Source: Microgenomates group bacterium (GTDB lineage Bacteria; Patescibacteriota; Microgenomatia; Daviesbacterales; UBA10151). Taken from it: a stretch of 64,000 bases of DNA. The notes under the pieces were generated by a model that was not told where the DNA came from, ran no database searches, and saw nothing but the letters and a program-made list of their open reading frames with translations. Numbering within the stretch: the first letter of the stretch is position 1; the number at the start of each line of letters is the position of its first letter. The stretch spans positions 512,589 to 576,588 of the forward strand of contig JBAZXP010000001.1 in NCBI GenBank assembly GCA_041659805.1, in the 5' to 3' direction. A program made the position numbers and the translations under genes. Below, one piece after another: positions 1 through 64,000 of this stretch.

Positions 1-1323
1 AATAATTTTTTTAAAAATAATAAGATTAGTGTTTTTAGTGCTTTATTTTTGGCTATTTCTCCCTGGCATATTTTTTATTCACGGATTGTTTCTGAGTCTC
101 AGGTTGCAATGGTTTTAGCAACACTGGGATTACTTGCGCTGATTAAATTCAAAAACGGAAACATACTTTGGGGATATATATCCGTATTCTCTATGGTTAG
201 TTCGATGTATGCTTATCATTCAGAGCGGTTATTTTTACCTTTGTTTTTTTTAATATGGGCATTCATAAATAAAAGTTGGTTAATAGTTAATAAAAAGAAA
301 GTGGCACTGATGCTTTTGATGGGAGCAATTTTAGCTTCACCACTTCTTATTGATCTTGTTTTTGGTAAAAGTACTATTCGGGCGGGTCAGCAAAGCATAT
401 ATAATGACATCAACTTTTTACGGCAGGTTTTTATTACCCCCGAACCTGTATATACTTATTTTGATCCTTTTTATATTTTATTTAATCAACAGTGGTTATA
501 TGTAATATTCTTTGTGATACGGAAATATCTTACTTTCTTTCAGCCTGATTTTTTATTTTTTAATGCTTTACCGATTCTTTCAACAGGATTATATGGTTTA
601 GGAGTTATGTATATTTTTCAGGCCCCGATTTTTTTGATAGGTTTAATTAAAGCTTTCAGTTTAAAATCGGATAATAAATATCTTCTTCCGATATGGTTTT
701 CCTTTGGTTTGTTACCTGCTGCTATAACACTGGCAGAATATCATACAGTACGCACCATGGTTGTAATTCCTGTTTTAGCTATTGTTTCTGGTGTTGGTTT
801 ATGGGTAGTTTTAAATTGGTTTATGCAAATCAGAAATAAATTTTTAAAGGTTGCAACCGGGTTGGTATTTTTTCTGGTAGTAAGTATTAATCTTTTTCAG
901 GCCTTTTTGATGTTTCATGTACATTTTCCGATTGAGCAATCTGATACTTTTATGGTTGGGAATAAAGAAGTGCTAGCTTGGATTGCAGAGAACAATAATA
1001 ATAAAGAAGAGGTAGTCTTCGATTCCAGGAGATTTTCAAACGGTCAAATTATAGTTAGTGTTCCGTATCTTTACTATTTATTTTATACAAAATATGATCC
1101 CAAGGCATTTCAAACTCTTTTCAATGATCACCCTGATAATCAGTTGAAAATAAATAATTTTACGTTCAGAGATATTGATTGGAGAACTGACCGGGGTCAG
1201 TCTGATATATTGTTTATCGGCAGCCCCTGGACTCTCCCCGAAGAAGATCTCACAGAAGCGACTATCTTAAAGAAAATATATCTACCGAACGGAAATGAGA
1301 CTTTAAGAGTGGTTGCTCCTTAA
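1..1323 (+). CDS. PMT/ArnT-like (GT39/PMT_2 family) polytopic GT-C glycosyltransferase, 5'-partial (runs off window start)
   Basis: Frame 1 is open from nt 1 with no stop before the annotated Met at 49. 'ALFLAISPWH' matches the mid-protein motif of the paralogues at 7137, 8773 and 10405 ('LLAISPWHLHFSRGAWEAN'), so about 130 aa of N-terminus including the loop-1 DE motif lie upstream. Shares the C-terminal 'YLPNGNETL' / 'FYTKYDP' motifs with the paralogues. Confidence 0.7.
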   Translation, partial: NNFFKNNKISVFSALFLAISPWHIFYSRIVSESQVAMVLATLGLLALIKFKNGNILWGYISVFSMVSSMYAYHSERLFLPLFFLIWAFINKSWLIVNKKKVALMLLMGAILASPLLIDLVFGKSTIRAGQQSIYNDINFLRQVFITPEPVYTYFDPFYILFNQQWLYVIFFVIRKYLTFFQPDFLFFNALPILSTGLYGLGVMYIFQAPIFLIGLIKAFSLKSDNKYLLPIWFSFGLLPAAITLAEYHTVRTMVVIPVLAIVSGVGLWVVLNWFMQIRNKFLKVATGLVFFLVVSINLFQAFLMFHVHFPIEQSDTFMVGNKEVLAWIAENNNNKEEVVFDSRRFSNGQIIVSVPYLYYLFYTKYDPKAFQTLFNDHPDNQLKINNFTFRDIDWRTDRGQSDILFIGSPWTLPEEDLTEATILKKIYLPNGNETLRVVAP

Positions 1324-1359
1324 TATTTTACTTACAAATACTCAACTGGTAAGATTAAT

Positions 1360-2259
1360 ATGATGAAAAATAAAATTTCAGTCGTTATAAATACCTTCAA
1401 TGAGGAAGAAAATATTGAAAGAGCCTTAAAGTCAGTTAAATGGGCAGATGAGACGGTTGTTTGCGATATGTTATCAGGTGATAAAACCGCAGAAATTGCC
1501 AAAAAAATGGGGGCCAAAGTAGTTTTGCACAAGCCTCAAAAGTATGTAGAATTAGTCCGTAACTTTAATATATCTCAAGCTTCAAATGATTGGGTGTTAA
1601 TTTTGGATCCTGATGAAGAAATTCCTGAAAGTTTAGCTAAAAAAATACAAGAAGTGACAGAGATGGATGGTGTGACATTCGCAGAGATCCCCCGGAAGAA
1701 TATTATTTTCGGCAAATGGATGGAAAATTCAATGTGGTGGCCTGATTATAATATCAGATTATTTAAAAAGGGTAGTGTGGTATGGAGTGAAGAGATCCAT
1801 AGACCGCCCCAAACAGAAGGTAAAGGCTTTCAGCTTGACTCAACAGAGGATTTGGCAATAATTCATCATCATTATGAGAGTATTTCACAATTTATTACCA
1901 GAATGGACCGTTATACTACCGCACAAGCTGGGGAATTGGCTAAAAGCGGTTATAAATTAAATTGGAAAGACCTAATTGAAAAACCTGTCAGTGAATTTCT
2001 AAACAGATATTTTGCAGGTCGTGGCTATGAGGATGGATTGCATGGATTGGCTTTAGGTTTGCTTCAGGCACTCTCTTTTTTGGTAATGTATCTGAAAGTA
2101 TGGGAAGAAGAAAAGTTTAAAGAGCAAAAACTACAATTTAAAGAAGTGTCTGATGAGGGTAAAAAGATTGGTAAAGAAATTAACTACTGGTTTAAATATG
2201 GTAACCTTTCTAAAAATCCTATTATACGTGCATTTCAAAAAGCTAAAAATAAATTTTAA
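1360..2259 (+). CDS. GT2 glycosyltransferase, WaaE/KdtX-like (LPS-core type)
   Basis: N-terminus 'ISVVINTFNEEENIERALKSVKWADETVVCD..SGDKTAEIAKKMGAKVV' matches the WaaE/KdtX signature (NEE..I..CL.S..WADE..V.DS.S.D.T..IA...GAKV). 'ILDPDEE' acidic DxD-like motif, 'WWPDYNIRLFKKG'. One of four paralogues in the window (1360, 3107, 11991, 60266). Confidence 0.75.
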   Translation: MMKNKISVVINTFNEEENIERALKSVKWADETVVCDMLSGDKTAEIAKKMGAKVVLHKPQKYVELVRNFNISQASNDWVLILDPDEEIPESLAKKIQEVTEMDGVTFAEIPRKNIIFGKWMENSMWWPDYNIRLFKKGSVVWSEEIHRPPQTEGKGFQLDSTEDLAIIHHHYESISQFITRMDRYTTAQAGELAKSGYKLNWKDLIEKPVSEFLNRYFAGRGYEDGLHGLALGLLQALSFLVMYLKVWEEEKFKEQKLQFKEVSDEGKKIGKEINYWFKYGNLSKNPIIRAFQKAKNKF

Positions 2260-3110
2260 TGGTAAAAGTTGCAGTTGTAATTTTAAATTTCAAAGTTAAA
2301 GAAGAAACACTGAAATGTGTGGCTTCTGTTGAAAAATCAGATTATCATGATATAGAAATTATTGTTGTAGATAATAATTCAGGAGATGATATCGAGGACA
2401 GTCTGCCTAAAAACAACAGAACAATTTTTATTCAGAGCGGAGACAATTTGGGATATACCGGCGGGAACAATTTAGGAATTAAAAGAGCGCTAGAAGATAA
2501 AGTAGATTATATTTTTGTATTGAATCCGGATACAGAGGTAACGATAACTGCTATAAGCAGTTTAGTGACTGAATCTGAAAAAGAAAAAATAGGAATAATG
2601 GGTCCTAAAATCCTTTTTGGGGATAGAAAGACGATTTGGTATGCGGGTGGGTTAATGGATTTGGCGAACGTTTTAGGCCAACATAGAGGGGTGGATGAGA
2701 TGGATGCAGGGCAATATGATAAAGTAGAGCAGACTGAATTTGTGACAGGAGGGGCAATGTTTGTAAGTAGTGAGGTTTTTGAGAAGATTGGTTTATTTGA
2801 TGAAAAATATTTTATGTATTTAGAAGATAGTGATTTTTGTTTTAGAGCCCAAAAAATGGGATATAAAATTTTATACAATCCTAAAGCGGTTGTTTATCAT
2901 GAAAATGCAAAATCAGCAGGATTAGGGTCACCTTTACAGGATTATTTTATAACCCGCAACAGAATGTATTTTGCCTCAAAGTTTTTGTCCTTCAGAACAA
3001 GATTTGCTCTCTTCAGGGAAGCTATAAGAAATATCGGAAGTCTAGTCAGAAGACTAGCTTTTTTTGATTTTTTAAGTGGTAATATGGGGAAGGGGAGTTA
3101 TATTCAATGA
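2259..3110 (+). CDS. GT2 glycosyltransferase, WbbL/rhamnosyltransferase-like
   Basis: 'VAVVILNFK..IEIIVVDNNSGDD', 'GYTGGNNLGI', 'DEKYFMYLEDSDFCFRAQKMGYKI' are typical of the non-processive GT2 rhamnosyltransferase-like family. Paralogues at 4984 (N-terminal domain), 17059 and 61231. Confidence 0.75.
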   Translation: MVKVAVVILNFKVKEETLKCVASVEKSDYHDIEIIVVDNNSGDDIEDSLPKNNRTIFIQSGDNLGYTGGNNLGIKRALEDKVDYIFVLNPDTEVTITAISSLVTESEKEKIGIMGPKILFGDRKTIWYAGGLMDLANVLGQHRGVDEMDAGQYDKVEQTEFVTGGAMFVSSEVFEKIGLFDEKYFMYLEDSDFCFRAQKMGYKILYNPKAVVYHENAKSAGLGSPLQDYFITRNRMYFASKFLSFRTRFALFREAIRNIGSLVRRLAFFDFLSGNMGKGSYIQ

Positions 3111-3910
3111 TCTCAATAATTATACTAACAAAAAATGAAGAGAGTATGATTCACGCCTGTTTGGAATCTGTTAAATGGGCTGACGAGGTAATTGTTATAG
3201 ATTCAAACAGTCAGGACAAAACAGCGGAAATTGCAAAAAATTTCGGAGCAAAGGTTTTTGCCCGTGAGTTTGATAATTATGTTAATCAAAAAGGATTTGC
3301 GATGACAAAAGCATCCGGGGATTGGATTTTATATGTTGATGCTGATGAGAGGGTTTTGGAACCTCTAAGACAGGAGGTTTTGGGTTTGATTGCCAAAGAT
3401 CAGATTTCTGCCTATGCTCTTTCCAGAAGGAATATTATTTTCGGAAAAGAGGAAAAGTATGGCCCGTTCTGGCCTGATTGGGTGATAAGGTTGGTAAAAA
3501 AAGATGACTTTGTTAAATGGGTGGGGGAAGTGCATGAGCATATGGAATTTGAAGGAAAATTAGGTTATACAAAAAATTCTTTACTTCATTTAACTCATAG
3601 AAATGTGGAGCAGGTAATTTTAAAAAATTTACAATGGTCAAAAATTGATGCTAAATTAAGAATGGACGCTCATCACCCCAAGATGTCCAGATGGAGATTT
3701 TTACGGATATTATGTTCAGAGCTATTTAATCAGGGAATTATAAGACGCGGATTTTTTAACGGGTCTGTCGGAACAATTGATGCCCTGTTGCAAACATTCA
3801 GTATGTTAACAACATATATCAGACTTTGGGAGATGCAGCAAAGAAAGCCTTTGGATGAAATATATAAAGATTTAGATACTCAGTTAATTAAGGAAAATTT
3901 TAATTTCTAA
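3107..3910 (+). CDS. GT2 glycosyltransferase, WaaE/KdtX-like
   Basis: 'ISIIILTKNEESMIHACLESVKWADEVIVIDSNSQDKTAEIAKNFGAKVF', 'YVDADERV', 'FWPDWVIRLVKK'. Paralogue of 1360. Confidence 0.75.
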   Translation: MISIIILTKNEESMIHACLESVKWADEVIVIDSNSQDKTAEIAKNFGAKVFAREFDNYVNQKGFAMTKASGDWILYVDADERVLEPLRQEVLGLIAKDQISAYALSRRNIIFGKEEKYGPFWPDWVIRLVKKDDFVKWVGEVHEHMEFEGKLGYTKNSLLHLTHRNVEQVILKNLQWSKIDAKLRMDAHHPKMSRWRFLRILCSELFNQGIIRRGFFNGSVGTIDALLQTFSMLTTYIRLWEMQQRKPLDEIYKDLDTQLIKENFNF

Positions 3911-4978
3911 ATGAGAGTCGGAATTTACACTCCATATCTGGACAGTTTTGGCGGTGGGGAGCGGTATATGTTAACTATCGCTGAAATTTTATCATCAAAT
4001 AACCGGGTTGATCTGTTGCTTGACCGGCATCTGCAAGTTTTGATTACCGAAGAAGTTAAAAAAAATCTTGGTGAAAGATTCAACTTAGATCTTTCTAAAG
4101 TAAATTTAATTGAAGCTCCTATAGGAGCTAATTCAGGATTTTGGAGAAAATTATTTTTTTTAAGAAAATACGATCTGCTGTTTTATTTAACAGATGGAAG
4201 TATTTTTTATTCAACCGCTAAAAAAAATATTTTACACTTTCAGGTTCCCTTTAAAAATACTGTAACCAATTCTTTTTGGGGAAGGATAAAACTTTTAAGC
4301 TGGAATCTGGCGATTTGTAATTCGAAGTTCACACAAAGCATTATCGAAAAAGAATGGCCGATTAAATCTCAGGTTCTTTATCCTCCGGTTGAAGTAGAAG
4401 TAATTGAACCGTTAGCTAAGAAAAAACAGATATTATCCGTTGGCAGGTTTGCCAGTTTTTCTAAATCAAAAAAGCACGAGGAGATGATAAAGGCTTTCGG
4501 AGATTTATTCCATTCCGGAAAAATTGATGGATGGGGTTTGCATTTGGCAGGATCGATCGAAGGAAGTGAAGACTATATCGCGGAACTAAAGAATTTGGCA
4601 GAAGGGTTGCCGGTAACCTTTTATCCCAACATTCCATTTAAAGATTTAAAGCGATTATTCGGTGAATCCAGTATTTATTGGCATGCAGCAGGGTATGGTG
4701 AAGAAGATCCTACCCAAATGGAACATTTTGGTATAGCGACAGTAGAAGCGATGGCCGGAGGATGCGTTCCGATAGTTATAAATCAAGGAGGACAAACAGA
4801 AATTGTTGAAAATGAAACTTCCGGATATCTCTGGAATCAAGTCAATGAATTAAAAGTTCTTACTGTTAAAGTAATTATGGACCATTCTTTATGGCAAAAA
4901 TTATCCGCTAATGCCATAAAAAGAAGTAAAAACTTTTCTAAAAAGACTTTTGAAGAAGACATTCTAAAAATCGTTTAA
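3911..4978 (+). CDS. GT4 (GT-B fold) glycosyltransferase
   Basis: C-terminal 'EHFGIATVEAMAGGCVPIVINQGGQTEIV' is the GT4 E-x7-E donor-binding motif; the N-terminal acceptor domain starts 'MRVGIYTPYLDSFGGGERY'. Confidence 0.8.
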   Translation: MRVGIYTPYLDSFGGGERYMLTIAEILSSNNRVDLLLDRHLQVLITEEVKKNLGERFNLDLSKVNLIEAPIGANSGFWRKLFFLRKYDLLFYLTDGSIFYSTAKKNILHFQVPFKNTVTNSFWGRIKLLSWNLAICNSKFTQSIIEKEWPIKSQVLYPPVEVEVIEPLAKKKQILSVGRFASFSKSKKHEEMIKAFGDLFHSGKIDGWGLHLAGSIEGSEDYIAELKNLAEGLPVTFYPNIPFKDLKRLFGESSIYWHAAGYGEEDPTQMEHFGIATVEAMAGGCVPIVINQGGQTEIVENETSGYLWNQVNELKVLTVKVIMDHSLWQKLSANAIKRSKNFSKKTFEEDILKIV

Positions 4979-4983
4979 ATCAT

Positions 4984-7140
4984 ATGAATAAGACGAGTAT
5001 TATTATTGTGACATTTAACAGTGCCAGAACAATCAAGGCTTGCTTGAATTCTGTTATTAGGTATTCTTCGGAAGCAGAAATTATTGTAGTTGATAACAAT
5101 TCAGAGGATCAGACTATAGATATAGTTAAAGCATTCGGAAATAAGGTAAAGTTAGCTAATTCTGGGGGGAATTTAGGGTTTGCTAAAGCAAACAATCTAG
5201 GGGTAAAGTCTGCCGGTGGAGATTATTTAATTTTTTTGAATCCTGATACAAAGATACTTGAAAAGGGTAGTTTGGAAAAATTAAAGATAAGTATGGAATT
5301 AAATCCTGAATATGGAATTATCGGACCAAAATTAATATATCCGGATGGGACGCCTCAAGACCGAGTACGTAATTTACCTACAATAGCTCGAGCATTTAAC
5401 GAGTATTTTTTAAACAAAAAGGGTGAGTATGACTTTTATTCCCCTGATTGTAAATCACTTTGTGAGGTAGAAAGCATTATCGGTGCCTGTATTATTATTA
5501 GGAAAGAATTATTTAAAAAAATCGGAGGATTTGATGAAAAATATTTTATGTATTATGAAGATTTGGAATTATGCAGAAGGGTAAGAGAACTGGGCTTTAA
5601 GGTAGGGTTTTTACCTGAAATTACCATTGAACATGCTGAAGGAAAATCAGGAATAAATCAAAAAACTTCTCAAATGTTGAATGAATCTGCCCAAAAATAT
5701 CATAGTTTAGTGGAATATTTTTTAATTCAATTGATATTGCGGTTAAGTAACGGAAAAAGAAAGTTGTTTTGGGCTTTGATTATTTTTCTCGGAGCAGCAT
5801 TTTTCAGAATATTTTTCTTTGATCTAATTGAATTTAAAGCAGATGAAGCAATAACGACTTTTCAAACGGTAGAGTTTTATTTAAATCCATATTTAATTCA
5901 AAGAGGTTTAATATCAGGAATCGGAGTTTATAATTTTCCACTTTTTAGTTATTTGATTATTATATTGGCAATTTTCTCTCGTGATCCACAATATATTAGT
6001 TTTCTCATTGCTTTAATTAATACGATGCTAGTTCCTGTTTTCTATATTGTTATAAGGAAATATTATGATCAGTTAACTGCAATTTTTGCCGGCTTTTTAT
6101 TGGCTTTTTCACCCTGGGCAATAATATTTTCCCGTAAAATTTGGGCTCAGGACCTAATTTTATTATTAGCCTTGCCTTTTTTTGCTTTAATTCACGGGCT
6201 GATTATTGATAAAAAGACAAAATTTACCTTGCCGATATTTACTCTTTTAGTTTTATTAAGTCAATTACACGCCTCAGGTTTTTTTCTATCAGCGGCCACT
6301 GTTTTGATTCTTATTATTCTAAGGGTAAAGATTAATTTTAAACAAGCTCTAATGGGAATCTGTATTGGAGCTATTACAACAATACCTTATATAGCTTTTC
6401 AATTATCAGCTATACCTATTTGTCCAGATTGTGATAACTTTTTTAGATATCAAAATTTGCCCCGGCCATTTGATTTATATAATTTAATCCGTCCGTTTCA
6501 GCTAATGAACGGTCAGGGGTATCATTTTGTCTTAGGGAATAGTTTTGATGGTTTCTTGTCTTCTTTCCCTCTTCTGAATATATTGAAATATTTCTTTTTA
6601 TCAAGTTTTGTTATTCCGTTTATCGGTGCATTTTTTATTATTTCCAAAAGACGTGAATATCTTTTCCTTGTTTTGTATTTAACTATCATTCCGATACTTT
6701 ATTTTATTACTAGAACAAATCCTTATATGCATTATTTCGTAATTTTAATTCCTATGGTTGCAACTTTGTATGCGTTCTCGTTTAGTAGTATATATAATTT
6801 TATGAAGAGTAATTTATTAAAAACACTTACATATATAGTTTTTATATTTTTTATTAGTGCCAATATTATTTTTGTTTTTTCTTTTAATCAATATTTGTCT
6901 TCTGCAAAAATAATCAACGGTGATTATGGACCTATTTTTTCTTTATCAAATCAAGTTATTAAAAACGAGCTGAAAGATTATAGGAGTGTTAGTTATTATA
7001 ACGAACTCGAAAGTTTCGCTTACATATTCTTAGGGAAAAAAGATTTTCATTTAAAATTAGCAGAATTTTTTAAATTAAAAGGTAATGAGGTATTTGCTGA
7101 TATAGAACTTAGGAAGAATCAACAGACTGTAAGCAAATGA
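4984..7140 (+). CDS. Fusion protein: N-terminal GT2 (WbbL-like) domain plus C-terminal PMT/ArnT-like GT-C polytopic membrane domain
   Basis: Residues ~1-240 ('SIIIVTFNSARTI..IIVVDNNSEDQT', 'DEKYFMYYEDLELCRRVRELGFKV') are GT2. Residues ~250-718 are polytopic, with 'FKADEAITTFQ' (loop-1 DE motif) and 'LLAFSPWAIIFSRKIWAQD' matching the paralogue motif 'LLAISPWHLHFSRGAWEAN'. Confidence 0.7.
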   Translation: MNKTSIIIVTFNSARTIKACLNSVIRYSSEAEIIVVDNNSEDQTIDIVKAFGNKVKLANSGGNLGFAKANNLGVKSAGGDYLIFLNPDTKILEKGSLEKLKISMELNPEYGIIGPKLIYPDGTPQDRVRNLPTIARAFNEYFLNKKGEYDFYSPDCKSLCEVESIIGACIIIRKELFKKIGGFDEKYFMYYEDLELCRRVRELGFKVGFLPEITIEHAEGKSGINQKTSQMLNESAQKYHSLVEYFLIQLILRLSNGKRKLFWALIIFLGAAFFRIFFFDLIEFKADEAITTFQTVEFYLNPYLIQRGLISGIGVYNFPLFSYLIIILAIFSRDPQYISFLIALINTMLVPVFYIVIRKYYDQLTAIFAGFLLAFSPWAIIFSRKIWAQDLILLLALPFFALIHGLIIDKKTKFTLPIFTLLVLLSQLHASGFFLSAATVLILIILRVKINFKQALMGICIGAITTIPYIAFQLSAIPICPDCDNFFRYQNLPRPFDLYNLIRPFQLMNGQGYHFVLGNSFDGFLSSFPLLNILKYFFLSSFVIPFIGAFFIISKRREYLFLVLYLTIIPILYFITRTNPYMHYFVILIPMVATLYAFSFSSIYNFMKSNLLKTLTYIVFIFFISANIIFVFSFNQYLSSAKIINGDYGPIFSLSNQVIKNELKDYRSVSYYNELESFAYIFLGKKDFHLKLAEFFKLKGNEVFADIELRKNQQTVSK

Positions 7141-8750
7141 AGACAAAAATATTTTTTTTAGGAATATTATTAATAGCCTTTTTTCTAAGGTTTATTAATC
7201 TTGACAATGTCCCCCCAAGCTTAAATTGGGATGAGGTGTCAATTGGCTATAATGCTTACTCAATTTTAAAAACAGGTACTGATGAATGGGGAAAATTTAT
7301 GCCATTAAATTTCCGGGCCTTCGGTGATTATAAATTACCATTATATATTTATGCAGACATTCCTTTTATCGCTTTATTTGGGTTGAATGCGGTTGGCGTG
7401 CGTTTATTATCAGTACTTTCCGGATTAGGAGTAGTCATTCTTAGCTATCTTATTCTAAAAAACTTAACTAAAAATAACACCATAGCACTTATCGGGATGT
7501 TTACGGCAGCAACATTGCCATGGTTAATAATTTTATCAAGAATAGGGCTAGAAGCAAATTTTGCATTATTTTTAGTAACCCTGTTTGTTTATCTTTTTTT
7601 AAGAGGAGTTGAGGAAAAACGATTTCTTGTGTGGTCCGGTATACCCCTTGGTCTGTCTCTTTTTACTTATAATAGCAGCCGCGTTACCACCCCTTTTCTT
7701 ATTTTTGCTGCTGTAATACTTTTTTGGAATAAGCTAAAGAGTCATAAGAGGGAAAGCATTCTAGCTGCAGTAGTTTTAATTTTTTTTGTTTCTGTAGTTA
7801 TTCCTTTGGCTTTATTTTCAGATTCCAGTGCGCGTTTTCAGTGGACGACCATACTTGATGAGGGAGCAATTTTATCTATTAATCAAGAAAGAGGTTTATC
7901 CTCTTTGCCTGCTGCATTTAAGCCTCTTGTTTATAACAAAGTGACTTATTTTATAGTCACATCTGCGCAAAATTATCTTTCGTATTATAATCCTGATTTT
8001 TTATTTATAAACGGAGGATCGAATTTTCAATTTTCAGTTCCGGGAACAGGGCTTTTGTTTTGGGCTTTAATTCCGTTTTTTCTTATCGGGATTTTTTATG
8101 TTCTTTCAAAAAGAAAAGACTGTCAATTGTTTATTCTGGCTTGGTTGTTTATTGCGCCAATCCCGGGTTCAATTACCAGAGATGCACCACATGCTTTACG
8201 TAGTTTATTTATTATTCCACCAATTATTATCATCAGCTCCTTAGGAATCGTTTTTTTAGGCAATAAACTTAAGCAAACATTATTTAAGATAGTTATTCTA
8301 ATTTTTCTTTTGTTGATGGTCTTTCAAACCTATCTTTTTTGGGTTAATTATAATGGCAGTTATAGACAGGAGTTTTCCTGGTCCTGGCAGTATGGTTATA
8401 AACAGGCGATGGAATATATTCAGGTCAATTATTCAAATTATTCCAAGATTGTAATTACAAAATCATACGGAGAACCGCATGAATTTCTGCTCTTTTACCT
8501 TAAATATGATTCTTATAAATATCAGCACGATCTGAGTTTGGTCCGTTATGAAAGGAGTCAGTGGTTTTGGGTTGATAGATTTGATAAGTTTGAATTCATA
8601 AATGATTGGGAAATAAAAGATAGAATGAAGAATGCTCATAATACACTTCTGGTAACAAGTCCCGGTAATTATCCTCCCGGAAGCGCGATTGTGCAGACAA
8701 TTGATTTTTTGGATGGGAAAAGGGCTTTTGATATAGTGGATATAGAGTAG
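7137..8750 (+). CDS. PMT/ArnT-like (GT39/PMT_2) GT-C glycosyltransferase
   Basis: About 11 predicted TM helices. Loop-1 'LNWDEVSIGYNAYSILKTGTDEWGKFMPL' (conserved DE). C-terminal soluble domain with 'ITKSYGEPHEFLLFYLKYDSYKYQ' and 'FLDGKRAF', shared by 8773 and 10405. ATGA overlap with the upstream gene. Confidence 0.75.
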   Translation: MKTKIFFLGILLIAFFLRFINLDNVPPSLNWDEVSIGYNAYSILKTGTDEWGKFMPLNFRAFGDYKLPLYIYADIPFIALFGLNAVGVRLLSVLSGLGVVILSYLILKNLTKNNTIALIGMFTAATLPWLIILSRIGLEANFALFLVTLFVYLFLRGVEEKRFLVWSGIPLGLSLFTYNSSRVTTPFLIFAAVILFWNKLKSHKRESILAAVVLIFFVSVVIPLALFSDSSARFQWTTILDEGAILSINQERGLSSLPAAFKPLVYNKVTYFIVTSAQNYLSYYNPDFLFINGGSNFQFSVPGTGLLFWALIPFFLIGIFYVLSKRKDCQLFILAWLFIAPIPGSITRDAPHALRSLFIIPPIIIISSLGIVFLGNKLKQTLFKIVILIFLLLMVFQTYLFWVNYNGSYRQEFSWSWQYGYKQAMEYIQVNYSNYSKIVITKSYGEPHEFLLFYLKYDSYKYQHDLSLVRYERSQWFWVDRFDKFEFINDWEIKDRMKNAHNTLLVTSPGNYPPGSAIVQTIDFLDGKRAFDIVDIE

Positions 8751-8760
8751 AAAATTTAGG

Positions 8761-8766
8761 TATAAT
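8761..8766 (+). promoter_or_regulatory. TATAAT -10-like box 6 nt upstream of ATG 8773 (near-leaderless start)
   Basis: 'aggTATAATattagtATG'. No Shine-Dalgarno between box and start. Confidence 0.3.
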
Positions 8767-8772
8767 ATTAGT

Positions 8773-10401
8773 ATGAGGATAAAAACTCCCTCCATTTATG
8801 TATTCATAATTTCAGTAATTTTTCTTCTGGGACTTTTGTTAAGGGTTGTTTCTCTTCAAAATTTTCCACCGGGCTTTAATGCAGATGAGGCAGCTTTAGG
8901 CTACAACGCTTATTCAATCATACAAACAGGTAAAGATGAATGGGGGCAAACTCTTCCTCTGGTATTTAAATCATTTTCAGACTACAAGCCTGGCTTATAC
9001 GTCTATTTGGATATACCTTTTGTTTATTTGTTCGGTTTAAATGAGCTAGCAGTTAGATTGCCCTCAATTATTTTAGGTTCGTTTTCAATTATACTTATTT
9101 ATCTTCTCTCGAAGCTTCTATTCAAAAAAGAGGTAGTTGCTTTGTCCACTGCATTTTTATTGGCGATTTCACCTTGGCATCTGCATTTTTCAAGAGGAGC
9201 TTGGGAAGCCAATGTGGCTACCTTTTTTATGCTCCTGGGAGTTTTTTCATTTTTAAAGTCTTTTACCAACCGCCGTTTCCTGTGGGTATCCGCGCTAGCT
9301 TTTATAGCCTCTATGTATGTATATCAAAGCACAAGGTTGGTGACGCCTGCATTACTGCTTTTGATAGGATTATTTCACTGGAAAAGATTGTTGATCAAAA
9401 AAAATATCTTAATAATTACTGCATCGTTTATTCTACTACTTCCTTTAATCCTCATTTTGCCTACTACAGCAGGTTTAGCCAGATTAAAAGGAGTTTCTAT
9501 TTTTTCCGATCCCGGTCCTATAAATCGGGCAAATGAAGAAAGAGGACAGCATCAAGATCCTGATTCGATTTCAGCTAAATTCTTTCACAATTATTTCTTT
9601 ACTTATTCAAAAAGCTATTTTAAACATTACACTGATCATATGAGTCCTGACTTTCTATTCATTTCAGGAGGTTCATTAAAGAGGAATGAAGAGCCTAATA
9701 TGGGACAGATGTATAGGTTTGAAATTATTACACTTCTTCTGGGTCTATATTTCCTTTTCCGGAATAAATTTAAAGATTCGGAAATAATAATTTTATGGTT
9801 TATTGTAGCTCCTATTGCTTCGTCGCTTACTTTCCAAACACCGGATGCTCACAGATCTCATAATATGGTTATTCCGTTAATCTTAGTTTCTGGTTCAGGC
9901 CTGGGGTTTTTAATTGAGAAAATTTGGCAAATAAAAAAGATTTTCAGGAGTATTTTCTTAATTTTACTTTTTTTTATAATAAGTTTTTTTGTTGTAGACT
10001 ATATGGATAATTATTATGTGCATCTTCCTAAAGAATATGCATTGGAATGGGAATATGGTTTTTCTCAAATGGTACCTTATGTTTTAGAAAATCAGAATAA
10101 ATATCAAAAAATAGTTATTACAGACCGGTATGATCAACCTTATATATTGTTATTATTTTATTCCAAATATGATCCGACAAAATATCAAAGAATGATTAAA
10201 AAAGAGGGTGATAATAAATTCGGATTTACAACTGTTACAAATTTTGATAAATACGAATTTAGGCCGGTTTCACAAGAAGAGGTATTAAATGATCGTAATA
10301 CACTTTTTGTCGGGACTGGAGAGGAGATTAAACAAGGCAATGTTTTGAAAACAATTAATTTCCCTAACGGTTCACCCGCCTTTAAAATAACCGGTATTTA
10401 A
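8773..10401 (+). CDS. PMT/ArnT-like (GT39/PMT_2) GT-C glycosyltransferase
   Basis: 'NFPPGFNADEAALGYNAYSIIQTGKDEWGQTLPL', 'LLAISPWHLHFSRGAWEAN', C-terminal 'ITDRYDQPYILLLFYSKYDPTKYQ ... FPNGSPAF'. Tandem paralogue. Confidence 0.75.
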   Translation: MRIKTPSIYVFIISVIFLLGLLLRVVSLQNFPPGFNADEAALGYNAYSIIQTGKDEWGQTLPLVFKSFSDYKPGLYVYLDIPFVYLFGLNELAVRLPSIILGSFSIILIYLLSKLLFKKEVVALSTAFLLAISPWHLHFSRGAWEANVATFFMLLGVFSFLKSFTNRRFLWVSALAFIASMYVYQSTRLVTPALLLLIGLFHWKRLLIKKNILIITASFILLLPLILILPTTAGLARLKGVSIFSDPGPINRANEERGQHQDPDSISAKFFHNYFFTYSKSYFKHYTDHMSPDFLFISGGSLKRNEEPNMGQMYRFEIITLLLGLYFLFRNKFKDSEIIILWFIVAPIASSLTFQTPDAHRSHNMVIPLILVSGSGLGFLIEKIWQIKKIFRSIFLILLFFIISFFVVDYMDNYYVHLPKEYALEWEYGFSQMVPYVLENQNKYQKIVITDRYDQPYILLLFYSKYDPTKYQRMIKKEGDNKFGFTTVTNFDKYEFRPVSQEEVLNDRNTLFVGTGEEIKQGNVLKTINFPNGSPAFKITGI

Positions 10402-10404
10402 AAG

Positions 10405-11994
10405 ATGACTAAGAAAATTAAAATAATTTTTTTTGTAATCATTGTCCTGGCAGCAGTTTTAAGAATATATAAACTTGATTCAATTCCACCTGCACTAAAT
10501 TGGGATGAAATTGATGCAGGATATAACGCATATACAATTGCAAATTGGGGACGTGACGAATGGGGGCAATCATTTCCTCTTGTTTTTACTTCGTTTAAGG
10601 ATGACAAACACCCTGTGCATATATACTTTGCTGCAATAAGTGTAAAACTATTGGGTTTGAATGATTTTTCAACAAGATTGCCGGCAGCTTTATTTGGAGT
10701 TTTTTGTGTTGCGGCGATGTTCTTTTTGGCAAGATTATGGTTTAAATCAGATTTAGTAGCTATTTTTGCAGCACTGTTTTTAGCAATTTCGCCTTATAAT
10801 ATACAATTTTCGAGAGGTCTTTGGGAGACAAATTTCGCACTATTTTTCTTTTTGATGGGTTTTATATTTTTTTATAAGTCAATAAACAGAAATGTCAAAT
10901 TTCTTATATTGTCTATAGTAAGTTTTTTTATAAGCATATTGTCATACCATTCTCCTGTTGTTGTAGTTCCCCCGATTATGTTGTTGCTAATCCTTCTTTA
11001 TTTCCGGGAAATAATTAAAATTAAACATCTGTTTGTTGGAATAATAGTGTTGGCATTACTCACATTAATATTAGTTTTAAATCCGCGAATATTAGGACTT
11101 GCCAGGATTAAACAAACAAAATTCGGAGATGATCTGTTGAGAAAAACACAGATGTACCAACTTACTAAAAATAATAATCTCGCTGCCCTTGAGATTGCTT
11201 TAAGTCAGTATCCGGTTCATTATACTTCTGAGTATCTGTTTGAAAAAGGTGATCAAAGTGCCAGAAACTCAGTTAAAGTTTTCGGGGAGTTTTATAAAAT
11301 AGACGCAATATTTATGTTGATTGGGTTTGCTGCCTTAGTTTTTTTAAGATCCAGAGTAACTCTTATTTTATTTGCCTGGATTTTACTGGCACCTTTGCCG
11401 TCTGCTTTAGTGATGAATCCGCCGAACGCAACAAGAGCTCTATTTATGATGGGGTCTTTGCATATGTTATCTGCTTTAGGTGCTGCAACAATTATAAAAC
11501 TAATACCTTTAAAGCCTTTAAAAATTATTTCAATAGTAGCTATTTTATTAATTTTAGGATCTTTCAGTAAAAATTACTTAGATTATTATTTCAATGTTTA
11601 CCCGAGTAAGGAATCTATTGATTGGCAATATGGAATGAAACAGATTGTTGAATATGTTAAGGACCACAATGGATATTCTCAAATTTATGTGACAGATATC
11701 AGATCCCAACCTTATATCTTTTTTCTTTATTATCTCAAAACACCTCTATCCGAATTTTTAGATACAGCATCTTATAATAACGGTAAAATGAAGGACACCA
11801 GTTTGGTATCATTTTATGATAAATATTACTTCGGGGAATGGGACCCGATTGAAAGTATGCCTAATCCGGGAGTTTTATATGCAGTTACAGCAAGTCAGTA
11901 TGACGGTTTAAGATATAAAAGTGTATTTGACGTTAAAAAACGTATAAAATATCTGGATGGAAGAGATGCGTTCTTTTTAGTAAGCTATCCATGA
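10405..11994 (+). CDS. PMT/ArnT-like (GT39/PMT_2) GT-C glycosyltransferase
   Basis: 'LNWDEIDAGYNAYTIANWGRDEWGQSFPL', 'LFLAISPYNIQFSRGLWETN', C-terminal 'VTDIRSQPYIFFLYYLK ... YLDGRDAF'. Third tandem paralogue. Confidence 0.75.
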   Translation: MTKKIKIIFFVIIVLAAVLRIYKLDSIPPALNWDEIDAGYNAYTIANWGRDEWGQSFPLVFTSFKDDKHPVHIYFAAISVKLLGLNDFSTRLPAALFGVFCVAAMFFLARLWFKSDLVAIFAALFLAISPYNIQFSRGLWETNFALFFFLMGFIFFYKSINRNVKFLILSIVSFFISILSYHSPVVVVPPIMLLLILLYFREIIKIKHLFVGIIVLALLTLILVLNPRILGLARIKQTKFGDDLLRKTQMYQLTKNNNLAALEIALSQYPVHYTSEYLFEKGDQSARNSVKVFGEFYKIDAIFMLIGFAALVFLRSRVTLILFAWILLAPLPSALVMNPPNATRALFMMGSLHMLSALGAATIIKLIPLKPLKIISIVAILLILGSFSKNYLDYYFNVYPSKESIDWQYGMKQIVEYVKDHNGYSQIYVTDIRSQPYIFFLYYLKTPLSEFLDTASYNNGKMKDTSLVSFYDKYYFGEWDPIESMPNPGVLYAVTASQYDGLRYKSVFDVKKRIKYLDGRDAFFLVSYP

Positions 11995-12857
11995 ATAATA
12001 AATTAACAGTTGTGCTGGCTACCTATAACGAAGAAAAAAATATTAAAGGATGTTTAGATTCAATAAAGTATATCACTGATGAAATTGTTATTGTTGACGG
12101 GTCTTCAACTGATAAAACAGTTGATATTGCAAAATCATATAATGCAAAAGTTGTTATAACTGATAATCCCAAAATTTTTCATATTAATAAACAAAAAGCA
12201 ATTGATATCGCGAGCAATGAATGGATTTTACAGCTTGATGCTGATGAAAGAGTGTCGCCGAAGCTTGCTGAAGAGATAAAGAAGATTATTTCTATGGATG
12301 AAAGTGGGATTGAAGCATATGAAAAAAAGTTACCAAATAGAAATCTTTTTTTACGGCACCAAAAGTTGGTTGAAGAAAGAGATGGGACAATAGGAGAAAA
12401 AAGTGGCGCATATAATGCTTTTTATTTTCCCAGACTTAATTATTTTTTAGGCAAATATTTGAGATACGGAGGTGTTTATCCGGACGGGGTAATCCGTTTA
12501 ATTAGAAAAGGAAAAGCATATCTACCCTGTAAAAGCGTTCATGAACAAATGGTTGTGAGCGGAAGGGTTGGCTGGCTCCAGCATGATTTATTGCATATGG
12601 CTGATACAACATTTGAAAGATATTTGCAAAGAAACAGCCGTTATATAGATCTTATCCGGGATGAGCTGAAAAGAGATAAAGTAGGTAAAAATATTATTCA
12701 AATGATTAATTATTTTATTTTAAAGCCTGTTTATTGGTATTTTTTAACTCAAATACGACACAAAGGTGTTTTAGATGGTTTTCAGGGAATAGTTTTTTCT
12801 TTTTTTTCTGCATTAAGATTTCCCAGGGCTTATTATAGATATATAACACAATTATGA
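11991..12857 (+). CDS. GT2 glycosyltransferase, WaaE/KdtX-like (divergent)
   Basis: 'LTVVLATYNEEKNIKGCLDSIKYITDEIVIVDGSSTDKTVDIAKSYNAKVV', 'LQLDADERV', 'VYPDGVIRLIRKG'. Has an insertion relative to the other three paralogues. Confidence 0.7.
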   Translation: MNNKLTVVLATYNEEKNIKGCLDSIKYITDEIVIVDGSSTDKTVDIAKSYNAKVVITDNPKIFHINKQKAIDIASNEWILQLDADERVSPKLAEEIKKIISMDESGIEAYEKKLPNRNLFLRHQKLVEERDGTIGEKSGAYNAFYFPRLNYFLGKYLRYGGVYPDGVIRLIRKGKAYLPCKSVHEQMVVSGRVGWLQHDLLHMADTTFERYLQRNSRYIDLIRDELKRDKVGKNIIQMINYFILKPVYWYFLTQIRHKGVLDGFQGIVFSFFSALRFPRAYYRYITQL

Positions 12858-13891
12858 AAATAGGTTTTTGCGTCTCAGCACTTTCAAGCGGACATAATAT
12901 AAGAGGAATAGGCGTTTATACGAAAAACCTTCTTGCAGCTCTAAAATCTAATGACGGGGTAGTCATTCAGGAATTTTCAGGTTCTGCGATTCCTAAAACT
13001 GACATAGTTCACTATCCTTTTTTTGATTTATTCAAAAAGTCGTTACCGATTCGAAAAGATGTTCCGACTGTTGTTACAATTCATGACGTTATACCTTTGG
13101 CATATTCTGAATTTTACCCTGCCGGGACTAGGGGTTTTGTAAATTTGTATTTACAGAAATTGTCTTTAAAAAACGTATCAGCGGTAATAACGGATTCTAA
13201 AGCTTCTAAGGAAGATATAATTAAATACCTGAAATTTCCTGCCTCAAAAATTTACACAATTCCGTTGGCCCCTGCAGATTATTTTCACAAGATAGATGAC
13301 AAGGATAAACTAAAAACGATAAGGCAAAAATTTAATCTGCCTGAAAAATTTGCTCTTTTTACAGGTAATGTTAATTGGAATAAAAATTTAGTTAATCTTA
13401 CTGCTGCTGCAATAAAAGCGGATATTGATGTTGTTTTAATCGGTAAGGGTTTTGAAGAAAAAGAGAATTTGGATCATCCGGAGCTTAGAAGCTTTAAGGA
13501 ATTTCTGAATAAATTTTCTACTAATTCGAAGGTTCATATTTTAGGGTTTGTTGAGGTTGGGGACTTAGTTGGTATAACTAATATGGCAACAATGGCATTA
13601 TTCCCGTCAAACGCAGAAGGGTTCGGTTTGCCTATCCTGGAGGCTCAAATTTGTGGTACGCCTGTTATTACATCAAATATTTCTTCTATGCCCGAAGTTG
13701 CCGGTAGAGGTGCTTTATTGGTTGATCCGAATTCGGTTGAAAGTATTTCACGGGCAATTTCAAGAATATTAACTAAGAAAGATCTTAGAGAAGAGTTGAT
13801 CAAAGAAGGGTTAAAGAACGTAAAAAGATTTTCCTGGAAAAAAACTGCCCAAGAAACTATTCAAGTATATGATAAAGTCCTACATTCCTAA
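12854..13891 (+). CDS. GT4 (GT-B fold) glycosyltransferase
   Basis: 'EGFGLPILEAQICGTPVITSNISSMPEV' is the E-x7-E motif. N-terminal 'MKIGFCVSALSSGH'. Confidence 0.75.
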   Translation: MKIGFCVSALSSGHNIRGIGVYTKNLLAALKSNDGVVIQEFSGSAIPKTDIVHYPFFDLFKKSLPIRKDVPTVVTIHDVIPLAYSEFYPAGTRGFVNLYLQKLSLKNVSAVITDSKASKEDIIKYLKFPASKIYTIPLAPADYFHKIDDKDKLKTIRQKFNLPEKFALFTGNVNWNKNLVNLTAAAIKADIDVVLIGKGFEEKENLDHPELRSFKEFLNKFSTNSKVHILGFVEVGDLVGITNMATMALFPSNAEGFGLPILEAQICGTPVITSNISSMPEVAGRGALLVDPNSVESISRAISRILTKKDLREELIKEGLKNVKRFSWKKTAQETIQVYDKVLHS

Positions 13892-15008
13892 AATTATTCT
13901 TATTTTTGCCTTTTGGAGAATTGCACTTTTTGTCGTTGCATTTTTGGCGCTTTTTGCATTTCCGGTTTTCGGTAACAGATTTCCTTATTGGGATATGTTA
14001 CTTTCAACAACCGGTCTTCCATCATGGATCTGGGGTTTTGGAAGTTTTGATGGTGTGCACTACCTTCGGATTGTAACAATGGGATATGAGTCATCACAAT
14101 ATTCACAAGCTTTTTTCCCGCTCTTTCCGTTATTTATAAAGATGGTGACTTTATATAGCGGAAATTTTTTAGTTGGGTTAATATTCACAAATTTGGTTTT
14201 TTTGATGGCTTTAATCGTTTTCTATAAATTGGTTGAGTTGGATTATAATCACAAGACTGCTTTACTTTCTATAATTTTGCTATTAGTTTTTCCAACTTCT
14301 TTTTATTTCGGATCTTTATATTCAGAATCTTTATTTTTATTTTTTACTGTCTCAACTGTTTATCTTTTACGCAAAAAGAACTATTTAGCTGCAGGAGTTT
14401 ATGGTTTGCTTGCTTGTAGCACCCGGATTATTGGACTATGGCTAATACCTTTATTTTTAACAGAAATCTTTTTTGAGTATAAGGGTACAAAGGTTGATAA
14501 GGGTACATCTACTAAAATAATCTTCGGATTATTTCTTATTCCCCTTGGTGTTTTTCTATACATGCTTTATTTAGGTTTTAATTTTAATGATCCGATTTTA
14601 TTTTTGAGTTCACAGCCTGCTTTCGGAGCCCAAAGAAGTAGCTTCATTGTAACGACTCCGCAGGTATTTTTTAGATATATAAAAATACTGCTTACAGTAC
14701 CCGTAAATTCCACTCTGTTTTTTAATGGTTTTCTGGAGTTTTGTTTTACCTTAATTTCTCTTATTTTTTTAATTATTGCATATGGAAAAACAAGGCTTAG
14801 CTATTGGGTATTTTCTTTCGGTTGTTGGCTAACACCTACTCTAACAGGTACTTTTTCTTCGATGCCCAGATATATTTTAATGATGTTTCTTTTATTACCC
14901 TTGATTGCAAAAATTAACAGTAAGTACTTTATTTTACTTGTAACATTGTTTATTATTCTAGGCATGTTACTAACAGCTTTATTTACCAGAGGATATTGGG
15001 TTGCATGA
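13869..15008 (+). CDS. PIG-V/Gpi18-like (GT76) polyprenyl-phosphate-mannose-dependent mannosyltransferase homologue
   Basis: 'FDGVHYLRIVTMGYESSQYSQAFFPLFPL' aligns with the PIG-V signature ('[28 protein letters not shown]'). Further 'SESLFLFFTVSTVYLL ... LLACSTRIIGLW' matches 'SEALFALLTFSAMGQL ... FATGVRSNGL'. Polytopic. Confidence 0.65.
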   Translation: MIKSYIPKIILIFAFWRIALFVVAFLALFAFPVFGNRFPYWDMLLSTTGLPSWIWGFGSFDGVHYLRIVTMGYESSQYSQAFFPLFPLFIKMVTLYSGNFLVGLIFTNLVFLMALIVFYKLVELDYNHKTALLSIILLLVFPTSFYFGSLYSESLFLFFTVSTVYLLRKKNYLAAGVYGLLACSTRIIGLWLIPLFLTEIFFEYKGTKVDKGTSTKIIFGLFLIPLGVFLYMLYLGFNFNDPILFLSSQPAFGAQRSSFIVTTPQVFFRYIKILLTVPVNSTLFFNGFLEFCFTLISLIFLIIAYGKTRLSYWVFSFGCWLTPTLTGTFSSMPRYILMMFLLLPLIAKINSKYFILLVTLFIILGMLLTALFTRGYWVA

Positions 15009-15664
15009 AGCTCGCCATCGTAGTTCCCGCATATAATGAGGAAAGCAGGATTGGCTCTGTGCTGCAGGATCTTATAAAAACGAAAATCCCCATTATTGTA
15101 ATTGACGACGGTTCGAGTGATAACACTTATAAAATTGTTCAAAGCAACAAGGTCATTCCTTTAAAACATAAAATTAATTTGGGCAAAGGCGCAGCTTTAA
15201 AAACCGGTTGTGAGGCAGCTTTTTCCTTGGGGGTGGAGGGCGTTATTATTATGGATTCGGATGGTCAGCATAGAGTAGGCGATCTCGATAAATTCGTCGC
15301 TGCACTTGAAACAGGAAATTATGATGTAGTATTCGGATCAAGAAATCTAAGTTTTGGAGTTCCGTTTATGCGGTTTGTAGGTAATAAATTTGCGTCTGTG
15401 CTAGTATCTTTTCTTTTTGGAATTTATGTGTCAGACTTGATCTGTGGCTACCGGGCTTTTACCAAAAAGGGCTATGATAACCTTAAGTGGCAATCGTCCG
15501 GATATGGAGTGGAGACAGAAATGGTTGTAAGGACCGGAAAACTAAAATTAAGATTTTGCGAAGTACCTGTGGAGACAATATATTTTGATAAATTTAAAGG
15601 GGTCACAATACTTGATGCGGTAGGTATTTTATTTAGTGTTTTGAAATGGAGAATTTATAAATGA
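14996..15664 (+). CDS. GT2 polyprenyl-phosphate sugar synthase (DPM1/GtrB-like), short soluble form
   Basis: 'KLAIVVPAYNEESRIGSVL', 'IIVIDDGSSDNT', 'IIMDSDGQH' (the DADLQH motif of DPM1/GtrB). No C-terminal TM helices. The start may be the internal Met at 15005. Confidence 0.7.
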   Translation: MGCMKLAIVVPAYNEESRIGSVLQDLIKTKIPIIVIDDGSSDNTYKIVQSNKVIPLKHKINLGKGAALKTGCEAAFSLGVEGVIIMDSDGQHRVGDLDKFVAALETGNYDVVFGSRNLSFGVPFMRFVGNKFASVLVSFLFGIYVSDLICGYRAFTKKGYDNLKWQSSGYGVETEMVVRTGKLKLRFCEVPVETIYFDKFKGVTILDAVGILFSVLKWRIYK

Positions 15665-16005
15665 TAATTGCACTACAACTAACAGCAATAGTCTTTGCGT
15701 TAATAATGATTTATTTTGCTTATTTGCATTTTTCCCGCGGAGAATTAAACGGCATTGAGATTTTGTCTTGGGTGGTTATATGGATGGTGACAATAGTAAT
15801 AGTTGTCTTCCCGGAATTACTGGCTGCTTTTGCAAAAACTTTTGCAATTTCAAGGGTGTTTGATTTGATGGTTATAGGAGGGTTTATTATGGTTATCTCT
15901 GTTGTTTATATTGCGTATGTTAGGACTAAGAGATTAGAAAAAAAGATTGAAGATTACGTGAGAGAGGAAAGCTTAAATAAAATAAGGAAAAATAGAAAAA
16001 AATAG
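15661..16005 (+). CDS. Small 3-TM membrane protein, DUF2304-like (GT2-associated)
   Basis: 114 aa with three predicted TM helices and a basic tail. Resembles what I recall of DUF2304 proteins that pair with DPM1-like GT2 genes. ATGA overlap with the upstream GT2. Confidence 0.45.
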   Translation: MIIALQLTAIVFALIMIYFAYLHFSRGELNGIEILSWVVIWMVTIVIVVFPELLAAFAKTFAISRVFDLMVIGGFIMVISVVYIAYVRTKRLEKKIEDYVREESLNKIRKNRKK

Positions 16006-16060
16006 TATAAGCGTCTGTTCTTTTTTGCCAAATTACTATTCTCACAATTTAAATGAACAT

Positions 16061-17062
16061 ATGAAAATATTGATAACAGGAGCGGCAGGATTTATAGGTA
16101 GCCACTTAGTTGATTTATTACTAGCTGAGGGGGTTGGTGCCAAAGATTTAAGATTGATTATTCCTAAGGGTGAGTCCCTAAATAATTTAGCAAAAGTTCC
16201 GTTTGAAATTATTCGAGGAGACATTCGTGATAAAAAATCTGTGGCGAAGGCAATGAAAGGCGTTGATGTTGTTTACCATTTAGCGGCAAAAATAGACTTT
16301 GATGGTAAAACATATCATGAGTACGGGGAAATAAACGTCGACGGTACACAGAATTTACTCGATGCCTGTAAAGGGAAAAAGATCCGGAAATTTATTTTCT
16401 TTTCCAGTATTGGGGTATTTGGTCTTCCTGCAGGGATCGGAGATATTATTAATTGGGATGAAAATCACCCTAAGACATACACTAATTTCTATGGCAAATC
16501 TAAGTGGGAGGGTGAGAAGAGGGTTATGAAAGCACATGATAAATGGGGTTTGCCTTATGCAATTATAAGACCTGCAAGTGTCTATGGACCCAGAGAAAAG
16601 GGTCCGACATATGGTATGTATCAGGCAATAAAAAAACATCAATTTTTGATGATAGGGAATGGAAAAAATAAAATGCATTATGTTTTTGTTGGAGATTTAG
16701 TGAAAGCCGCCCGCTTGGCAGAGTTAAGCCGTAAGATAAAAGGTGATTACATAATTGGAGGTCCGAGTGCCGATAAATTTATTGATATCGCCGATTCAAT
16801 TGCTGCAAGTATAGATATGAAAATCCCGAGGTTTTACTTACCGAAAAAATTAGCATTAGTACTTAGTTACTTAATGGAACTTGCAGGGAAAATGGTCGGC
16901 ATTAAGCCGCCGCTTTTTCCGTCACGTGTCAGAACCATGACAACTACTTACTTTTATAATATCAATAAAGCTAAAAAAGAATTGGGTTATAATCCTCAGA
17001 TAGATTTTAAAAAAGGATCTACCGTAACAGGCCGGTGGTATATGCAAAATAACTTATTATGA
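16061..17062 (+). CDS. NAD-dependent epimerase/dehydratase (extended SDR)
   Basis: 'MKILITGAAGFIGSHLVDLL' Rossmann motif, catalytic 'YGKSK'. The track ORF starts at 16025 but the Rossmann motif argues for Met at 16061. Confidence 0.75.
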   Translation: MKILITGAAGFIGSHLVDLLLAEGVGAKDLRLIIPKGESLNNLAKVPFEIIRGDIRDKKSVAKAMKGVDVVYHLAAKIDFDGKTYHEYGEINVDGTQNLLDACKGKKIRKFIFFSSIGVFGLPAGIGDIINWDENHPKTYTNFYGKSKWEGEKRVMKAHDKWGLPYAIIRPASVYGPREKGPTYGMYQAIKKHQFLMIGNGKNKMHYVFVGDLVKAARLAELSRKIKGDYIIGGPSADKFIDIADSIAASIDMKIPRFYLPKKLALVLSYLMELAGKMVGIKPPLFPSRVRTMTTTYFYNINKAKKELGYNPQIDFKKGSTVTGRWYMQNNLL

Positions 17063-18099
17063 AGCTTCCTTTAATTTCAGTAATAATTGTGACTTTTAAC
17101 TCAACTGATTATCTTGCAAAATGTTTAAGTTCACTTATGAAAGCTAAATATCCTAATTTAGAAATTATTGTTGTAGATAATAATTCCACTGATAATACAA
17201 TTAAATTTATAAAATCATTAAAACAAAACATAATTCCTATATTTTCTGATAAAAATTTAGGTTATGCAGGTGGTAATAATTTAGGGATAAATCAAGCCAA
17301 AGGGGAATTTGTTTTTTTGCTAAATCCTGATACTTTAGTTGATAAGAATATTTTTTCTTTCTTGATAGAGCCTTTTTTGTCTGATTCTAAAGTTGCCGTA
17401 AGTCAGCCGGCAATATACTTAATGAAAGATTCTGATCGTTTGAACTTAACCGGTAAAGTCACTCATTATTTAGGGTTCGATTGGGTGAGAGATTACGGGA
17501 AGAAGAATTCACCTGAAATGGGTGAGATAATGTCGTTTAGCGGCTGTGGAGTAATGATCAGGAAAAGTATCTTGGAAAGAACAAAAGCATTCGATTCAAA
17601 CTATTTTATGTACTATGAAGACAGTGATCTTTCATGGAGGCTGCGTCTATTTGGATACAAGTTAATATTTGTGCCATATGCAGTTATGTTCCATGATTAC
17701 AAATATATTCCCGTTGAAAGTTACCAGCCTTTAAAAAATAAGCTTTTTTATAATGAAAGGAATAGGCTTATTACCGTGTATAAAAATTATAGTATGGCGA
17801 CTCTTCTTTTAATTTTTCCTGCCGTATTAATCATTGAAATTTGTATGTTATTTTTTTCTTTAATAGGTGGATGGTTTGAAGAAAAGATAAAAGGTTATGC
17901 CTCTATTGTTAAACTTAGCAGCTCATTACATCAAAACAGAGTTTTTGTCCAAAAAAATAGAATATTATCCGATAAACAGGTAACTGCTATTTTTGCGAGT
18001 ACTTTAAACAGCAAAATATATGATAATTTGGGAGTAAAATATATTATTAATCCTTTTTTGTTTTGTTACTGGAGAATTATTAAAAATTTAATTAATTAA
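17059..18099 (+). CDS. GT2 glycosyltransferase, WbbL/rhamnosyltransferase-like
   Basis: 'ISVIIVTFNSTDYL', 'IIVVDNNSTDNT', 'GYAGGNNLGI', 'DSNYFMYYEDSDLSWRLRLFGYKL'. Confidence 0.75.
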   Translation: MKLPLISVIIVTFNSTDYLAKCLSSLMKAKYPNLEIIVVDNNSTDNTIKFIKSLKQNIIPIFSDKNLGYAGGNNLGINQAKGEFVFLLNPDTLVDKNIFSFLIEPFLSDSKVAVSQPAIYLMKDSDRLNLTGKVTHYLGFDWVRDYGKKNSPEMGEIMSFSGCGVMIRKSILERTKAFDSNYFMYYEDSDLSWRLRLFGYKLIFVPYAVMFHDYKYIPVESYQPLKNKLFYNERNRLITVYKNYSMATLLLIFPAVLIIEICMLFFSLIGGWFEEKIKGYASIVKLSSSLHQNRVFVQKNRILSDKQVTAIFASTLNSKIYDNLGVKYIINPFLFCYWRIIKNLIN

Positions 18100-18101
18100 A
18101 A

Positions 18102-18998
18102 ATGAAAAAAATAGCTATAACAGGTTTGAGCGGAGCAATAGGAACCAGATTTATGAAAAATCTTCCTGTGGGTTTTGAATTTTATGACCTTTATCACACC
18201 CATAAGGCATCTTCTGAACAAGTAATAAATAAGCACATAGAGTTGTTGGATCCGAAAAATATTCTTAAATGTTTAGAAGAAGTAAGTCCAGATATGATCA
18301 TACATATGGCAGCTATAACTCATATAGATAGATGTGAGGAGGACAGGAAATACGGAAAAGAAGGTAGTGTTTGGAAAGTTAATGTAGGCGCATCAGATGC
18401 AATATCCAAATATTGTAAAAAAAATCATACGAAACTGATATTCTTATCGACTGAATGTGTTTTTGACGGAGAGGAACCATTATATGAAGAAAAATCTTCA
18501 AAAAATCCTAAAAACTGGTATGGTAGAACTAAAAGTGAAGCCGAGGATATTATTAGAACTAATTTCCCGGAGGCATCAATTATTAGAGCAGTGATAGCTT
18601 ATCATGAAAATGACCTTGAAAAAACCTTATTCGGGAAATTATTGCAATCACTTAAAGATAAAAAGAGTTTTGGTGCAGTAACAGATCAAATAATTACCCC
18701 AACATATACAGATGATATTATCAAATCCATATCCTTATTAATTCAAAAGCCTCAATCAGGAATATTTCATATTTCTCCGGACTCTAAAACAACAATCTAT
18801 GATCTTGCATTTAAGTTGGCGAATAAATTTGGTTTTGATGATTCTTTAATTGTAGGGCAGACTTTGGAAGAGTATTTCGGAGAAGACAGAGCTAAATTAA
18901 GACTTAAAAATTCCTGCTTAAGGGGAGAGCAGACAAAATCTAAGTTAGGATTTGCTCCGTTAACGATAGATGATGTTTTGGATAAAATTAAGCTATGA
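18102..18998 (+). CDS. RmlD-like (dTDP-4-dehydrorhamnose reductase family) NAD(P)H sugar-nucleotide reductase
   Basis: 'IAITGLSGAIGTRF', 'IIHMAAITHIDRCEED', 'LIFLSTECVFDGEEPLYEE', 'YGRTKSEAE' (YxxxK) follow the RmlD substrate-binding-domain family pattern. Confidence 0.55.
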   Translation: MKKIAITGLSGAIGTRFMKNLPVGFEFYDLYHTHKASSEQVINKHIELLDPKNILKCLEEVSPDMIIHMAAITHIDRCEEDRKYGKEGSVWKVNVGASDAISKYCKKNHTKLIFLSTECVFDGEEPLYEEKSSKNPKNWYGRTKSEAEDIIRTNFPEASIIRAVIAYHENDLEKTLFGKLLQSLKDKKSFGAVTDQIITPTYTDDIIKSISLLIQKPQSGIFHISPDSKTTIYDLAFKLANKFGFDDSLIVGQTLEEYFGEDRAKLRLKNSCLRGEQTKSKLGFAPLTIDDVLDKIKL

Positions 18999-20179
18999 AA
19001 ATTTTGCAGATGGTTCCCTATTTCTATCCTGCCTGGGCTTATGGTGGCCCCGCTAAGCTGGTTTATGATACCAGTAAATATTTTGCCGAGTCAGGGCATG
19101 AAGTGACTGTTTATACTTCAGATTCTTACGACGAAAAGAAAAGAATGCCGAAGGAGAAGTATGTAACTGATGTAAAAGGTTTAAACGTGCGTTATTTCAG
19201 GAATATTAATAATAACTTAGCTTATGTTTATAATATATTTTTTACACCAGGTATATTTATTCAATCGCTTAAGGAGTTTAATAAGTTCGATGTAATACAT
19301 TTACATGATTTTTATACCCCTCAAAATGTTTGGATAAGCTTTTTGTCCGAAATATACAAAAAGCCTTATATTTTGAGTGTTCACGGATGTTTAGAGAAAC
19401 AACGGTTGGAGCAGAGAAGTTTATTTAAGCAGATTTTCTTAAAGCTTTTCGGAAAAATGCTATTAAATAATGCCTCCTTTTTAGTGGCAACATCCCTGAA
19501 TGAAATTGTTGCCTACCAGGAGTATGGTATACCGAAAGAAAAAATTGTATTTTTTGGTCATGGAGTAAACCCTGAAGAGTTTCAAACTGAAGTTAGCAAG
19601 TTGGTTGCGAGAAAAAATTTTGGATTAAACCGAAATGATTGCGTTGTTACATTTTTAGGTCGGATTCACCGTATTAAAGGATTAGATAATCTTGTTAAAG
19701 CTATAAGAAGAATAAAAAATCCTAAAATTCATTTTGTAATTGCAGGTTCAAATGATGGTTATTTGCCTCAGCTAAAAAAAGATATCCAAAAGTATAAATT
19801 ACAAAAGAAAATTACACTATGGGGAACATGTTTCGGAGAAGAAAAATCACAACTTTTTAAAGCCAGTGATATTTTTGTATACCCTTCATATTCAGAAGGA
19901 TTTTCATTAGGGATTTTAGAGGCAGCAGCATCAGGTTTGCCACTTGTTATTACATCCGGCTGCCATTTTGATGAGGTTGGTAAACAAAAAGCAGGTATTG
20001 TGGTTGATCCAGATGATGAACAAATAGCAAATGCAATTGAAAAGATAGCAGAGGATTATAAATTAAGGATTCAATTTGGAAAAAATGCTGAAAGATTAAT
20101 ATTTAATGACTTTTCTATGAAAGTAATCGGAGATAGGATTATAACTATCTATCAAAAGGCTGTTAAAATGAGTAGATAA
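18995..20179 (+). CDS. GT4 (GT-B fold) glycosyltransferase
   Basis: 'EGFSLGILEAAASGLPLVITSGCHFDEV' is the E-x7-E motif. Confidence 0.75.
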   Translation: MKILQMVPYFYPAWAYGGPAKLVYDTSKYFAESGHEVTVYTSDSYDEKKRMPKEKYVTDVKGLNVRYFRNINNNLAYVYNIFFTPGIFIQSLKEFNKFDVIHLHDFYTPQNVWISFLSEIYKKPYILSVHGCLEKQRLEQRSLFKQIFLKLFGKMLLNNASFLVATSLNEIVAYQEYGIPKEKIVFFGHGVNPEEFQTEVSKLVARKNFGLNRNDCVVTFLGRIHRIKGLDNLVKAIRRIKNPKIHFVIAGSNDGYLPQLKKDIQKYKLQKKITLWGTCFGEEKSQLFKASDIFVYPSYSEGFSLGILEAAASGLPLVITSGCHFDEVGKQKAGIVVDPDDEQIANAIEKIAEDYKLRIQFGKNAERLIFNDFSMKVIGDRIITIYQKAVKMSR

Positions 20180-20586
20180 TGTTAAACAAATTATCGAATA
20201 TTGGCTTAACAATATTAGTTTTATCGATATTTGTTTTGGTAATCCAAAATTTTTATGTTTCTTACTCAAAAATATTAGATCAATCATTATCAAGTTTATT
20301 TAAACCCGTTTATAAACCTGAAATAATCCTGGCTAAGTCATTAGGCCCTCAATTTCAGATACTCGAGTATATTTCCAAGAGTATTCCTGATTCATCAATC
20401 GTATGTTTTCCTGAAAATTATTATAAAATCGTTTTTAACCAAGACGAAGCTTACTTTCATTATTTTTGGCTTAATAGATCAGCCCTACCGGGAGAAGATA
20501 CCAGTTGTCAGTATAAAATAGAATTATTAGCTAATGAGGATAGACAACAAATTAATATAAATATTATAAATTTAAAAAAATCATGA
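20179..20586 (+). CDS. Hypothetical protein with N-terminal signal-anchor
   Basis: 135 aa, one N-terminal TM ('IGLTILVLSIFVLVI'), no recognisable motif. TAATG overlap upstream and ATGA overlap downstream. Confidence 0.4.
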   Translation: MLNKLSNIGLTILVLSIFVLVIQNFYVSYSKILDQSLSSLFKPVYKPEIILAKSLGPQFQILEYISKSIPDSSIVCFPENYYKIVFNQDEAYFHYFWLNRSALPGEDTSCQYKIELLANEDRQQININIINLKKS

Positions 20587-21944
20587 ACTACGATATATTC
20601 GGATACTTCTTTATATATATTTTCTATACATTATTTTGTTTAATCTGGTTTAAATCAACATTTATTATCAAATTATCACCGGTATTCCTTAGTAGTTTAA
20701 TTGCAAACCTTTCTTTCTTGGGGTTACTTAGCATTATATATCTTATATCCTTGATTTTTTCTGATAATATTTTGATTAATTATTTTTTTAGTTTCTCCTT
20801 TATTCTAATTTTCAGTATTTTTATCAGACAAAAAGTACTGACGAATAGTTCGATAATTACACTTAGAAAAGAAGAAAAATTATCTACAGGCGCAAAATGG
20901 TCATATTCTATTGCACAATCCCTAACATTAATATTTGGTTTGTTTATTCTGGCTAAGCAGTATTCTATTCCTAAATTTGGTTGGGATTCAGTAATCTATT
21001 GGGTGCCAAGAATGAAAGAAGTGGCATCAGGAGGCTTTATGCCATCTCTAAGCATTGGTTTCCCTTCATATCCGCCTTTATGGATTATCATCGGTTCACA
21101 TGCGCTGCACATTAATAGTAATTTTCTCTATCTATTACCCATTGTTCTTATAATTCATTTGGTATTGGCAACAGGAGACTATTTAAAAACAATTTCGGGG
21201 AAAAAGCTCATTCTCTATATTTATCCATTTTTTATACCAACCTTTATCAATTTAATTTTTAGTATGTATGCTTTAGAGCTTTATGCTAATTTTATAGTTG
21301 CTACCTTTTTATCTCTCGCTTTCTTTTTAAATGATCGGTTAGAGGAAAAAAGGATATGGATTTTATTAACCATAGTATTGATTGCTGCTGTGCTTAGCCG
21401 TCCTGAGGCCATTGTTTTTGTCGGACTTTGGTTTATCGTAAAGTTTATTCAATCATATAAAGAGAAACGAATGAAGCCGTTAATTAGATGTGCTATTTTA
21501 ATATTCTTATCATATATTTCATGGACTATTTTTTACATTAGTAATGGCATTTCAAATCCAATTACCGGTTATCTAATTCAGGGAGCTGGACAGATAAATG
21601 AGAATAAATCTTTAGTCGTATCAAAAGCAATTGAGATTTTACAATATAACTTACAAATTATGGCTTTAGATCAAATTTATTGGTTTATTTTGTTTTATGT
21701 TTTGCTAGCTTTTTTGATAAAAGGTTCAAAATTTTGGTTTTTTGTTAATATTCTTTGTTTCAGCTATTTGATTTTTGAGTATTTAACAGTGCCTGTTGCG
21801 GGAAAATCAACTATGAAGTGGTGGTTGCAAACTGGTTATTTAAGAATGTTCGGGGTATTTAGCTTGTGGATTTTCTTTGATTTCTTAATTAAACTAAATT
21901 CGGCTATGGAAATAACTTCGAAAACTCTAAAACGAGGTAAATAA
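20583..21944 (+). CDS. Polytopic membrane protein (about 12 TM), unassigned; candidate Wzy-like polymerase or GT-C
   Basis: Very hydrophobic 453 aa. External loop 'IPKFGWDSVIYWVPRMKEVASGGFMP'. No family signature recognised. Confidence 0.4.
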   Translation: MNYDIFGYFFIYIFYTLFCLIWFKSTFIIKLSPVFLSSLIANLSFLGLLSIIYLISLIFSDNILINYFFSFSFILIFSIFIRQKVLTNSSIITLRKEEKLSTGAKWSYSIAQSLTLIFGLFILAKQYSIPKFGWDSVIYWVPRMKEVASGGFMPSLSIGFPSYPPLWIIIGSHALHINSNFLYLLPIVLIIHLVLATGDYLKTISGKKLILYIYPFFIPTFINLIFSMYALELYANFIVATFLSLAFFLNDRLEEKRIWILLTIVLIAAVLSRPEAIVFVGLWFIVKFIQSYKEKRMKPLIRCAILIFLSYISWTIFYISNGISNPITGYLIQGAGQINENKSLVVSKAIEILQYNLQIMALDQIYWFILFYVLLAFLIKGSKFWFFVNILCFSYLIFEYLTVPVAGKSTMKWWLQTGYLRMFGVFSLWIFFDFLIKLNSAMEITSKTLKRGK

Positions 21945-21945
21945 T

Positions 21946-22632
21946 ATGATAATAAGCAAGATAATCAGGTATAAGAATATAATTTTTGGCATAGACCCAT
22001 ATTTTTTTGAACAAATTAAATGTTTGAGAAAACATTTTGGATCACAAAATGGCGGATGGACAATAGCAGTAGATGGTATTAACAAAAAAAGTATAATCTA
22101 TTCTTTTGGAATTGGAACTGACATATCATTCGATTTGGATTTAATTAATAACTATTCATTAAACGTATATGCTTTTGACCCGACTCCAAGATCTCTTGAG
22201 TGGCTTAAAAAGCAAAAAATTACTAAAAAATTTAGAATTTACCCTTGGGGGATAGCAGATTATGACGGAAAAGAAAAATTTACTCTTCCGCCTCAGGATC
22301 ACTTTGTTTCATTCAGAAAAACAAAAACAGGTTTAACAAAAAACATGATTTCTCTTCCTGTTTACCGGCTATCAACCATTATGAAAAAATTAGGTCATAA
22401 GAAGATTGATATTTTAAAAATGGATATAGAGGGATTTGAATATGGTGTTTTGGAGGATATTCTAAAAAGCCAATTAGATATAAAACAAATTCTGGTGGAG
22501 TTTCATCACCGTTTTTCCGGTTTTAATAAAAATGATACAGAAAAAGCTATTAAAAAACTAAATAAGGCGGGTTATAAGATATTTAATATTTCAGATATAG
22601 GGTTAGAGTATTCTCTAATCAGAAAGGTATAG
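21946..22632 (+). CDS. FkbM-family SAM-dependent methyltransferase
   Basis: 'YSFGIGTDISFDLDL' (SAM-binding glycine-rich motif) and 'DILKMDIEGFEYGVLEDIL' (FkbM KIDVEG-type motif). Confidence 0.65.
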   Translation: MIISKIIRYKNIIFGIDPYFFEQIKCLRKHFGSQNGGWTIAVDGINKKSIIYSFGIGTDISFDLDLINNYSLNVYAFDPTPRSLEWLKKQKITKKFRIYPWGIADYDGKEKFTLPPQDHFVSFRKTKTGLTKNMISLPVYRLSTIMKKLGHKKIDILKMDIEGFEYGVLEDILKSQLDIKQILVEFHHRFSGFNKNDTEKAIKKLNKAGYKIFNISDIGLEYSLIRKV

Positions 22633-22635
22633 GAT

Positions 22636-23490
22636 TTAGGCCTTCTTATTTTGAGATTTAGAACTTTTTAACTTTTCAGAAGCTTCCTTAGAATATTTTT
22701 TATTTTCATCTAAAATAAATTTAGTGAAATTAGTTTTATGAAATTTATCAAACATAATTACATCCGGGATTGTACAATGTCCACCGATAGGGCCCTTAAT
22801 AGGGGTTAATATCGGTCGAACGACATTAGGAAGTAGCTTCTTGTAACCTTCATTATAAATTTTGTTGTGCTTTGTATAAATTTGTTCGAAATTCAAATTT
22901 AAATCTTCAGCAATTTTAGACATCCATTTACAGAAAATTATATTCCAGGCAAAATATGTTAAGTCTAAAAGTTTTGCCGTTTCTGAATTTTCCGCACTGT
23001 CGTATATTTCAACCTTTAACCCTAAAGTTTTAAAATGTTTTTTAGCAAGCGATAAAGAAATATCATCTATGGCCCCAATTATTTTTGGGAAAGTTGATTT
23101 GATGGATTCGTAAAGGTGAGGATGAACGCCTATGACAGGAGAATGTACCATTGGTATGTTTGTATTTTTAAATATTTTTCTTGTGGTTCCTGTTGTGGTG
23201 GTACTATTAATAATTACTAATTTTGGTTTTAGTTCCTTTATATTCTGGGATATTATTTTAATGAAGATCTTAGGATTAATTTCAGGAATGTTGACGTGTA
23301 AGTAATCTATTTTATTGTTTCCGATTTGGTCGTAATCTAATTCTCGGATCAAAACATTATACCCTGCCCTTTCGCAGATTTTAGCCATGGCTTTACCAAT
23401 TTCGCCATATCCTAATATTCCGACTGTTTGTTTTTTGGGAGTTGAGTTGTTCATTAAATTTCTATTATAATGCTTTGACTGTGTTAACAA
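22636..23490 (-). CDS. Nucleotide-sugar dehydrogenase-like protein (UDP-Glc/ManNAc DH N-terminal and central domains only), C-terminally short
   Basis: 'VGILGYGEIGKAMAKI' Rossmann motif, 'LHVNIP' (cf. ICVPTP), 'INSTTTTGTT' (cf. STVPPGTT), 'GPIGGHCTIPDV' (cf. catalytic GFGGSCFPKD). Only ~45 aa follow the catalytic Cys, so the UDP-binding domain is absent. The real start is probably the internal Met (nt 23454). Confidence 0.5.
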   Translation of the reverse strand: MLTQSKHYNRNLMNNSTPKKQTVGILGYGEIGKAMAKICERAGYNVLIRELDYDQIGNNKIDYLHVNIPEINPKIFIKIISQNIKELKPKLVIINSTTTTGTTRKIFKNTNIPMVHSPVIGVHPHLYESIKSTFPKIIGAIDDISLSLAKKHFKTLGLKVEIYDSAENSETAKLLDLTYFAWNIIFCKWMSKIAEDLNLNFEQIYTKHNKIYNEGYKKLLPNVVRPILTPIKGPIGGHCTIPDVIMFDKFHKTNFTKFILDENKKYSKEASEKLKSSKSQNKKA

Positions 23491-23511
23491 TTATAGTGTG
23501 ATGTTAATCAT

Positions 23512-24603
23512 TTGTCTATGAAAAAAATCATTTTAGTTGTGGGTGCAAGACCCAATTTTATGAAGGCTGCACCTCTTTATCGTTACCTAAAGACGCAAAA
23601 TTTATTTAAAGTAATCTTATTGCATACAGGTCAGCATTATGATTACGAAATGTCACAAATATTTTTTGAAGATTTGGATTTACCAAAACCGGATTACTTT
23701 TTAAATGTTCAGTCAGGGTCACATGCTGCCCAGACTGCCAAAATAATGGTTAAGTTTGAAAAAGTTTTATTGAAAGAAAAACCTGAGTTAGTAGTTGTTT
23801 TTGGTGATGTTAATTCAACTGTTGCCTGTAGTCTAGTAGCTAAAAAAATACAAATACCTGTGGCTCACGTCGAAGCCGGTTTGAGAAGCTATGATGATAC
23901 GATGCCGGAAGAAATAAATCGGAGAATAACTGATTCTATTTCTGAAATTTTGCTTACTCCTTCAAAAGATGCGAATTTAAATTTATTAAAAGAGGGTATA
24001 AGCATGGAAAAAATATATTTGGTGGGAAATATTATGATTGATTCTTTAATGACTTCTGTAAGTAAAATGACACAGGGAGCAAAGTTTTTCAACAAATTTA
24101 AAATAGAGGACAAAAAATATTGTTTAGTAACGCTGCATAGACCTTCGAACGTTGATGAAAGAAATAAGTTAACAGAAATTATAGAAAAAGTTAACGAGAT
24201 TAGTCAAAAGATATCAGTTGTTTTTCCTGTTCATCCAAGGACAAATAAAAATTTACATGATTGGGGAATTACTGTAAGCAAAAAGCTCAAATTTATTCCT
24301 CCGTTAGGTTATAAAGATTTTACTTTTTTAGAAAAAAATGCCGGTTTAGTAATCACAGATTCAGGTGGTATTCAGGAAGAAACAACTTTTTTGGGAGTAC
24401 CTTGTTTAACACTTCGTCCAAATACAGAAAGACCAATTACTATTAAATTGGGGACTAATAAATTAGTAACAGAACAGAGCTTGCTGAAAGAAGTTGATTT
24501 TATTTTAAATGAAAAGAATAAAAAAGGGAAAATACCCCCTTTTTGGGACGGGCAAACAGCTTCAAGGATTACGAAAATTTTAACTCAAAAGCTCGGGAAT
24601 TAA
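23512..24603 (+). CDS. wecB: UDP-N-acetylglucosamine 2-epimerase, non-hydrolysing (WecB/MnaA family)
   Basis: 'KKIILVVGARPNFMKAAPLYRYL', 'HVEAGLRS', 'EEINRRITD' are classic Epimerase_2 signatures. Confidence 0.85.
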   Translation: MSMKKIILVVGARPNFMKAAPLYRYLKTQNLFKVILLHTGQHYDYEMSQIFFEDLDLPKPDYFLNVQSGSHAAQTAKIMVKFEKVLLKEKPELVVVFGDVNSTVACSLVAKKIQIPVAHVEAGLRSYDDTMPEEINRRITDSISEILLTPSKDANLNLLKEGISMEKIYLVGNIMIDSLMTSVSKMTQGAKFFNKFKIEDKKYCLVTLHRPSNVDERNKLTEIIEKVNEISQKISVVFPVHPRTNKNLHDWGITVSKKLKFIPPLGYKDFTFLEKNAGLVITDSGGIQEETTFLGVPCLTLRPNTERPITIKLGTNKLVTEQSLLKEVDFILNEKNKKGKIPPFWDGQTASRITKILTQKLGN

Positions 24604-24609
24604 TTTTAA

Positions 24610-25776
24610 ATGAAGATACTAATAGTAATTGATTATTACCAACCAAAGCTGGGGTATAGCGACAGCTTCTTAGCTAAAAATTTTAAAAAATTTGGTCATG
24701 AGGTTAAAATTTTGACCTCTAATTTTTACTTCCCATTTCCCGATTATGATAGTACTGTTAAAAAAGTACTTGGCAAACGAGAATTACCTATAGGTAAGGA
24801 AGTTTATGATGGATTAGAAATATTCCGCCAAAAAATGATTAGGGAAATTTTTACCAGGGCAATTTTTTCCGGACACGAGAGTTTGTTAAATACATTTAAA
24901 CCTGATTTGGTTCTTGTGAATAAGGCAGCAAGCTATAATGCTGTTAGAATGTGTCAGCTTAAAGATCAATTTAAATACAAACTATATTCTTATGATAGCC
25001 ATCTTCCCTCCGAACTCGAACGAGAAAACCTATTTGTAAAAAAGATTGTTTATTTTATCTTTAGACTTTTTTTTGCAAATATAATAAATTCGAGGATCGA
25101 TAAATTCATTGCTGTTCAGGAAAAAACCAAAATTATTTTAAAAGATTTTTATGGTGTTAAGAAAAATATTACAGTAATACCTCTAGGTACTGATACAGAT
25201 AGATTTAAGTTTAATGCAAAAGTGAGATCCGAGATAAGAAAAAAAAATGAGATTGGAAATCAAGATTTTGTTATTATTTATGCCGGAAAATTAATTGAAT
25301 CTAAGGGTGTGGATATTTTATTTAAAGCTTTCAATGAACTTTGTAAGAAAAATTTGCATATAAAGTTGATGATTGTAGGTGAAGGGAGTAAAGAATATAC
25401 AGATTTTTGCCTGTCAAAATTAGATAAGAAATATCATTCCAAAGTAATTTGGATAGAATTTCAGCGTCCTGAAAATTTGTATAAGTATTATTCAGCTTCA
25501 GAATCTGGTGTTTGGCCGCTTCAGGAGTCAACCAGTATGAATGATGCAGCTTCGAATTCTTTGCCGTTTATTGCAAACGATACGGTCGGAGATAAAACCA
25601 GAATAAGTAACAATAATGGTTTACTTTACAAAAAGGGTGACTACAAAGAATTAGCAAAAAAAATAGAATATCTCTATAATAATCCGATGGAAAGAAAACA
25701 AATGGGTAAAAAGGGAAGGGAGCTGGCAGTGGGGAAATTATCATGGGAAATCACCGCTGCTAAATTTTTACAATAA
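24610..25776 (+). CDS. GT4-like (GT-B fold) glycosyltransferase
   Basis: 'MKILIVIDYYQPKLGYSDSF' N-terminal domain, 'VIIYAGKLIESKGVDIL', C-terminal Rossmann-like half. Weaker than the other GT4 calls. Confidence 0.55.
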   Translation: MKILIVIDYYQPKLGYSDSFLAKNFKKFGHEVKILTSNFYFPFPDYDSTVKKVLGKRELPIGKEVYDGLEIFRQKMIREIFTRAIFSGHESLLNTFKPDLVLVNKAASYNAVRMCQLKDQFKYKLYSYDSHLPSELERENLFVKKIVYFIFRLFFANIINSRIDKFIAVQEKTKIILKDFYGVKKNITVIPLGTDTDRFKFNAKVRSEIRKKNEIGNQDFVIIYAGKLIESKGVDILFKAFNELCKKNLHIKLMIVGEGSKEYTDFCLSKLDKKYHSKVIWIEFQRPENLYKYYSASESGVWPLQESTSMNDAASNSLPFIANDTVGDKTRISNNNGLLYKKGDYKELAKKIEYLYNNPMERKQMGKKGRELAVGKLSWEITAAKFLQ

Positions 25777-25777
25777 T

Positions 25778-26947
25778 ATGCTCCGATTTTTGTCTCCAAC
25801 GACAGCTCTCATATGTATTCGTGACTTTCTAGGCGTATTATATCCTGAGCAAAAAAACGAAGCACATATTAAGGCAGGGTTAGATTGGTTGAAATGCGCT
25901 CAAGATAAAAGTGGTGATGGTGGAGTTGCTGCCTGGTATTCATTAGTCACGGGTTGGATGCCATCCTATATTGAAACAACAGGTTATATTGTCAGTACGT
26001 TTCTTCAGTGCTCTAAATATTTTAAAGATATTGATCTTAAAAAAAGAGCTATCAAAATGGGAGATTTTTTGATAAGTATGCAAAATTCAGACGGAAGTTT
26101 CAGACGTCAGGTGCCTCGTGTTACAAGTGATTCTAAACCGATAATTTTTGATACAGGACAAGATATAATCGGATTGGTAGATCTATATAAAGAAACGAAG
26201 GTTTCTAAATATTTGGCTTCTGCAAAAAAAGCCGCAGATTTTCTTTGTTCTGTTCAAGAAAAAAATGGCAGTTGGGTAAGGTTTGAATATGGAGGCTCTG
26301 CTCGAAGTTATGAAACCAGAACCGCCTGGGCTTTATTAAAAGTATATGCAGCAACTAATAACAAAAAGTATAGAGATTGCGGAATAAAGAATTTAGAATG
26401 GGTAGCTAAAAATCAATTGAAGAATGGTTGGTTCAAATACAACAATTTACCATATCCTGATCCTAAAGAGCCTTTGATTCATACTATTTCGTACGCTATC
26501 GAAGGATTTTTATGGTCAGGTGTTTTATTAAAAGAAAAAAAATATATTGATATTGCTAAAAAAGCTGCAGATCAAATATTGGAATACTTCAATAAATTTA
26601 ATTTTTTGCCCGGGACATTTGATAAGGATTGGAAAACAAAAGATCACTATTCATGCTTAACTGGGGATGCTCAAATATCGCTTGTTTGGTTGGAACTATA
26701 TAAAATTACTAAGGAAATTAAATACTTGAGGGAGGCAAAAAGACTAAATGCTTATCTCAAAAAGACTCAGGATATTTCAACATCAAATAAAAATATAAAA
26801 GGTGGGATTAAAGGCAGTTTTCCTATATATGGAGACTTGGTAGGATTTAAGGGTTATTGTAGAATGGCTTATCTAAATTGGGCGGTAAAATTTTTTATAG
26901 ATTCATTATTAACAGAAGAATTAATCACAAGACATCATAAAATATGA
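25778..26947 (+). CDS. Prenyltransferase/squalene-oxidase-repeat (alpha/alpha-toroid) protein
   Basis: Repeated motifs 'LKCAQDKSGDGG', 'LISMQNSDGSFRRQ', 'LCSVQEKNGSWVRFE', 'AKNQLKNGWF' resemble the Q-x-x-DG-[SG]-[WF] repeats of the prenyltransferase beta-subunit / terpene-cyclase fold. Confidence 0.45.
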   Translation: MLRFLSPTTALICIRDFLGVLYPEQKNEAHIKAGLDWLKCAQDKSGDGGVAAWYSLVTGWMPSYIETTGYIVSTFLQCSKYFKDIDLKKRAIKMGDFLISMQNSDGSFRRQVPRVTSDSKPIIFDTGQDIIGLVDLYKETKVSKYLASAKKAADFLCSVQEKNGSWVRFEYGGSARSYETRTAWALLKVYAATNNKKYRDCGIKNLEWVAKNQLKNGWFKYNNLPYPDPKEPLIHTISYAIEGFLWSGVLLKEKKYIDIAKKAADQILEYFNKFNFLPGTFDKDWKTKDHYSCLTGDAQISLVWLELYKITKEIKYLREAKRLNAYLKKTQDISTSNKNIKGGIKGSFPIYGDLVGFKGYCRMAYLNWAVKFFIDSLLTEELITRHHKI

Positions 26948-27843
26948 ATTACTTATTTTCATTTCAAAAAGTGTTGAATCATCCTAATAATAGAAACACT
27001 AAAATTAATACTTTAGGACGTTTATTGCTGTGGAAATTTAACCAGTTATTTTTGAAAAAGACTGTAATTGTTAATTTGACCCCTGAAATGAAATGCCTGT
27101 GTTATCCGGACAGTTCTTTCGGTAGCCTTATTATCTATACAAGGTTTCCCGAATACGAGGAGATGAATTTTATATATGATTATTTGCGTAGAGATGACGT
27201 CTTTTTAGATGTTGGAGCAAATATAGGTGCTCATACCTTAATGGCAGCATCAAAGATTAAAAACGGTAAGATAGTTTCATTTGAACCTTCTCTCAAAGCT
27301 TTGAAATATTTAAAAGAGAATATTCGAATCAACCACTTGGAGGCTTTAGTGACAATTATAGATAAAGTTGTTTCGAACAAGGATGGATATGAAAAATTCA
27401 TTTCAGGTAAGCATTCTGAAATCGATAGAATCGGGCAAAAAGATGATTCATCACAAGTAATTAAGCTGATTTCTTCGATTACTCTTGATAAATTTTTGAC
27501 TTTACATAGAATATCTTTTGTAGATTTTATAAAAATTGATGTTGAAGGTGCGGAGTTTAAAGTTATGGAAGGACTGAAAGGTTATCTAGAAAAAGGAAAA
27601 ATCGGGTTGATTTTATTCGAGGTTAATTCTAATAGTAAATCGTATGGTTATTCTGTTGGAGACATTATTAGTTTCTTGGAAGAAAATAATTATCTTCTTT
27701 ACTCATTGAGGGATAGCAATAAAATAAGTAGATTAACAGACAAAGATCTCAGATCTCACCATACTTTTAATATATTAGCTGTGAATAGATCTAAAAAGAT
27801 ACAAGATAGAATTAATAAATATGTTGTAAAGGCAAATAATTGA
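26944..27843 (+). CDS. FkbM-family SAM-dependent methyltransferase
   Basis: 'FLDVGANIGAHTLMAA' and 'FIKIDVEGAEFKVMEGL' are textbook FkbM motifs. Confidence 0.8.
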   Translation: MNYLFSFQKVLNHPNNRNTKINTLGRLLLWKFNQLFLKKTVIVNLTPEMKCLCYPDSSFGSLIIYTRFPEYEEMNFIYDYLRRDDVFLDVGANIGAHTLMAASKIKNGKIVSFEPSLKALKYLKENIRINHLEALVTIIDKVVSNKDGYEKFISGKHSEIDRIGQKDDSSQVIKLISSITLDKFLTLHRISFVDFIKIDVEGAEFKVMEGLKGYLEKGKIGLILFEVNSNSKSYGYSVGDIISFLEENNYLLYSLRDSNKISRLTDKDLRSHHTFNILAVNRSKKIQDRINKYVVKANN

Positions 27844-28547
27844 TGCATCCTACATACAATTATATTTTTCATCTCATTAACGAGTTTTTATCAAATGATA
27901 GAAAAGTCAGCCTGGTTGATTATGGATGCGGAAACGGACTGTTTTTAGAATATTTTCCAAAGGGAAGAATATTGAAATATCTTGGTTTGGATATCAATCT
28001 TAGCAGCATCGATTTTGCTAATAAAAACTACAGATCAAAAAAGATAAGTTTCGGATTAATTCGCCAAGGATATCCTGCTAAATTAGGTAAGCCAAATTCG
28101 ATTGATTTGATTGTATTAATCGGTGTTTTGCAATACATGTCACAAAAGGAAATCGATCTTTTTTTAAAAGAGGCAAGAAAAGTGCTGAGAAAAGACGGTA
28201 GGGTTATTATTAGTTGTGCTGTAGATCATGTTCCGTACCGAATATTCAATATATACAGACTGCTTTTGCCAAATTATTTTATAAATGAGGAAATTTTTTT
28301 GAGTACTGTAAAGAAATCAGATATGAAAATTATATATAAAAGCGAGAAAGGAATTTTTTTTGCGCCGTTGTTTTCTAATGTAATAAGTTTGTTTTTTGAT
28401 ATTTCGGACAAAATTATATTTCAAACTAAAGGTTCACTTGGACCTATTGGTAGGTTTGGTAGAGCCATGGTTAACCCTATATTAAGATTAGAGTATTCTT
28501 TGCCGATTAATTATGGCTACACCCTTTTCTTTGTTTTAAAAAAATAA
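27840..28547 (+). CDS. Class I SAM-dependent methyltransferase
   Basis: 'LVDYGCGNGLFLEYF' (motif I), 'LRKDGRVIIS' (motif III-like). Confidence 0.65.
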   Translation: MMHPTYNYIFHLINEFLSNDRKVSLVDYGCGNGLFLEYFPKGRILKYLGLDINLSSIDFANKNYRSKKISFGLIRQGYPAKLGKPNSIDLIVLIGVLQYMSQKEIDLFLKEARKVLRKDGRVIISCAVDHVPYRIFNIYRLLLPNYFINEEIFLSTVKKSDMKIIYKSEKGIFFAPLFSNVISLFFDISDKIIFQTKGSLGPIGRFGRAMVNPILRLEYSLPINYGYTLFFVLKK

Positions 28548-28558
28548 ATTGGGTTTAC

Positions 28559-30142
28559 TCAAGCTTTTCTGTGTCTTATGCCTAGTTTCCAAAGATAATA
28601 ACCCCAGGGGCCGGTAATTGTAGAAAAATCAAGCCTTTCTAAATGGGCTATTGCCCTTGAGATTAAGTATAAAGTTTTAATCGCCCAATATAAAGTAGGA
28701 TAGTTTTTTTGTTTTTCTTCGTAGCCTTTTACATATTTAAGAAGAAAAAAGAATATAAACTTCGGTGGTTTAAAAATGGCAAGGCTGTACAATAAGATAT
28801 TATCTAATGTTTTTCCAGTTTCTAAATATGAGGATTGTAAAGCCTGGATATCAATCTCTGGATGCTTCTTGAAATAATCAAAGAGTTTTGTTTTTGGAAA
28901 AATCCTTAAAGAAAAAATAGTCAAAGTATATGGTCTTTCCAACTCGTAAATAAACTTTAATGACTTGAGAATATCATCCAAAGTAGCAATAGGGTTGTCG
29001 GAAATAATATCATAGGCTGGAGGAATCATATTGTACTTTTTGGTTACTTTTGCCAGGATTTTAACTGATTGTTTGATATTTTTTAGAGATGTGGGGCGTT
29101 CGTAAAAGGCAAGTATTTTTTCACTTCCACTTTGAATTCCCATCCTTCCGCGGTTCATTCCTGCTTTTCCTAAAATTTCCATTTTTTGAGTGGTTACAAG
29201 ATTTGGATGAAGACCACTTACAGCGAAAGGCAAATTGATTCTTTTCTTATATTCTTTGGCAAATTTTTTAATGACGTCTAAAGGTAGCGCAATAAAATTA
29301 TCATCATTAAACATAATTGTTGTTATAAAAGGGTTTTTCTTTATATTTTCCTCAATTTCATCAAGAATATAATCGACAGAAGAGTAACGGATATTTCTGT
29401 AATTATTGTCAATTTTTATGAAGGCATCATTCGCACAATAAGTACACGAATAAGGGCACCCGAGTGTCCAAATTGTCCAATAGCACAAACCATTATACCT
29501 AAAAAAATCGCTCGTATTTAGATTTCGAAACGTTTTTATCTTTTGGTCATAGATGAAGCAATCATAATTGTGATAAAGATGGGGGAATAAACTTAATTCT
29601 TCTTTGGTATTTAGTGGACGGATAGGGTTTCGTATAATTCTTTTCCCTTGTCTAAACCACATATTAAGAGTTTGAGTATATTTTTTATTAATTAAATAAT
29701 TGGAATAAAACATTTCAAAAGGGACTTCACCTTCTCCGATGCAAATGGCATCAGCATGTTTTATTGCTTCTTCCGGATTAATTATGCAATGAACACCTCC
29801 CCAAACGATATAGGTCTTAGGATTGTATTTTTTTACAGCTGTTATTATTCGAGCAACGTATGATGAGCTAGGCGTCATAGAGGAGAAACAAAGTAGATCA
29901 GCCTTAGCAAGTTCCTTAGCTATTAAATTAATATCTTTATTGGTAAGCATGCTTTTATGAGAAGGTAACAGGTGATTTAAAAATGAATAGAGATTGCCAG
30001 GTGTAATAAAATAAATATCTATATTTGGATTAAGTTTACGTGCAACAGCTGCTACACGCCGGAATCCCAGGGCGTTTATACCTTCCTCCACAGAGACAAA
30101 TTTTACTTTTAAGTTCTTTTTATTGACTGTTTGTTTTGCCAT
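28559..30142 (-). CDS. B12-binding-domain radical SAM enzyme (class B)
   Basis: N-terminal ~200 aa Rossmann-like B12-binding-type domain, then 'LGCPYSCTYCAND' (CxxxCxxC). Confidence 0.8.
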   Translation of the reverse strand: MAKQTVNKKNLKVKFVSVEEGINALGFRRVAAVARKLNPNIDIYFITPGNLYSFLNHLLPSHKSMLTNKDINLIAKELAKADLLCFSSMTPSSSYVARIITAVKKYNPKTYIVWGGVHCIINPEEAIKHADAICIGEGEVPFEMFYSNYLINKKYTQTLNMWFRQGKRIIRNPIRPLNTKEELSLFPHLYHNYDCFIYDQKIKTFRNLNTSDFFRYNGLCYWTIWTLGCPYSCTYCANDAFIKIDNNYRNIRYSSVDYILDEIEENIKKNPFITTIMFNDDNFIALPLDVIKKFAKEYKKRINLPFAVSGLHPNLVTTQKMEILGKAGMNRGRMGIQSGSEKILAFYERPTSLKNIKQSVKILAKVTKKYNMIPPAYDIISDNPIATLDDILKSLKFIYELERPYTLTIFSLRIFPKTKLFDYFKKHPEIDIQALQSSYLETGKTLDNILLYSLAIFKPPKFIFFFLLKYVKGYEEKQKNYPTLYWAIKTLYLISRAIAHLERLDFSTITGPWGYYLWKLGIRHRKA

Positions 30143-30162
30143 GGTAACTTATACAATTATTG

Positions 30163-30798
30163 TTATTTCTTATGACAGACGAAAATTAGTGTTGAATCTG
30201 GAAAAATTGGGGAGCCGGTTAGAACCGTACAACCCAAACCCAGTTTACTAAAAACCTTGAGCCATTCTTTTCGAGTCCTAACGTTTATTTGTTCATTGGG
30301 ATATAGAACTTTTTCCCAAAAGTGACCAAACAAAAAGGGTAGTCTGTTAGAAGCATCAACTTCTTTAATAATTAGCAATGAACTCTTGTTTAATTTTTTA
30401 CTAAGAATGGTTAAAAGTTTTTGTTGTTCTTGAAATGGAATATGATGCAGCACATCTACCATTAGGTAATTTTCATATTTTTTGATGGTCATTTTTGTTA
30501 TATTGCCTAATTTAAACTTAATATTTTTTCTTCCACTAATCGACTGTTTTGCACTGATGATTCTGTTTTTTGAAAGATCGACCCCCAAAACCTTGCGTGC
30601 AGGAGAACATATTGCCAAGTAATTGCTCATGATTCCTGCACCGCATCCGACGTCCATAATAGTTCCTGAAAGAGGTAATGCTTTATCTATTTTCCAAAAA
30701 GGTAGTATTAATAGACGGATCATGCTTATGATGGACTTTTTAACACCCTGACTTTTATATATAAAAAAGAATGAAATTATATTAAAGATTGCATGCAT
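30163..30798 (-). CDS. Class I SAM-dependent methyltransferase
   Basis: 'IMDVGCGAGIMSNYLA', 'VLGVDLS', 'MVDVLHH'. Confidence 0.7.
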   Translation of the reverse strand: MHAIFNIISFFFIYKSQGVKKSIISMIRLLILPFWKIDKALPLSGTIMDVGCGAGIMSNYLAICSPARKVLGVDLSKNRIISAKQSISGRKNIKFKLGNITKMTIKKYENYLMVDVLHHIPFQEQQKLLTILSKKLNKSSLLIIKEVDASNRLPFLFGHFWEKVLYPNEQINVRTRKEWLKVFSKLGLGCTVLTGSPIFPDSTLIFVCHKK

Positions 30799-30802
30799 TG
30801 GA

Positions 30803-31765
30803 CTATTTTCTCTTAGGATGTATTGGTTTATTAAAAATACTTTTTACAATATATTTTGGTCGGTTTTTAACTTCTTCAAATATCTTACCAATATACTCCC
30901 CAAGGATACTTATTCCTAGAAGCTGTATTCCTCCTAAAAACAGAGTTAGTACTACGATTAGTGAAATGCCCCGTGGTGATTGAGGGTATAAAAGACGAAG
31001 AATAACTTGTATAACAATACCCACAAAAGAAAAGAAAACAACGAACATGGAAATATAAGTAATCATTTCTAAAGGTACATAGGAGAAAGAAAAAATTCCT
31101 TTTCTTGCCCAACCAAAGTTTTTATGCCAATTGTTTGTAGTTTTACCAAACATCCTCTCTGGTCTGGTGTATGGAATGCCAGTTTGATTAAAGCCTACCC
31201 AAGCCCGTAGACCTCTTAAAAAACGGTCTTTTTCAGGCATATTATTTAATACTTCAACGACATTTCTATCAATTAAAGAGAAATCACCGGCATCTACAGG
31301 AATCTTTATGTAAGATAGTTTTTGGAATATACGATAAAATAACTTGTAGCAAATTTGTAAGGTTGTGGTTGCTTCTCTTTTTACTCTTATGCCATAAATA
31401 ACATCATAGCCTTCTAACCACTTTCCGTAAAATTTTTCTATTAATTCTGGAGGATCCTGAAGATCTCCGTCTAAAAGTACAACAGCATCACCTGTTGCAA
31501 TCTCCATTCCACTGCTAAAAGCCATTTGTGATCCAAAATTGCGGGAATGGTTTATTGCAACTACTTTTTTATCCTTTTTTGCTAGTTTTTCCAGTATATT
31601 TTCTGTATCGTCGGGGCTTCCATCATTAACAAAAATAATTTCATAATCGATTTTTATTTTAGAAAAAACTTTAACTAATCTACTATACATAAATGGAACT
31701 GCCTGACCATCTTTGTAGCATGCAATAATTGCGGAAATTTTTCTTTTAGTTAAGATTTTAGCCAT
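30803..31765 (-). CDS. GtrB/ArnC/DPM1-like GT2 polyprenyl-phosphate glycosyltransferase with two C-terminal TM helices
   Basis: 'ISAIIACYKDGQAV', 'IIFVNDGSPDDT', 'VVLLDGDLQDPPELIEKF' (hallmark DxDLQDPP), then two C-terminal TM helices as in GtrB/ArnC. Confidence 0.8.
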   Translation of the reverse strand: MAKILTKRKISAIIACYKDGQAVPFMYSRLVKVFSKIKIDYEIIFVNDGSPDDTENILEKLAKKDKKVVAINHSRNFGSQMAFSSGMEIATGDAVVLLDGDLQDPPELIEKFYGKWLEGYDVIYGIRVKREATTTLQICYKLFYRIFQKLSYIKIPVDAGDFSLIDRNVVEVLNNMPEKDRFLRGLRAWVGFNQTGIPYTRPERMFGKTTNNWHKNFGWARKGIFSFSYVPLEMITYISMFVVFFSFVGIVIQVILRLLYPQSPRGISLIVVLTLFLGGIQLLGISILGEYIGKIFEEVKNRPKYIVKSIFNKPIHPKRK

Positions 31766-32676
31766 GTTAATGTCCTTTGTATTATAGAGTTGACGTCTAG
31801 ACCATCTAAGCTTCTCAGGTATTTTTGTGATCCTCCGACATTATGGTATTTGTCATCAATGCCAATTATTAATTGGTGACGCAAACAATCATTGCTTGCA
31901 ACATTTATCTCAGCAATAGCACTGCCCAATCCGCCAGTTATATTGTGTTCCTCGATTGTTATCAATTTAGAATGTTCTCCAATGATCTTTCTGATATGAT
32001 CCTTATCTAAAGGCTTAATAGTATGCACATGAATTAATGATGCATCTATCCCAACTTCCTGTAATTTCTCTTCAACAATGATAGATGATTCTAGCATGTT
32101 GCCGGTTGTAAAAATTACAAGATCTTTTCCTTTTTTTATTTCTACAGTTTTGCCTATACAGAAAGCACCTATATATTCATATGACAAAATTGGCTCACCT
32201 TTCTTACCCAAACGTAAATATACAGGCCCTTTTATACTAAACATATCATACGCTGCCCGGTAAGCTTCTAGCGGGTCTCCAGGGCAAATGACTGTCATGT
32301 TGGGAAGCGACCTCATTAAGGATATGTCTTCGATTGCACAATGAGATTGACCATTTAAGGAATAACCGTATCCTCCGCCGACACCAACTATTTTGACATT
32401 TAGATTTGGATAACAAACATCATTTCTAATTTGTTCGAATGCTCTGAAGGTTAAAAAAGGTACAATGCTATAGCAAACGGGTATGAGCCCGGAATGAGCC
32501 ATACCGGCTGCCATTCCGACCATATTTGCTTCTGAAATACCGGCATTAGTAAATCGTTCAGGAAATTTTTCGATAAATTCTTCAAAAACCTCGAAGCCCA
32601 AATCTGCAGTTGACAAGTGAATATTGCTATACTTTTTATTAGCGTTAATTAAGGCCTTAGAAAATGAAAGTCTCAT
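31750..32676 (-). CDS. Transketolase, C-terminal section (pyrimidine-binding and C-terminal domains), split form
   Basis: 'ADLGFEVFEEFIEKFPERFTNAGISEANMVGMAAGMA', 'VGGGYGYSLNGQSHCAIEDISLMRSLPNMTV' are transketolase central-domain signatures. 308 aa is the split TktB size. Confidence 0.8.
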   Translation of the reverse strand: MRLSFSKALINANKKYSNIHLSTADLGFEVFEEFIEKFPERFTNAGISEANMVGMAAGMAHSGLIPVCYSIVPFLTFRAFEQIRNDVCYPNLNVKIVGVGGGYGYSLNGQSHCAIEDISLMRSLPNMTVICPGDPLEAYRAAYDMFSIKGPVYLRLGKKGEPILSYEYIGAFCIGKTVEIKKGKDLVIFTTGNMLESSIIVEEKLQEVGIDASLIHVHTIKPLDKDHIRKIIGEHSKLITIEEHNITGGLGSAIAEINVASNDCLRHQLIIGIDDKYHNVGGSQKYLRSLDGLDVNSIIQRTLTWLKS

Positions 32677-33539
32677 AAATTTGTTTTACTTACAGTCTTC
32701 TTTACTTTTGTCCTTTTAAAATTTAGTGTTTCATCTATTTCCTTTAATGCTATCTGCATGTGTTGAGGTTTGGGGTCGTAATAATGCCACCTGAAATCTC
32801 CCTCCATAAAAGAAACTCCTTTACCAATTATCGTATTAGCGATAATAATATTAGGTTTGCTATCGGAGATGTTTGTTAAGGCTTTTGTGATTTGATCTAT
32901 GTTATGGCCATCGATTACAGACGTACTAAAATTGAATGTTTTCCACTTTGCTTCTAAAGGTTCCATATTAATAATATCCTTTGTATTTCCTAAACCTTGG
33001 GTTCCATCTCGGTCTAAAATTACAACTAAATTGTTTAGATGATGATGTCCTGCGAATAAAGCTGCTTCCCAAATTGTACCTTCGTTAATTTCTCCATCAG
33101 AAATTAGGACATAAATTTTATATTGTTTATTCATTAATTTAGCTGCATAGGCCATGCCAACACCAACCGATAAACCATGCCCTAATGAGCCGGTCCCCCA
33201 ATCAATCCCAGGTAAACCATTTGATTCCGGATGAACCATTAATTTACCACCGTCTTGGCAGAAAGTATCTAAAGTTTCCTTATTAAAAAAACCACGATGA
33301 TGTAATACAGTAAAAAGCCCTGCTCCTGCATGACCCTTACTTAAAATAAACCGATCGCGTTCCTCCCAAAAAGGATCATTTGTACGAATATTTAAAATTT
33401 TAAAATAAAGTGTTGTTAATAGATCTATTACTGATAAAGAGGAGCCGACATGACCGATTTGGACATTATGGGAGATTGTTAACATGTCGCGTTTTATTAT
33501 TTGACACATTTTTATTAAGGAGATATTTGATTTTGACAT
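32673..33539 (-). CDS. Transketolase, N-terminal section (ThDP-binding), split form
   Basis: 'GHVGSSLSVIDLLTTLY', 'DRFILSKGHAGAGLF', 'GSLGHGLSVGVGMA', 'ISDGEINEGTIWEA'. ATGA overlap with the C-terminal section gene. Confidence 0.8.
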   Translation of the reverse strand: MSKSNISLIKMCQIIKRDMLTISHNVQIGHVGSSLSVIDLLTTLYFKILNIRTNDPFWEERDRFILSKGHAGAGLFTVLHHRGFFNKETLDTFCQDGGKLMVHPESNGLPGIDWGTGSLGHGLSVGVGMAYAAKLMNKQYKIYVLISDGEINEGTIWEAALFAGHHHLNNLVVILDRDGTQGLGNTKDIINMEPLEAKWKTFNFSTSVIDGHNIDQITKALTNISDSKPNIIIANTIIGKGVSFMEGDFRWHYYDPKPQHMQIALKEIDETLNFKRTKVKKTVSKTNL

Positions 33540-33548
33540 GTTTTGAAT

Positions 33549-34523
33549 CTAATTTTTGTTATACAAGTCCTTATTGATTTTAAACCAATTAATTGCTTCC
33601 ATCAAACCTTCAGTGAGTGTATTTTTAGGTTGCCATTTGAGAACGTTTTTTGTAAGTTGATTATTTCCTAGCCAAAAACTAGTATCCCAAGGACGGCCTG
33701 GATAACTGCCTATAGCAATCTCAGATTTAGAATGTGCTAATTTCACAATCAGTCTGGTAATTTTTTCAATAGAGGTTTGTTTACCAGAGCAGATATTAAA
33801 AGTTCTTTGATCAAATTTTTTTAATTTAGTACATTGAAGATAAGCATCAATTAAGTCTTCGATGTATACAAAGTCTCTTTTTTGTGAGTTGCCTACAATA
33901 TTAATTTTTTGACTATTCAATGCTTGCATTATTACAGTCGGGATTAATCTTCCCGGCTCTTCATATGGACCAAATATAGAGAAAAGACGAATAGTTATTA
34001 TTGGCTTTTTCATCATAAGTCCGTAGGTATTACAGATTAAGGTGGAAGCTGCTTTAGTTGCTGAGTAGTAACTATTTGGTTCCAAAAGATCTGTTTCTTT
34101 CATGGGATGACTCTTATAACCATATTCAGATGAAGAACCGGTATTTACAAAAATTTGATAGTCGGTGTTTTCTAAGGCGAGTAATAAATTTTTTGTTCCA
34201 TTTATATTAATTTGTACCGCAGATTCCAAAGAGTTTTGTTTCGCGTAAGCACCATATGCTGCCAGATGAAAAATTATATCTGGTTTTATTTTTGATAAAT
34301 TTCTCTTGAGATTTTCTTGATCAGCTAAATCAACTTGTAAAATTTTAACTTTTTTAAGAATGTCCTTAATCCTCCAAGTATCAGAACTTTTTCTTAGGGT
34401 AATATATATTTTTGCTTGTGGGTAATTTGAAATTAAACGCCGTAATAAATTTGATCCGACAAAACCCGCTGCTCCTGTAATCAATATCTTCTTGCCATTT
34501 AAATTTGGTGCTTTTATAGCCAT
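33549..34523 (-). CDS. NAD-dependent epimerase/dehydratase (extended SDR)
   Basis: 'KKILITGAAGFVGSNLLRRL', 'YSATK' catalytic dyad. Confidence 0.75.
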   Translation of the reverse strand: MAIKAPNLNGKKILITGAAGFVGSNLLRRLISNYPQAKIYITLRKSSDTWRIKDILKKVKILQVDLADQENLKRNLSKIKPDIIFHLAAYGAYAKQNSLESAVQININGTKNLLLALENTDYQIFVNTGSSSEYGYKSHPMKETDLLEPNSYYSATKAASTLICNTYGLMMKKPIITIRLFSIFGPYEEPGRLIPTVIMQALNSQKINIVGNSQKRDFVYIEDLIDAYLQCTKLKKFDQRTFNICSGKQTSIEKITRLIVKLAHSKSEIAIGSYPGRPWDTSFWLGNNQLTKNVLKWQPKNTLTEGLMEAINWFKINKDLYNKN

Positions 34524-34581
34524 TTTTTAGAAATAATAGATCTAATGGCAGATTTTAAGTAGAGCTTATAACAACCTACTT

Positions 34582-34595
34582 TGTAGATTTCTACA
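34582..34595. promoter_or_regulatory. Perfect 6-2-6 inverted repeat TGTAGA-TT-TCTACA in the largest intergenic region
   Basis: Seen directly at 34582-34595, about 60 bp upstream of the minus-strand epimerase gene start (34523). Candidate operator or small structural element. Confidence 0.25.
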
Positions 34596-34665
34596 TTACA
34601 TTAAACAAGTAAAAATATCAATGACTCTTAGTTTAAATGATATAGAATGATTTAATAAATAATAG

Positions 34666-35439
34666 TTAAAAGGGGACACAAAGGGGAGAAACGGTCGACA
34701 AGCCCCCATCAACTCTTATTTCTGCTCCAACAATATAACTAGCAAGGTCAGAAGCTAAAAAGGATACTACCTGCGCAATTTCCAATGGAGTCCCCCACCT
34801 ACCCAAAGGAATTTTACTGGAGATCTCATTTACTTTTTCAGGTAAAGTCTTTTCGGTAATACCAGTAGGATAAATTGCACCAGGTGCAACTGCATTAACT
34901 CGGATCCCTTTTGACGCCCATTCAACAGCGGCAGTCCTCATAAAAGTCAACAAACCGCCTTTTGATGCATCATAGGCTCCGTTATCCAAAAAAGCTTGTC
35001 CAGTATGTACTGATGTAACAAAAGTAATAGAACCTTTATCCCCTCTTTTAAGAATTTTTCTCCCAATGATTTGGGTCATATTAAAAGAACCAGTTAAATT
35101 AACATCCAAGGTTTCTTGCCAAACTTGACTATCCATTTTTTCAACTGATCCTTCAGGATTAATACCCGCATTACTAACAAGTGTGTTAATATTTCCCAGC
35201 TCACTTTCCACTTCACTTAAAGACTTGCTAATATTTTCTCTATCTCTGACATCAACGACGTAACCTCTAAGTGAAGAAGATGATAGTTCCTCTATAGTTT
35301 TTTCTATCTGAAGCCTATTAACATCAAAAAGGGCTACAATAGCTCCTTCTTTCAGGAAGTTTTTGACTACCGCTTTACCAATGCCATAAGCTCCGCCAGT
35401 TACAACAGCAATTTTTCCGTCTAAAAGCAATCTTTCCAT
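34666..35439 (-). CDS. Classical short-chain dehydrogenase/reductase (SDR)
   Basis: 'GKIAVVTGGAYGIGKAV' (TGxxxGxG), 'NAGI', 'YDASKGG' (YxxxK). Confidence 0.8.
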   Translation of the reverse strand: MERLLLDGKIAVVTGGAYGIGKAVVKNFLKEGAIVALFDVNRLQIEKTIEELSSSSLRGYVVDVRDRENISKSLSEVESELGNINTLVSNAGINPEGSVEKMDSQVWQETLDVNLTGSFNMTQIIGRKILKRGDKGSITFVTSVHTGQAFLDNGAYDASKGGLLTFMRTAAVEWASKGIRVNAVAPGAIYPTGITEKTLPEKVNEISSKIPLGRWGTPLEIAQVVSFLASDLASYIVGAEIRVDGGLSTVSPLCVPF

Positions 35440-35442
35440 ACT

Positions 35443-36453
35443 TTAATAATGGCTAACTTGGTATTTTATATAACCACTATACCTTTGTCCAGGAGCTACT
35501 GATAATAGGTGGGATTCTTGTTTAAATCCTTGTTTATCAAGATTCAAAGCATCAGTGGAGCAAGTTTGATTTTCCATGCAGAAGAAAGGCTCTGTAACAG
35601 AGGGAGTATAAATAGTAAGATGGCTGAAGTCGCCCGAAGTTTCTAAGTTAATTTTTAGCTTTTCAGAAGTATAATCAATACTTCCATATTTTCCTGGTTC
35701 AAGTCCCGTAAATACATGATCAAGATTTAAACGATTAAGCCGTTGAGGTTGTCTTAAATCAAAAGCAGTTCCTTCAACGTTATCTAATCTTCCTGATGGC
35801 AGCAACTCGCTATCTGCTTTCATCACATAATTAGCCGGTGCCGAAATTAATATTGTTGATTTTTCTGATAAAGCTTTAAAATAAGGATGTAAACCAAATC
35901 CAAAAGGTAAATCTTGTTTTGATTGATTATCAATAGTATATACAACTTTCATACCATCAGTAGAAAGAATATAGTCTAAGGATATACGACTTTTAAAAGG
36001 AAACCCGGCAAAAAAGGGATGATTTTCATTAATTTCAGTATAAGTCCGTACTCGAGTAAAATTCTTACTAGCAATTGGTAAGTCAAAATTCCAAGGTTTA
36101 TCAAAGACTAAACCATGCACTAAAACATTATTACCCTGAGGTCTTTTTAAACCAGCTAAAGAATATTCCTCACCTTGCCAAGAATATTTTTTATCTTTCA
36201 GTCTATTTGGAATAGGCCACATTACAAAAGTTCCTGTAAAATCCCGTGCTCTTAATAAGTCAGAATCACAATGGATTAAATCTAAATCTCCCAACCGAAA
36301 CTTAAAAAGGTTACTGCCGAATTCAGGTGCAATGGAAGCAGTAAGATCTTTGGAAGGATCTATGTCTTTATAAGAAAGTTCAACAACTGGGCTCTTTTCT
36401 AAAGAGACATCAGTTTTAATATTAGCATCAAAAATTCCTAATTCCTTTGTCAT
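35443..36453 (-). CDS. Aldose 1-epimerase (galactose mutarotase-like) family protein
   Basis: 'HGLVFDKPWNF' and 'FGFGLHPYF' (the G-x-HPYF motif of Aldose_epim) with a catalytic-type Glu in 'FFCMENQ'. Confidence 0.55.
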   Translation of the reverse strand: MTKELGIFDANIKTDVSLEKSPVVELSYKDIDPSKDLTASIAPEFGSNLFKFRLGDLDLIHCDSDLLRARDFTGTFVMWPIPNRLKDKKYSWQGEEYSLAGLKRPQGNNVLVHGLVFDKPWNFDLPIASKNFTRVRTYTEINENHPFFAGFPFKSRISLDYILSTDGMKVVYTIDNQSKQDLPFGFGLHPYFKALSEKSTILISAPANYVMKADSELLPSGRLDNVEGTAFDLRQPQRLNRLNLDHVFTGLEPGKYGSIDYTSEKLKINLETSGDFSHLTIYTPSVTEPFFCMENQTCSTDALNLDKQGFKQESHLLSVAPGQRYSGYIKYQVSHY

Positions 36454-36454
36454 T

Positions 36455-37381
36455 TTACGCAGGATTAACTATTAAGTCCTCAGGTAAGTATTTTTGAAAA
36501 ATTTCAAGCATTTTAGGTTGCACCATAGGATTCCCTGCAATAACACCCCAATAATTTGGTCTCCATTTTTTCTCAACAGTTCCTGGGGCAGCTTCTTCTA
36601 TCATTGGGTGCCAATCTAAACCTTGCATATTTGTAACTGTTGCTCCAGCACGTCTGGCTATTAATGCTCCGGGTGCCAAATCATATGGGCTGGTCCAGGA
36701 AGATGCATAGCCATCTAATATACCTGACGCAACAAAAGATAATTCTAAGCCACCGGATTGAAGTTCACGATGGAATCTACCTGATCTATTAGTAATATCT
36801 TTCATCCCGGACCATAATGCTTCAACAAGTTCTTTTTCATAATATCCCCGTCCTTTTCTGACATTTCTTAAAGGTGCAAACGAGAGTAGACATTCCTCAA
36901 AAGGATGGTTGCTTACGTTGAGTGGTTGACCATTACGATATGCTTTTTCTCCTTCTGCAGAATAATAACAGTTATGATTGATGGGGTCATAAACTACTGC
37001 TGATCTAGTCTTACCGTCTACAACTTCCCCGATTGTGAAATTAAATATTGGGATACCGGTCGCAAAATTTGTGGTGCCGTCTACTCCGTCAACTGTCCAG
37101 AATTTTTTTCCGGAGACGTCTTCATCTTTTGAATATTCTTCTCCCAATATCTTGCTGTCAGGTTGTAGATTTCGTATGGCTTTTTTGGCCATCATTTCAA
37201 CCATTCCATCAAACTTGGTATAATTGCTTTTGTCATCATAAAGGTGAGTCTTAACACCTTTATAAAAAGCTGTTCTTAAAATTTTCCCAGCTTTAAGAGA
37301 GATCTCAATTGCTGTTTTTAAAGACTGATCTTCTGACACCAGTGGCCAGTTTTTATAATTTTTCTCAATAGCTCTTTCCAT
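36455..37381 (-). CDS. Inositol-monophosphatase-family (IMPase/FBPase/CysQ fold) sugar-phosphate phosphatase
   Basis: 'ILGEE' metal-ligand motif, 'WTVDGVDGTTNF' (DPIDGT motif), 'YDLAPGALIARRAG' (WDxAAG-like). Confidence 0.6.
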   Translation of the reverse strand: MERAIEKNYKNWPLVSEDQSLKTAIEISLKAGKILRTAFYKGVKTHLYDDKSNYTKFDGMVEMMAKKAIRNLQPDSKILGEEYSKDEDVSGKKFWTVDGVDGTTNFATGIPIFNFTIGEVVDGKTRSAVVYDPINHNCYYSAEGEKAYRNGQPLNVSNHPFEECLLSFAPLRNVRKGRGYYEKELVEALWSGMKDITNRSGRFHRELQSGGLELSFVASGILDGYASSWTSPYDLAPGALIARRAGATVTNMQGLDWHPMIEEAAPGTVEKKWRPNYWGVIAGNPMVQPKMLEIFQKYLPEDLIVNPA

Positions 37382-37419
37382 AGGATGCTCTTATTGGAAG
37401 GTATTATAACAAATTGGCT

Positions 37420-39216
37420 TTATTTTTGGGTGATAGACGAGGTTGATAGTTTTATAATATTGTTTACAGCTTTGGTAAAGGATTCTTTATCAAAATGCTT
37501 AAAATAGATAAGATAAAATAAATTTAAATCAGATAATTCATAGGATCCAACATTAATTTCAATAATAAATTCCGGATTTTTTACAATATATTCCTGCATG
37601 TTGTTAAGTTTATTGAATGTATTTAGGAATCCATTATTTTTAGGAAAAGAAAGTTGTTTTTCTCGAGATTCATTAATTGTTTGGTTATATGTTTTAAATT
37701 CATCAATGCTCGACCCAAATCTTTTTTCATCACCGAATGCTTTCTTCATAAAACCTGTGTATTCATAGAAAGCATAAGGCTTATGTTTTGCATTTAGATG
37801 TATGGTGTTATCAATAAAAAGAAAAGTAGTATTATTTTTTAGTTCCTGATTTCTTTTCATTTGTTCGATAACTGACATTTGTTTATATTGATCTTTGAGG
37901 AATTCTACATTTATTTTAAGATGGTAGCTTACAAACATGGCAATCAATATTGAGTAGATAGCGATTATTATATTTATTCTCACGCGTAAAAAATTACCAA
38001 TGATTTGAATTCCGTAAACGATCATGAAACTGGCCCCCAAAGGGGTCAGCAATAGGTGCCGGTCTGAGAATCCTTCAAGTATTGTGGGGATCTTATTTAC
38101 TACATAATAAGGAAAAACAGCTACATAAAAGGATATACATCCGAGAATAAATAAGATTGTATCTTTTGAATAATGTTTTTTCTTTATATCTTTAGTTTGA
38201 AGGGTGTGTCGCAAGGAAATAAAGATCGCTGTAATTCCTGAAGCAATAATTAATAGATTAGAAATAAGATTTTTTTGAAATAATGTTGCTGAAGTAATGA
38301 AAATAGTTTCTTTGAGAAGATCAAAAATATTTTTAAAGGTTAGAGGTGAGACATAAGGATGGAGCTCTAATTTTATTCCTGCTTGCCAGACTGTTGTAAT
38401 CAATGACATATTAAATAAAGAATAAAAGGAAGAGAGTAAAACAATTAGAAAAGAAAATCCATAGCCCTCAACGCTTCTATAAAAAGCAGTCAGTAGATTA
38501 AACGCAGTTATTTCATTATAGCCCTTGTTGATCTCTGGCAACGGGAAAAAATATTGCTTGTATAGAAAGAAAAATACTGGCAACAGAATAAAGTCAATAT
38601 GGTTAATGATTAAACGGCACACATCTTTTCGGGACTTTAACTGATTTTTTTGCTTGAAGGCTATATATGCAAGAATAAGGATATAAAAGAAAAGCATTGA
38701 ATTGATAGAAAATGAAAGTATTAGGGTAACCAGCGCAAGTAACCGGAAAATAACCTTTTTGTTAATTAAATAAAGAGTTGTTAACCACCAACCAAAATAG
38801 AAGAAAAAATAGCATACGCTATACCAAAGAATTACTAATACTACTCTGGCATCATTCGCCGGAAATAGCAAAAAAAAGATAGTTAATAGTAACCTTTTCT
38901 TAGAATCAATTTCTTTAATTGTGCTCAAAATTGAGTAGAAAAAATATCCAGAAAAGAGATACACGAGAAATGTCACAATGCGGTATGCAGTGAATGAATG
39001 AAAAATATTTATTGAATTAAATATATATGGAGCCAGAATCTGCCCAAATGAGTCGCATGTTGATTTTATTAGTTCCGGATCTTTGTTCACAATCACAGCC
39101 CAATCGTCCCAATAAGCACCTGAATTTAACAAAGATAGGCCGAAAGAAACAATATAAAGAATAACTATTAATATCACGTAAGATAGATGGTAATTTTTAT
39201 TGCTCTCTTTTGTCAA
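37420..39216 (-). CDS. Polytopic membrane protein (about 11 TM) with ~170 aa C-terminal soluble domain; GT-C-like, unassigned
   Basis: N-terminal 'LLNSGAYWDDWAVIVNKDPE' acidic loop after TM1, then a long hydrophobic core. No family motif recognised. Confidence 0.4.
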   Translation of the reverse strand: MTKESNKNYHLSYVILIVILYIVSFGLSLLNSGAYWDDWAVIVNKDPELIKSTCDSFGQILAPYIFNSINIFHSFTAYRIVTFLVYLFSGYFFYSILSTIKEIDSKKRLLLTIFFLLFPANDARVVLVILWYSVCYFFFYFGWWLTTLYLINKKVIFRLLALVTLILSFSINSMLFFYILILAYIAFKQKNQLKSRKDVCRLIINHIDFILLPVFFFLYKQYFFPLPEINKGYNEITAFNLLTAFYRSVEGYGFSFLIVLLSSFYSLFNMSLITTVWQAGIKLELHPYVSPLTFKNIFDLLKETIFITSATLFQKNLISNLLIIASGITAIFISLRHTLQTKDIKKKHYSKDTILFILGCISFYVAVFPYYVVNKIPTILEGFSDRHLLLTPLGASFMIVYGIQIIGNFLRVRINIIIAIYSILIAMFVSYHLKINVEFLKDQYKQMSVIEQMKRNQELKNNTTFLFIDNTIHLNAKHKPYAFYEYTGFMKKAFGDEKRFGSSIDEFKTYNQTINESREKQLSFPKNNGFLNTFNKLNNMQEYIVKNPEFIIEINVGSYELSDLNLFYLIYFKHFDKESFTKAVNNIIKLSTSSITQK

Positions 39217-39261
39217 TGTTAACGTATTCTGAAGGCACAGGATGTACTTTAAATATGGAAT

Positions 39262-40587
39262 ATGTTAAAAGAAATGATGGATAAATGTGACATACTGATC
39301 GTTATGTTCTTTTTTAAAGGAAGAGATGCCGAAATTATTATTCCACTTAAATATTATTTAGAAAATATATTCCATCTTAATGTAAAAGTTTGTTCAGTTT
39401 TTGATCCGTATATGATTGATATATATAATCCAGGAATTGTATTAATGGAAAATACTATTGGGTCTGAATTTCATGTCGCTTTCGGAAAATATGCTTTTAA
39501 AAAAGGATATCCTATAGTGAGTCTGGTTTCAGAAGGATATTTAACCGAACAAAATGTACAGACTGATTTATGGGGGTGTAACCTAAAGCATGAGATATAT
39601 TTCAATAAATGGTTTCTTTGGACGCCGGGTTTAAAAAGAATGGCATTAAAATATTTTCCTGACCTAAAGAAAAAAGTTGATCTTGATATCTCAGGAGCAA
39701 TTGGGTTTGATAGATATCAGATATATGATTTCGCTGATCAAAGAAAATTTTTAAAAAAATACCATAAAGAAAAATATAAAAAAGTTATCGGTTACGCAGG
39801 ATGGGTATTTTGTTCGTATTTTAATCCTAAAGAATACGAAAAACTTATTAGTGAATTCGGGCAAAAATACTTTTCCTATTTTAAAAATGATAAAGAGACA
39901 GTTAGTAATATTTTGCGTCAAATCATTAAATCAAATAAAGACACACTTTTTATTTTCAAATTGCATCCAAGCGAGATGGAAGATAATATGGATATTTCAA
40001 GAAGTTGGGCGCAAGAATTTGATAATGTTTTAGTTTTTCAAGCAGAGGAGCCTGTAGCAGATATTATCAACGTCTGTGATATTTGGATGGTTTATGATTC
40101 CACAACATGCACGGAAGCTTGGTTGTTGGGTAAGCCAACAATAGTGATTATGCCTTCACCTAACATAAAATTTCGCAGTGACTGTTATAAAGGTAGTGCG
40201 ATTGCTCGTAATTTACACCAACTTTCAGATCTTATTGATAATTATAAAGAAAAAGAGAGGGTGGAAGGTTTTTATGAGAAGAAAAAATATAGAAAAAAGA
40301 TTATAAGAGCGCTTGTTTACAGAGAAGATGGCCTTAATTTTAAAAGAACTGCAGAGAAGATTCATCAATTTCTTATGATATCTTCAAAACGCCGTGATAC
40401 TTCCCTTTTGTCTTTTAAAATTTGTTATTTAATACAACATTTATCATTGGTTTTGCTTTCTAGACTTATTTGGTTACCTTTTTTGAATAAGTCAACAATT
40501 TTAAAATGGTATAACGAACAACCAGATTTTATTAATTTAGAAAAAAAGTATACTCCTTATATTAGGAAATTCTTAAAAACATCTTAA
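39262..40587 (+). CDS. GT-B-fold transferase resembling TagB/TagF (CDP-glycerol glycerophosphotransferase) or KpsC/KpsS capsule families
   Basis: 'TLFIFKLHPSEMEDN', 'IINVCDIWMVYDSTTCTEAWLLGKPTIVI' resemble the HP catalytic motif and C-terminal Rossmann region of Glyphos_transf / Capsule_synth proteins. Assignment between the two is not possible by eye. Confidence 0.35.
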   Translation: MLKEMMDKCDILIVMFFFKGRDAEIIIPLKYYLENIFHLNVKVCSVFDPYMIDIYNPGIVLMENTIGSEFHVAFGKYAFKKGYPIVSLVSEGYLTEQNVQTDLWGCNLKHEIYFNKWFLWTPGLKRMALKYFPDLKKKVDLDISGAIGFDRYQIYDFADQRKFLKKYHKEKYKKVIGYAGWVFCSYFNPKEYEKLISEFGQKYFSYFKNDKETVSNILRQIIKSNKDTLFIFKLHPSEMEDNMDISRSWAQEFDNVLVFQAEEPVADIINVCDIWMVYDSTTCTEAWLLGKPTIVIMPSPNIKFRSDCYKGSAIARNLHQLSDLIDNYKEKERVEGFYEKKKYRKKIIRALVYREDGLNFKRTAEKIHQFLMISSKRRDTSLLSFKICYLIQHLSLVLLSRLIWLPFLNKSTILKWYNEQPDFINLEKKYTPYIRKFLKTS

Positions 40588-40591
40588 AGTT

Positions 40592-42001
40592 TTAGACAGC
40601 TCTGAAGCCGCGAAAACTAGAATCTTTATCAATGTAGAGTTTTCGTGCAGTTTTTATAGCATTTTTGCATGACTGTTTATAATATGCTTCTAGAAGGGTT
40701 TTATTTGCTTTAAATAATGCTTCATGGAATTTGTCGTCTGTCATATTTGTGAAATTAACCGCTAATAGGTCCGAATTGATGTGTTTATTTTCATAAAAAT
40801 CCTTCGGACCTTTTAATAAGCCTTTTTCTATCGCATAATAGTATAGAGGGGAACCTGGGTATGGAGTTACTGGCCGTATGGTACGGAGTTGAGCATGATC
40901 GTCGTATTTTAAAAGAAAATCGACACCTTTTTGCAACGAGGTTCTTGTTTCTCCTATGTTTCCGAAAATAATATTTAATCCGGGGCTAATTCCTACATCC
41001 AAAGTATTTTTTATTCCTTCATGGATCATTTTAATAGTTAAGCCTTTTTTCATAGTAATTAAGGCTTTTTGGTCTAAGGATTCAATGCCATAGTTTATAA
41101 AGATGCAGCCGGCTTTTTTCATGAGTTGTAAAACTTCTTTATTTGCGAAATTTAATCTGCCGTTACAATCCCATTTAAACTTCATTCCCGATTTTAATAT
41201 TCCTTCGCATAGCTCAACAGTTCTTTGTTGAGAAGACATTAACAAATCATCAGAAAAGGTAATTGCTGTAATATTGTAATCAGTTTGAAGTTTTTTAACT
41301 TCTTCTAAAATATTTCCTATTGATCTTGGTCTGAACCCTTTATCCATTCTGTAGCAGAAATTACACTGAAAAATACATCCTCTCCCTGAAAGAACGGGCA
41401 TTAGACGATCGCTTCTTAGTATATTGGGGGTTCGGTATAAAGAATAATGATTTATCGGAAATAATTCCCAAGAGGGAAAATCGATTTTATCTATATCTGT
41501 AATTAACGGTCTGGGCGGATTTATTACATATTTCTTGCCGTCTCTGTAGGCAATTCCATTAATGGGAGAAAGCGAGTGTTTCCCTGCAAGCGCCTTCATT
41601 ACTTCGAGAATAGTAATCTCTCCTTCTCCTCTGACGATAATGTCAGCACCGGTCTTTTTCAGAAAATATTCCGGTTCAGGTGCAGGCCCATGGCCACCTA
41701 ATATATAAATAGGACGTCTTTTTGATTTATTGATAGCATCAGAAAGTTTAAGAAGCTTTTGGTATTGATAATAACCTGCAATTACACTAACTCCGATTAC
41801 ATCAAAATGTTCTCTATCTAATAGGTCTGTGAGATGTTGTTCAGGCCAATGATAAATATCTTGATTATATACAGTAACATCGTAGCCAGCCTTTATTAGC
41901 GGTGTTGCAATGTATGCGAGTCCCTGAGGGAACCAGGAGACTAAAGAATCATTATCATAAACGACAAGAAGAACGCGACCTATATTTTTTTTGGCTTTCA
42001 T
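40592..42001 (-). CDS. B12-binding-domain radical SAM enzyme (class B)
   Basis: N-terminal 'RVLLVVYDNDS ... DVIGVSVIAGY' B12-binding-like domain, 'LSGRGCIFQCNFCY' (CxxxCxxC). Confidence 0.8.
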   Translation of the reverse strand: MKAKKNIGRVLLVVYDNDSLVSWFPQGLAYIATPLIKAGYDVTVYNQDIYHWPEQHLTDLLDREHFDVIGVSVIAGYYQYQKLLKLSDAINKSKRRPIYILGGHGPAPEPEYFLKKTGADIIVRGEGEITILEVMKALAGKHSLSPINGIAYRDGKKYVINPPRPLITDIDKIDFPSWELFPINHYSLYRTPNILRSDRLMPVLSGRGCIFQCNFCYRMDKGFRPRSIGNILEEVKKLQTDYNITAITFSDDLLMSSQQRTVELCEGILKSGMKFKWDCNGRLNFANKEVLQLMKKAGCIFINYGIESLDQKALITMKKGLTIKMIHEGIKNTLDVGISPGLNIIFGNIGETRTSLQKGVDFLLKYDDHAQLRTIRPVTPYPGSPLYYYAIEKGLLKGPKDFYENKHINSDLLAVNFTNMTDDKFHEALFKANKTLLEAYYKQSCKNAIKTARKLYIDKDSSFRGFRAV

Positions 42002-42088
42002 ATTTATAAGGATAAGAGGTGATAAGGTTATATATTAATAAGAATTTTTTGTCAAGTTAACTTTTCTTGCGTTTTATGATAAAAAGAT

Positions 42089-42883
42089 ATGAATAATATG
42101 GATAAAAGAATTAAATATTGGGAAAAAAACTATGTTGAATATTGGAAAGATAGGGTTAGCGATAATTCTAAAAACAATTTAGCTAAAAAAGATGTTTTAC
42201 CGCCTGATTTAAAAATATTTAAAAAATATTATAAAAAAGCTCTTAGCTATATAAATAAAAATTCTCCCACAATTCTTGATATAGGAATTGGCTTCGGAAG
42301 GTTTGCTCCTCTTTATAAAGAAAATTTTGAATCTAATATATGGGGTAGTGATATTTCCCAAGGAATGGTGGATGAATGTAAAAAGAATTATCCTGAAATA
42401 TCCAAACAGATTAAAACAGCACCTGCTGAAACTCAGCCATTTAAAGACGCAAGCATGGATTTAATTATTTGTTGGGCAACTTTTGATGCTACCTTTCAGG
42501 ACAAAACATTATGGGAATTTCAAAGACTTTTAAAAATAGGAGGTTTGGCTTTAATTACAGGAAAAAATGACAAGTATCTTGCAACTGATAAGAAAGCACT
42601 AACAGCTGAAATTAATGCACGTAAAAAGGGTCATCCGAATTATTTTACTGACATTAATTTTCTCGAACAACACATTAAAGATTTCGGTTTTGAGATTGTA
42701 AAACTATTTAAATTTAAAAGAAGAGGGGATTTTGCAAACGATTTAAGTACGAATGAATCCTCTCGAAAATTTTATGAATATATTTTGATTTTGAGAAAAA
42801 CTGCACAGGGTAAAAATAAGCACAAGATTGCCTCAAAATTTAGTAAAGTCTATAAACAAATAGATAAAACAATAGGTGAATAG
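42089..42883 (+). CDS. Class I SAM-dependent methyltransferase
   Basis: 'ILDIGIGFGRFAPLY', 'IWGSDIS', 'MDLIICWATFD'. Confidence 0.65.
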   Translation: MNNMDKRIKYWEKNYVEYWKDRVSDNSKNNLAKKDVLPPDLKIFKKYYKKALSYINKNSPTILDIGIGFGRFAPLYKENFESNIWGSDISQGMVDECKKNYPEISKQIKTAPAETQPFKDASMDLIICWATFDATFQDKTLWEFQRLLKIGGLALITGKNDKYLATDKKALTAEINARKKGHPNYFTDINFLEQHIKDFGFEIVKLFKFKRRGDFANDLSTNESSRKFYEYILILRKTAQGKNKHKIASKFSKVYKQIDKTIGE

Positions 42884-42885
42884 AT

Positions 42886-43749
42886 ATGGCATATTTTGCA
42901 ATAATTTTGAGTTTAACCTTTTGGTCTATTACTCAAATTATTCTCAAATCCATTGTTGATAAATTACCCAAGTCGAAGGCTCTCATCGCTCAATATATAA
43001 TTTCATTTTTATTCATCGTATTTTATGCGATCTTCACAGAACAAATCCAAATGGAAATAGGATTTTTTTTAATCACATTCGCAGGTTTTCTGAGCTCTAT
43101 CGGAGCTTATTTTCAATGGAGAGCATATAAAATTAGTCTAAGCAAGACAGGGTTATTTATGCCATTTATGAATATTATTGCTGCAATATTAACAGCAATA
43201 TTTTTGAAAGAAAAATTCCTTTATTCGAATATCGAATTTGTTTTAGGAGTTATTTTTTCTTTTATTGCTTCTTTTTTACTCGTTAGAAAGAAATCAAATG
43301 ATAAAAGTAAACTTGATTTGGAATGGTTATTTTCAGTTTTTGGGATGATAATTTTTACAGGAATCACATTATTTCTAATGAAAGTTTTTTCTTTTTCTAT
43401 ATCCAGGACTCAATTTTTAATTTACTGGTATTTGGGAGCAATTTTAGGTTCTGCAATATTTTTATGGGCAGGAAGGCACGATCAAAATAAATTATTTCAA
43501 AAAGGTTTTTGGAAAATTCCGTTAGCCAGCATAGGAACCTTAGGAACTTTGGCGGCTTTATATTGGGCTTTCCAAATTGCTCCTGCAGCTATAGTATTGC
43601 CTATACAGGCATTCGGGACTGCTTTTATTCCATTAATTTTAGGATTAGCAATTTTTAAAGAAAGAAAAATTTTGACAAAATATGAGATAATCGGTTTCTT
43701 ATTTGGAGCAATTGGAGTTGCACTAATTATAGTAAGCGGAAGAACATAA
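42886..43749 (+). CDS. 10-TM EamA/DMT-superfamily-like transporter
   Basis: Two internally repeated 5-TM halves, each ending with short charged loops. No ATP-binding motif. Confidence 0.45.
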   Translation: MAYFAIILSLTFWSITQIILKSIVDKLPKSKALIAQYIISFLFIVFYAIFTEQIQMEIGFFLITFAGFLSSIGAYFQWRAYKISLSKTGLFMPFMNIIAAILTAIFLKEKFLYSNIEFVLGVIFSFIASFLLVRKKSNDKSKLDLEWLFSVFGMIIFTGITLFLMKVFSFSISRTQFLIYWYLGAILGSAIFLWAGRHDQNKLFQKGFWKIPLASIGTLGTLAALYWAFQIAPAAIVLPIQAFGTAFIPLILGLAIFKERKILTKYEIIGFLFGAIGVALIIVSGRT

Positions 43750-43751
43750 AT

Positions 43752-44477
43752 ATGTATAAAAAGAAGAAAATAATTTTGACAATTTGTGCTAGAGGTGGCT
43801 CTAAAGGTTTACCTGGGAAAAATACGAAAAATCTTTTAGGAAAACCGCTAATAGCTTATTCTATAGAACAAGCTAAGACTCTTAGTTGGATAGACCGGAT
43901 AGTAATTTCAACTGATGATAAAGAAATAAAAAAGGTAGCAGAAAAAATGGGAGTAGAGGTACCATTTATGAGACCTGCAGCATTAGCTACAGATGTAGCT
44001 CCTAAAATCCCCGTATTTTTGCACGCTATTCAAGAAGCCGAAAAATATTGGAATGAGAAATATGATATTTGGGTGGATTTAGATGCTACCAGTCCTTTAC
44101 GCTTTACAGACGATATTAAAAAAACCATTGATCTTTTGTTTGCTCGTGATACATTGTCAGTCATCACAGCAATGGAGTCTCATCATAATCCTTATTATAA
44201 TATGGTAGAAATGGATGACCAAAAATATGTTTCTGTATCAAAGAAGCTTTCACAATCTGTTACAAGGAGACAGGATGCTCCGAAGGTATATGCCATGAAC
44301 GGGAGCATTTATGTTATGTGGAGGGACGAACTTCTTAAACGAGGAACCTTTTTTACCAATAAGACAAAATTGTATATTATGCCTCCTGAAAGATCTTTTG
44401 ATATAGATAATTTGGTAGATTTTGAAATAGTTAAGCTTTATTTAAAGCAGCGGGTAAAAAAGGAAAAAACTAATTAA
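43752..44477 (+). CDS. CMP-nonulosonic acid synthetase (acylneuraminate cytidylyltransferase family, NeuA/LegF-like)
   Basis: 'IILTICARGGSKGLPGKNTKNLLGKPLIAYSIEQA', 'IVISTDDKEIKKVAEKMG' are classic CTP_transf_3 signatures. 241 aa with no C-terminal esterase domain. Confidence 0.85.
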   Translation: MYKKKKIILTICARGGSKGLPGKNTKNLLGKPLIAYSIEQAKTLSWIDRIVISTDDKEIKKVAEKMGVEVPFMRPAALATDVAPKIPVFLHAIQEAEKYWNEKYDIWVDLDATSPLRFTDDIKKTIDLLFARDTLSVITAMESHHNPYYNMVEMDDQKYVSVSKKLSQSVTRRQDAPKVYAMNGSIYVMWRDELLKRGTFFTNKTKLYIMPPERSFDIDNLVDFEIVKLYLKQRVKKEKTN

Positions 44478-46086
44478 TTGTTTTCCTGGAATGTTTGGCA
44501 TAATAATCATTTACCATTTTTTCAACTATTTTAATTTTTTGTCCTAAAGTTTCTCCCCGTTCGCGATCCTTTTTTGTAACCAGTTTTCCCAGTCTATGCT
44601 TACCACGACAGGCATAAAGAATTTCTTTAGGTGTGTAATCGGCTTTTTTGCCATTAATATCGCTGGCAAATAACCCTGCGGCGTCCCATAAGGTCATGGT
44701 TGTCCAGGCATCCAGATCTCCTGTCCATTTCAACTTTCCTTCTTCTATCATCACTGCAAGTTGTGTACTTGGCAGAGGGGTACAGATTGAAATCATGGCA
44801 TATACAGCGCCTTTCTTTTCCAATTTCTGGATATATTTTAATGTTTCAAGAGTTTGTTGGGGGGTTTCTCCGGGGAGACCAACCATGTTTAATAATTTCA
44901 CTTCGATGCCCGCTTTAGCCATCGCCTCAGTCGCATCCTCTATAGTTTTATTAGAAATCATTTTTCCTATTGCTTGATACCTTAATATTTCGCTGCCTGT
45001 TTCAGGTGCGATGTGTAATTGACGACAGCCTGCTTTATATATTAGTTGCAAAAGATTCATTTTACGTCCTTTGTAAGTAACTTTATACTCAGCGGCTCTT
45101 GTAACTAAATTTGCTCTGGTAATAGCTGTCCAAATACAGCCTTTAAGTTTAGGATTTTCTAAAATCATTCGTGCGGTTTTTTCTACTACATCCAGTTGCA
45201 CTAAATAAAGATCATCAGTAAGATAAAAATCCACGACACCTAATTTTTTTAAATATTCCATATGTTTAATAATATTTTTAGGTGTTAGCCCTCTCCATTT
45301 ATGACCCGATACTTCCTGGTCACAAAAAAAGCATGCGTTAGGGCATCCCCGGGAAGTAAGCATGGCAAGTTGAAATTCTCCTTTTTGAGGAGTGAATTCA
45401 GAGAGATGATATTTGGTTAAATCACCCAGCAGCTCATATTCAGGAATCGGAATTTTATTAATATCTTCTATCCTTTCAGCATGTTTAGGCCAGTCAATTT
45501 TTTTACCCAAATCTTTAATGTTTTGGGTTAATCTGGTATACCCACGAACCTTATCCTTTACATAATGCAGTTTACCTTTTTTATCTTTGAATACAATTCC
45601 CGGCACTTTTTTCAATAATTTTTGATTACCCCAATTTTTAATTAAAATAGGAGTAACTAATTCGCCTTCACCGACAACCTCATAGGAAAAGATGTCACCA
45701 TATTTTTCCATTGTTCTTACCGGAACTGCACTTGGGTGAGGGCCTCCCAAAAACTGCCGGTATTTTGATGATTTTTCTTTAAGTTTTTTGGCAATCCGCG
45801 CAGTTTTATCAATTGTAGTTATCCATCCAGCCCATCCCACATACCCTCCATCCGGCATTATTTCCAGTATTCTATCTACTGTTTCATCTTCAGTTAACAA
45901 TTCCTTATCTGCATCAAGAACAGCAACTTTGAACCCCTGTTTTTTTAAGCATGTCGCTACGCATAAGATTCCGACAGAAGGTATACTGTGTGCACCACCC
46001 CTTGCTTTAAGTTCGGGAATATCTCTTTCGGCAAATGAATTAGGAGCCACAAGTACGATATCAGGAGTAATAATTTTTTTAGCCAT
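44470..46086 (-). CDS. B12-binding-domain radical SAM enzyme (class B)
   Basis: 'SRGCPNACFFCDQ' (CxxxCxxC) preceded by a ~240 aa B12-binding-type domain. 3' end overlaps the NeuA-like gene by 8 bp, convergently. Confidence 0.8.
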   Translation of the reverse strand: MAKKIITPDIVLVAPNSFAERDIPELKARGGAHSIPSVGILCVATCLKKQGFKVAVLDADKELLTEDETVDRILEIMPDGGYVGWAGWITTIDKTARIAKKLKEKSSKYRQFLGGPHPSAVPVRTMEKYGDIFSYEVVGEGELVTPILIKNWGNQKLLKKVPGIVFKDKKGKLHYVKDKVRGYTRLTQNIKDLGKKIDWPKHAERIEDINKIPIPEYELLGDLTKYHLSEFTPQKGEFQLAMLTSRGCPNACFFCDQEVSGHKWRGLTPKNIIKHMEYLKKLGVVDFYLTDDLYLVQLDVVEKTARMILENPKLKGCIWTAITRANLVTRAAEYKVTYKGRKMNLLQLIYKAGCRQLHIAPETGSEILRYQAIGKMISNKTIEDATEAMAKAGIEVKLLNMVGLPGETPQQTLETLKYIQKLEKKGAVYAMISICTPLPSTQLAVMIEEGKLKWTGDLDAWTTMTLWDAAGLFASDINGKKADYTPKEILYACRGKHRLGKLVTKKDRERGETLGQKIKIVEKMVNDYYAKHSRKTIN

Positions 46087-46124
46087 GATTGCGAAATTAT
46101 AGCATAAGGAAAGTCATCATAAAA

Positions 46125-47291
46125 TTATATTTCAAAGACTTTCGTAAAAGTATTTCCTTCTAAATCATGAGCTGCTATGCCAGCAGTTTTACCCCTATCT
46201 TCCGGAATTAAATTATATTCCCATGTATCCTTGTCTTTTTTAAACATTGGCTTCCAAATATAGATATTTTTACTATATTTAATTGCTAAAAAAGGCTGGT
46301 GGTTATATAAGCTTTTGTTGGTTTTAATTTGTATTTTTTCCGATTCTTTTTTAATCCTAAGTTTTAAAATTTTTCCTGATCGGATTTTCTGAAACATTTT
46401 TATGGCATCTTTGCCTGAGGTATATGAAAATTTAATCCCAGTTTTTTTTGAGGATTCTGAAATCCATTGCATGATTTGTTCAAATTCATGAGCTCGGTCA
46501 CGAAAATCATGATCAAAAACAGATAAAATAATATCAGAATTTTTTGCATCTTTAAAAGCTTTCAAAATTTCTTCTTTTATAACGGTATGTGCACCAGATT
46601 TAACATCCAAGGAGCGGATGATCAACCTTTTCATTTTTCCAGAGACTGTAAAATCAACTTCTGACGGATGATATGGAATCCAATTGTTTGGAGCTTTGTG
46701 CCAGCTAAGCAAGTCTCTCAATTTATTACCATCCGCTTCAATTTTCTCCCAGTTTATATTACTGCCATTTCTATTTGAATAGTCATAAGGAATCCACTGT
46801 TCTAACCAATTAGATTGATTAGTATCTTCGATTGTTCCGCCCGAACGATAAACTATCGGAAAGAACTTTCGATCAATGATAAATCTGCATAATTGATTTT
46901 CATATTCACGGTTTGTAAACCAGTTTAAACCCCATTCATTTCCAATCCCGGTTATTGAAGCATGGTGATAGTGCCAGCCAATTTCATCTTGATACTTTTT
47001 GATCTGTTTACCCCATTTTTTTAAATAATGGTCATAAACTTTATGATAACCGAGTTCATGTTGAATGGGGTTTGTAAGAAATCCTGTCCAATTTAACATA
47101 AACCAGGTGAAAACTGCAGGCTTTCCGGTACTATCGGGAAATGAATAACGGAAATTATCAGAAAAGACTTTTGATAAAAATATTTTATCAATATCTTTCC
47201 AACTACCTAAAAGTTGGGAAGGTTGATGATAGTTTGGGTCTGTGAAAGGTCCTTCAGTATCAATACAAAAAACAACAAAAACTCTATTCAT
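46125..47291 (-). CDS. Hypothetical protein; possible divergent polysaccharide-deacetylase/(beta/alpha)-barrel hydrolase-like
   Basis: 'VFVVFCIDTEGP' and His-rich 'WHYHHASITG' recall metal-dependent CE4-type deacetylases, but no firm motif match. Confidence 0.3.
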   Translation of the reverse strand: MNRVFVVFCIDTEGPFTDPNYHQPSQLLGSWKDIDKIFLSKVFSDNFRYSFPDSTGKPAVFTWFMLNWTGFLTNPIQHELGYHKVYDHYLKKWGKQIKKYQDEIGWHYHHASITGIGNEWGLNWFTNREYENQLCRFIIDRKFFPIVYRSGGTIEDTNQSNWLEQWIPYDYSNRNGSNINWEKIEADGNKLRDLLSWHKAPNNWIPYHPSEVDFTVSGKMKRLIIRSLDVKSGAHTVIKEEILKAFKDAKNSDIILSVFDHDFRDRAHEFEQIMQWISESSKKTGIKFSYTSGKDAIKMFQKIRSGKILKLRIKKESEKIQIKTNKSLYNHQPFLAIKYSKNIYIWKPMFKKDKDTWEYNLIPEDRGKTAGIAAHDLEGNTFTKVFEI

Positions 47292-47323
47292 TTATTTTTA
47301 TTTGTGATATTCTACCACATATT

Positions 47324-48373
47324 ATGATGGAAATTGGCGAAAAAAAGATTGGTGGAAATAATCCTGTATTCATTATTGCCGAAGCTGGTGTAAATCACAA
47401 TGGTAAGTTAGATTTAGCTCTGCAGCTGGTTGACGTTGCTGCAGCATCCGGAGCTGATGTTATAAAATTTCAAACCTTCAAAGCAGAACAAGTAGCAACT
47501 GAAAAAGGGGAAATGGCTGATTATCAAAAAGCTAACTTGGGTAAAGTGGAATCTCAACAGGATATGCTCAGGAAGCTTGAGCTAAAAGAACAATTTTATG
47601 AACCTATTATTAAAAGATGCAAGGAAAAGAATATCATGTTTCTTTCTACACCTCATGGGGGAGTAGAAAGTGTAGATTTTTTAGAAAATTTGGGAGTGGA
47701 GGCATTTAAGGTAGGATCAGGTGACTTAACCAATTACTTACTTTTAAACAGACTGGCAAAAACCAAAAAACCTGTAATTCTAAGTTCAGGAATGGCAACT
47801 TTAAAAGAAGTTATTGATGCAGTTGAATTCATAAAAAGCAAAGGTTGTAAAAAGTTAGCAATGCTTCACTGCACCACCGATTATCCGTGTTCTTCCGAGA
47901 AAGTGAATATGGCCTCAATGGTTACCATGATGAAAAGATTAGATGTTCCTGTAGGATATTCTGATCATACTCAAGGTGTTGTTGCAGCTATTATGGCAAC
48001 AACACTGGGTGCAACAATTTATGAATGCCATTTCACTGTAGATAAAAAATTACCTGGTCCTGATCATGTCGCTTCAGTTAGTCCTGAAGAACTAAAAATG
48101 AGAATAGATGCCATAAGGGACGTAGGAGTAATGATGGGGAGCGCCAAAAAGGTTCCTAATAAAAGTGAATTGAAATTAATTTCAATTGTAAGAAGAAGTA
48201 TTGTAGCTGCATCAGATTTATCCTCAGGGCATTTGTTAACGCTTAAAGATTTAGAAGCAAAAAGACCGGGTGATGGTATTTCTCCGAAAGAATACGAAAA
48301 GCTTTTAGGGAAAACTCTCAAGAATGATTTATCAAAAGATCAACAGATCCAAAAAACTGATATTAGACACTAG
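47324..48373 (+). CDS. Nonulosonic acid synthase (NeuB/LegI/PseI family)
   Basis: 'NPVFIIAEAGVNHNGKLDLALQLVDVAAASGADVIKFQTF' is the classic NeuB N-terminus. C-terminal SAF domain 'IVAASDLSSGHLLTLKDLEAKRPGDGI'. Confidence 0.9.
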   Translation: MMEIGEKKIGGNNPVFIIAEAGVNHNGKLDLALQLVDVAAASGADVIKFQTFKAEQVATEKGEMADYQKANLGKVESQQDMLRKLELKEQFYEPIIKRCKEKNIMFLSTPHGGVESVDFLENLGVEAFKVGSGDLTNYLLLNRLAKTKKPVILSSGMATLKEVIDAVEFIKSKGCKKLAMLHCTTDYPCSSEKVNMASMVTMMKRLDVPVGYSDHTQGVVAAIMATTLGATIYECHFTVDKKLPGPDHVASVSPEELKMRIDAIRDVGVMMGSAKKVPNKSELKLISIVRRSIVAASDLSSGHLLTLKDLEAKRPGDGISPKEYEKLLGKTLKNDLSKDQQIQKTDIRH

Positions 48374-48420
48374 CATTCATAAATTGACGTATATATAATC
48401 TGTCTCATAAAGGGAATTTT

Positions 48421-49569
48421 GTGAGAAAAAGAAAAATTGCATATATAACTGGTACAAGAGCAGATTATGGTTTAATGACCCCTGTTTTGCGAAGTATTGA
48501 AGAAAGCAAAAAATTAGAACTCCAACTTTATACAACTGGTATCCATTTAATGCCGCAATTTGGTGAAACAGCTAAATTAGTTAAAAAAGAATTTCCACAA
48601 ACAAGAAGAATCAAAGCAATTTTTAAAACAGATGAAAAATCCAGCGTGGTTGATTTTTCCGGACTTTATATTAATTTATTGAACAAGGTTTTTAAAAAGG
48701 ATAAACCGGATATTGTCTTAATTTTGGGTGATAGGGTAGAGATGCTATGTACGGCAATGGTTTGTTTATATTTAGGAATTCCTACTGCACATATTCACGG
48801 AGGAGAGAAAACTTTTACAGTTGATGAGGTTTCCCGTCATGCAATTTCTAAAATTTCTAGTTTGCATTTTCCTGCAACAAAAGAATCTGCCGAAAGAATT
48901 CTAAAAATGGGGGAAGAAAAATGGCGGATACATGTAGTTGGAGCCCCGACATTGGATAGTATCTTAAATAAAAAACTACCAACAAGAATAGAAGTTCTTG
49001 AAAAATTAAGTATGGATCCAAAGCAAAAATTTATTTTGGTAGTTCAACATCCAGTGAGCAGTGAAATGAAAGATTCGGGTTATCAAATGCAAGAAACAAT
49101 TACTGCAGTAAAAGAAATTAATTTGCCCGTTGTGATAATTTATCCCCATCCTGATCCGGGTGGGAGAAAGATTATTAAAATTATAGAAAAAGAAAAGAAT
49201 AACCCATTATTTCATATTTTCCCGAACATAGATTTTGAATCGTTTTTAGCACTGGAGCGCGAAGCAATAGTTTGGGTAGGTAATAGCAGTGCAGCGATGA
49301 TAGAGTCGTCATCTTTTAAAACTCCAGTGGTAAATATCGGTACGAGACAGATCGGTAGACAGCGGGGAGAAAATGTAATTGATGTAGGATATAACAGAAA
49401 AAATATCTTAATAGCCATAAAAAAATCCTTGACTGATAAGTCATATCTTGCTAAGCTGCAAACTATCAAGAATCCTTGGGGAGATGGTAAAACAGGATCA
49501 AGGATTGTCCGAATTTTGGAAGAAATTGAAATTAACTCCAAAATATTAATCAAACAAATAACATATTAA
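48421..49569 (+). CDS. Hydrolysing UDP-sugar 2-epimerase (NeuC/LegG family)
   Basis: 'KIAYITGTRADYGLMTPVL', 'ILGDRVEMLCTAMV', 'HIHGGE' are the NeuC-type Epimerase_2 signature. GTG start with an 'AAAGGGA' motif 6 nt upstream. Confidence 0.8.
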   Translation: MRKRKIAYITGTRADYGLMTPVLRSIEESKKLELQLYTTGIHLMPQFGETAKLVKKEFPQTRRIKAIFKTDEKSSVVDFSGLYINLLNKVFKKDKPDIVLILGDRVEMLCTAMVCLYLGIPTAHIHGGEKTFTVDEVSRHAISKISSLHFPATKESAERILKMGEEKWRIHVVGAPTLDSILNKKLPTRIEVLEKLSMDPKQKFILVVQHPVSSEMKDSGYQMQETITAVKEINLPVVIIYPHPDPGGRKIIKIIEKEKNNPLFHIFPNIDFESFLALEREAIVWVGNSSAAMIESSSFKTPVVNIGTRQIGRQRGENVIDVGYNRKNILIAIKKSLTDKSYLAKLQTIKNPWGDGKTGSRIVRILEEIEINSKILIKQITY

Positions 49570-51095
49570 TGCACGATAATTTTAAAAATTGGAAACTGCC
49601 TAAATTTAATAAAACTGGCATGACCAAATGGAATTGGATGTGTCAATATCACGAAAATCTTAAATTAGGCAAATACACAGATATAGGCGCTTTTACTTAT
49701 ATTAATGCTAATTTTGGAGTCGAGATAGAAGATTATGTAGAGATCGGTTCGGGGTGTAGTATTTATTCTAACAATACTATCGACGGAATAACCGGAAAAA
49801 TTGTTATCAAAAAAAATGCTAAAATCGGAGCTCATTGTACCATTATGCCAGGAGTAACAATCGGAGAGAACTCTTTGATTGGAGCATATAGTTTTGTAAA
49901 GAACGATATCCCCGCAAATTGTACGGCATTCGGAATTCCGGCTAAAGTTATTAAAAAAACCAACCGGCATAACGATAAGATTCAGATTGCCAAGCCGTTC
50001 ATTGATGAAACTGATAAAAGAGCTGTAATGGACGTTTTGGAATCAGGTTGGCTTTCATTGGGTCCAAAATATAAGGAATTTGAAACCAATATAGCTTCGT
50101 ATACCAGTGCAACTTATGCTTGTGCGGTATCCAGTGGTACTTCAGGACTTCATTTGGCAGTCATTGCACTGGGATTAAAAGCAGGAGATGAGGTAATTAC
50201 TACACCATTTTCTTTTGTAGCCTCATCGAATTGTCTAATATACGAAGGGGTAAAACCGGTATTTGTTGATATAGAAGAAGAGACTTTTAATTTAGATCCT
50301 GATAAAATCGAAGCGGCAATAACAAAAAGAACAAAAGCAATTTTAGTTGTACATATCTTCGGTCAATCCGCGCGGATGGATAAGATTTTGAAAATTGCTA
50401 AAAAATATAAACTGAAAGTTATTGAGGATTCATGTGAGAGTTTGGGCGCCAGGTTCCAAGATAAGATGACAGGAACATTCGGAGATATCGGTGTTTATTC
50501 TTTTTACCCCAATAAACAAATGACTACAGGAGAAGGAGCGGTAATTGTTACAAATTCAAAAAAGTTATATGAATTATGTGATAGTTTGAGAAATCAGGGT
50601 AGAGGTTTAAGAGAGTCTAAAAAAGGGAAAGATTGGGATTGGCTCATGAGTGAAAGGGTAGGATATAACTACCGGATGGATGAAATGAGCGCTGCGCTTG
50701 GAGTGACACAACTCCAAAAAATTGATTGGATGATTGGTGAAAGAAGGAAAATTGTAGATCTATATAAAAAATATTTAGGAGAAATGGAAAGTATTATGGT
50801 TCCCATAATAGGTAAAAACAGAACCCATACATGGTTTGTATATGTCATTAGAGTGTTGAATAACAAACGAGATAAATTAATGAGCGATCTATCTGCTTCG
50901 GGTATTCAAGTAAGACCCTATTTACCGGCAATTCACTTACAATCGTTTATGAAAAAAATGTTCGGTTTTAAAAAGGGAGATTTTCCTGTAACCGAAAATA
51001 TTTCCTCCCAGACACTTGCGCTACCTTTTTATATTGGATTAGCAGAAGATGATATTAAATATATAGCAAATAAAATAAGGGAATCGCTTAAATGA
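49569..51095 (+). CDS. Fused left-handed-beta-helix N-acetyltransferase (PglD/LegH-like) plus DegT/DnrJ/EryC1 PLP-dependent sugar aminotransferase (PglE/LegC-like)
   Basis: Residues ~40-150 are hexapeptide repeats ('IGSGCSIYSNNTIDG', 'IGAHCTIMPGVTIGENSLIGAYSFV'). Residues ~160-508 are 'DVLESGWLSLGPKYKEFE', 'SFYPNKQMTTGEGA' (PLP-Lys region), 'YYRMDEMSAALG'. Confidence 0.8.
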   Translation: MHDNFKNWKLPKFNKTGMTKWNWMCQYHENLKLGKYTDIGAFTYINANFGVEIEDYVEIGSGCSIYSNNTIDGITGKIVIKKNAKIGAHCTIMPGVTIGENSLIGAYSFVKNDIPANCTAFGIPAKVIKKTNRHNDKIQIAKPFIDETDKRAVMDVLESGWLSLGPKYKEFETNIASYTSATYACAVSSGTSGLHLAVIALGLKAGDEVITTPFSFVASSNCLIYEGVKPVFVDIEEETFNLDPDKIEAAITKRTKAILVVHIFGQSARMDKILKIAKKYKLKVIEDSCESLGARFQDKMTGTFGDIGVYSFYPNKQMTTGEGAVIVTNSKKLYELCDSLRNQGRGLRESKKGKDWDWLMSERVGYNYRMDEMSAALGVTQLQKIDWMIGERRKIVDLYKKYLGEMESIMVPIIGKNRTHTWFVYVIRVLNNKRDKLMSDLSASGIQVRPYLPAIHLQSFMKKMFGFKKGDFPVTENISSQTLALPFYIGLAEDDIKYIANKIRESLK

Positions 51096-52087
51096 ATGAT
51101 TTCCGTACTACTTTTAAAAACAAAAGAATTTTGGTTACAGGAGGTACTGGTTCGATTGGTAGTGAAATTGTCAGACAACTAATTCCTTTAAAACCTAAAC
51201 AAATCAGGATTTATTCGAGAGATGAATCAAAACAATACCAACTACAGCATGAACTAAGTTACTTTACTAACAATAAAGATATTTTACGTTTTTTGATCGG
51301 AGATATTCGGGATAAAGAAAGATTGAAAAGAGCCTTTAATGATATAGATATTGTTTTTCATGCAGCTGCGCTAAAACATGTGCCCTTTTGCGAAGATAAC
51401 CCCTTTGAAGCCACAAAAACTAATGTTCAAGGTACCCAAAACGTCCTAGATTTAGCGATTGACCATAGGGTAGAAAAAGTAATAGCTATTTCATCTGATA
51501 AAGCTGTAAATCCAAACACGTTTATGGGAATAACTAAATTAATGATGGAAAGAATGGTGATTTCTGCTGCTAACTACTCAGGGCAACTGGAAACTAAATT
51601 CGCTGCGGTAAGATTTGGTAATGTTATCAATTCAAGGGGTTCTGTGATTCCTTTGTGGATAGATCAAATAAAAAAGGGTGGGCCGGTTACTGTAACAGAT
51701 AAAAAGATGGAAAGATATTTTATGACTATTAGAGATGCTGTAAATCTTATATTTATGTCCACAAAAATTATGTTGGGAAAGGAGATCTTTGTTCTTAAAA
51801 TGTCTAAGTGTAATATCTATGAATTAGCTCAAGAAGTAATTGATCGTTATAGTAGTGGTAAGTTAATTAAAATAAAGATTACTGGTTCTAGAATAAGAGA
51901 AAAATTAGACGAACGTTTATATACAGATGAAGAAGAACAATTGATGATTGATGCGGGATTGTTTAATATTATTCAACCAACTATGGAGGACCTCAAAAAA
52001 CGATTATCTAAATATAATATTAGCAAAAAAAATAGAAATATTAAAATTGCCGATATATTTGATTCACTTCCAAAATTAAACAACTAG
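51092..52087 (+). CDS. UDP-GlcNAc 4,6-dehydratase (Polysacc_synt_2; PseB/PglF/CapD type)
   Basis: 'KRILVTGGTGSIGSEIVRQL', 'FLIGDIRDKERL', 'VFHAAALKHVPFCEDNPFEATKTNVQGT', 'ISSDKAVNPNTFMGITK', 'VRFGNVINSRGSVIPLW'. Confidence 0.85.
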   Translation: MNDFRTTFKNKRILVTGGTGSIGSEIVRQLIPLKPKQIRIYSRDESKQYQLQHELSYFTNNKDILRFLIGDIRDKERLKRAFNDIDIVFHAAALKHVPFCEDNPFEATKTNVQGTQNVLDLAIDHRVEKVIAISSDKAVNPNTFMGITKLMMERMVISAANYSGQLETKFAAVRFGNVINSRGSVIPLWIDQIKKGGPVTVTDKKMERYFMTIRDAVNLIFMSTKIMLGKEIFVLKMSKCNIYELAQEVIDRYSSGKLIKIKITGSRIREKLDERLYTDEEEQLMIDAGLFNIIQPTMEDLKKRLSKYNISKKNRNIKIADIFDSLPKLNN

Positions 52088-52110
52088 ATTGTCTAATGTT
52101 ACTATGACTT

Positions 52111-53682
52111 TTATTTTTTTAATGAGAATTGTTTTAAGAAACTATTGATTCGAACAAGGGTATTTAATATTTTTGGATATTGATTACCAATTGCAATAAA
52201 ATTATTAGTTTCTGTAATTATAGTAATAAAATAATCAAATATACCAAGAGCAAGTCCAAAAACAAATACTATGAAGCTGTAAATTATTCCAGTAATGATG
52301 AATTGAATGAAATTATGTGGAGCAAAACCTGTAAATTCAATAAAAATATATAAAAATAAGGAAAAAATAATAATGATGCCGTAAAGTTTGAATGGAAAAT
52401 TAAAAATTAATTCTTTTTTGACTGTTTTTGCGAACAAAATTATTGACAATAAATATACTGCCGTGCTAGCAACTGCAGCACCTGTGATTCCATAAAGTCT
52501 AATTAAAATTATACTCAAGATTACATTGAATATGGCGATTATTACTGATATTTGCATTCTTTCCCGGACTTTTCCCATTCCGCTGGCTATAGTTGTTAAA
52601 AAACTTGAAAGTAAGGCAAGAATAGAGCCGAAAGCCATAATTCTTAATGGAGTTTCTACTAAACCAACCCATTTTGCACCGAAGATTATTTGAACTGTAA
52701 ACGAAGGGAAGAGAATAATGAATAAAGAAAAATAAGATCCAACAAAGGGGATAAGCTGAAGGCTGGCATTTAATATATAACGTGTTTTTGTCTGCTCTCC
52801 TTCCATAAGATGAGAAACTAACGGAAATAATAAATTATTTATTGGAGAAAGAAAAATACTTGGAATTGATATTAAAGGTAGTATTATATTGTAGATACCA
52901 ACTTCTCTAACATTTTTAAATAAAGTTAAGAAAAAATTATCAGTGAAGGTTATAAAAGTATAAATAGATGTAGTAATTAATGTAGGAATTGCGTATTGAA
53001 GCATTGTTGTAAATAATTTTCTATCCCATGACAAAGTTTTTTTCTTGAAATCCATATTTTGGCTTAATGAGTATGTATAAACAACAGTGCATATTATGTG
53101 TGATAGTGCCCAGGCAAGAGTGAAATAAAGTATGTTAGCATAATCAAAAACTAAGAATAATAAGGAAAATATCAATGCTAAAAATAGTCTGGAAAATTGT
53201 ATCGAGGAATAGATTTTTTCTTGCTGCAGTCCTGTAAACATTTTATACAATGCTTCTAAAAAGCTATTGGCAATAAAATAGATACAAAAAATATAAATTA
53301 GATTTTGTGCCTCGGGGACCTTAAAATAATTGATGCTCAACCAAGGTGCGGAAGCGATTAAGATTAATGAGAGTAAAATTGATGTCCCGACTTCAATAAA
53401 CTGGTTATATTTAAAAACCAGCCAACTTTTTTGAAAATCTTTTTGTTTGATAAATTTAGGAATTAGATAAGTGACACTATAACCGAATCCGAGATCCTTA
53501 TATGTTGTTAAGATCCCAAAAAAAGCAAGTAATGAATAGAATAGTCCATACATCTCAATCGATAAAGAATTAGAATAAAGAATTCGTAAGACATATCCTA
53601 ATGGGGATGTTAAAAGCGAGAAGAAAATGATAATGGATGTTCCTTTAAATATTCTTTTTGACAAAATTTCTTGGTTATGCAT
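52111..53682 (-). CDS. wzx: Wzx-type oligosaccharide flippase (MOP superfamily; Polysacc_synt family)
   Basis: 523 aa, about 14 TM helices, typical Wzx N-terminus ('KGTSIIIFFSLLTSPLGYVLRILYSNSL'). Confidence 0.55.
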   Translation of the reverse strand: MHNQEILSKRIFKGTSIIIFFSLLTSPLGYVLRILYSNSLSIEMYGLFYSLLAFFGILTTYKDLGFGYSVTYLIPKFIKQKDFQKSWLVFKYNQFIEVGTSILLSLILIASAPWLSINYFKVPEAQNLIYIFCIYFIANSFLEALYKMFTGLQQEKIYSSIQFSRLFLALIFSLLFLVFDYANILYFTLAWALSHIICTVVYTYSLSQNMDFKKKTLSWDRKLFTTMLQYAIPTLITTSIYTFITFTDNFFLTLFKNVREVGIYNIILPLISIPSIFLSPINNLLFPLVSHLMEGEQTKTRYILNASLQLIPFVGSYFSLFIILFPSFTVQIIFGAKWVGLVETPLRIMAFGSILALLSSFLTTIASGMGKVRERMQISVIIAIFNVILSIILIRLYGITGAAVASTAVYLLSIILFAKTVKKELIFNFPFKLYGIIIIFSLFLYIFIEFTGFAPHNFIQFIITGIIYSFIVFVFGLALGIFDYFITIITETNNFIAIGNQYPKILNTLVRINSFLKQFSLKK

Positions 53683-53742
53683 TTAGGAGAAGACTCAGGT
53701 AATTATAGTATCATACAAATTAGCGTGATGCTATTTTCTTTG

Positions 53743-53751
53743 TGATATAAT
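53743..53751 (+). promoter_or_regulatory. Extended -10 element (TGATATAAT) upstream of radical SAM gene 53784
   Basis: 'TGATATAAT' matches TGnTATAAT. It lies 32 nt upstream of the ATG in a 101 bp divergent intergenic region. A second TATAAT on the opposite strand (complement of 53702-53707) sits 19 nt before the wzx start. Confidence 0.35.
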
Positions 53752-53783
53752 CATCGGATTGAATAGCCCTTCACTTTAGGAAG

Positions 53784-55466
53784 ATGTTGTTATTATTAAA
53801 AAGCATTGTTACGAATATTCCGTTTTCCATAAGGTTATACATTTTATGGCGAAAGTCTAATATTTTATGGAATACAAAAATTTCCCCGTTTGTGATTCCG
53901 GATAAGAAAAAAGAATACTTAAGTAAAACTTTTTTTGATAGGAAATCAGTCAGTAAAAAGAAAGGTCCGGTGGTTCTTGTTTCCAGGGATATTGCTTTTA
54001 CATTTCCTTTATCATATGCATATTTGGCAGGTTATTTAAAAGAAAAAGGAGTTGATGTAGTTATCCTTTTTAAAAACATAGGCCAGGACGAATTGGTTAA
54101 AAAAATAAAAAAACTCCATCCCATTTTAGTCGGTTTTGGAAATTTATATCCGGAACTTGAGGAGATCTCAAGTATTATATATAAACTAAATCAATCAGGA
54201 CGTGATTTTCCAATTGTTATTGGCGGGCAGATGTTTTCCCCTATTCCGGAATTTGCTATGAAATTAACTGGTGCAGATTACGGAGTGATCGGTGAAGGAG
54301 AAATCATACTCTATAAATTAGTAAAAGCTTTACAGAAAAATTCTGATCTTTCTAAAATCAAAGGCTTAGTCATCAGAGATAAGGATAAAATTACTATTAA
54401 TGACGGAGGAGAGTATATTGATGACCTGTCAAAACTTCCCAAAATTCCATATGAATTATTTGATGTCGATAAATGGTTGTTGATTGGAAGATGGTTTACC
54501 CAATTCAGGCCTGAACAACCACATTGGAGATTTGATGACAGGGTTATTAATGTACATGGTGGACGAGGATGTCCGTTTAAATGTAATTTTTGTTATCACC
54601 ATAATAAACCAAGGTACCGTGATATTAACGATATGATGGACGAAGCGGAAAAAGCATTAGAAAGGTTTGACGCAAACATGCTTTACTTTTCAGACGATTT
54701 AGTAATCGCCAATCCTCAAAGAGTTAGAGAATTGATAGCCAGGGTTAAAAGACTCAAGCGCCCGATAAGTTATAAAATTTCAACTAGGTTTGATATTTTA
54801 GAAAGGCTTAGTGATGAACTGCTTAAGGAGCTACATGAAACAGGATGCAGGATTATTGGTTTAGGGGTAGAATCCGGATCTAATAGGATACTAAAATTAG
54901 TTGGTAAAAATACAACTTCTGAAAAGATCTTAAAAGGACTTAAAAGGATCAAACAGTCCGGAATATTACCGACTGTTTCTGTAATGGTAGGTCAATATAC
55001 GGAAACAAGAGAGGATGTAGAGAAATCTTTTGAACTGATGAAAAAAGCTGTTAAAACTAATCCCTTAATTTCGTTCGCTTTTACTATCACAACTCCTTTT
55101 CCCGGCTCAATTTTATACGATATCTTATTTGCCAAAAAATTGTTGAAAAGTGATGAGGACTTTTATTACCGCTATATCGCTGGAAAAGTTGGACCATGGA
55201 ATCAGGTGGTTAATATGTCATCAATGTCTGATTACGAAGTAATAAAATTAAGAAATGAACTTGAGAAAAGCTATAACGAAGAAAGGCTTAAAGCGTTAGG
55301 GGAAGAGCGTTTCGAAAAGATAACAAGAATATGTAATAAACAAAGAAGAGCTGCAGAAGTTTTTGAAAGTAAGACTAAAAGAGAAAAGAAAAGGGATGAG
55401 GCTGCTTATTCTGAGGAACAACTAGAACTTGAAAATGAAAAATTATCTCTAATGGGAGTAGCTTGA
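53784..55466 (+). CDS. B12-binding-domain radical SAM enzyme (class B) with charged C-terminal tail
   Basis: 'GPVVLVSRDIAFTFPLSYAYLAGYLKEKGVDVVIL' B12-binding-like domain, 'HGGRGCPFKCNFCYH' (CxxxCxxC). Confidence 0.8.
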   Translation: MLLLLKSIVTNIPFSIRLYILWRKSNILWNTKISPFVIPDKKKEYLSKTFFDRKSVSKKKGPVVLVSRDIAFTFPLSYAYLAGYLKEKGVDVVILFKNIGQDELVKKIKKLHPILVGFGNLYPELEEISSIIYKLNQSGRDFPIVIGGQMFSPIPEFAMKLTGADYGVIGEGEIILYKLVKALQKNSDLSKIKGLVIRDKDKITINDGGEYIDDLSKLPKIPYELFDVDKWLLIGRWFTQFRPEQPHWRFDDRVINVHGGRGCPFKCNFCYHHNKPRYRDINDMMDEAEKALERFDANMLYFSDDLVIANPQRVRELIARVKRLKRPISYKISTRFDILERLSDELLKELHETGCRIIGLGVESGSNRILKLVGKNTTSEKILKGLKRIKQSGILPTVSVMVGQYTETREDVEKSFELMKKAVKTNPLISFAFTITTPFPGSILYDILFAKKLLKSDEDFYYRYIAGKVGPWNQVVNMSSMSDYEVIKLRNELEKSYNEERLKALGEERFEKITRICNKQRRAAEVFESKTKREKKRDEAAYSEEQLELENEKLSLMGVA

Positions 55467-55473
55467 TTGTATA

Positions 55474-56232
55474 TTACAGTTTTGAATTTTCTTCATCCTG
55501 TTTGAGAATATGATGATATCTTTCAAATACTTCAGAGGGCTTTCCTTCTGCAATCATTTTTCCCTGATCAAGCAAAATTACTTTTTCACAGAAGTCCTTA
55601 ACTAGCTGCTCGCTGTGACTAACAAAAATAATTGTTTTCTCTCCAGATTTTTTTACCTCCTGTAAATAATTTATACATTTTTTTTGGAAACCTTCATCCC
55701 CGACTGCTAAAACTTCATCAATCAGCAAAAGAGGGGCGTTGGTGTTAATAGCAATAGAAAATGCCAGTCTCATATACATTCCGGAGGAATATTTTTTTAC
55801 AGGTGCATAGATAAAATCTTTTAATTCAGAGAAGTTAATAATATCGTCGAGTTTTAATTCGATTTCTTTTTTATGCATACCTAAAATTGCAGCGTTGAGA
55901 AAAATGTTTTCATATCCTGTAAGTTCATGATGAAACCCTGCTCCAAGTTCGATCAGAGGTGCTACCTTGCCCGTAATTATGACTTTTCCTGTTGTAGGTG
56001 TCGTTACTCCGGCAATTAATTTTAAAGCTGTTGATTTACCTGCACCGTTTTTGCCGATTATCCCCACAGTTTCACCCTGAAATATTTTAAATGAAACATC
56101 GTCAAGCGCAGCCACTTTTTTAGCCCAAGGTTTACCCAAAAATAAATTTGGTAAGAATTCTTTAAATGTTTTTTCTTCCTGAATATAAAAATTTTTATTA
56201 ACTTTTTCAAAAATTATTACCGGATTATCCAT
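55474..56232 (-). CDS. wzt: ABC transporter ATP-binding protein, Wzt/TagH/KpsT type (polysaccharide export), no C-terminal carbohydrate-binding domain
   Basis: Walker A 'GIIGKNGAGKSTALKLIAG', signature 'YSSGMYMRLAFSIA', Walker B 'LLLIDEVLAVGDEGFQKKC' (the Wzt/TagH-typical VGD..F..K). Confidence 0.85.
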   Translation of the reverse strand: MDNPVIIFEKVNKNFYIQEEKTFKEFLPNLFLGKPWAKKVAALDDVSFKIFQGETVGIIGKNGAGKSTALKLIAGVTTPTTGKVIITGKVAPLIELGAGFHHELTGYENIFLNAAILGMHKKEIELKLDDIINFSELKDFIYAPVKKYSSGMYMRLAFSIAINTNAPLLLIDEVLAVGDEGFQKKCINYLQEVKKSGEKTIIFVSHSEQLVKDFCEKVILLDQGKMIAEGKPSEVFERYHHILKQDEENSKL

Positions 56233-56234
56233 AG

Positions 56235-57020
56235 TTATACAATATCAGCAAACACTTTTTCGCTTTTCTTGAAAAAAATAAACCCGCTTAGAAAAACAAA
56301 GACTGAAAATATAAATGACCAATATATAGTACCTGTATCAAAAGGTAAATTGAATAATGCAGACCTATATCCTTCAATAATTCCGACCATAGGGTTTAAT
56401 TTATAAATAGCTACATATGTTTTTGGAACAAGTGAAAGAGCGTAAACAACCGGTGTAATGTATGTCCATAATAAAAGCAGTAAAGGAACAAGATACTGAA
56501 TATCCCGGTAAAATAAATTAAATGTACTGAAAATCAGAGACAACCCACTCATAAGTATTATTTGAATGAGAAAAAGAGGGAATATATATAAAATAGTGAT
56601 CCCAATAGGGATTTGATAAGCCAGCATGAAGATAAGCAATAATGAAAGAGCAAAAAAGAAATCAATTGTTTTAGATAGGACAACTGAATATGGTAGTATT
56701 TCGCGCGGAAAATAAACTTTCCTAATAAGATCTGAATTATCAATTAAAGAGCTTGTAGCAGTAATTAAGACATTTTGCAGATAAATCCATGGCAACAGCC
56801 CTGCAAACAGAAAGACCGGGTAGGGTATGTTGTTAGTCGGAAATTTAAAGATCACCGAAAAGACAAAAGTGTACACCAGGAGTTGGGCAAGAGGATTAAT
56901 CAATACCCATGCGTAACCGATGATAGATTGTTTGTAACGGGCTTTGATTGATCTTTGGGTAAGTTGAAATAAAAGATATTTATGGGTAAGAAAAGGTTGA
57001 ATTAATAATTTCAGCATCAT
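56235..57020 (-). CDS. wzm: ABC-2-type permease, Wzm/TagG/KpsM type
   Basis: 'LTQRSIKARYKQSIIGYAWVLINPLAQLLVYTFVFSVIF' is the canonical ABC-2 N-terminal motif. 6 TM. Sits directly upstream of, and on the same strand as, the ATPase gene. Confidence 0.8.
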   Translation of the reverse strand: MMLKLLIQPFLTHKYLLFQLTQRSIKARYKQSIIGYAWVLINPLAQLLVYTFVFSVIFKFPTNNIPYPVFLFAGLLPWIYLQNVLITATSSLIDNSDLIRKVYFPREILPYSVVLSKTIDFFFALSLLLIFMLAYQIPIGITILYIFPLFLIQIILMSGLSLIFSTFNLFYRDIQYLVPLLLLLWTYITPVVYALSLVPKTYVAIYKLNPMVGIIEGYRSALFNLPFDTGTIYWSFIFSVFVFLSGFIFFKKSEKVFADIV

Positions 57021-57089
57021 CTAAAATTATAATCTATCATGGTTAATTATTCTATATAAATAAGGGTTGTTAGCCTGAGAAAAAATACC

Positions 57090-57095
57090 TATAAT
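57090..57095 (+). promoter_or_regulatory. TATAAT -10-like box 11 nt upstream of ATG 57107 (near-leaderless start)
   Basis: 'acctTATAATatgggcaccatATG'. Divergent 86 bp region also has 'attataat' next to the wzm start on the other strand. Confidence 0.3.
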
Positions 57096-57106
57096 ATGGG
57101 CACCAT

Positions 57107-58090
57107 ATGCTTAAAAAACCTATAGTAAAGATTTTTAAAAAAATACTAAATTATCCTCCTTTTGCTGAAAAGAGCAGAGGAATAATAGCCAAAGCAATTG
57201 TTATATTAGTAGGCTCATTGAAAATTAAAAATGCTGATTTTACACATTATGATTTTTTTGAATATTGGCAGAAAAACGGATTTTCAATTATTCCTAATAA
57301 TTTTTATCAACCGATTCCTGATTTCTCTTCAATGAATCAAAGATCTTTAAGCAATGTAAGTTCGCTTGAGGGAATTGATATGCATGAAAAAGGTCAAATG
57401 AATTTATTAGGCAAGTTTGCAAAGTTCAAAAAAGAGTACGAGAGGATTCCTTTGAAAGGGGATTCACAGGGACATGTGTTTTATTTTAAAAATCTGGCTT
57501 TTGATGGAGTGGATGCTCTGGTCTACTATTGTATGATTCGTTATTTTAAACCTAAAAATATTATTGAAGTTGGGTCGGGTTGGTCAACAAAAATTGCTGC
57601 TCAGGCTGTGCTTAAGAATGGTCAAGGCGAATTAATCAGCATTGAACCTTATCCACAGCCTTTTATGCAGAGAACATTTCCGGGATTATTCAAGGTTATT
57701 GCAAAAAAAGTAGAGGAACTACCCTTAAGTACGTTCGGTCAATTGACAGACGGAGATATTTTATTTATTGATTCTTCACATACTGTAAAAACACAAGGCG
57801 ATGTAAATTATCTATTTTTAGAGGTATTACCCAGACTTAATAAAGGGGTTATTATCCATATTCATGATATTTTTTTTCCTTTTGATTATCCCAAGGACTG
57901 GATTATAAAAGAGCATAGATCATGGGGAGAGCAATATCTATTGCAAGCTTTTTTAATGTTTAACGATAGCTTTAAAATTATTTATTCTAACAGTTTTATG
58001 GGGTACAAGTATTTGAAAAATGTTAAAAAAGTATTTTCTAAATCGCCTTTTTATAAAGGCGGATCGATTTGGATACAAAGAGTTAAATAA
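57107..58090 (+). CDS. TylF/MycF/CmcI-like (Methyltransf_24) metal-dependent SAM O-methyltransferase
   Basis: 'IIEVGSGWSTKIAAQAV', 'ILFIDSSHTVKTQGDVNYLFLEVLPRLNKGVIIHIHDIF' match the 'DGDLYEST...L..GG.I..DDY' architecture of macrocin-O-methyltransferase-like sugar O-MTases. Confidence 0.6.
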   Translation: MLKKPIVKIFKKILNYPPFAEKSRGIIAKAIVILVGSLKIKNADFTHYDFFEYWQKNGFSIIPNNFYQPIPDFSSMNQRSLSNVSSLEGIDMHEKGQMNLLGKFAKFKKEYERIPLKGDSQGHVFYFKNLAFDGVDALVYYCMIRYFKPKNIIEVGSGWSTKIAAQAVLKNGQGELISIEPYPQPFMQRTFPGLFKVIAKKVEELPLSTFGQLTDGDILFIDSSHTVKTQGDVNYLFLEVLPRLNKGVIIHIHDIFFPFDYPKDWIIKEHRSWGEQYLLQAFLMFNDSFKIIYSNSFMGYKYLKNVKKVFSKSPFYKGGSIWIQRVK

Positions 58091-60187
58091 TTATTTAAGT
58101 TTTTTTTGCATTGAATATATTTTTTGTGCGGTGAATAAAACCAGGCTGAGATTTAATAGAAATGCAGCCAAAAATATCTGTTTAGGAAAATCCCAATAAT
58201 ATATAGCTTTAACCCACCAGAAATCCGGTACTCGTTCAAAGATTTGAGTATGAATTTGCCATGTTTTCCAAGGGTCTTGATTTGTTCCTCCATAATTTTG
58301 ATATGTTGTACCAGTCATTTTGGGTCCCAGGGGTGATATATAGGGGATATCAATGCTTTCCATATTTATAGGAATATTGTTAATGCTTGAATTAATTAAT
58401 CCGATTATTTGGGTGTGGTTTATAACTACATTGGGATCATCAAATTGAATCTTAATTATCAATTGGTTATTTGTGGATTTAAGATATTCTTTTTTAATTG
58501 GTATTTTAATCAATTTTCTTTCCCTTAGGGACAAAACTTCCTTTTCCAATGATATTGGGTGATTATTCAGCATAAATTGAAGATTAGCTGACGAACTCGA
58601 ATTGCCTATTGGATGATTAATTATTCCAAAGATTATTTCTTTGATAGGTTGTTTATCATTATTGTCAAAAGAAATGTGTCCTGTTTCATCTATGACTCGC
58701 CATCTCTCCGGGCCAACATTAAAAGGAAAATCTACGCCATCATAGAATTTTACGTTATAAATTCCATGCTCCAATGTTTTTGGGAATAATTGAATTGTTT
58801 TAATAAAGCTTTTCGACATTGTATAGATTGGACTGAAACGAGGTAAAAAATTACTATATATAGAAACTGGATATTCTATTCCATTAATGAAGAAACGGCT
58901 TTCTAGGTTGTGGTATTTAATTTGATAGGGCATAAAAATACCTAGTAACTCAATGTAAAGACCGAGAATCGCAAGAGGCAGGAAGATAAATATTTTTTGC
59001 ATTTTTGATAAAGCAACAAAAATATTTCCAACAACCAGCATTCCGAAAGGAATAAGTGGTGTTAAATAACGCGGTCCCCAGCTTGATTCTCCATGCCATA
59101 ATTCAGCAACAACCTGGTCGGATTCTCTAAAGGCATATTGGGTAGAGAAAAAAAATATATATATAATAGATATCATTAGAAATACTATTAATTCAGATAC
59201 TATTTTATTGCGGATTTTGTGCCAGAAGAATAAGATAATGAGTATCAAAGGAGAATATAAGAAGAAGCTTCTTCCTGGGCTAAGCAATTGTCCGTATAAC
59301 CCTTCAATAATAACTGGTATTTGAATATGAGATAAGGTGTTAGCAGCAACACTGGAAAAATATTGAGGAGAAGATGAGCTAATACTACCTTGAGCACGAA
59401 TATTTTCAAACCAAACGTAAATTATCATTAGAGGTATAAGTCCGAGTAAAAAGACATAAGCGTCTTTAAGGATTGATATAAATGAATTTCGGTTTAATTG
59501 AGGTTTTGTAAGGAGCAAATAATAAAGTATGAGTACAGGGAAAGGTAATAAGAAAGTTGGATTATAGGCAATCAGTACTATACCGTAAGAAATGGCTGAA
59601 AAAAATAATAGAAATTTTTTATGTGATAAAGAATATTTTTTAACAAGAAAAAATGCTAACACTAGAAAGCTGGTAAACACCATATGTGCAACACTGTGTT
59701 TGCTGTAAACTAAAAGATTGGTTGCAAATAATGAAACCATACTCATTAACAAAGCTTGTTTTAGTCTAATTTTTAGAGCTAGAAAATAAAGGAACAGTAT
59801 AAGACCCAAACTTGCAGCAAAAAAAGAATTCGTAAAACTAGCTAGTAAAAAAATAAGCCAATCTGATTCTAATGGAAAATGGACTGGTGGAGAAACGTTA
59901 TAATATTTGTATACCATATCTGTAATTGCAACAGCTGGTAAGTATGCTAGTGAAAATCCTAAACCAGTTGGACTGTATGTCTTGCCATCCTTGCCAATGT
60001 ATGTGCTCATATGTATATTTTTATTCTCATTAAATTCATATAAGGGTCCTGTGGGCTCACCTTTGTAATAGATATTACGAGCTACGGCAAGATACTGTAA
60101 CCCATCTTGTGAATCTATCACGCCTGATGATAGAAAAATGAATGTGGAATAAAGAAATAAGAAATAATAAATTATCAGTCTTTTCAT
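58091..60187 (-). CDS. ArnT/PMT_2-like GT-C polytopic glycosyltransferase with large C-terminal extracytoplasmic domain and terminal TM anchor
   Basis: Loop-1 'DSQDGLQYLAVARNIYYKGEPTGP' resembles the ArnT 'DETRYAEISREM..G' motif. About 12 TM, then a ~300 aa soluble region, then a final TM ('IFLAAFLLNLSLVLF'). Confidence 0.5.
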   Translation of the reverse strand: MKRLIIYYFLFLYSTFIFLSSGVIDSQDGLQYLAVARNIYYKGEPTGPLYEFNENKNIHMSTYIGKDGKTYSPTGLGFSLAYLPAVAITDMVYKYYNVSPPVHFPLESDWLIFLLASFTNSFFAASLGLILFLYFLALKIRLKQALLMSMVSLFATNLLVYSKHSVAHMVFTSFLVLAFFLVKKYSLSHKKFLLFFSAISYGIVLIAYNPTFLLPFPVLILYYLLLTKPQLNRNSFISILKDAYVFLLGLIPLMIIYVWFENIRAQGSISSSSPQYFSSVAANTLSHIQIPVIIEGLYGQLLSPGRSFFLYSPLILIILFFWHKIRNKIVSELIVFLMISIIYIFFFSTQYAFRESDQVVAELWHGESSWGPRYLTPLIPFGMLVVGNIFVALSKMQKIFIFLPLAILGLYIELLGIFMPYQIKYHNLESRFFINGIEYPVSIYSNFLPRFSPIYTMSKSFIKTIQLFPKTLEHGIYNVKFYDGVDFPFNVGPERWRVIDETGHISFDNNDKQPIKEIIFGIINHPIGNSSSSANLQFMLNNHPISLEKEVLSLRERKLIKIPIKKEYLKSTNNQLIIKIQFDDPNVVINHTQIIGLINSSINNIPINMESIDIPYISPLGPKMTGTTYQNYGGTNQDPWKTWQIHTQIFERVPDFWWVKAIYYWDFPKQIFLAAFLLNLSLVLFTAQKIYSMQKKLK

Positions 60188-60265
60188 AAGCTTGATGATA
60201 ACATACTATTAATCCAGGGAAAATTATTGTAGGATCATAGGTATTCATAAAGTCAGTAAAAAAGA

Positions 60266-61234
60266 ATGAATATAAAAATCGGTTTAAGTTTAATAATCCA
60301 TACCAAAAACGAAGAGGCTAATATCGCGGAATGTATAAGGTCTGCTCAAAGTATTGCTTCTGAGATTATTATTGCCGATATGCAAAGTTCGGATGAAACT
60401 ATTGCAATAGCAAAAAAAATGGGAGCAAAAGTTTTTTCAGTGCCTGATTATAATTTTGCTGATCCTGCAAGAAATTTTGCCATAAGTAAGGCTACCAACA
60501 AATGGATCTTTATATTAGATGCTGACGAGCGAATATCTGAGATATTATGCAAAAAAATTAATGAAATTATTGTCGCTGATAATTTTGACGTAGTGGCTTT
60601 TCCGAGAAAGAATATTCATTTTGAAAAATGGATTAAACACACTGCCTGGTGGCCTGATTATCAGCATAGATTATTCAAAAAGGGATTTGTTAATTGCCCG
60701 GATATAATTCATAAACGATATAAAATTAAAGGTAGGATACTTACACTACCTCCCAAAGAAGAAAACTCGATCCTCCATTTTCAAACCAAAACAAGCAAGG
60801 AGTTGATATTTAAAATAGATCGATATACTTCACTTGAGAAATATTTTGAGAAAGAAAAAAAACTTTCTTTTAATGATGTCATAAACTACATAGATCAAGA
60901 GTTCCAGTGGAGGTTCTTTGAAGAAAAAGGATATCTGGATGGAATGAGAGGTTATATTTTAAGTAAATTCATGGAATATTATCGCTTTTTAGTTTTTGTG
61001 AAGTATTGGGAAACTCACAAATATCCTGAATTGTGTAGCCCTATTCAATTAAAAAAATATGTTGAACAGAATAAGCATTTGTCTTTAGGAATAACCAAAT
61101 TGAATGTTTCTGAGAAGCAACATTTTGATAAAATTATCAATTCTAAATTTTACAAAGCATGGCGTGTATATAGTGATATGAAAGATAAGTTTTTTGAAAT
61201 TATAAAGTTAGGAAAAGGAGCGATTGCTTCATGA
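60266..61234 (+). CDS. GT2 glycosyltransferase, WaaE/KdtX-like
   Basis: 'LSLIIHTKNEEANIAECIRSAQSIASEIIIADMQSSDETIAIAKKMGAKVF', 'ILDADERI', 'WWPDYQHRLFKKG'. Closest paralogue of 1360. Confidence 0.75.
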   Translation: MNIKIGLSLIIHTKNEEANIAECIRSAQSIASEIIIADMQSSDETIAIAKKMGAKVFSVPDYNFADPARNFAISKATNKWIFILDADERISEILCKKINEIIVADNFDVVAFPRKNIHFEKWIKHTAWWPDYQHRLFKKGFVNCPDIIHKRYKIKGRILTLPPKEENSILHFQTKTSKELIFKIDRYTSLEKYFEKEKKLSFNDVINYIDQEFQWRFFEEKGYLDGMRGYILSKFMEYYRFLVFVKYWETHKYPELCSPIQLKKYVEQNKHLSLGITKLNVSEKQHFDKIINSKFYKAWRVYSDMKDKFFEIIKLGKGAIAS

Positions 61235-62682
61235 GAGAAACATATCCTAATTGTTCGGTTGTTGTTCTCAATTATTTTGGAGAGAGAGTAATCAAAAATA
61301 CGATTAACTCGCTTTTGAATCTGGATTATCCGAAAGAAAAACTTGAGATCCTTATTGTTGATAATAACTCCCAAGATAAAAGTCGCGAAATAATTATGAA
61401 TTATGCGGAACAAGAAAAAAATATCAAATACATATTCCTTAACAAGAATAAAGGTTTTGCGGGCGGCAACAATGAGGGGATAAAAGTAGCGAAAGGTGAG
61501 TACGTAACATTATTGAATAATGATTGTATCGTAGAAAAGGATTGGTTAACGGAGTTAGTAAAAACAGCACGGAAGGATCCAAAAATTTTCGCAGTTTCTT
61601 CTAAGATTAAGCTTTATCCAAAATATTACAATCTAAAATTTAATTATACTAGTGGTTTATTTTTAGTGAATGCTTTTTTAAAGGACGGGTATCTTGCTAA
61701 GCTGGAAAAACCCAGAAACGTAAACCTCGAAGTAATACTTGAAGATGGGTATTCTGTACTGGAAATTCCATATGTTGCCAAGGACGGATTATTTTCAGTA
61801 GAAATGGTCTTTGAACTCGATAAACAGGATTCTATAAAATCATACGAACAATTAGTTACGATACTAAACGATGAAGGGGTTGAAGGACATCCTAAGATAA
61901 CTGTTCATAAACAACGACTTGTTTTTACGGTTAAGTTTGATGCTGAAAAATTTGATAAAAATAGTGTTTTTGACAAAATACAGAATGCAGGAATTGTAGT
62001 TTTTCAGAATGGTGCGGGACGTGATATCGGAGCACAAATCATAGTCCAGAGACAATTTTACGAATGTGATTATGGGCAATATGCGGAAGAACAGGAAGTA
62101 TATGCTGCATGTGGGGCGGCAGTGATGTATAACAAAAAGATTTTAGGTAAAATAGGTTTTTTGGAGGATTTATTTTTTATGTATTATGAAGATGTAGAAA
62201 TTTCTGAAAGAGCACGTCTTAGAGGATATAAAATATTCTATTGTCCAAACGCTGAAGTTCGTCATCTCCATGCTTTTTCTAGCAAAGAATGGTCTAATTT
62301 TTTCATTTACCAGGCTGAAAAAGGTAGGTTGCTACACATCTTTTTTAGCTTTCCGTTGCGTGTATTTATTAAGGAATTTTTTATATTGATAATAAAAATT
62401 GCAGAGGTTGGAGTTAGGATTATGAAAAACCTTTCTGATCGAAAAAGGGTTATAAAATTTATTCGGGGGGTTGTTGGATATGTTTTTAGAGAAGCTGAGA
62501 AAGAGGGTGCCGGCAAGACTGATTTTGGAAAAGTAATGCAATATATAAAGATAATATTGTATTTCTCGGGAAATATGCCCATGCTTATTCTAAAAAGATA
62601 CATAAAGCATAGACATATATCTAGTAATGCTATTATTAATAATTATCAAGATATCCTAAAAGGAAAATGGTATTTTAACTAA
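61231..62682 (+). CDS. GT2 glycosyltransferase, WbbL/rhamnosyltransferase-like with ~120 aa internal insertion
   Basis: 'CSVVVLNYFGERVI', 'ILIVDNNSQDKS', 'GFAGGNNEGI', 'EDLFFMYYEDVEISERARLRGYKI'. The insertion lies between the DxD region and the C-terminal half (residues ~120-250). Confidence 0.7.
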   Translation: MRETYPNCSVVVLNYFGERVIKNTINSLLNLDYPKEKLEILIVDNNSQDKSREIIMNYAEQEKNIKYIFLNKNKGFAGGNNEGIKVAKGEYVTLLNNDCIVEKDWLTELVKTARKDPKIFAVSSKIKLYPKYYNLKFNYTSGLFLVNAFLKDGYLAKLEKPRNVNLEVILEDGYSVLEIPYVAKDGLFSVEMVFELDKQDSIKSYEQLVTILNDEGVEGHPKITVHKQRLVFTVKFDAEKFDKNSVFDKIQNAGIVVFQNGAGRDIGAQIIVQRQFYECDYGQYAEEQEVYAACGAAVMYNKKILGKIGFLEDLFFMYYEDVEISERARLRGYKIFYCPNAEVRHLHAFSSKEWSNFFIYQAEKGRLLHIFFSFPLRVFIKEFFILIIKIAEVGVRIMKNLSDRKRVIKFIRGVVGYVFREAEKEGAGKTDFGKVMQYIKIILYFSGNMPMLILKRYIKHRHISSNAIINNYQDILKGKWYFN

Positions 62683-64000
62683 TGAAAAAAAATGCTGTAG
62701 TTTATGATAAATGGTTAAGGTCTTTGGGAGGGGGGGAAGTTGTTGCATGCAATATTGCAAAAATATTAGCTGATAACGGTTACGAGGTAACTTTTATTGC
62801 CGGGAAAAAGGTAGATAAAGAGATCATAAAGAATAAACTCAGTATAGATCTATCAAAAGTTTCTATGGTAGAGGTTTGGACAGATGAAGCAAAGGTGAAG
62901 CAACTTTCTAAAGATAAAGACCTATTCATTAATACTTCCTTTCTTGATTATACATATGGGATTGCTAAAAAGAATATTTACTACACTCATTTTCCGAAAG
63001 AGCCTTATAACACAATCGGAGAAATGTTGTTTACTAAATTTTTATTTCCCCTCGTAGTAAATTTTATAAATCCCTTTGAAATGTTTAGTGATTTGGAGAT
63101 GACAACAGTTATTAAAACAGTAGAGGATAGTGAGCCGGCATACCTACTTAAAGAAAACAATAAGGTTGCTATTTCATATTTACAAAAAAATAAGATTCAT
63201 GTTATCGAATTTTCATTATTTCTTAGTTCATTTTCACAATCCTTAATGAGAGATATAAAGATATATTTTGAAGAAGCAAATATTCGTTCGCGGGAGGTGT
63301 TTATTGATCATAATCATAATCAAATTAACTTTCGGTTTAAGATAAAAGCGTTAAGTTCAACTGCGTATTTAGGAATCGAAATATTAAAGTCTCAGCTTGC
63401 GGTAAAAGATGATCAAGTTTATTTACTTTATCCAAAAATAAAAATTAGAAATGTTTATGAATCTGTTTTTAAAGTAATTTATAATAAAATAAATAACAAG
63501 CTAAGGTCAGGGGTTTTTTCTAACCCGTTAGAAAGGTTAGGCAGTTATCAACTAATTTTGGCAAACTCATCTTTTACACAAAAATGGATAAAAAATTATT
63601 GGAAGCGAGAATCCACCATACTTTATCCTCCCGTGGAATTATTATTTCATAAATATAATTTAGACAATCAAAAAAAGAAAAAATGGATTTGTTCGGTCGG
63701 AAGATTTTTTATGTTAGGCCACGGGAAGAAACAAGAAATTTTGATTAAAGCATTTAAAAAATTCTATGATTTGGGTAACAATGATTGGGAGTTACATTTA
63801 TGTGGAGGAATAAGTACAGAAGAGAGTAGTCTTGATTTCTTAGAAAGGTTAAAGTCTGAAGTAAACGGTTATCCAGTCTATTTCCACTTGAATGTTTCTA
63901 GAAGCGAAATAGAGAGAATATTATTAAATTCGAAAATTTATTGGCACGCAACAGGATTTGGAGAGAATGAGGACACGAGTCCCATAAAATTTGAACATTT
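62682..64000 (+). CDS. GT4 (GT-B fold) glycosyltransferase, 3'-partial (runs off window end)
   Basis: ATG at 62682 overlaps the upstream TAA (TAATG). 'AVVYDKWLRSLGGGEVVACNIAKILADNGYEV' is a GT4 N-terminal domain. 'RFFMLGHGKKQEILIKAF' and 'YWHATGFGENED' approach the E-x7-E region. No stop before nt 64000. Confidence 0.65.
   Translation, partial: MKKNAVVYDKWLRSLGGGEVVACNIAKILADNGYEVTFIAGKKVDKEIIKNKLSIDLSKVSMVEVWTDEAKVKQLSKDKDLFINTSFLDYTYGIAKKNIYYTHFPKEPYNTIGEMLFTKFLFPLVVNFINPFEMFSDLEMTTVIKTVEDSEPAYLLKENNKVAISYLQKNKIHVIEFSLFLSSFSQSLMRDIKIYFEEANIRSREVFIDHNHNQINFRFKIKALSSTAYLGIEILKSQLAVKDDQVYLLYPKIKIRNVYESVFKVIYNKINNKLRSGVFSNPLERLGSYQLILANSSFTQKWIKNYWKRESTILYPPVELLFHKYNLDNQKKKKWICSVGRFFMLGHGKKQEILIKAFKKFYDLGNNDWELHLCGGISTEESSLDFLERLKSEVNGYPVYFHLNVSRSEIERILLNSKIYWHATGFGENEDTSPIKFEH

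Follow-up and report, generated by a model that had tools for sequence, protein, structure and literature searches.

The window, by which we mean the whole 64-kb stretch of DNA analysed here, belongs to a CPR bacterium (Microgenomates/Daviesbacteria) with a reduced genome, a possibility raised in an earlier note, and is filled entirely by glycan biosynthesis. Four of its open reading frames, rS1–rS4 (527, 469, 538 and 560 aa), had been singled out for an N-terminal cobalamin-type domain followed by a CxxxCxxC motif, and their coordinates, Pfam matches and motifs bear this out (Table 1). In each protein a B12-binding domain (PF02310; 46.0, 55.1, 56.4 and 63.2 bits, gathering score 32.1) precedes a radical SAM core (PF04055; 55–86 bits, gathering score 29.5), the domain order of class B enzymes, and the cysteine motif lies within PF04055, placing all four in the radical SAM superfamily. 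Among six-frame ORFs of 150 aa or longer, no others in the window contain CxxxCxxC. Each of the four family alignments shows an invariant Cys triad (Cys229/233/236 of rS1, Cys248/252/255 of rS3 and Cys263/267/270 of rS4, for example), and the N-terminal motifs GG(x)H/GGQ and GEGE are likewise invariant. A class-I fold, with a five-stranded Rossmann domain packed on a TIM-like barrel, was found for rS2 only. The class B-type identity proposed earlier withstood the two findings that would have spoken against it, a HemN or SPASM assignment and a missing Cys triad: rS1 alone gives a weak HemW/HemN-like match (48.8 bits, cutoff 205), and none of the four matches a SPASM model in Pfam or NCBIfam. 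No cobalamin riboswitch was found within the 64-kb window.

Table 1 Features of the glycan island around the four radical SAM genes (positions in the window)
Feature	Position	Strand	Details
Class I SAM methyltransferase	27840-28547		flanks rS1
rS1	28559-30142	-	PF02310 aa 69-143 (29714-29938); radical SAM aa 224-369; CPYSCTYC at 29435-29458
Class I SAM methyltransferase	30163-30798	-	directly upstream of rS1; Pfam Methyltransf_31/25/11
GT2 glycosyltransferase	30803-31765	-	rS1 module; Pfam
Split transketolase	31750-33539	-	ThDP-binding N-terminal half 32673-33539; pyrimidine-binding and C-terminal half 31750-32676; Pfam Transketolase_N, Transket_pyr, Transketolase_C
SDR sugar-nucleotide epimerase/dehydratase	33549-34523	-	rS1 module; Pfam Epimerase, GDP_Man_Dehyd
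BFO_1060-family glycosyltransferase	39262-40587	+	convergent with rS2; NCBIfam NF046086, 356.7 bits (cutoff 200)
rS2	40592-42001	-	B12-binding aa 22-133; radical SAM aa 205-362; CIFQCNFC at 41354-41377
Class I SAM methyltransferase	42089-42883	+	conserved in rS3 cassette; Pfam
EamA/DMT-family transporter	42886-43749	+	between methyltransferase and cytidylyltransferase; Pfam EamA
CMP-nonulosonate synthetase (cytidylyltransferase)	43752-44477	+	Pfam CTP_transf_3
rS3	44470-46086	-	Pfam B12-binding aa 35-146; radical SAM aa 243-419; CPNACFFC at 45322-45345
Unknown 388-aa protein (unk388)	46125-47291	-	upstream of rS3, same strand
Core 5,7-diamino-tetradeoxy-nonulosonic acid pathway	47324-52087	+	four genes below; Pfam, NCBIfam
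NeuB-type synthase	47324-48373	+	NeuB_NnaB TIGR03569, 421.7 bits (cutoff 399.65)
Hydrolysing 2-epimerase	48421-49569	+	NeuC_NnaA TIGR03568, 397.2 bits (cutoff 235.9)
Fused acetyltransferase-aminotransferase	49569-51095	+	PseC-like, 330.6 bits (below cutoff 423.5)
PseB-like 4,6-dehydratase	51092-52087	+	299.5 bits (below cutoff 407.75)
Wzx-type flippase	52111-53682	-	divergent from rS4; Pfam Polysacc_synt, Polysacc_synt_3
rS4	53784-55466	+	Pfam B12-binding aa 74-177; radical SAM aa 260-418; CPFKCNFC at 54570-54593
ABC-2 type (Wzm/Wzt-like) glycan exporter	55474-57020	-	ATPase 55474-56232, permease 56235-57020; Pfam ABC_tran, ABC2_membrane
Methyltransf_24 (TylF-like) methyltransferase	57107-58090	+	Pfam

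Pairwise identity among the four proteins is just 22–30%. Scored against the NCBIfam models for BchE (TIGR02026), HpnJ (TIGR03471), PhpK/Fom3-type (TIGR04479), HpnR, KedN5, TsrM-type (TIGR04428), MgmA (TIGR04014) and ladderane (TIGR04072) enzymes and TIGR04013, they reach at best 79–143 bits, with cutoffs of 251–775. Judged by sequence, rS1–rS4 are likely to represent four distinct uncharacterised subfamilies of class B-type radical SAM enzymes, a view that we hold jointly with their role in glycan tailoring. Because none of them attains any equivalog cutoff, their reaction type is assigned by analogy.

The window encodes six conventional methyltransferases in total. The earlier statement that each radical SAM gene is flanked by such enzymes applies to rS1, on both sides, and to rS2, on one side; it fails for rS3, which lies between the cytidylyltransferase and unk388, and for rS4, which lies between the flippase and the ABC ATPase. 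The glycan-island setting itself is well founded, both in the content of the window and in the neighbours of orthologues: three of the four proteins keep glycan-pathway neighbours in unrelated organisms. A 13-kb cassette that has been gained or lost between sister strains includes two of the four genes. Loci with two to four B12-radical SAM genes recur elsewhere, so such clustering is not unique to this island.

The synthase and the 2-epimerase score above their equivalog cutoffs and a CTP_transf_3 protein is present, identifying a nonulosonic acid cluster. All series-specific cutoffs were missed, namely those of LegB (78 bits, cutoff 475), LegC (286.5, 420), PseI (274, 340) and PseF (155, 205.7; the best NCBIfam model for the cytidylyltransferase), as well as PseB and PseC (Table 1). 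Since NeuB/NeuC-like and PseB/PseC/PseF-like scores are mixed, no single stereochemical series is assigned; our label ‘Leg/Pse-type’ spans both series, neither of which is singled out by the NCBIfam scores. The glycosyltransferase encoded next to rS2 is predicted from its sequence to be a BFO_1060-type (Tannerella forsythia) transferase of nonulosonic-acid derivatives. BFO_1060 is among the T. forsythia transferases of Pse/Leg derivatives (PMC5420450).

The rS3 gene is part of a conserved cassette, and its 3′ end overlaps that of the cytidylyltransferase gene. Its family is very small: eight clusters share at least 51% identity, after which identity falls to 26%. Orthologues (54–84% identity) adjoin a CTP_transf_3 gene in every context examined, and a class I methyltransferase, an unk388 homologue and NeuB are nearby wherever the contig extends that far. 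The methyltransferase homologues in these positions are 53–62% identical to the island protein in loci L003, L021 and L022 and 33% identical in L018; those of unk388 are 58–76% identical in L003, L021 and L023 and 28% identical in L018. The unk388 protein has no match in Pfam, NCBIfam or the PDB and carries invariant DTE, His and Asp residues in the alignment of its homologues. No homologue of the EamA transporter was found in loci L003–L023; in L003, the homologues of the methyltransferase and the cytidylyltransferase lie side by side, which leaves no transporter at this position.

The rS2 family is large, with 62–73% identity across phyla and 61–68% for orthologues within Leg-type operons. 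Such operons contain an rS2 orthologue in Thermodesulfovibrionia, Heliobacterium chlorum, Sulfuricella, Desulfoscipio geothermicus, where the operon adjoins Maf and flagellin genes, and Wukongibacter baidiensis, where the order is Maf, flagellins, LegB, LegC, rS2, PtmE, acetyltransferase, NeuB and further Leg-type genes. In the cultured D. geothermicus and W. baidiensis, these are flagellin glycosylation islands. The Kuenenia orthologue has no NeuB within 9 kb.

The neighbourhood of rS1 is of a different kind. This uncharacterised family, too, is large, counting 697 representatives at E ≤ 1e-30, and the split transketolase, SDR and GT2 genes are retained around its closest members: homologues of the transketolase (46–50% identity) and of the SDR (40–46%) adjoin rS1 homologues in loci L029 and L031, a GT2 gene adjoins the orthologue in L031, and a 65% identical GT2 homologue adjoins the one in L036. 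With the methyltransferase, these genes would form a separate module, whose composition suggests a carbon-branched or chain-extended sugar as product. The rS4 family is likewise large, with orthologues at 68–89% identity in Daviesbacteria-type and other assemblies and at 50–64% in Desulfobacterales, Omnitrophota and Actinobacteria. Members occur in glycan loci (two examples), and some (two proteins) carry a class I methyltransferase domain in the same polypeptide. As part of our overall explanation, the rS4 family is likely a generic resident of glycan loci.

Taken together, we consider it likely that rS1–rS4 are cobalamin-type radical tailoring enzymes in the surface-glycan biosynthesis of this CPR bacterium, and we infer cobalamin binding, substrate and reaction as follows. 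The N-terminal cobalamin-type Rossmann domain would act with a [4Fe-4S]/SAM TIM-barrel core: reductive cleavage of SAM would generate a 5′-deoxyadenosyl radical, this radical would take a hydrogen off an unactivated sugar carbon, and methylcobalamin would donate a methyl group. By analogy with GenK, Fom3 and TokK, the tailoring chemistry is probably C-methylation. Both rS2 and rS3 would serve the island's single Leg/Pse-type 5,7-diamino-3,5,7,9-tetradeoxynonulosonate pathway, with an intermediate at the nucleotide-sugar stage, the free sugar or its CMP-activated form as substrate, and the modified nonulosonate would then be installed by the BFO_1060-type transferase. At least two of the four enzymes fall into uncharacterised families that accompany nonulosonic acid pathways across many bacteria, which suggests that these sugars undergo a radical modification so far unstudied. 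More tentatively, rS2 and rS3 may each represent a new family whose members change the carbon skeleton of bacterial sialic-acid-like sugars, C-methylation of Leg/Pse-type sugars or their NDP/CMP precursors being one example. We know of no description of a C-methylated nonulosonic acid. If this proposal is correct, the enzymes would yield a class of nonulosonic acid so far unreported from flagella, S-layers or CPR surfaces, and surface decoration alone would make an ultra-small CPR bacterium, in which cofactor biosynthesis is not obvious, reliant on scavenged corrinoids.

Cobalamin-dependent chemistry might instead proceed by ring contraction, rearrangement or oxidative cyclisation, as in OxsB, HpnJ and BchE, and yield a skeleton-rearranged rather than a methylated sugar. 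The best NCBIfam scores of rS2 and rS3 are indeed those for BchE and HpnJ (142.7 and 134.2 bits for rS2), and OxsB, a non-methylating class B enzyme, aligns across both domains of rS2. The substrates of HpnJ and OxsB are sugar rings. The top scores are 3- to 7-fold under the cutoffs, and the hopanoid, bacteriochlorophyll and oxetanocin contexts of these enzymes are absent around rS1–rS4. We consider this route unlikely.

About as unlikely, in our view, is cobalamin-independent chemistry, in which the N-terminal Rossmann domain would be a relic, as in AprD4 and ArsL, and dehydration/deoxygenation, epimerisation or oxidation would rely on [4Fe-4S] and SAM. This would fit a CPR bacterium unable to make B12; to our knowledge, cofactor biosynthesis is generally thought to be absent from these organisms. 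Sequence and fold comparison does not separate cobalamin binders from AprD4, and the lower-axial residue maps to inconsistent positions through the OxsB and TokK alignments. AprD4 (PDB 6FD2), the radical SAM 1,2-diol dehydratase of apramycin biosynthesis, has a B12-like domain without cobalamin, according to a 2026 review of B12-radical SAM enzymes. Similarity to it is nevertheless confined to the radical SAM core in each of the four proteins, and its NCBIfam model (NF033070, cutoff 500) gives at most 88 bits (rS2, 87.8; rS3, 45.8; rS4, 43.1; rS1, no match). Unlike AprD4, which binds no cobalamin, all four proteins exceed the Pfam B12-binding threshold, by 14–31 bits. The N-terminal domains of rS1, rS2 and rS4 align with those of true cobalamin binders: rS1 with residues 56–156, the cobalamin domain, of TokK (E = 7e-14), the rS2 profile with OxsB, CysS and TokK, and the rS4 profile with TsrM residues 24–395. 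For the corresponding domain of rS3, the support is the Pfam match. Furthermore, the N-terminal domain of the rS2 family is conserved nearly as well as the core (~27% versus 35% invariant columns).

A non-sugar target (lipid carrier, flagellin or pilin acceptor, or cofactor), with mere co-location among glycan genes, could be read from the monocistronic placement of rS2 and rS4, whose neighbours are on the opposite strand, and from the flagellin genes near rS2 orthologues in two Firmicutes, but is highly improbable given that in W. baidiensis and Sulfuricella the rS2 orthologue lies inside the operon, with LegC on one side and the next Leg gene on the other, that core Leg genes are its sole neighbours in H. 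chlorum, that non-flagellar glycan loci hold it in such CPR bacteria and Thermodesulfovibrionia, and that a CMP-sugar synthetase gene always adjoins rS3.

Tailoring of a surface sugar by rS1–rS4 can be set against known systems. The four proteins have the same architecture, a B12-type Rossmann domain and a CxxxCxxC barrel, as GenK and GenD1 (gentamicin), Fom3, TokK, ThnK and CysS, a set of cobalamin-dependent radical SAM C-methyltransferases with sugars or CMP-activated compounds as substrates, and rS2 alone could be placed in the fold class of TsrM, CysS, TokK and MgmA, with identity to solved members of 17–21%. Fom3 is a class B C-methyltransferase that acts on a CMP-activated substrate, cytidylyl-2-hydroxyethylphosphonate; as with GenK/Fom3-type enzymes, the genes described here are associated with those of sugar-nucleotide and CMP-activating enzymes, consistent with a predicted tailoring role. 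Unlike that group, they reach no family cutoff (TIGR04479, at most 115 bits versus 600), and their context is not an antibiotic cluster but a primary surface glycan (nonulosonic acid; glycosylation of the flagellin or S-layer type). The earlier note had called such chemistry unexplored for surface glycans, and this agrees with the literature searched, in which we found nothing linking radical SAM enzymes with nonulosonic acids; the 2026 review nowhere mentions glycans or sugars. With the Leg/Pse pathways of Campylobacter jejuni, Legionella and T. forsythia, in which Ptm enzymes and N-acyl tailoring are known, the island shares the synthase, 2-epimerase, 4,6-dehydratase, aminotransferase, acetyltransferase, CMP-synthetase and BFO_1060-type transferase. 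As far as the literature was searched, the characterised pathways include no radical SAM enzyme, whereas the island does.

With moderate confidence, we read four ORFs of the window, rS1–rS4, as class B radical SAM enzymes that tailor surface sugars, and we rate their link to glycans above any specific chemistry. Each contains an N-terminal B12-binding domain (PF02310; 46.0, 55.1, 56.4 and 63.2 bits across the four, gathering score 32.1) and, C-terminal to it, a Radical_SAM domain (PF04055; 55–86 bits). The motif CxxxCxxC occurs once in each and in none of the other ORFs of at least 150 aa in the six frames of the window. Coordinates, Cys motifs and N-terminal domains are as an earlier note on this DNA had described them. 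Its claim that a conventional methyltransferase gene flanks each ORF holds for both sides of rS1 and for one side of rS2, but fails for rS3 and rS4. No curated NCBIfam cutoff is reached by any of the four, the top scores being 79–143 bits versus cutoffs of 251–775 (TIGR04013, BchE, HpnJ, ladderane-type and PhpK type). HemN-like matches are weak and confined to rS1 (NCBIfam), and SPASM is matched by none of the four (Pfam, NCBIfam). Consequently, the non-B12 assignments that the note had named as fatal to its proposal were looked for without being found. A recent paralogous expansion is ruled out because rS1–rS4 are just 22–30% identical to each other.

The start of rS4 differs between gene calls: the NCBI call lacks the 36 N-terminal codons (53784–53891) and encodes 524 aa. 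The closest orthologues (551–564 aa) align from end to end with the longer form, which has a hydrophobic N-terminus; in most remoter relatives (about 515–520 aa), the match covers only about 80–90% of it.

Features of the window, with window positions
Feature	Position	Strand	Details
Three tandem paralogous PMT_2/GT-C membrane glycosyltransferases	7137-11994	+	537, 542, 529 aa
Lone ORF	22636-23490	-	284 aa
Methyltransferase	27840-28547		
rS1	28559-30142	-	527 aa; B12-binding + Radical_SAM (Pfam)
Split transketolase	31750-33539	-	N-terminal and pyrimidine/C-terminal genes separate; inside glycan operon
SDR	33549-34523		
FabG-like SDR, aldose 1-epimerase, inositol-monophosphatase-family gene	34666-37381	-	grouped in glycan island
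BFO_1060-family glycosyltransferase	39262-40587		356.7 bits vs cutoff 200
rS2	40592-42001	-	469 aa; B12-binding + Radical_SAM (Pfam)
Class I methyltransferase	42089-42883		
EamA/DMT transporter	42886-43749	+	between methyltransferase and CMP-sugar synthetase genes
CMP-sugar cytidylyltransferase	43752-44477		
rS3	44470-46086	-	538 aa; B12-binding + Radical_SAM (Pfam)
unk388	46125-47291	-	388 aa; adjoins rS3 orthologues
Nonulosonic acid cassette	47324-52087		four enzymes
Hexapeptide acetyltransferase fused N-terminally to DegT-type aminotransferase	49569-51095	+	508 aa, one protein
rS4	53784-55466	+	560 aa; B12-binding + Radical_SAM (Pfam)

All recognisable genes of the 64 kb are glycan-related. 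The window holds about fifteen GT2, GT4 or GT-C glycosyltransferases, the three tandem PMT_2-type genes among them, along with six conventional methyltransferases, sugar-nucleotide SDRs, a Wzx flippase and an ABC-2 exporter. The host belongs to the CPR/Patescibacteria and has a genome of about 1 Mb, and the closest NeuB (80% identity) is found in a Candidatus Daviesbacteria MAG. A recent foreign island is ruled out by the GC content, which is even at 29–37% across the window. An Rfam scan of the window matched no family, and hence no cobalamin riboswitch. The lone minus-strand ORF shows weak matches to the 2-Hacid_dh_C NAD-binding and UDP-glucose dehydrogenase central domains and may encode a truncated or divergent dehydrogenase; a 41%-identical homologue is present in L022 (L numbers denote homologous loci fetched for comparison).

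The nonulosonic acid cassette comprises a NeuB-type synthase (TIGR03569, 421.7 bits, above the cutoff of 399.65), a hydrolysing 2-epimerase (TIGR03568, 397.2 bits, above the cutoff of 235.9), the acetyltransferase–aminotransferase fusion and, as fourth enzyme, a PseB-like 4,6-dehydratase. Unlike in this fusion, acetyltransferase and aminotransferase are separate genes in L012, L018, L023 and L024. The glycosyltransferase at 39262–40587 belongs to the BFO_1060 family, that of the transferases for pseudaminic or legionaminic acid (Pse/Leg) derivatives in Tannerella forsythia (PMC5420450). The pathway product is predicted at the level of a 5,7-diamino-3,5,7,9-tetradeoxynonulosonic acid, as the models specific to one stereochemical series (LegB, LegC, PseB, PseC, PseF and PseI) all score below cutoff on window genes.

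Very few sequences make up the rS3 family: eight 90%-identity clusters at 51–100% identity, before the next match at 26%. In every fetched context, the family member adjoins a CTP_transf_3 gene: L003 from Daviesbacteria, L018–L020 from an organism with 53.5% GC, L021, L022 and L023. Three further components are found wherever an rS3-locus contig extends to their position: homologues of the class I methyltransferase (33–62% identity; L003, L018, L021, L022), homologues of the 388-aa protein unk388 (28–76%; L003, L018, L021, L023) and the NeuB/epimerase/aminotransferase/dehydratase set. No homologue of the EamA/DMT transporter was found in the other rS3 loci; in L003 it is missing from this position, and methyltransferase and synthetase adjoin. 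In the family alignment of unk388, a DTE motif and several His and Asp residues are invariant, which suggests a metal hydrolase. The protein, which has no match in Pfam (all five family members), NCBIfam or a PDB sequence search, may represent a new family of metal-dependent hydrolases or deacetylase-like proteins. Its single-sequence AlphaFold model has a pLDDT of 34.5.

In contrast to rS3, the rS2 family is large, with 4,127 matches at E<=1e-30 among the candidates scored. Among 120 matches listed, the two closest are 83–94% identical and the rest, which include members of many phyla, 63–73%. This makes rS2 better conserved than NeuB, itself 46–49% identical between the same taxa. Three of the 15 loci fetched via NeuB (Halanaerobiales, Nitrospiraceae and Thermodesulfovibrionia) carry an rS2 orthologue a few kb away. 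The gene order in L012 is LegB-like, LegC-like, PglD-like, NeuB, Epimerase_2, PtmE-like, SDR, GFO/IDH/MocA oxidoreductase, rS2, CTP_transf_3 and Wzx. Leg-type clusters are also present in four of the five loci fetched via rS2 homology alone. Desulfoscipio geothermicus has flagellins, FliW, CsrA, Maf and rS2, then LegB/C/H/G/I, PtmE and LegF; Wukongibacter baidiensis has Maf, four flagellins, Maf, LegB, LegC, rS2, PtmE, acetyltransferase, NeuB, Epimerase_2, formyltransferase, PIG-L and CMP-synthetase; and Sulfuricella has LegB, LegC, rS2, Epimerase_2 and deacetylase, then others including FkbH, NeuB, PglD and PtmE. In Heliobacterium chlorum, rS2 adjoins an operon of core Leg genes only. Because this cluster lacks accessory genes, we infer that the simplest substrate for rS2 would be an intermediate or product of the core pathway. 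Members of the rS2 family, at 62–73% identity, sit in legionaminic-acid operons across Firmicutes, Nitrospirota and CPR.

The rS2 orthologue of the anammox organism Candidatus Kuenenia stuttgartiensis lies in a 19.4-kb glycan locus (L026) that has one radical SAM gene besides four of the B12-binding type, and no NeuB within 9 kb of the orthologue. Methyltransferases and a LIC12162-family protein are encoded there too. For the Kuenenia S-layer glycan, 14-Da (methyl) heterogeneity is reported in a paper that mentions neither radical SAM genes nor a gene cluster (PMC5088730).

The family of rS1 is large and uncharacterised (14,051 representatives at E<=1e-3, 697 at E<=1e-30, best identity 61%) and is widespread in marine, soil and freshwater metagenomes. 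Its closest relatives are in L029 and L031 (61%), L036 (54%) and L034 (51%). All four loci keep split transketolase homologues (34–50%) beside the rS1 relative, L029 and L031 keep a homologue of the SDR at 33549–34523 (40–46%), and a GT2 homologue (65%) is found in L036, with a further GT2 adjoining the rS1 relative in L031 (Pfam). This retention defines a conserved module. The pairing of rS1 with a split transketolase suggests a two-carbon transfer onto a sugar, and the module hints at a carbon-branched or chain-extended product.

The two methyltransferase genes that lie 13.4 kb apart in the window, on either side of 28559–42001, have homologues in the sister Daviesbacteria MAG (L003) with just one ORF, of 440 aa (3542–4864), between them. 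The intervening block holds the rS1 module, SDR, aldose 1-epimerase, the IMPase-like gene, a 598-aa protein, the BFO_1060 transferase and rS2. Since a single ORF replaces it in L003, two of the four radical SAM genes (rS1 and rS2) are in a variable cassette, and the putative nonulosonate transferase is exchanged with them; the difference is a strain-level cassette exchange within the glycan island. The 440-aa protein has no counterpart in the window and 51–52% homologues in L021 and L022.

Orthologues of rS4 are 68–89% identical, and relatives at 50–64% are many in Desulfobacterales, Omnitrophota and Actinobacteria. Two non-CPR contexts are glycan loci with GT2, GT4, FkbM methyltransferases, DegT and ABC exporters; one adds PtmE and CTP_transf_3, the other a second B12-radical SAM gene. 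The rS4 homologues P0423 and P0424 and the distant rS3 homologue P0038 contain class I SAM methyltransferase domains as natural fusions, P0423 also TPR repeats, which suggests that both kinds of methyltransferase share one substrate. Two to four B12-radical SAM genes per locus recur in L026, L048, L011, L012, L028, L029 and L068. Rather than a one-off, the window is thus a rich case of a pattern that is widespread but has not been described.

Cobalamin binding by rS1–rS4 is predicted from sequence. The main rival is that they are cobalamin-free enzymes like AprD4, performing dehydration or epimerisation. AprD4 is the best PDB sequence match for rS2, rS3 and rS4, and both AprD4 and ArsL bind no cobalamin though they fall within the B12-radical SAM similarity network (PMC12931638). 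However, the AprD4 match is limited in each family profile to the radical SAM core, whereas the N-terminal domains can be aligned to enzymes that do bind cobalamin: that of rS2 to OxsB, CysS and TokK, that of rS1 to TokK residues 56–156 (E=7e-14) and that of rS4 to TsrM. For rS3, the evidence for this domain is the Pfam match only. None of the four families shows variation in the GG(x)H/GGQ and GEGE motifs of the N-terminal domain. The lower-axial residue (TokK W76, OxsB N186, TsrM R69), mapped with the aim of predicting methylase versus non-methylase, falls at different offsets from the conserved Ser in two alignments.

In our reading, the nonulosonic acid pathway would be the site of action of rS2 and rS3, the transketolase-linked sugar module that of rS1, and rS4 would act elsewhere in the glycan. 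On flagella, S-layers and LPS, nonulosonic acids shape how cells move, attach to one another and are recognised by phages and immune systems. To our knowledge, their known diversity lies in stereochemistry and in N- or O-acyl and methyl decoration, not in radical chemistry. The rS2 family points to a sugar modification and a B12-radical SAM substrate class that would both be new, and this lead can be tested directly in cultured D. geothermicus, H. chlorum and W. baidiensis. Four corrinoid-type enzymes in a CPR genome of this size, all for the cell surface, would mean that glycan tailoring merits a vitamin dependency; if so, the corrinoid would need to come from host or community.

In the library searched, no paper connects legionaminic, pseudaminic or other nonulosonic acids, or the glycosylation of flagellin, with radical SAM enzymes, and nothing relevant was found on polysaccharides, C-methylation or O-antigens in connection with B12-dependent radical SAM, or on CPR with B12-binding radical SAM. 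Glycans go unmentioned in a 2026 review of this enzyme class (PMC12931638). The leading chemistry would be C-methylation of an unactivated sugar carbon, drawn by analogy from GenK, Fom3, TokK and CysS, with a cobalamin-dependent rearrangement as one rival. Set beside these systems, the enzyme architecture is known, whereas the substrate class is apparently new and the conserved families are new.

Follow-up and report, generated by a model that had tools for sequence, protein, structure and literature searches.

Judged from its sequence, the split transketolase encoded in the window (the whole 64,000-nt stretch of Microgenomates group DNA analyzed here) is a member of a glycan-locus clade, which we call class B, and a housekeeping role is rejected. 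The best explanation of the minus-strand block that contains it (28559-39216) is that the block forms the central part of a cassette for tailoring and delivering a sugar, within a huge cell-surface sugar island of this candidate-phylum bacterium.

A ten-gene array contains the split transketolase

The sequence-only reading of this DNA had described six co-directional genes at 31750-37381: the two transketolase sections, two SDRs, a mutarotase-like protein and an IMPase-family phosphatase. We recovered all six ORFs at these coordinates, every one on the minus strand, and confirmed their identities, motifs and Pfam matches. The interval was too narrow, however: the co-directional minus-strand array runs from 39216 to 28559 and comprises ten genes, adding a GT-C-like membrane protein, a GT2 glycosyltransferase, a methyltransferase and a B12-binding radical-SAM enzyme. 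Intergenic gaps within it do not exceed 38 bp, except for one of 142 bp.

The order GT-C-like protein, IMPase, mutarotase, classical SDR, extended SDR, N-terminal transketolase subunit (TK_N), C-terminal subunit (TK_C), GT2 is found again in an independent contig, L092, which excludes an arrangement by chance. Identities to L092, determined for genes other than its TK_N, TK_C and partial GT2, are 83% for the IMPase, 82% for the mutarotase, 88% for the classical SDR, 86% for the extended SDR and 76% for the GT-C-like protein. As had been noted before, no nucleotidyltransferase lies within the six-gene block, the nearest being a CTP_transf_3 gene at 43752-44477. The block also has no 4,6-dehydratase with a full 'TDE' motif, which means that its substrate has to be supplied from elsewhere. 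A Pfam scan of 54 window ORFs turned up no pentose-phosphate genes, and no GtrA-family protein was present among the window ORFs scanned.

Class-B transketolases and their predicted substrate pocket

TK_N (32673..33539; Transketolase_N, 9.1e-42) is the ThDP diphosphate-binding subunit, and TK_C (31750..32676; Transket_pyr, 2.6e-29; Transketolase_C, 5.6e-21) carries the pyrimidine-binding and C domains; the two genes overlap by 4 bp. The catalytic histidine equivalents H30, H70, H103 and H252 of TK_N are invariant or nearly so in the subclade, the Mg-binding Asp is conserved in the N subunit, and the ThDP-activating Glu and the H473 equivalent are each present in 148 of 150 relatives. We take the conserved histidines to be those that hold the glycolaldehyde hydroxyl, and a hydroxyacetyl unit is therefore the expected cargo.

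TK_C keeps the equivalents of R358, E411 and H473 but shows the substitutions H461 to G, D469 to N, Q474 to C and R520 to K, and its S385 loop ('ADLGFEV') is one residue shorter than the canonical 'DADLSKSTKT'. Across class B, H461 is replaced by G, D469 by N, L or A and Q474 by H or C, and the S385 loop is remodeled; R358 is retained in 131/150 relatives and K or R occupies position 520 in 123/150. Class-B TK_N sequences are further marked by the motifs GSLGHG, SDG (replacing GDG) and WHY, and have lost an Arg that is invariant in class A. By these residues, class-B enzymes keep the ThDP and catalytic-histidine machinery with a remodeled substrate pocket. In a neighbor-joining tree of 89 sequences, class B was monophyletic in 30/30 bootstraps, apart from all 57 canonical sequences.

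The characterized split transketolase of Carboxydothermus hydrogenoformans (6YAK/6YAJ; PMC7661550) has the same two-gene architecture, fold, ThDP/Mg binding and catalytic His and Glu. It differs in clade and genomic context, and its canonical R358/S385/H461/D469/Q474/R520 correspond to R/E/G/N/C/K in the window enzyme, with the one-residue loop deletion.

Class-B loci across genomes

Class-B loci occur in candidate-phyla bacteria, Omnitrophota, Acidobacteriota, Bacteroides, Alphaproteobacteria and Firmicutes. Extended-SDR, GtrB-like GT2, DegT or PseB homologues were present in 20/23 class-B loci compared to 0/56 canonical loci (Fisher p = 7e-16; because several loci are close relatives, these are not independent counts). 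Each of the nine close-homologue contexts that we inspected is a glycan locus. The proposal that this split transketolase is specific to glycan loci thus held, given its separate clade, altered substrate residues and these contexts.

An SDR, extended or classical, always adjoins the transketolase in the window's subclade, and a GtrB-type GT2 is present in 6/8 subclade loci (L001, which is the window's own locus, L005, L006, L088, L090 and L092) and likewise in the Omnitrophota locus L068. The transketolase has two conserved partners, an SDR and a polyprenyl-phosphate glycosyltransferase of the GtrB type, and these are usually accompanied by a polytopic GT-C-like protein, a methyltransferase and a B12-radical-SAM enzyme. 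The six genes first described as a unit are all kept in L092 but do not form the conserved unit: the IMPase, mutarotase and FabG-like SDR were found only in the window and this close relative among the class-B loci examined.

Two class-B transketolases come from plasmids of cultured bacteria. On pHY1 of Methylovirgula sp. HY1 the order is rfbF, rfbG, extended SDR, rfbH, TK_N, TK_C, with GT2, GtrA and HAD genes convergent to this run; in Paenibacillus cellulosilyticus it is rfbF, rfbG, a TylC3-type C-methyltransferase, an extended-SDR::TK_N fusion, TK_C and a TylF-type O-methyltransferase, with a convergent GT2::GtrA fusion. The rfbF/rfbG/rfbH enzymes make CDP-4-keto-3,6-dideoxyglucose, the substrate of YerE (PMC12247030). 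In both bacteria the class-B enzyme sits in the position that YerE holds in yersiniose synthesis. Other class-B fusions are TK_C::Zn-ADH (P0282) and TK_C::GT2 (P0384).

SDRs and lineage-specific accessories

The extended SDR (33549..34523; Epimerase, 1.2e-47) falls under the NCBIfam cut-offs for RmlB and LegB. The Asp found in RmlB's dehydratase motif 'TDE' is missing from its motif 'GSSSEYG', which is similar to that of the reductase Rmd (2pk3, 'GSSEEYG'). Orthologues with 45-86% identity adjoin TK_N in L003, L089, L090, L091 and L092, and of the window proteins it is the one that best matches the Methylovirgula SDR (6e-37). It is a conserved transketolase partner, probably a reductase or oxidoreductase acting on a nucleotide-sugar intermediate. 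The classical SDR (34666..35439; adh_short_C2, 9.3e-58) is FabG-, glucose-1-dehydrogenase- or GolD-like and reaches no NCBIfam equivalog cut-off; it is no orthologue of the 248-257-aa classical SDRs beside the transketolase in L005, L006 and L088.

The IMPase-family phosphatase (36455..37381; Inositol_P, 6.3e-37), encoded only in the window (L001/L002) and L092, carries 'VDGVDGT'; its segments 'EE', 'DGVDGT' and 'YDLAPG' align with IMPase 9vep, and it scores far under the cut-offs of the NCBIfam equivalogs HisN, FBPase/IMPase, SuhB and CysQ. The aldose-1-epimerase (mutarotase) family protein (35443..36453; Aldose_epim, 6.6e-32) carries 'GLHPYF', and among solved structures its best matches are aldose 1-epimerase entries 4bze-4bzh (2e-16); H113, H189, D244 and E294 occupy what we take to be the catalytic positions of mutarotases. 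Its nearest relatives beyond its own lineage are in Ktedonobacteria (~50% identity). The Dictyobacter homologue follows a sugar ABC importer.

The lipid-carrier side of the array

The GT2 (30803..31765) is a GtrB/ArnC-type polyprenyl-phosphate glycosyltransferase with two C-terminal TM helices that begin at about 230 and 264. It matches Synechocystis sll0501 (5ekp), presumably a UDP-glucose-using GtrB, over its full length (4.9e-77), ArnC at 7.6e-40 and the PgfS NCBIfam model at 5.6e-72, under the cut-off. Orthologues with 53-88% identity adjoin the transketolase in L005, L006, L068, L088 and L090.

At the other end of the array lies a polytopic membrane protein (37420..39216; 598 aa from a TTG start, 585 aa in the NCBI call) with ~11 hydrophobic segments followed by a C-terminal soluble domain of ~170 aa. 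A 'YWDDW' motif follows TM1, with W23/D24 invariant in 18 homologues. The protein has no Pfam or NCBIfam match and 28 homologues in 5.8 billion proteins. With its AF2 model (pLDDT 85.7, pTM 0.87), top Foldseek PDB matches included STT3 6s7t (E=0.055, prob 0.91), ArnT 5ezm and EmbC 7bve, all statistically weak and the only GT-C enzymes listed among the matches. By this modeled fold, it is a probable GT-C-type glycosyltransferase using a polyprenyl-phosphate-linked sugar.

The SAM-dependent methyltransferase (30163..30798; Methyltransf_31/25/23) occupies the same position in L090 and L068, has a 47% homologue in L088 and is part of the cassette. Homologues of the B12-binding radical-SAM enzyme (28559..30142; Radical_SAM, 1.1e-14; B12-binding, 5.5e-12) follow the transketolase, GT2 and methyltransferase genes in L005 (51%), L068 (57%) and L090; it is likely a C-methylase belonging to the cassette.

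Two plus-strand genes outside the array are candidates, as far as we infer, for missing steps. An EamA/DMT-family membrane protein (42886..43749; EamA, 5e-12; 9 hydrophobic segments) might flip the lipid-linked sugar. A PseB/LegB-type nucleotide-HexNAc 4,6-dehydratase (51092..52087; Polysacc_synt_2, 1.4e-103) might supply a 4-keto-6-deoxy sugar; a homologue with 38% identity lies directly upstream of TK_N in the class-B locus L067.

A proposed pathway

In the route that we infer, along with its substrate, donor, step order and acceptor, the class-B enzyme would transfer two carbons to an NDP-4-keto sugar, the SDR would reduce the product, and the sugar would be loaded onto polyprenyl phosphate for transfer outside the cytoplasm; we give this route about an even chance of being correct. 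The two-subunit transketolase would carry a two-carbon ketol unit on ThDP, most likely glycolaldehyde from a ketose or hydroxypyruvate, and attach it at the carbonyl of a 4-keto(-6-deoxy) sugar that is nucleotide-activated and made elsewhere. The product would be a hydroxyacetyl-branched sugar or, less likely, a sugar lengthened by two carbons. The adjacent extended SDR would then reduce a carbonyl of the intermediate, as YerF does after YerE. The GtrB-type GT2 would shift the finished sugar from nucleotide to polyprenyl phosphate, the methyltransferase and B12-radical-SAM enzyme would put on methyl groups, and after flipping, the GT-C-like protein would hand the sugar to an acceptor at the surface, beyond the membrane. 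The IMPase and mutarotase hint at sugar phosphates or free sugars and are covered loosely by this explanation; with the FabG-like SDR they are lineage-specific add-ons and may serve to make the ketol donor from a sugar that is scavenged or phosphorylated. The question of the activated product, earlier called unclear for want of a nucleotidyltransferase, is largely resolved on this proposal: the substrate is likely an NDP-4-keto sugar made elsewhere, and a lipid carrier would take up the product.

One of the closest parallels that we considered is yersiniose A synthesis, where YerE performs ThDP-dependent C-branching of CDP-3,6-dideoxy-4-keto-D-glucose and YerF reduces the product. Like YerE, class B is a ThDP enzyme in surface-glycan loci; in Methylovirgula and Paenibacillus it directly follows CDP-4-keto-deoxyhexose genes (rfbF, rfbG, rfbH) and is paired or fused with a reductase-type SDR, and two-carbon addition to a keto sugar is predicted for it. 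YerE, however, belongs to the decarboxylase (acetolactate-synthase-like) superfamily and derives an acetyl-type unit from pyruvate (PMC12247030), whereas class B has a two-subunit transketolase fold and would be expected to transfer a hydroxyacetyl unit; the window block has no rfbF, rfbG or rfbH.

From their gene context, split-gene transketolases of the miharamycin and amipurimycin clusters and 13 other Streptomyces clusters have been proposed to donate a hydroxyacetyl unit to a keto-sugar acceptor (Krug et al. 2024, in PMC12247030). Section 2.3 of that source proposes transketolase-type sugar branching only for Streptomyces nucleoside-antibiotic clusters. The sequence-only description of ketol transfer as what glycan-locus split transketolases are thought to perform was thus overstated with respect to that section, though such transfer is our best reading, given the CDP-sugar loci of cultured bacteria. 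We liken the two groups by gene context, not sequence comparison; as that source describes them, the Streptomyces enzymes belong to secondary-metabolite clusters of streptomycetes only, whereas class B lies in cell-surface glycan loci with a GtrB-type lipid-carrier step.

The delivery side resembles Gtr-type systems (GtrA flippase, GtrB and GT-C, with the relatives CsbB/GtcA/YfhO, PgfS/PgfM and ArnC/ArnE-F/ArnT) in combining a GtrB-type GT2 and a GT-C-like protein in one array; GtrA or GT2::GtrA lies beside class B in Methylovirgula and Paenibacillus, and in the Arn pathway, too, tailoring of a sugar through a 4-keto intermediate precedes lipid loading. Unlike these systems, the window has no recognized GtrA or ArnE/F, and its GT-C-like protein matches no Pfam family. 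To our knowledge, no Gtr, Arn or Pgf system has a ThDP enzyme, B12-radical-SAM enzyme, IMPase or mutarotase. Pentofuranose three-component systems (Kelly et al. 2024, PMC11127046) follow the same logic, pairing a lipid-linked monosaccharide donor with a GT-C and using an auxiliary SDR to diversify the sugar, but their synthase is UbiA-type and PRPP-dependent and their flippase is of the MATE type, where the window has a GT2 synthase and a C-C bond-forming enzyme. The weak fold matches behind the GT-C assignment and the lack of GtrA in the window count against our proposal, as do the lack of a nucleotidyltransferase and of a full-'TDE' 4,6-dehydratase in the block.

Alternative explanations

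Another possibility, which we consider unlikely, is that central metabolites are converted by the transketolase into an unusual ketose phosphate, for example a heptulose or octulose phosphate, which the SDRs reduce or epimerize, the IMPase dephosphorylates and the mutarotase sets in its anomeric form, with activation by enzymes encoded elsewhere. The IMPase and mutarotase, with their aligned metal-binding segments and four expected catalytic-position residues, do share the array and are kept in L092. Retention of R358 and of a basic residue at position 520 makes a phosphorylated substrate conceivable and, like the GmhA gene adjoining SDR and transketolase in L043 and the kinase and NUDIX genes in an Azospirillum class-B locus, counts against the nucleotide-sugar route; an NTP-transferase::HAD-IIIA gene in the Methylovirgula locus points the same way, and the TK_C::Zn-ADH fusion could mean that a ketose phosphate is reduced to give an alditol phosphate. 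However, the IMPase and mutarotase are missing from all other class-B loci examined, including L005 and L090 (TK_N identity 83-85%), and four-gene modules of SDR, GT2, TK_N and TK_C have no kinase, nucleotidyltransferase or phosphatase. Two of the phosphate ligands, H461 and S385, are lost, as is D469, the sole TK_C::SIS fusion found (P0366) is canonical class A, and the extended-SDR::TK_N fusion and rfbF-rfbG-rfbH operons indicate nucleotide sugars. The original proposal of a route from sugar phosphate to free or activated sugar as the core chemistry drew only on the lineage-specific accessory genes and is not sustained; the earlier interpretation as a whole is partly supported.

Somewhat less probable still is tailoring at the lipid level, in which the GT2 makes an ordinary polyprenyl-phosphate sugar, the SDR oxidizes it and the transketolase adds the two-carbon unit on the lipid, comparable to DprE1/DprE2 or the ORF13 epimerase acting on undecaprenyl-phosphate ribofuranose. 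L005, L006 and L088 combine SDR, GtrB-type GT2 and transketolase without nucleotide-sugar enzymes, the match to the presumed UDP-glucose-using sll0501 would suggest a common donor, a TK_C::GT2 fusion exists, and loss of phosphate-binding residues would suit a bulky amphipathic substrate. We know of no transketolase that acts on a lipid-linked substrate, though, and we saw no membrane-association feature in either subunit. SDR epimerases acting on lipid-linked pentoses provide a precedent (PMC11127046), but beyond the subclade class B lies among soluble NDP-sugar enzymes (rfbF/G/H, DegT and TylC3-type methyltransferases), often without a GtrB gene.

Candidate-phyla genomes are small, and split transketolases and unrelated neighboring genes are common in them, so this could be the genome's pentose-phosphate enzyme lying in a glycan island by happenstance, as its matches to 6yak (TK_N, 1.4e-69) and 6yaj (TK_C, 7.2e-53) might suggest, but we regard this as very improbable given its place in class B, the replacement of three or four canonical substrate residues, the lack of pentose-phosphate genes among the window ORFs scanned, the synteny with SDR and GtrB-type GT2 kept across phyla and the statistical tie of class B to glycan-pathway homologues. 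Class-B-like genes should not be read as pentose-phosphate metabolism.

A split transketolase in a ten-gene array

All six genes in which the sequence-only reading had seen an unassigned sugar-precursor pathway (31750-37381) were recovered on the minus strand by ORF calling and Pfam, and the two peptides it quoted, GLHPYF and VDGVDGT, were both found in the translated ORFs. The genes encode the split transketolase subunits TK_C (31750-32676; Pfam Transket_pyr, 2.6e-29, and Transketolase_C, 5.6e-21) and TK_N (32673-33539; Transketolase_N, 9.1e-42), which overlap by 4 bp, together with an extended SDR (33549-34523; Epimerase, 1.2e-47), a classical SDR (34666-35439; adh_short_C2, 9.3e-58), a mutarotase (35443-36453; Aldose_epim, PF01263, 6.6e-32) and an IMPase-family protein (36455-37381; Inositol_P, PF00459, 6.3e-37). 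They form the middle of a co-directional array of ten genes. Upstream lies a 598-aa polytopic membrane protein (37420-39216), and downstream are a GtrB-like GT2 gene (30803-31765; 16-bp overlap with TK_C), a SAM methyltransferase (30163-30798) and a B12-binding radical-SAM enzyme (28559-30142), all on the minus strand. Promoter and terminator consensus scans of the array returned the same counts as shuffled sequence (49 vs. 48.4 and 6 vs. 6.0), so no operon structure can be claimed. An identical locus is present on a 753-kb contig of GCA_041665125.1 ("MAG: Microgenomates group bacterium") and on a 1.13-Mb sister contig.

A Pfam scan of its ORFs shows the window to be a glycan island throughout its 64 kb. 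Its genes include a nonulosonic-acid pathway (43752-52087; PseB-like dehydratase, acetyltransferase::DegT fusion, NeuC-like epimerase, NeuB and CMP-transferase), a Wzx flippase (52111-53682), a Wzm/Wzt ABC exporter (55474-57020), many GT2 and GT4 glycosyltransferases and at least eight SAM methyltransferases. The 54 window ORFs scanned yielded no gene for the pentose-phosphate pathway, no sugar kinase and no sugar-1-phosphate nucleotidyltransferase. This island for glycan biosynthesis takes up more than 5% of the ~1.1-Mb genome of a member of the candidate phyla radiation.

Several other genes of the island are unusual. The 508-aa fusion within the nonulosonic-acid pathway (49569-51095) joins a hexapeptide-repeat acetyltransferase to a DegT-type aminotransferase. 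Four B12-binding radical-SAM genes (28559-30142, 40592-42001, 44470-46086 and 53784-55466) suggest that surface sugars are extensively C-methylated or modified by other radical chemistry. A 389-aa protein (25778-26947), flanked by a GT4 gene and an RfbT-like methyltransferase, has weak alpha/alpha-toroid matches (Pec_lyase, 4e-11; C5-epim_C; SQHop_cyclase_C) and a 74% identical counterpart in comparison locus L005; it may be a glycan epimerase or lyase. Divergent from the 598-aa gene is a 441-aa gene (39262-40587) whose product matches nothing in Pfam or the PDB, carries a single C-terminal hydrophobic segment and gave a single-sequence AF2 model with a pLDDT of 34; locus L092 has a 439-aa gene at the matching position. 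We discarded a TagF-like reading of the 441-aa protein, which had rested on a weak Pfam match of the non-homologous protein at the same position in L005.

The transketolase is non-canonical

Among solved structures, the split transketolase of Carboxydothermus hydrogenoformans is closest (6yak, 1.4e-69 for TK_N; 6yaj, 7.2e-53 for TK_C), and the catalytic core of the window enzyme is conserved. The equivalents of Escherichia coli H26, H66, H100, H261, E411 and H473 are kept, as is the Mg-binding Asp. In an alignment of the 23 members of the subclade formed by the window enzyme and its nearest relatives, the catalytic His residues H30, H70, H103 and H252 of TK_N are invariant or nearly so. The cofactor-activating Glu (E411 equivalent) is E49 of TK_C, and both it and the H473 equivalent occur in 148 of 150 relatives. 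The ThDP/Mg motif of the window TK_N reads SDG(148)...D178; the Mg-binding Asn of this motif is kept in 18 of the 23 subclade members and is Asp, as in the window, in the other 5.

The residues that contact the sugar phosphate and acceptor in canonical enzymes (S385, H461, D469 and R520, E. coli numbering) are not retained. The window TK_C has Gly for H461, Asn for D469 and Lys for R520, and its S385 loop, ADLGFEV, has lost one residue; Q474 is also replaced, by Cys. All 57 canonical sequences carry H at 461 and D at 469, these residues being the definition of that class, and in those tabulated position 385 is S or A and position 520 almost always R. The best NCBIfam equivalog, NF004559, scored 233.5 bits with TK_N and 170.9 bits with TK_C where 488 is required, a shortfall of limited weight because the model is full length and the gene is split. 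Judged by its sequence, the window transketolase is not a canonical one.

A widespread class of split transketolases

Aligning the TK_C sequences of the fetched loci gave three groups: the canonical class A (57 sequences), class B, which has Gly at 461 and includes the window enzyme, and a small third group. By neighbor-joining of 89 TK_C sequences, class B was monophyletic and the window subclade exclusive, each in 30 of 30 bootstraps. Class-B TK_N sequences read GSLGHG in place of GSLGQG (21/21) and WHY in place of WHG (21/21), they have lost an Arg that is invariant in class A, and the first Gly of GDG has become Ser throughout the class (SDG in 20 of 21). Among the 120 best TK_N database matches, no fewer than 117 carry GSLGHG, and about 130 of the best 150 TK_C cluster representatives (50% identity) have Gly at 461. 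A profile search of genome contigs gave, among the matches listed, only relatives of at most 50% identity, and a metagenome scan with the degenerate motif G[YF]GYSxNGQSHC matched a single contig, already among the loci.

Class B includes fusions of TK_C to a Zn-ADH and to a GT2. Further non-canonical split transketolases, unlike both class A and class B, were seen in loci L017, L036, L053, L077 and L098; one such group bears the signature RSESLHHR. The L098 enzyme, from a Rhodococcus qingshengii plasmid, has a catabolic setting with an IclR regulator, an MFS transporter and dehydrogenases. These further groups might be related to enzymes such as the steroid desmolase DesAB.

Class-B genes reside in glycan loci

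A homolog of the window extended SDR, GtrB-like GT2, DegT or PseB was found in 20 of 23 class-B loci, the window itself left out of the count, compared with none of 56 class-A loci (Fisher p = 7e-16), figures in which several loci are close relatives, one was retrieved via a neighboring gene and one of the two search patterns favored class B. The class-A loci are mostly from Clostridia and lack such glycan genes close by. Other class-B neighbors include TylC3-type C-methyltransferases, TylF-type O-methyltransferases, polyprenyl glycosylphosphotransferases and a GmhA gene.

Within the subclade, locus L092 reproduces the whole block (GT-C, IMPase, mutarotase, classical SDR, extended SDR, TK_N, TK_C and GT2), and the six proteins compared are 76-88% identical to those of the window. 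L090 (TK_N 85% identical) carries the extended SDR, TK_N, TK_C, GT2, methyltransferase and radical-SAM genes. L005 (TK_N 83% identical) has a classical SDR, GT2, TK_N, TK_C, methyltransferase and radical-SAM enzyme with otherwise syntenic flanks; the IMPase, mutarotase and extended SDR are all absent from this locus. More distantly, L088 (TK_N 59% identical) has TK_N, TK_C, a classical SDR and GT2 adjoining two 510-aa polytopic proteins, and in L006 (55%) a TMEM260-type GT-C, a classical SDR and GT2 are convergent with TK_N and TK_C. In three Gottesmanbacteria loci (L003, L089 and L091), an extended-SDR ortholog (45-73% identical) adjoins the transketolase. One SDR of either the extended or the classical kind and a GtrB-type GT2 are therefore the constant partners of the subclade, usually joined by a methyltransferase, a B12-radical-SAM enzyme and a polytopic membrane protein. 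We rejected the window's classical SDR as a conserved partner because the classical SDRs of L005, L006 and L088 belong to a different subfamily.

A cassette of TK_N, TK_C, GT2, methyltransferase and radical-SAM genes was also found in an Omnitrophota MAG (L068; JAHJAO010000067.1, 308-5454), where the methyltransferase is split into two ORFs. Its GT2 (63% identical) and radical-SAM enzyme (57%) are closer to those of the window than are its transketolase subunits (42% for TK_N and 34% for TK_C), suggesting that the cassette is mosaic or that parts of it were horizontally transferred.

Candidate genes for delivery on a lipid carrier

The GT2 at 30803-31765 aligns over its full length (residues 9-313) to the Synechocystis GtrB protein sll0501 (5ekp, 4.9e-77) and also matches ArnC (9hwj, 7.6e-40). 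It combines a GT2 catalytic domain with two C-terminal TM segments, starting at ~230 and ~264, as expected of the GtrB/ArnC type, and scores below the NCBIfam PgfS and ArnC equivalog cut-offs. No other GT2 of the GtrB type was recognized in the window. The window has three tandem PMT/PMT_2-type GT-C paralogs (537, 542 and 529 aa; 7137-11994), and additional polytopic genes at 13869-15008, 20583-21944 and 58091-60187 comprise one PIG-V-like GT-C and two unassigned proteins; several GT-C genes thus stand against a single recognized GtrB-type polyprenyl-phosphate sugar synthase.

The 598-aa protein at 37420-39216 has ~11 TM segments followed by a soluble C-terminal domain, and a W-D(-D) motif following TM1 is invariant. 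AlphaFold modeled the protein with confidence (pLDDT 85.7). Foldseek placed the GT-C enzymes STT3 and ArnT at the top of the PDB matches and EmbC further down, with weak scores (best E = 0.055). On these grounds, the protein is a probable GT-C enzyme. No GtrA_DPMS_TM match, indicating a GtrA-family (or ArnE/F-type) flippase, was found among the window ORFs scanned, unlike the situation in Methylovirgula and Paenibacillus, where GtrA adjoins the class-B transketolases. An EamA-family protein at 42886-43749 is a candidate flippase.

Class-B loci of cultured bacteria and comparison with YerE

Using tblastn of plasmid records, we found annotated loci in three cultured bacteria, and all three transketolases are class B. 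Methylovirgula sp. HY1 (plasmid pHY1) carries rfbF, rfbG, an extended SDR, rfbH, TK_N and TK_C, with convergent GT2, GtrA and HAD genes; rfbF, rfbG and rfbH are annotated as glucose-1-phosphate cytidylyltransferase, CDP-glucose 4,6-dehydratase and 3-dehydrase, and the best match of the SDR in the window is the window extended SDR. Paenibacillus cellulosilyticus has rfbF, rfbG, a TylC3-type C-methyltransferase, a 635-aa extended-SDR::TK_N fusion, TK_C and a TylF-type O-methyltransferase, with a convergent GT2::GtrA fusion. In Azospirillum sp. B510, the gene order is TK_N, TK_C, extended SDR, aldo/keto reductase, O-methyltransferase and large glycosyltransferase. In Methylovirgula and Paenibacillus, the SDR beside or joined to the transketolase takes the position of the reductase YerF. 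A role for the extended SDR as the 4,6-dehydratase is unlikely, since its motif is SSE rather than TDE and the SDR::TK_N fusions lie downstream of a separate RfbG.

RfbF, RfbG and RfbH produce CDP-4-keto-(3,)6-deoxyglucose, the sugar that receives a two-carbon branch from the ThDP enzyme YerE when yersiniose is made (PMC12247030). In the Methylovirgula and Paenibacillus loci, the class-B transketolase holds YerE's place, after the CDP-4-keto-deoxyhexose enzymes and with a reductase, whereas the window block lacks this arrangement. The window enzyme does not belong to the YerE family: its Pfam families are solely Transketolase_N, Transket_pyr and Transketolase_C, with no acetolactate-synthase-like fold (TPP_enzyme_N/M/C). 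By analogy, it may nevertheless work like YerE.

ThDP-dependent sugar branching is established for YerE-type enzymes of the decarboxylase superfamily and for pyruvate-dehydrogenase-like enzymes (PMC12247030). For transketolases it has been proposed only, in the miharamycin/amipurimycin clusters and 13 other Streptomyces clusters, with none characterized (PMC12247030, section 2.3). In the literature searched, split transketolases were not reported from any CDP-sugar or Gtr-type surface-glycan locus, and nothing relevant beyond that review came up. The logic of ThDP sugar branching and that of lipid-carrier glycosylation are already known; what is new is the enzyme scaffold, the way the parts are combined and the phylogenetic range covered.

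Proposed mechanism and alternatives

We propose a pathway of C2 ketol transfer to an NDP-4-keto sugar, SDR reduction, loading onto polyprenyl phosphate and transfer to the surface, and we give this scheme about an even chance of being correct. The NDP-4-keto(-6-deoxy) sugar would be made outside the block, with the PseB-like dehydratase at 51092-52087 as one candidate source; in class-B locus L067, a homolog of this gene lies immediately upstream of TK_N. The transketolase would then move a ThDP-bound C2 ketol unit onto the sugar carbonyl. Because the H100 and H473 equivalents are retained, glycolaldehyde would be favored as the unit transferred, giving a hydroxyacetyl branch; in a variant, an aldehyde acceptor would lead to chain extension. 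The extended SDR would reduce a carbonyl, the GT2, whose sequence assigns it to the GtrB type, would load the sugar onto polyprenyl phosphate, and the methyltransferase and B12-radical-SAM enzyme would add methyl groups. After being flipped across the membrane, the sugar could be handed to a surface acceptor by the GT-C-like protein.

The original interpretation of the block as a sugar-precursor pathway is supported in part by these results. A sugar-phosphate route ending in a free or later-activated sugar now appears doubtful. Its main support is the accessory trio of IMPase, mutarotase and FabG-like SDR, which, among the loci examined, is confined to the window and L092. The IMPase-family protein scores well above the PF00459 gathering threshold, and its EE, DGVDGT and YDLAPG motifs align with IMPase 9vep; it falls below every specific equivalog cut-off (SuhB, HisN, CysQ and FBPase/IMPase). 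The mutarotase, besides its PF01263 match, has H113, H189, D244 and E294 at the four catalytic positions of the family in an alignment with 4bzf, and scores below the GalM equivalog cut-offs. Its nearest relatives beyond its own lineage are from Ktedonobacteria (Chloroflexota), at ~50% identity (e.g., L094, 8001-9038), and a Dictyobacter homolog sits after a sugar ABC importer, a placement typical for enzymes acting on free sugars. It may be a free-sugar mutarotase acquired horizontally. Read loosely, the trio could prepare a non-phosphorylated ketol donor or process a scavenged sugar; this is the weakest part of our model. A TK_C::SIS fusion (P0366) that had seemed to favor the sugar-phosphate route was set aside, since the protein belongs to the canonical class A.

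Tailoring of the sugar after it has been loaded on the lipid is improbable in our estimation, and would resemble the action of the SDR epimerase of pentofuranose three-component systems (PMC11127046). That the transketolase is a housekeeping pentose-phosphate enzyme is very improbable, given that no pentose-phosphate gene was found in the window ORFs scanned and that the related contexts are all glycan loci.

Implications

We tentatively suggest, at somewhat less than even confidence, that class B is a large family of C-C bond-forming tailoring enzymes that install a hydroxyacetyl branch or two-carbon extension on activated keto sugars of surface glycans, and that here the product passes through a Gtr-like lipid-carrier route to yield a branched, methylated type of sugar so far undescribed on these cells. 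A widespread clade annotated merely as "transketolase" thereby gains a testable functional hypothesis and candidate substrates, and Methylovirgula sp. HY1, P. cellulosilyticus KACC 14175 and Azospirillum sp. B510 are cultured organisms in which it could be tested. ThDP enzymologists seek ketone-accepting transketolases as a route to functionalized tertiary alcohols, and a 2025 review lists only uncharacterized Streptomyces candidates (PMC12247030).

If the hypothesis holds, many "transketolase" calls taken as evidence of the pentose-phosphate pathway in uncultured lineages would be wrong. When metabolism is reconstructed for candidate phyla and other uncultured groups, transketolase domains are taken as a sign of pentose-phosphate capacity. 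A simple filter for class B is offered by GSLGHG, SDG and WHY in TK_N and by GDLGF and Gly at the H461 position in TK_C. For these very small bacteria, our results suggest that surface glycans bear unusual branched, heavily methylated sugars delivered via lipid-carrier glycosylation. The value of the finding lies in this functional hypothesis at the level of the clade and in the caution it brings to transketolase-based inference of the pentose-phosphate pathway in uncultured lineages.

Follow-up and report, generated by a model that had tools for sequence, protein, structure and literature searches.

The window analyzed here, a 64,000-nucleotide stretch of a Microgenomates (CPR) genome, contains a plus-strand legionaminic-type nonulosonic acid (NulO) cluster that is split by two minus-strand genes, rSAM_A and U388. 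On one side of these genes lie a class-I SAM-dependent methyltransferase (42089 to 42883; Pfam Methyltransf_11/25/23), an EamA/DMT-family membrane transporter within the NulO operon (42886 to 43749; two PF00892 repeats), and a CMP-NulO synthetase, a LegF/PseF/NeuA-like cytidylyltransferase (43752 to 44477; PF02348 CTP_transf_3, 79 bits; TIGR03584 PseF, 155 bits, under the cut-off). On the other side are the NeuB synthase (47324 to 48373; TIGR03569, 421.7 bits) and the NeuC hydrolyzing 2-epimerase (48421 to 49569; TIGR03568, 397.2 bits), both over their cut-offs, followed by a hexapeptide acetyltransferase-DegT aminotransferase fusion (49569 to 51095; hexapeptide repeat and PF01041) and a 4,6-dehydratase (51092 to 52087; Polysacc_synt_2, PF02719). 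The full Leg-type gene set (NeuB, NeuC, 4,6-dehydratase, aminotransferase, N-acetyltransferase, and CMP-transferase) is present. The dehydratase scores higher with the PseB model (299 bits) than with the LegB model (78 bits), both under cut-off, and the assignment of the cluster as legionaminic-type covers legionaminic acid and its epimers alike.

U388 (46125 to 47291, minus strand) encodes 388 amino acids and lies upstream of rSAM_A (44470 to 46086, minus strand; 538 amino acids), with a spacer of 38 bp read from the sequence. Between U388 and the neuB ATG at 47324 there is only a divergent, AT-rich intergenic region of 32 bp (47292 to 47323), and at the opposite end the rSAM_A stop (reverse-complement TAG, 44470 to 44472) and the cytidylyltransferase stop (TAA, 44475 to 44477) produce an 8-bp convergent overlap. 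Re-reading of the open reading frames and junctions showed that the original prediction had described both minus-strand genes, the overlap, the gap, and the common plus strand of the NulO genes correctly to the base. Promoter and terminator scans of the locus gave nothing above chance, and an Rfam scan of the window yielded neither a cobalamin riboswitch nor any other family. Beyond the dehydratase, a Wzx-type flippase (52111 to 53682, minus strand) and a further B12-domain radical SAM gene, rSAM_C (53784 to 55466, plus strand), are syntenic in a Daviesbacteria relative, and rSAM_C has an 83% ortholog at the equivalent position in locus L001. Two more B12-domain radical SAM genes, rSAM_B (40592 to 42001, minus strand; found with Pfam) and one at 28559 to 30142 (minus strand; found in the window survey), bring the total to four within a glycan island of ~60 kb, which also encodes other sugar pathways, many glycosyltransferases, and methyltransferases. 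The original prediction had missed these three radical SAM genes and the methyltransferase at 42089 to 42883.

rSAM_A was predicted to be a B12-domain radical SAM enzyme, and this identity is borne out by a radical SAM core (PF04055, 72.7 bits; cut-off, 29.5) and an N-terminal B12-binding-type Rossmann domain (PF02310, 56 bits; cut-off, 32), the domain structure of class B. The CxxxCxxC motif of rSAM_A (C247/C251/C254) shows no variation across the alignment. Among the class B cobalamin-dependent radical SAM methylases are Fom3 and GenK. Compared with other such methylases (TokK, CysS, MgmA/QCMT, and TsrM), rSAM_A reaches none of the NCBIfam methylase equivalog models. Among solved structures, the nearest and the one with top fold similarity is AprD4 (PDB 6fd2), a radical SAM 1,2-diol dehydratase of apramycin biosynthesis that shares 19% identity with rSAM_A and acts on a different substrate class. 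Since AprD4 carries the B12-binding-type domain as well and yet is cobalamin-independent, a B12-dependent methylase role for rSAM_A is only a candidate. rSAM_A is confined to one clade, in which the U388-rSAM_A unit is kept at 54 to 85% identity. The idea that the radical SAM gene beside U388 is a single orthologous partner was rejected, because the one in locus L006 is 59% identical to rSAM_B and 24% to rSAM_A; that in L002 shows 27 to 30% identity to both.

U388 belongs to a small, unannotated family of ~500 to 700 clusters. As the original prediction had stated, the protein, with its CIDTEGP and WHYHH motifs, is unclassifiable by sequence: it has no match in Pfam (including the PIG-L model, PF02585), NCBIfam, or the PDB (phmmer), and its alignment profile finds no CE4 or other match in the PDB. 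None of 37 alignment members matches PF01522, even at an E value of ≤1, and hhalign of U388 against a PF01522 protein from locus L004 gave a probability of 0.1. The predicted structure nevertheless allows a confident assignment to the NodB/CE4 deacetylase fold, a distorted (beta/alpha)7 barrel, with a C-terminal Ig/FN3-like beta-sandwich; the remote identity of U388 is thus that of a deacetylase fold rather than a noncarbohydrate function, the outcome that would have spoken against the original prediction. Residues D11/E13, H107/H109, R149, D170, and H261/D262 are 96 to 100% conserved among 120 homologs and lie at the C-terminal ends of successive barrel strands in CE4 order, as judged by secondary-structure position and conservation. 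Their spacings are D-x-E and H-x-H, versus the canonical H-x3-H of CE4 enzymes, whose five catalytic motifs supply an Asp-His-His metal triad, an Asp base, and a His acid. Strand 1 begins at residue 3, and there is no signal peptide, suggesting a cytoplasmic enzyme and fitting action at the nucleotide-sugar level. On the basis of the modeled fold, U388 is a putative cytoplasmic metallo-amidohydrolase (N-deacylase).

The U388 family is specific to NulO clusters and occurs in many bacterial phyla and two archaeal MAGs. Homologs within such clusters were found in CPR, Omnitrophota, Proteobacteria, Anaerolineae, Acidobacteriota, Ignavibacteria, Actinomycetes, and one Nitrosopumilaceae archaeon, together with NeuB, NeuC, cytidylyltransferase, DegT, dehydratase, and PtmE/PtmF/PtmA-like genes. 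NeuB lies within 10 kb of the U388 homolog in 19 of ~20 nonredundant loci, and in three loci (L010, L002, and L028) U388 sits midway in a co-directional NulO operon. All 27 genome matches are uncultured MAGs, with no cultured carrier among them.

Which protein is the usual partner of U388? Throughout the family, it is consistently accompanied by a class-I SAM methyltransferase rather than by a radical SAM enzyme. Fusions of an N-terminal U388 with a C-terminal methyltransferase account for 42 of the 120 top homologs, and the methyltransferase is fused to or within 25 bp of U388 in 14 loci. In the rSAM_A clade it is 2 to 4 kb away, as in L034, where an ortholog of the window methyltransferase lies 3.4 kb from U388, past rSAM_A and the cytidylyltransferase. 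With the L034 gene included, orthologs of the window methyltransferase span 34 to 58% identity; the others adjoin U388 in L002, L006, L008, L010, L028, and L033. The fused methyltransferase is not the same as that of the window, a possibility we rejected, since the two belong to different class-I subfamilies; the use of two distinct subfamilies suggests that the coupling of U388 to methylation arose more than once. The radical SAM partner, in contrast to this constant association, is of type A, type B, or SPASM type or is absent. The original view of the radical SAM enzyme and the unknown protein as a functional pair thus holds in one small clade but not across the family. In L023, a U388-like gene lies 9 bp from a formyltransferase gene.

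U388 can be compared with several known systems. CE4/NodB deacetylases, such as H. pylori HP0310 PgdA, P. aeruginosa PA1517, insect chitin deacetylases, Agd3, and the deformylase ArnD, differ from U388 in sequence (no match to PF01522 or solved structures), in motifs (TFDD and H[ST]xxH versus D-T-E-G-P and W-H-Y-H), and in setting; they act on polymers, whereas U388 is a predicted cytoplasmic protein with an additional C-terminal beta-sandwich, encoded in nucleotide-sugar/NulO operons. PIG-L (LmbE-type) and formyltransferase genes in Leg-type clusters provide another likeness, a deacetylase gene adjoining an N-modifying transferase gene; in Wukongibacter (L121) they lie between NeuC and the cytidylyltransferase. 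The PIG-L fold and family (PF02585) are unrelated, the partner is a formyltransferase rather than a methyltransferase, and the roles are putative there also; the analogy between U388 and the L121 PIG-L gene would be one of position and function only. TIGR03573 is presumably the NCBIfam model of the PtmG/PseA-type N-acetyl sugar amidotransferase family. Campylobacter PtmG (Cj1324) and PtmH (Cj1325/6) resemble the U388-methyltransferase couple in that a protein of ~375 amino acids and an adjoining SAM methyltransferase in a Leg cluster modify an N-acyl group of CMP-Leg. According to the literature, PtmG is an amidotransferase that turns an N-acetyl into an acetimidoyl group; homology was rejected because U388 matches no NCBIfam model and its fold is that of a NodB hydrolase, and PtmG, compared here by its published description, would be a functional analogue at most. 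A bifunctional analogue of the couple is the heparan sulfate N-deacetylase/N-sulfotransferase NDST, which differs in its polymer substrate, Golgi location, and transfer of sulfate instead of methyl and has no sequence relationship to U388. For "Candidatus Kuenenia," whose Leg cluster has a deacetylase and a formyltransferase, a preprint (bioRxiv 10.64898/2026.04.20.719630) reports chemical evidence of free-amine, N-formyl, and +14-Da forms of CMP-NulOs.

The window's strongest link between radical SAM enzymes and NulOs is rSAM_B, outside the region covered by the original prediction. It is 64 to 73% identical in Desulfoscipio, Heliobacterium, Wukongibacter, Kuenenia, Nitrospirae, and Omnitrophica, and adjoins or sits within Leg operons (L039, L040, L121, and L006), among them flagellin glycosylation islands of cultured Firmicutes. 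In the Wukongibacter Leg operon (L121), it is located between DegT and PtmE. Of 44 metagenomic rSAM_B loci that span 8 kb or more, 29 include NeuB and 15 lack it within the flank; the Kuenenia locus (L037) is a glycan island with no NeuB within the 20 kb fetched. Overall, rSAM_B forms a radical SAM module of its own that is widely conserved and strongly associated with NulO clusters. No publication that we found connects radical SAM enzymes with the synthesis of NulOs.

Taken together, we favor the following reading as a whole, with a probability of roughly 60%: both minus-strand genes are conserved tailoring genes of a CPR legionaminic-type NulO pathway. U388 would most likely remove an N-acyl (acetyl) group from a 5,7-diacetamido NulO or its nucleotide-linked form, and the class-I methyltransferase at 42089 to 42883 would then probably modify the freed amine by N-methylation, the two acting, in the order we infer, as a couple that deacetylates and then redecorates. 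The best PDB matches of this methyltransferase are phosphoethanolamine N-methyltransferases (E value, 1e-5), a weak hint of N-methylation, and the acceptor may be N, O, or C. rSAM_A, probably cotranscribed with U388, would contribute another radical reaction on this sugar, which might be cobalamin-dependent C-methylation or else a radical elimination of the AprD4/DesII type. The expected product would be a CMP-NulO derivative not yet described.

Could the two genes instead be a recent and unrelated insertion, such as mobile element cargo? Their orientation opposite to the flanking genes and the very short intergenic regions might give this impression, and the original prediction spoke of an inserted pair. 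The divergent layout is, however, a stable architecture: comparison of homologous NulO loci revealed the identical arrangement in relatives whose proteins share the 54 to 85% identity given above, which refutes a recent insertion. No direct or inverted repeats flank the pair other than AT-rich chance matches, its GC content (0.33 to 0.38) does not break from that of its surroundings (0.34 to 0.35), and the window annotation contains no transposase or integrase. Insertion is therefore ruled out for practical purposes, and the claim that the pair represents accessory genes of the NulO pathway stands. It is also quite improbable that the pair targets another sugar of the 60-kb island, or the assembled glycan, and that its NulO position is incidental. 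The other sugar pathways, the many glycosyltransferases and methyltransferases, and the four radical SAM enzymes of the island mean that the latter could act on those sugars, and the rSAM_B loci without NeuB, including that of Kuenenia, point the same way. Yet U388 retains its NulO surroundings across phyla while the rest of the island changes, it is central in co-directional NulO operons, and it has no secretion signal; rSAM_B, for its part, is embedded in the Wukongibacter Leg operon.

Two further alternatives concern the chemistry. Instead of being a deacylase, U388 might hydrolyze another bond, for example as an O-acetyl esterase or as a glycosidase-type enzyme (GH57/GH38-like) or NDP-sugar hydrolase that assists at the NeuC/PseG step or takes its place. 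NeuC was not found in the fetched flank of several U388 loci, which would allow a different hydrolytic role, but we regard this as unlikely. A more serious, though still doubtful, alternative is that rSAM_A is a cobalamin-independent radical lyase like AprD4 or DesII and not a methyltransferase. A free amine (via U388) or a diol would then undergo radical 1,2-elimination (deamination or dehydration) to a keto-deoxy NulO, and reduction by a dehydrogenase would give a deoxy or deamino NulO. As few B12-domain radical SAM structures have been solved, the closest of them, AprD4, is a coarse guide, and with the NCBIfam AprD4 model (NF033070) rSAM_A scores just 45.8 bits and rSAM_B 87.8 bits against a cut-off of 500. 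Moreover, the units of the window and L036 lack such a dehydrogenase, and a search for an AprD3-like reductase elsewhere in the window turned up nothing orthologous to the adh_short gene of L001 or the 2-Hacid_dh gene of L034. To our knowledge, legionaminic acid has no vicinal diol, which also counts against the lyase.

NulOs (sialic, legionaminic, and pseudaminic acids) cap flagellins, S-layers, capsules, and LPS and control charge, phage recognition, and immune recognition. The NulO tailoring known to us is limited to N-acyl variants and acetimidoyl, O-acetyl, and O-methyl groups. The locus points to an unannotated NodB-fold family dedicated to NulO clusters, whose coupling or fusion to a methyltransferase recurs, to radical SAM enzymes as a repeated feature of NulO pathways, and to candidate genes for NulOs detected by mass spectrometry but unassigned, namely, free-amine, methylated, and "C10-backbone" forms. 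A tentative joint reading, less likely than not, is that radical SAM enzymes of the highly conserved rSAM_B family, along with paralogs restricted to one clade, rSAM_A being an example, carry out C-C chemistry (C-methylation or chain extension) on CMP-legionaminic-type sugars, leading to the so far unexplained "C10" and +14-Da-series ulosonic acids that mass spectrometry has revealed in environmental bacteria, and that U388-methyltransferase is a new bifunctional N-deacetylase/N-methyltransferase yielding zwitterionic, N-methylated NulOs. If so, radical SAM chemistry would have its first example in the sialic acid family, found both on the flagellins of cultured Firmicutes and at the surface of CPR cells. 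The occurrence of four B12-domain radical SAM enzymes in one glycan island of a CPR genome with a largest contig of 1.1 Mb raises the question of the cofactor source. In three cultured species, Wukongibacter baidiensis, Desulfoscipio geothermicus, and Heliobacterium chlorum, rSAM_B lies within or next to the Leg operon, making the radical SAM question directly testable.

The nonulosonic acid (NulO) genes of the window lie on the plus strand and comprise a CTP_transf_3 cytidylyltransferase (43752-44477), NeuB (47324-48373; TIGR03569, above cut-off), a NeuC-type hydrolysing 2-epimerase (48421-49569; TIGR03568, above cut-off), a hexapeptide acetyltransferase-DegT aminotransferase fusion (49569-51095) and a Polysacc_synt_2 4,6-dehydratase (51092-52087), the domain assignments without a TIGR number coming from Pfam/NCBIfam. 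Between the cytidylyltransferase and neuB, the ORF map reproduced exactly the two minus-strand ORFs of the original prediction: a 538-aa radical SAM protein (44470-46086; here rSAM_A) with a B12-binding domain (PF02310) and a radical SAM core (PF04055, both by Pfam/NCBIfam), and a 388-aa protein (46125-47291; here U388). Read from the sequence, the junctions are an 8-bp convergent overlap of rSAM_A with the cytidylyltransferase, a 38-bp spacer between U388 and rSAM_A, and a 32-bp divergent gap between U388 and neuB. This pair had been described as inserted into the operon, which is wrong. The layout NeuC-NeuB(-)/U388(+) rSAM_A(+)/cytidylyltransferase(-) MTase(-), where MTase is the class-I SAM methyltransferase found at 42089-42883(+) in the window, is present in a Daviesbacteria genome, whose orthologs of the two pair proteins are 76% and 84% identical. 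Three metagenomic contigs share it as well, with an rSAM of only 54 to 58% identity, indicating that the divergent layout is a stable architecture. Recent insertion is thus ruled out by shared synteny, and the other checks agree: the GC content of the pair (0.33 to 0.38) is the same as that of its neighbours, and no flanking repeats beyond AT-rich chance matches were found. A scan around the pair showed no enrichment of promoter-like or terminator-like sites.

U388 has no Pfam or NCBIfam match, and a signal peptide is absent. A word-indexed search returned 604 homologs. When 1.84 billion cluster representatives were searched exhaustively with a profile, 718 clusters scored E <= 1e-3, of which 507 reached <= 1e-10 and 292 reached <= 1e-30; U388 represents a real, small and unannotated family. 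The AlphaFold2 model, built from a 37-sequence alignment (pLDDT 94.2, pTM 0.93), has an N-terminal beta/alpha barrel (approximately residues 1 to 300) and a C-terminal beta-sandwich (approximately 310 to 387), and Foldseek is consistent with a NodB-fold assignment. Counted from Met1, residues D11, E13, D53, D87, D102, H107, H109, R149, D170, H261 and D262 are 96 to 100% conserved among 120 homologs and are located at the C-terminal ends of successive model strands, in the order of motifs 1 to 5 of CE4, the NodB deacetylase class; the spacings D-T-E and H-Y-H differ from canonical CE4. None of the sequence methods tried links the family to PF01522. Given the fold and the conserved residues in the absence of a PF01522 match, we name U388 a NodB-fold putative metallo-amidohydrolase outside PF01522. 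Many family representatives (P0343-P0420, P0430, P0443) are 430 to 460 aa long, extended by ~70 aa at the N-terminus, and a few members are giant multidomain proteins of 1000 to 1660 aa; these extended and giant proteins may constitute a separate subfamily that is possibly secreted.

Thirty-six U388 loci were fetched and mapped with probes from the window (L-numbers denote fetched comparison loci). NeuB lies within 10 kb of U388 in 19 of about 20 non-redundant loci with usable flanks, and the other neighbours form a legionaminic-type set: NeuC, cytidylyltransferase, DegT, 4,6-dehydratase, PglD-like acetyltransferase and PtmE-, PtmF- and PtmA-like genes. The bacterial hosts include CPR, Omnitrophota, Proteobacteria, Anaerolineae, Acidobacteriota, Ignavibacteria, Actinomycetes and Sandaracinaceae, and the archaeal ones Nitrosopumilaceae and Woesearchaeota; every host genome found is a MAG. 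Relatives scoring below 100 bits have no NulO context at their loci. A class-I SAM methyltransferase is the constant companion of U388: 42 of the 120 best homologs carry it as a C-terminal fusion, and in 14 loci the two are either fused or no more than 25 bp apart. Orthologs of the window MTase (34 to 58% identity) flank U388 in several phyla (L002, L006, L008, L010, L028 and L033); in the rSAM_A clade the MTase is 2 to 4 kb from U388, with rSAM_A and the cytidylyltransferase in between (3.4 kb for the ortholog in L034). The fused domain belongs to a class-I subfamily other than that of the window MTase, indicating that the coupling of U388 to methylation came about in at least two ways. The radical SAM partner, unlike the MTase, is variable: type A adjoins U388 only in the clade of the window, type B or B-like proteins do so in L006 and L002, a SPASM type does so in Omnitrophota, and nine loci have none. 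Hence, the proposal that the radical SAM protein and U388 form a conserved functional unit does not hold. The L008 locus (contig CAZCNP010000002.1), from a MAG labelled "uncultured Gammaproteobacteria", encodes U388 and MTase proteins 60% and 48% identical to those of the CPR window, which could reflect horizontal transfer or faulty binning or labelling. A conserved protein of 420 to 433 aa without Pfam match flanks the MTase in CPR relatives (L001:14299-15564, L034:13271-14572, L035:3719-4987, L028:7958-9220), and the window gene at 39262-40587 shows faint similarity (29 bits) to the L028 copy.

From fold, conservation, fusion and synteny, from which all functions at this locus are inferred, we judge that the original prediction was right to give the pair a role in NulO tailoring and to involve a deacetylase-like step. 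Since a NodB-fold hydrolase is locked to an MTase inside a 5,7-diacetamido-NulO operon, the simplest suggestion is N-deacetylation followed by amine methylation: U388, a putative cytoplasmic hydrolase, would remove an N-acetyl group from the 5,7-diacetamido-NulO, and the MTase would then methylate the freed amine. The best solved relatives of the MTase are, weakly (E 1e-5), phosphoethanolamine N-methyltransferases. Three analogies support this reading. On a Saccharibacteria contig (L023:543-2560), a formyltransferase lies 9 bp downstream of a U388-like gene (29% identity), an arrangement mirroring the PIG-L deacetylase and formyltransferase (L121:15362-16908) located between NeuC and the cytidylyltransferase in the legionaminic acid (Leg) operon of Wukongibacter baidiensis, a cultured Firmicute. 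The Leg cluster of Ca. Kuenenia likewise has a deacetylase and a formyltransferase; its CMP-NulOs are reported to carry one free amine and one N-formyl group and to include +14 Da species, and deacetylation was concluded to take place at the nucleotide-sugar level (2026 preprint, bioRxiv 10.64898/2026.04.20.719630). For the Kuenenia S-layer, an earlier preprint described an unmasked amine and NulO fragments in a 261/275/289 series. In Campylobacter, PtmG and PtmH make up a pair positionally analogous to U388 and MTase, but PtmG is described in the literature as an amidotransferase and U388 is unrelated to it.

rSAM_A combines the canonical cluster motif with an N-terminal domain of B12 type and approaches no NCBIfam equivalog. 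Its family is tiny, with eight proteins exceeding 50% identity and the next at 26%. C-methylation is our leading reading, with a probability of about 0.4. Methylation is not assured because AprD4 has the same Rossmann domain but is not known to use cobalamin. A radical elimination of the AprD4/DesII type on the amine exposed by U388 is the second, somewhat less probable option. It would fit the dehydrogenases inserted in the U388-rSAM_A unit at two of the four loci of this clade: in L001 (9212-9997) an SDR immediately precedes U388, and in L034 (9026-9934) a D-2-hydroxyacid dehydrogenase lies between U388 and rSAM_A, encoded on the other strand. These insertions recall the AprD4/AprD3 couple, but the window has no ortholog of either dehydrogenase.

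A second B12-domain radical SAM protein of the window, rSAM_B (40592-42001, minus strand), is 59% identical to the U388-adjacent radical SAM protein of a proteobacterial locus and 64 to 73% identical to proteins of Desulfoscipio geothermicus, Heliobacterium chlorum, W. baidiensis, Desulfitobacterium, Sulfuricella, Nitrospirae, Omnitrophica, Brocadiaceae and Ca. Kuenenia. This conservation across very distant phyla is far above that of the NulO core enzymes. Its gene is found next to or within legionaminic-type operons, some of them in the flagellin glycosylation islands of cultured Firmicutes: after flagellins and a Maf protein and before a full Leg operon in D. geothermicus, divergent from the Leg operon in H. 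chlorum, and between DegT and PtmE within it in W. baidiensis. Among 44 metagenomic rSAM_B loci with a length of 8 kb or more, NeuB is present in 29, the cytidylyltransferase in 23, a SPASM-type radical SAM gene in 14 and U388 in none, indicating that rSAM_B and U388 plus MTase are separate NulO accessory modules co-occurring in the window. The SPASM-type protein (~305 aa), encoded after the CMP-NulO cytidylyltransferase at the U388 loci of Omnitrophota (e.g., L004:12977-13894) and recurring in those 14 rSAM_B loci (e.g., L050, L069 and L104), is a third radical SAM type associated with NulO clusters. Full-text searches turned up no paper that ties radical SAM enzymes to the synthesis of nonulosonic or legionaminic acids or to the glycosylation of flagellin; the window cluster is a NulO cluster with enzyme families previously unconnected to such clusters. 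Unassigned C10-backbone CMP-ulosonic acids and a +14 Da series were reported in M. gryphiswaldense (bioRxiv 10.64898/2026.04.20.719630), and a link to the NulO-associated radical SAM proteins is attractive but speculative.

In Ca. Kuenenia stuttgartiensis (L037:1-21389), the rSAM_B ortholog is found in a glycan island with four B12-domain radical SAM proteins, a further radical SAM protein, several methyltransferases, an LIC12162-family protein (PF27859) and a YfhO-like protein, with no NeuB within the 20 kb fetched around it; LIC12162-like genes follow rSAM_B in 4 of the 44 metagenomic loci. The window glycan island encodes four B12-domain radical SAM proteins in one CPR genome, the third and fourth being rSAM_C (53784-55466, plus strand) and 28559-30142 (minus strand). 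The former has an 83% syntenic ortholog in L001, the Daviesbacteria relative, and similar genes in 6 of the 44 rSAM_B loci. A CPR lineage is not expected to make cobalamin.

Other genes of the island include an EamA/DMT-family transporter (42886-43749, plus strand) between the MTase and the CMP-NulO synthetase, from the same superfamily as eukaryotic CMP-sialic acid transporters, and four sizeable proteins without Pfam match (37420-39216 and 58091-60187, minus strand; 39262-40587 and 20583-21944, plus strand). Three tandem paralogous PMT/PMT_2 (ArnT/PMT-like GT-C) glycosyltransferases of ~530 to 540 aa each are located at 7137-11994 (plus strand). A split transketolase pair (31750-33539, minus strand), consisting of an N-terminal half and a pyrimidine/C-terminal half, adjoins an SDR epimerase/dehydratase, a GT2 and a methyltransferase, suggesting a two-carbon-transfer or branched-sugar pathway in the island.
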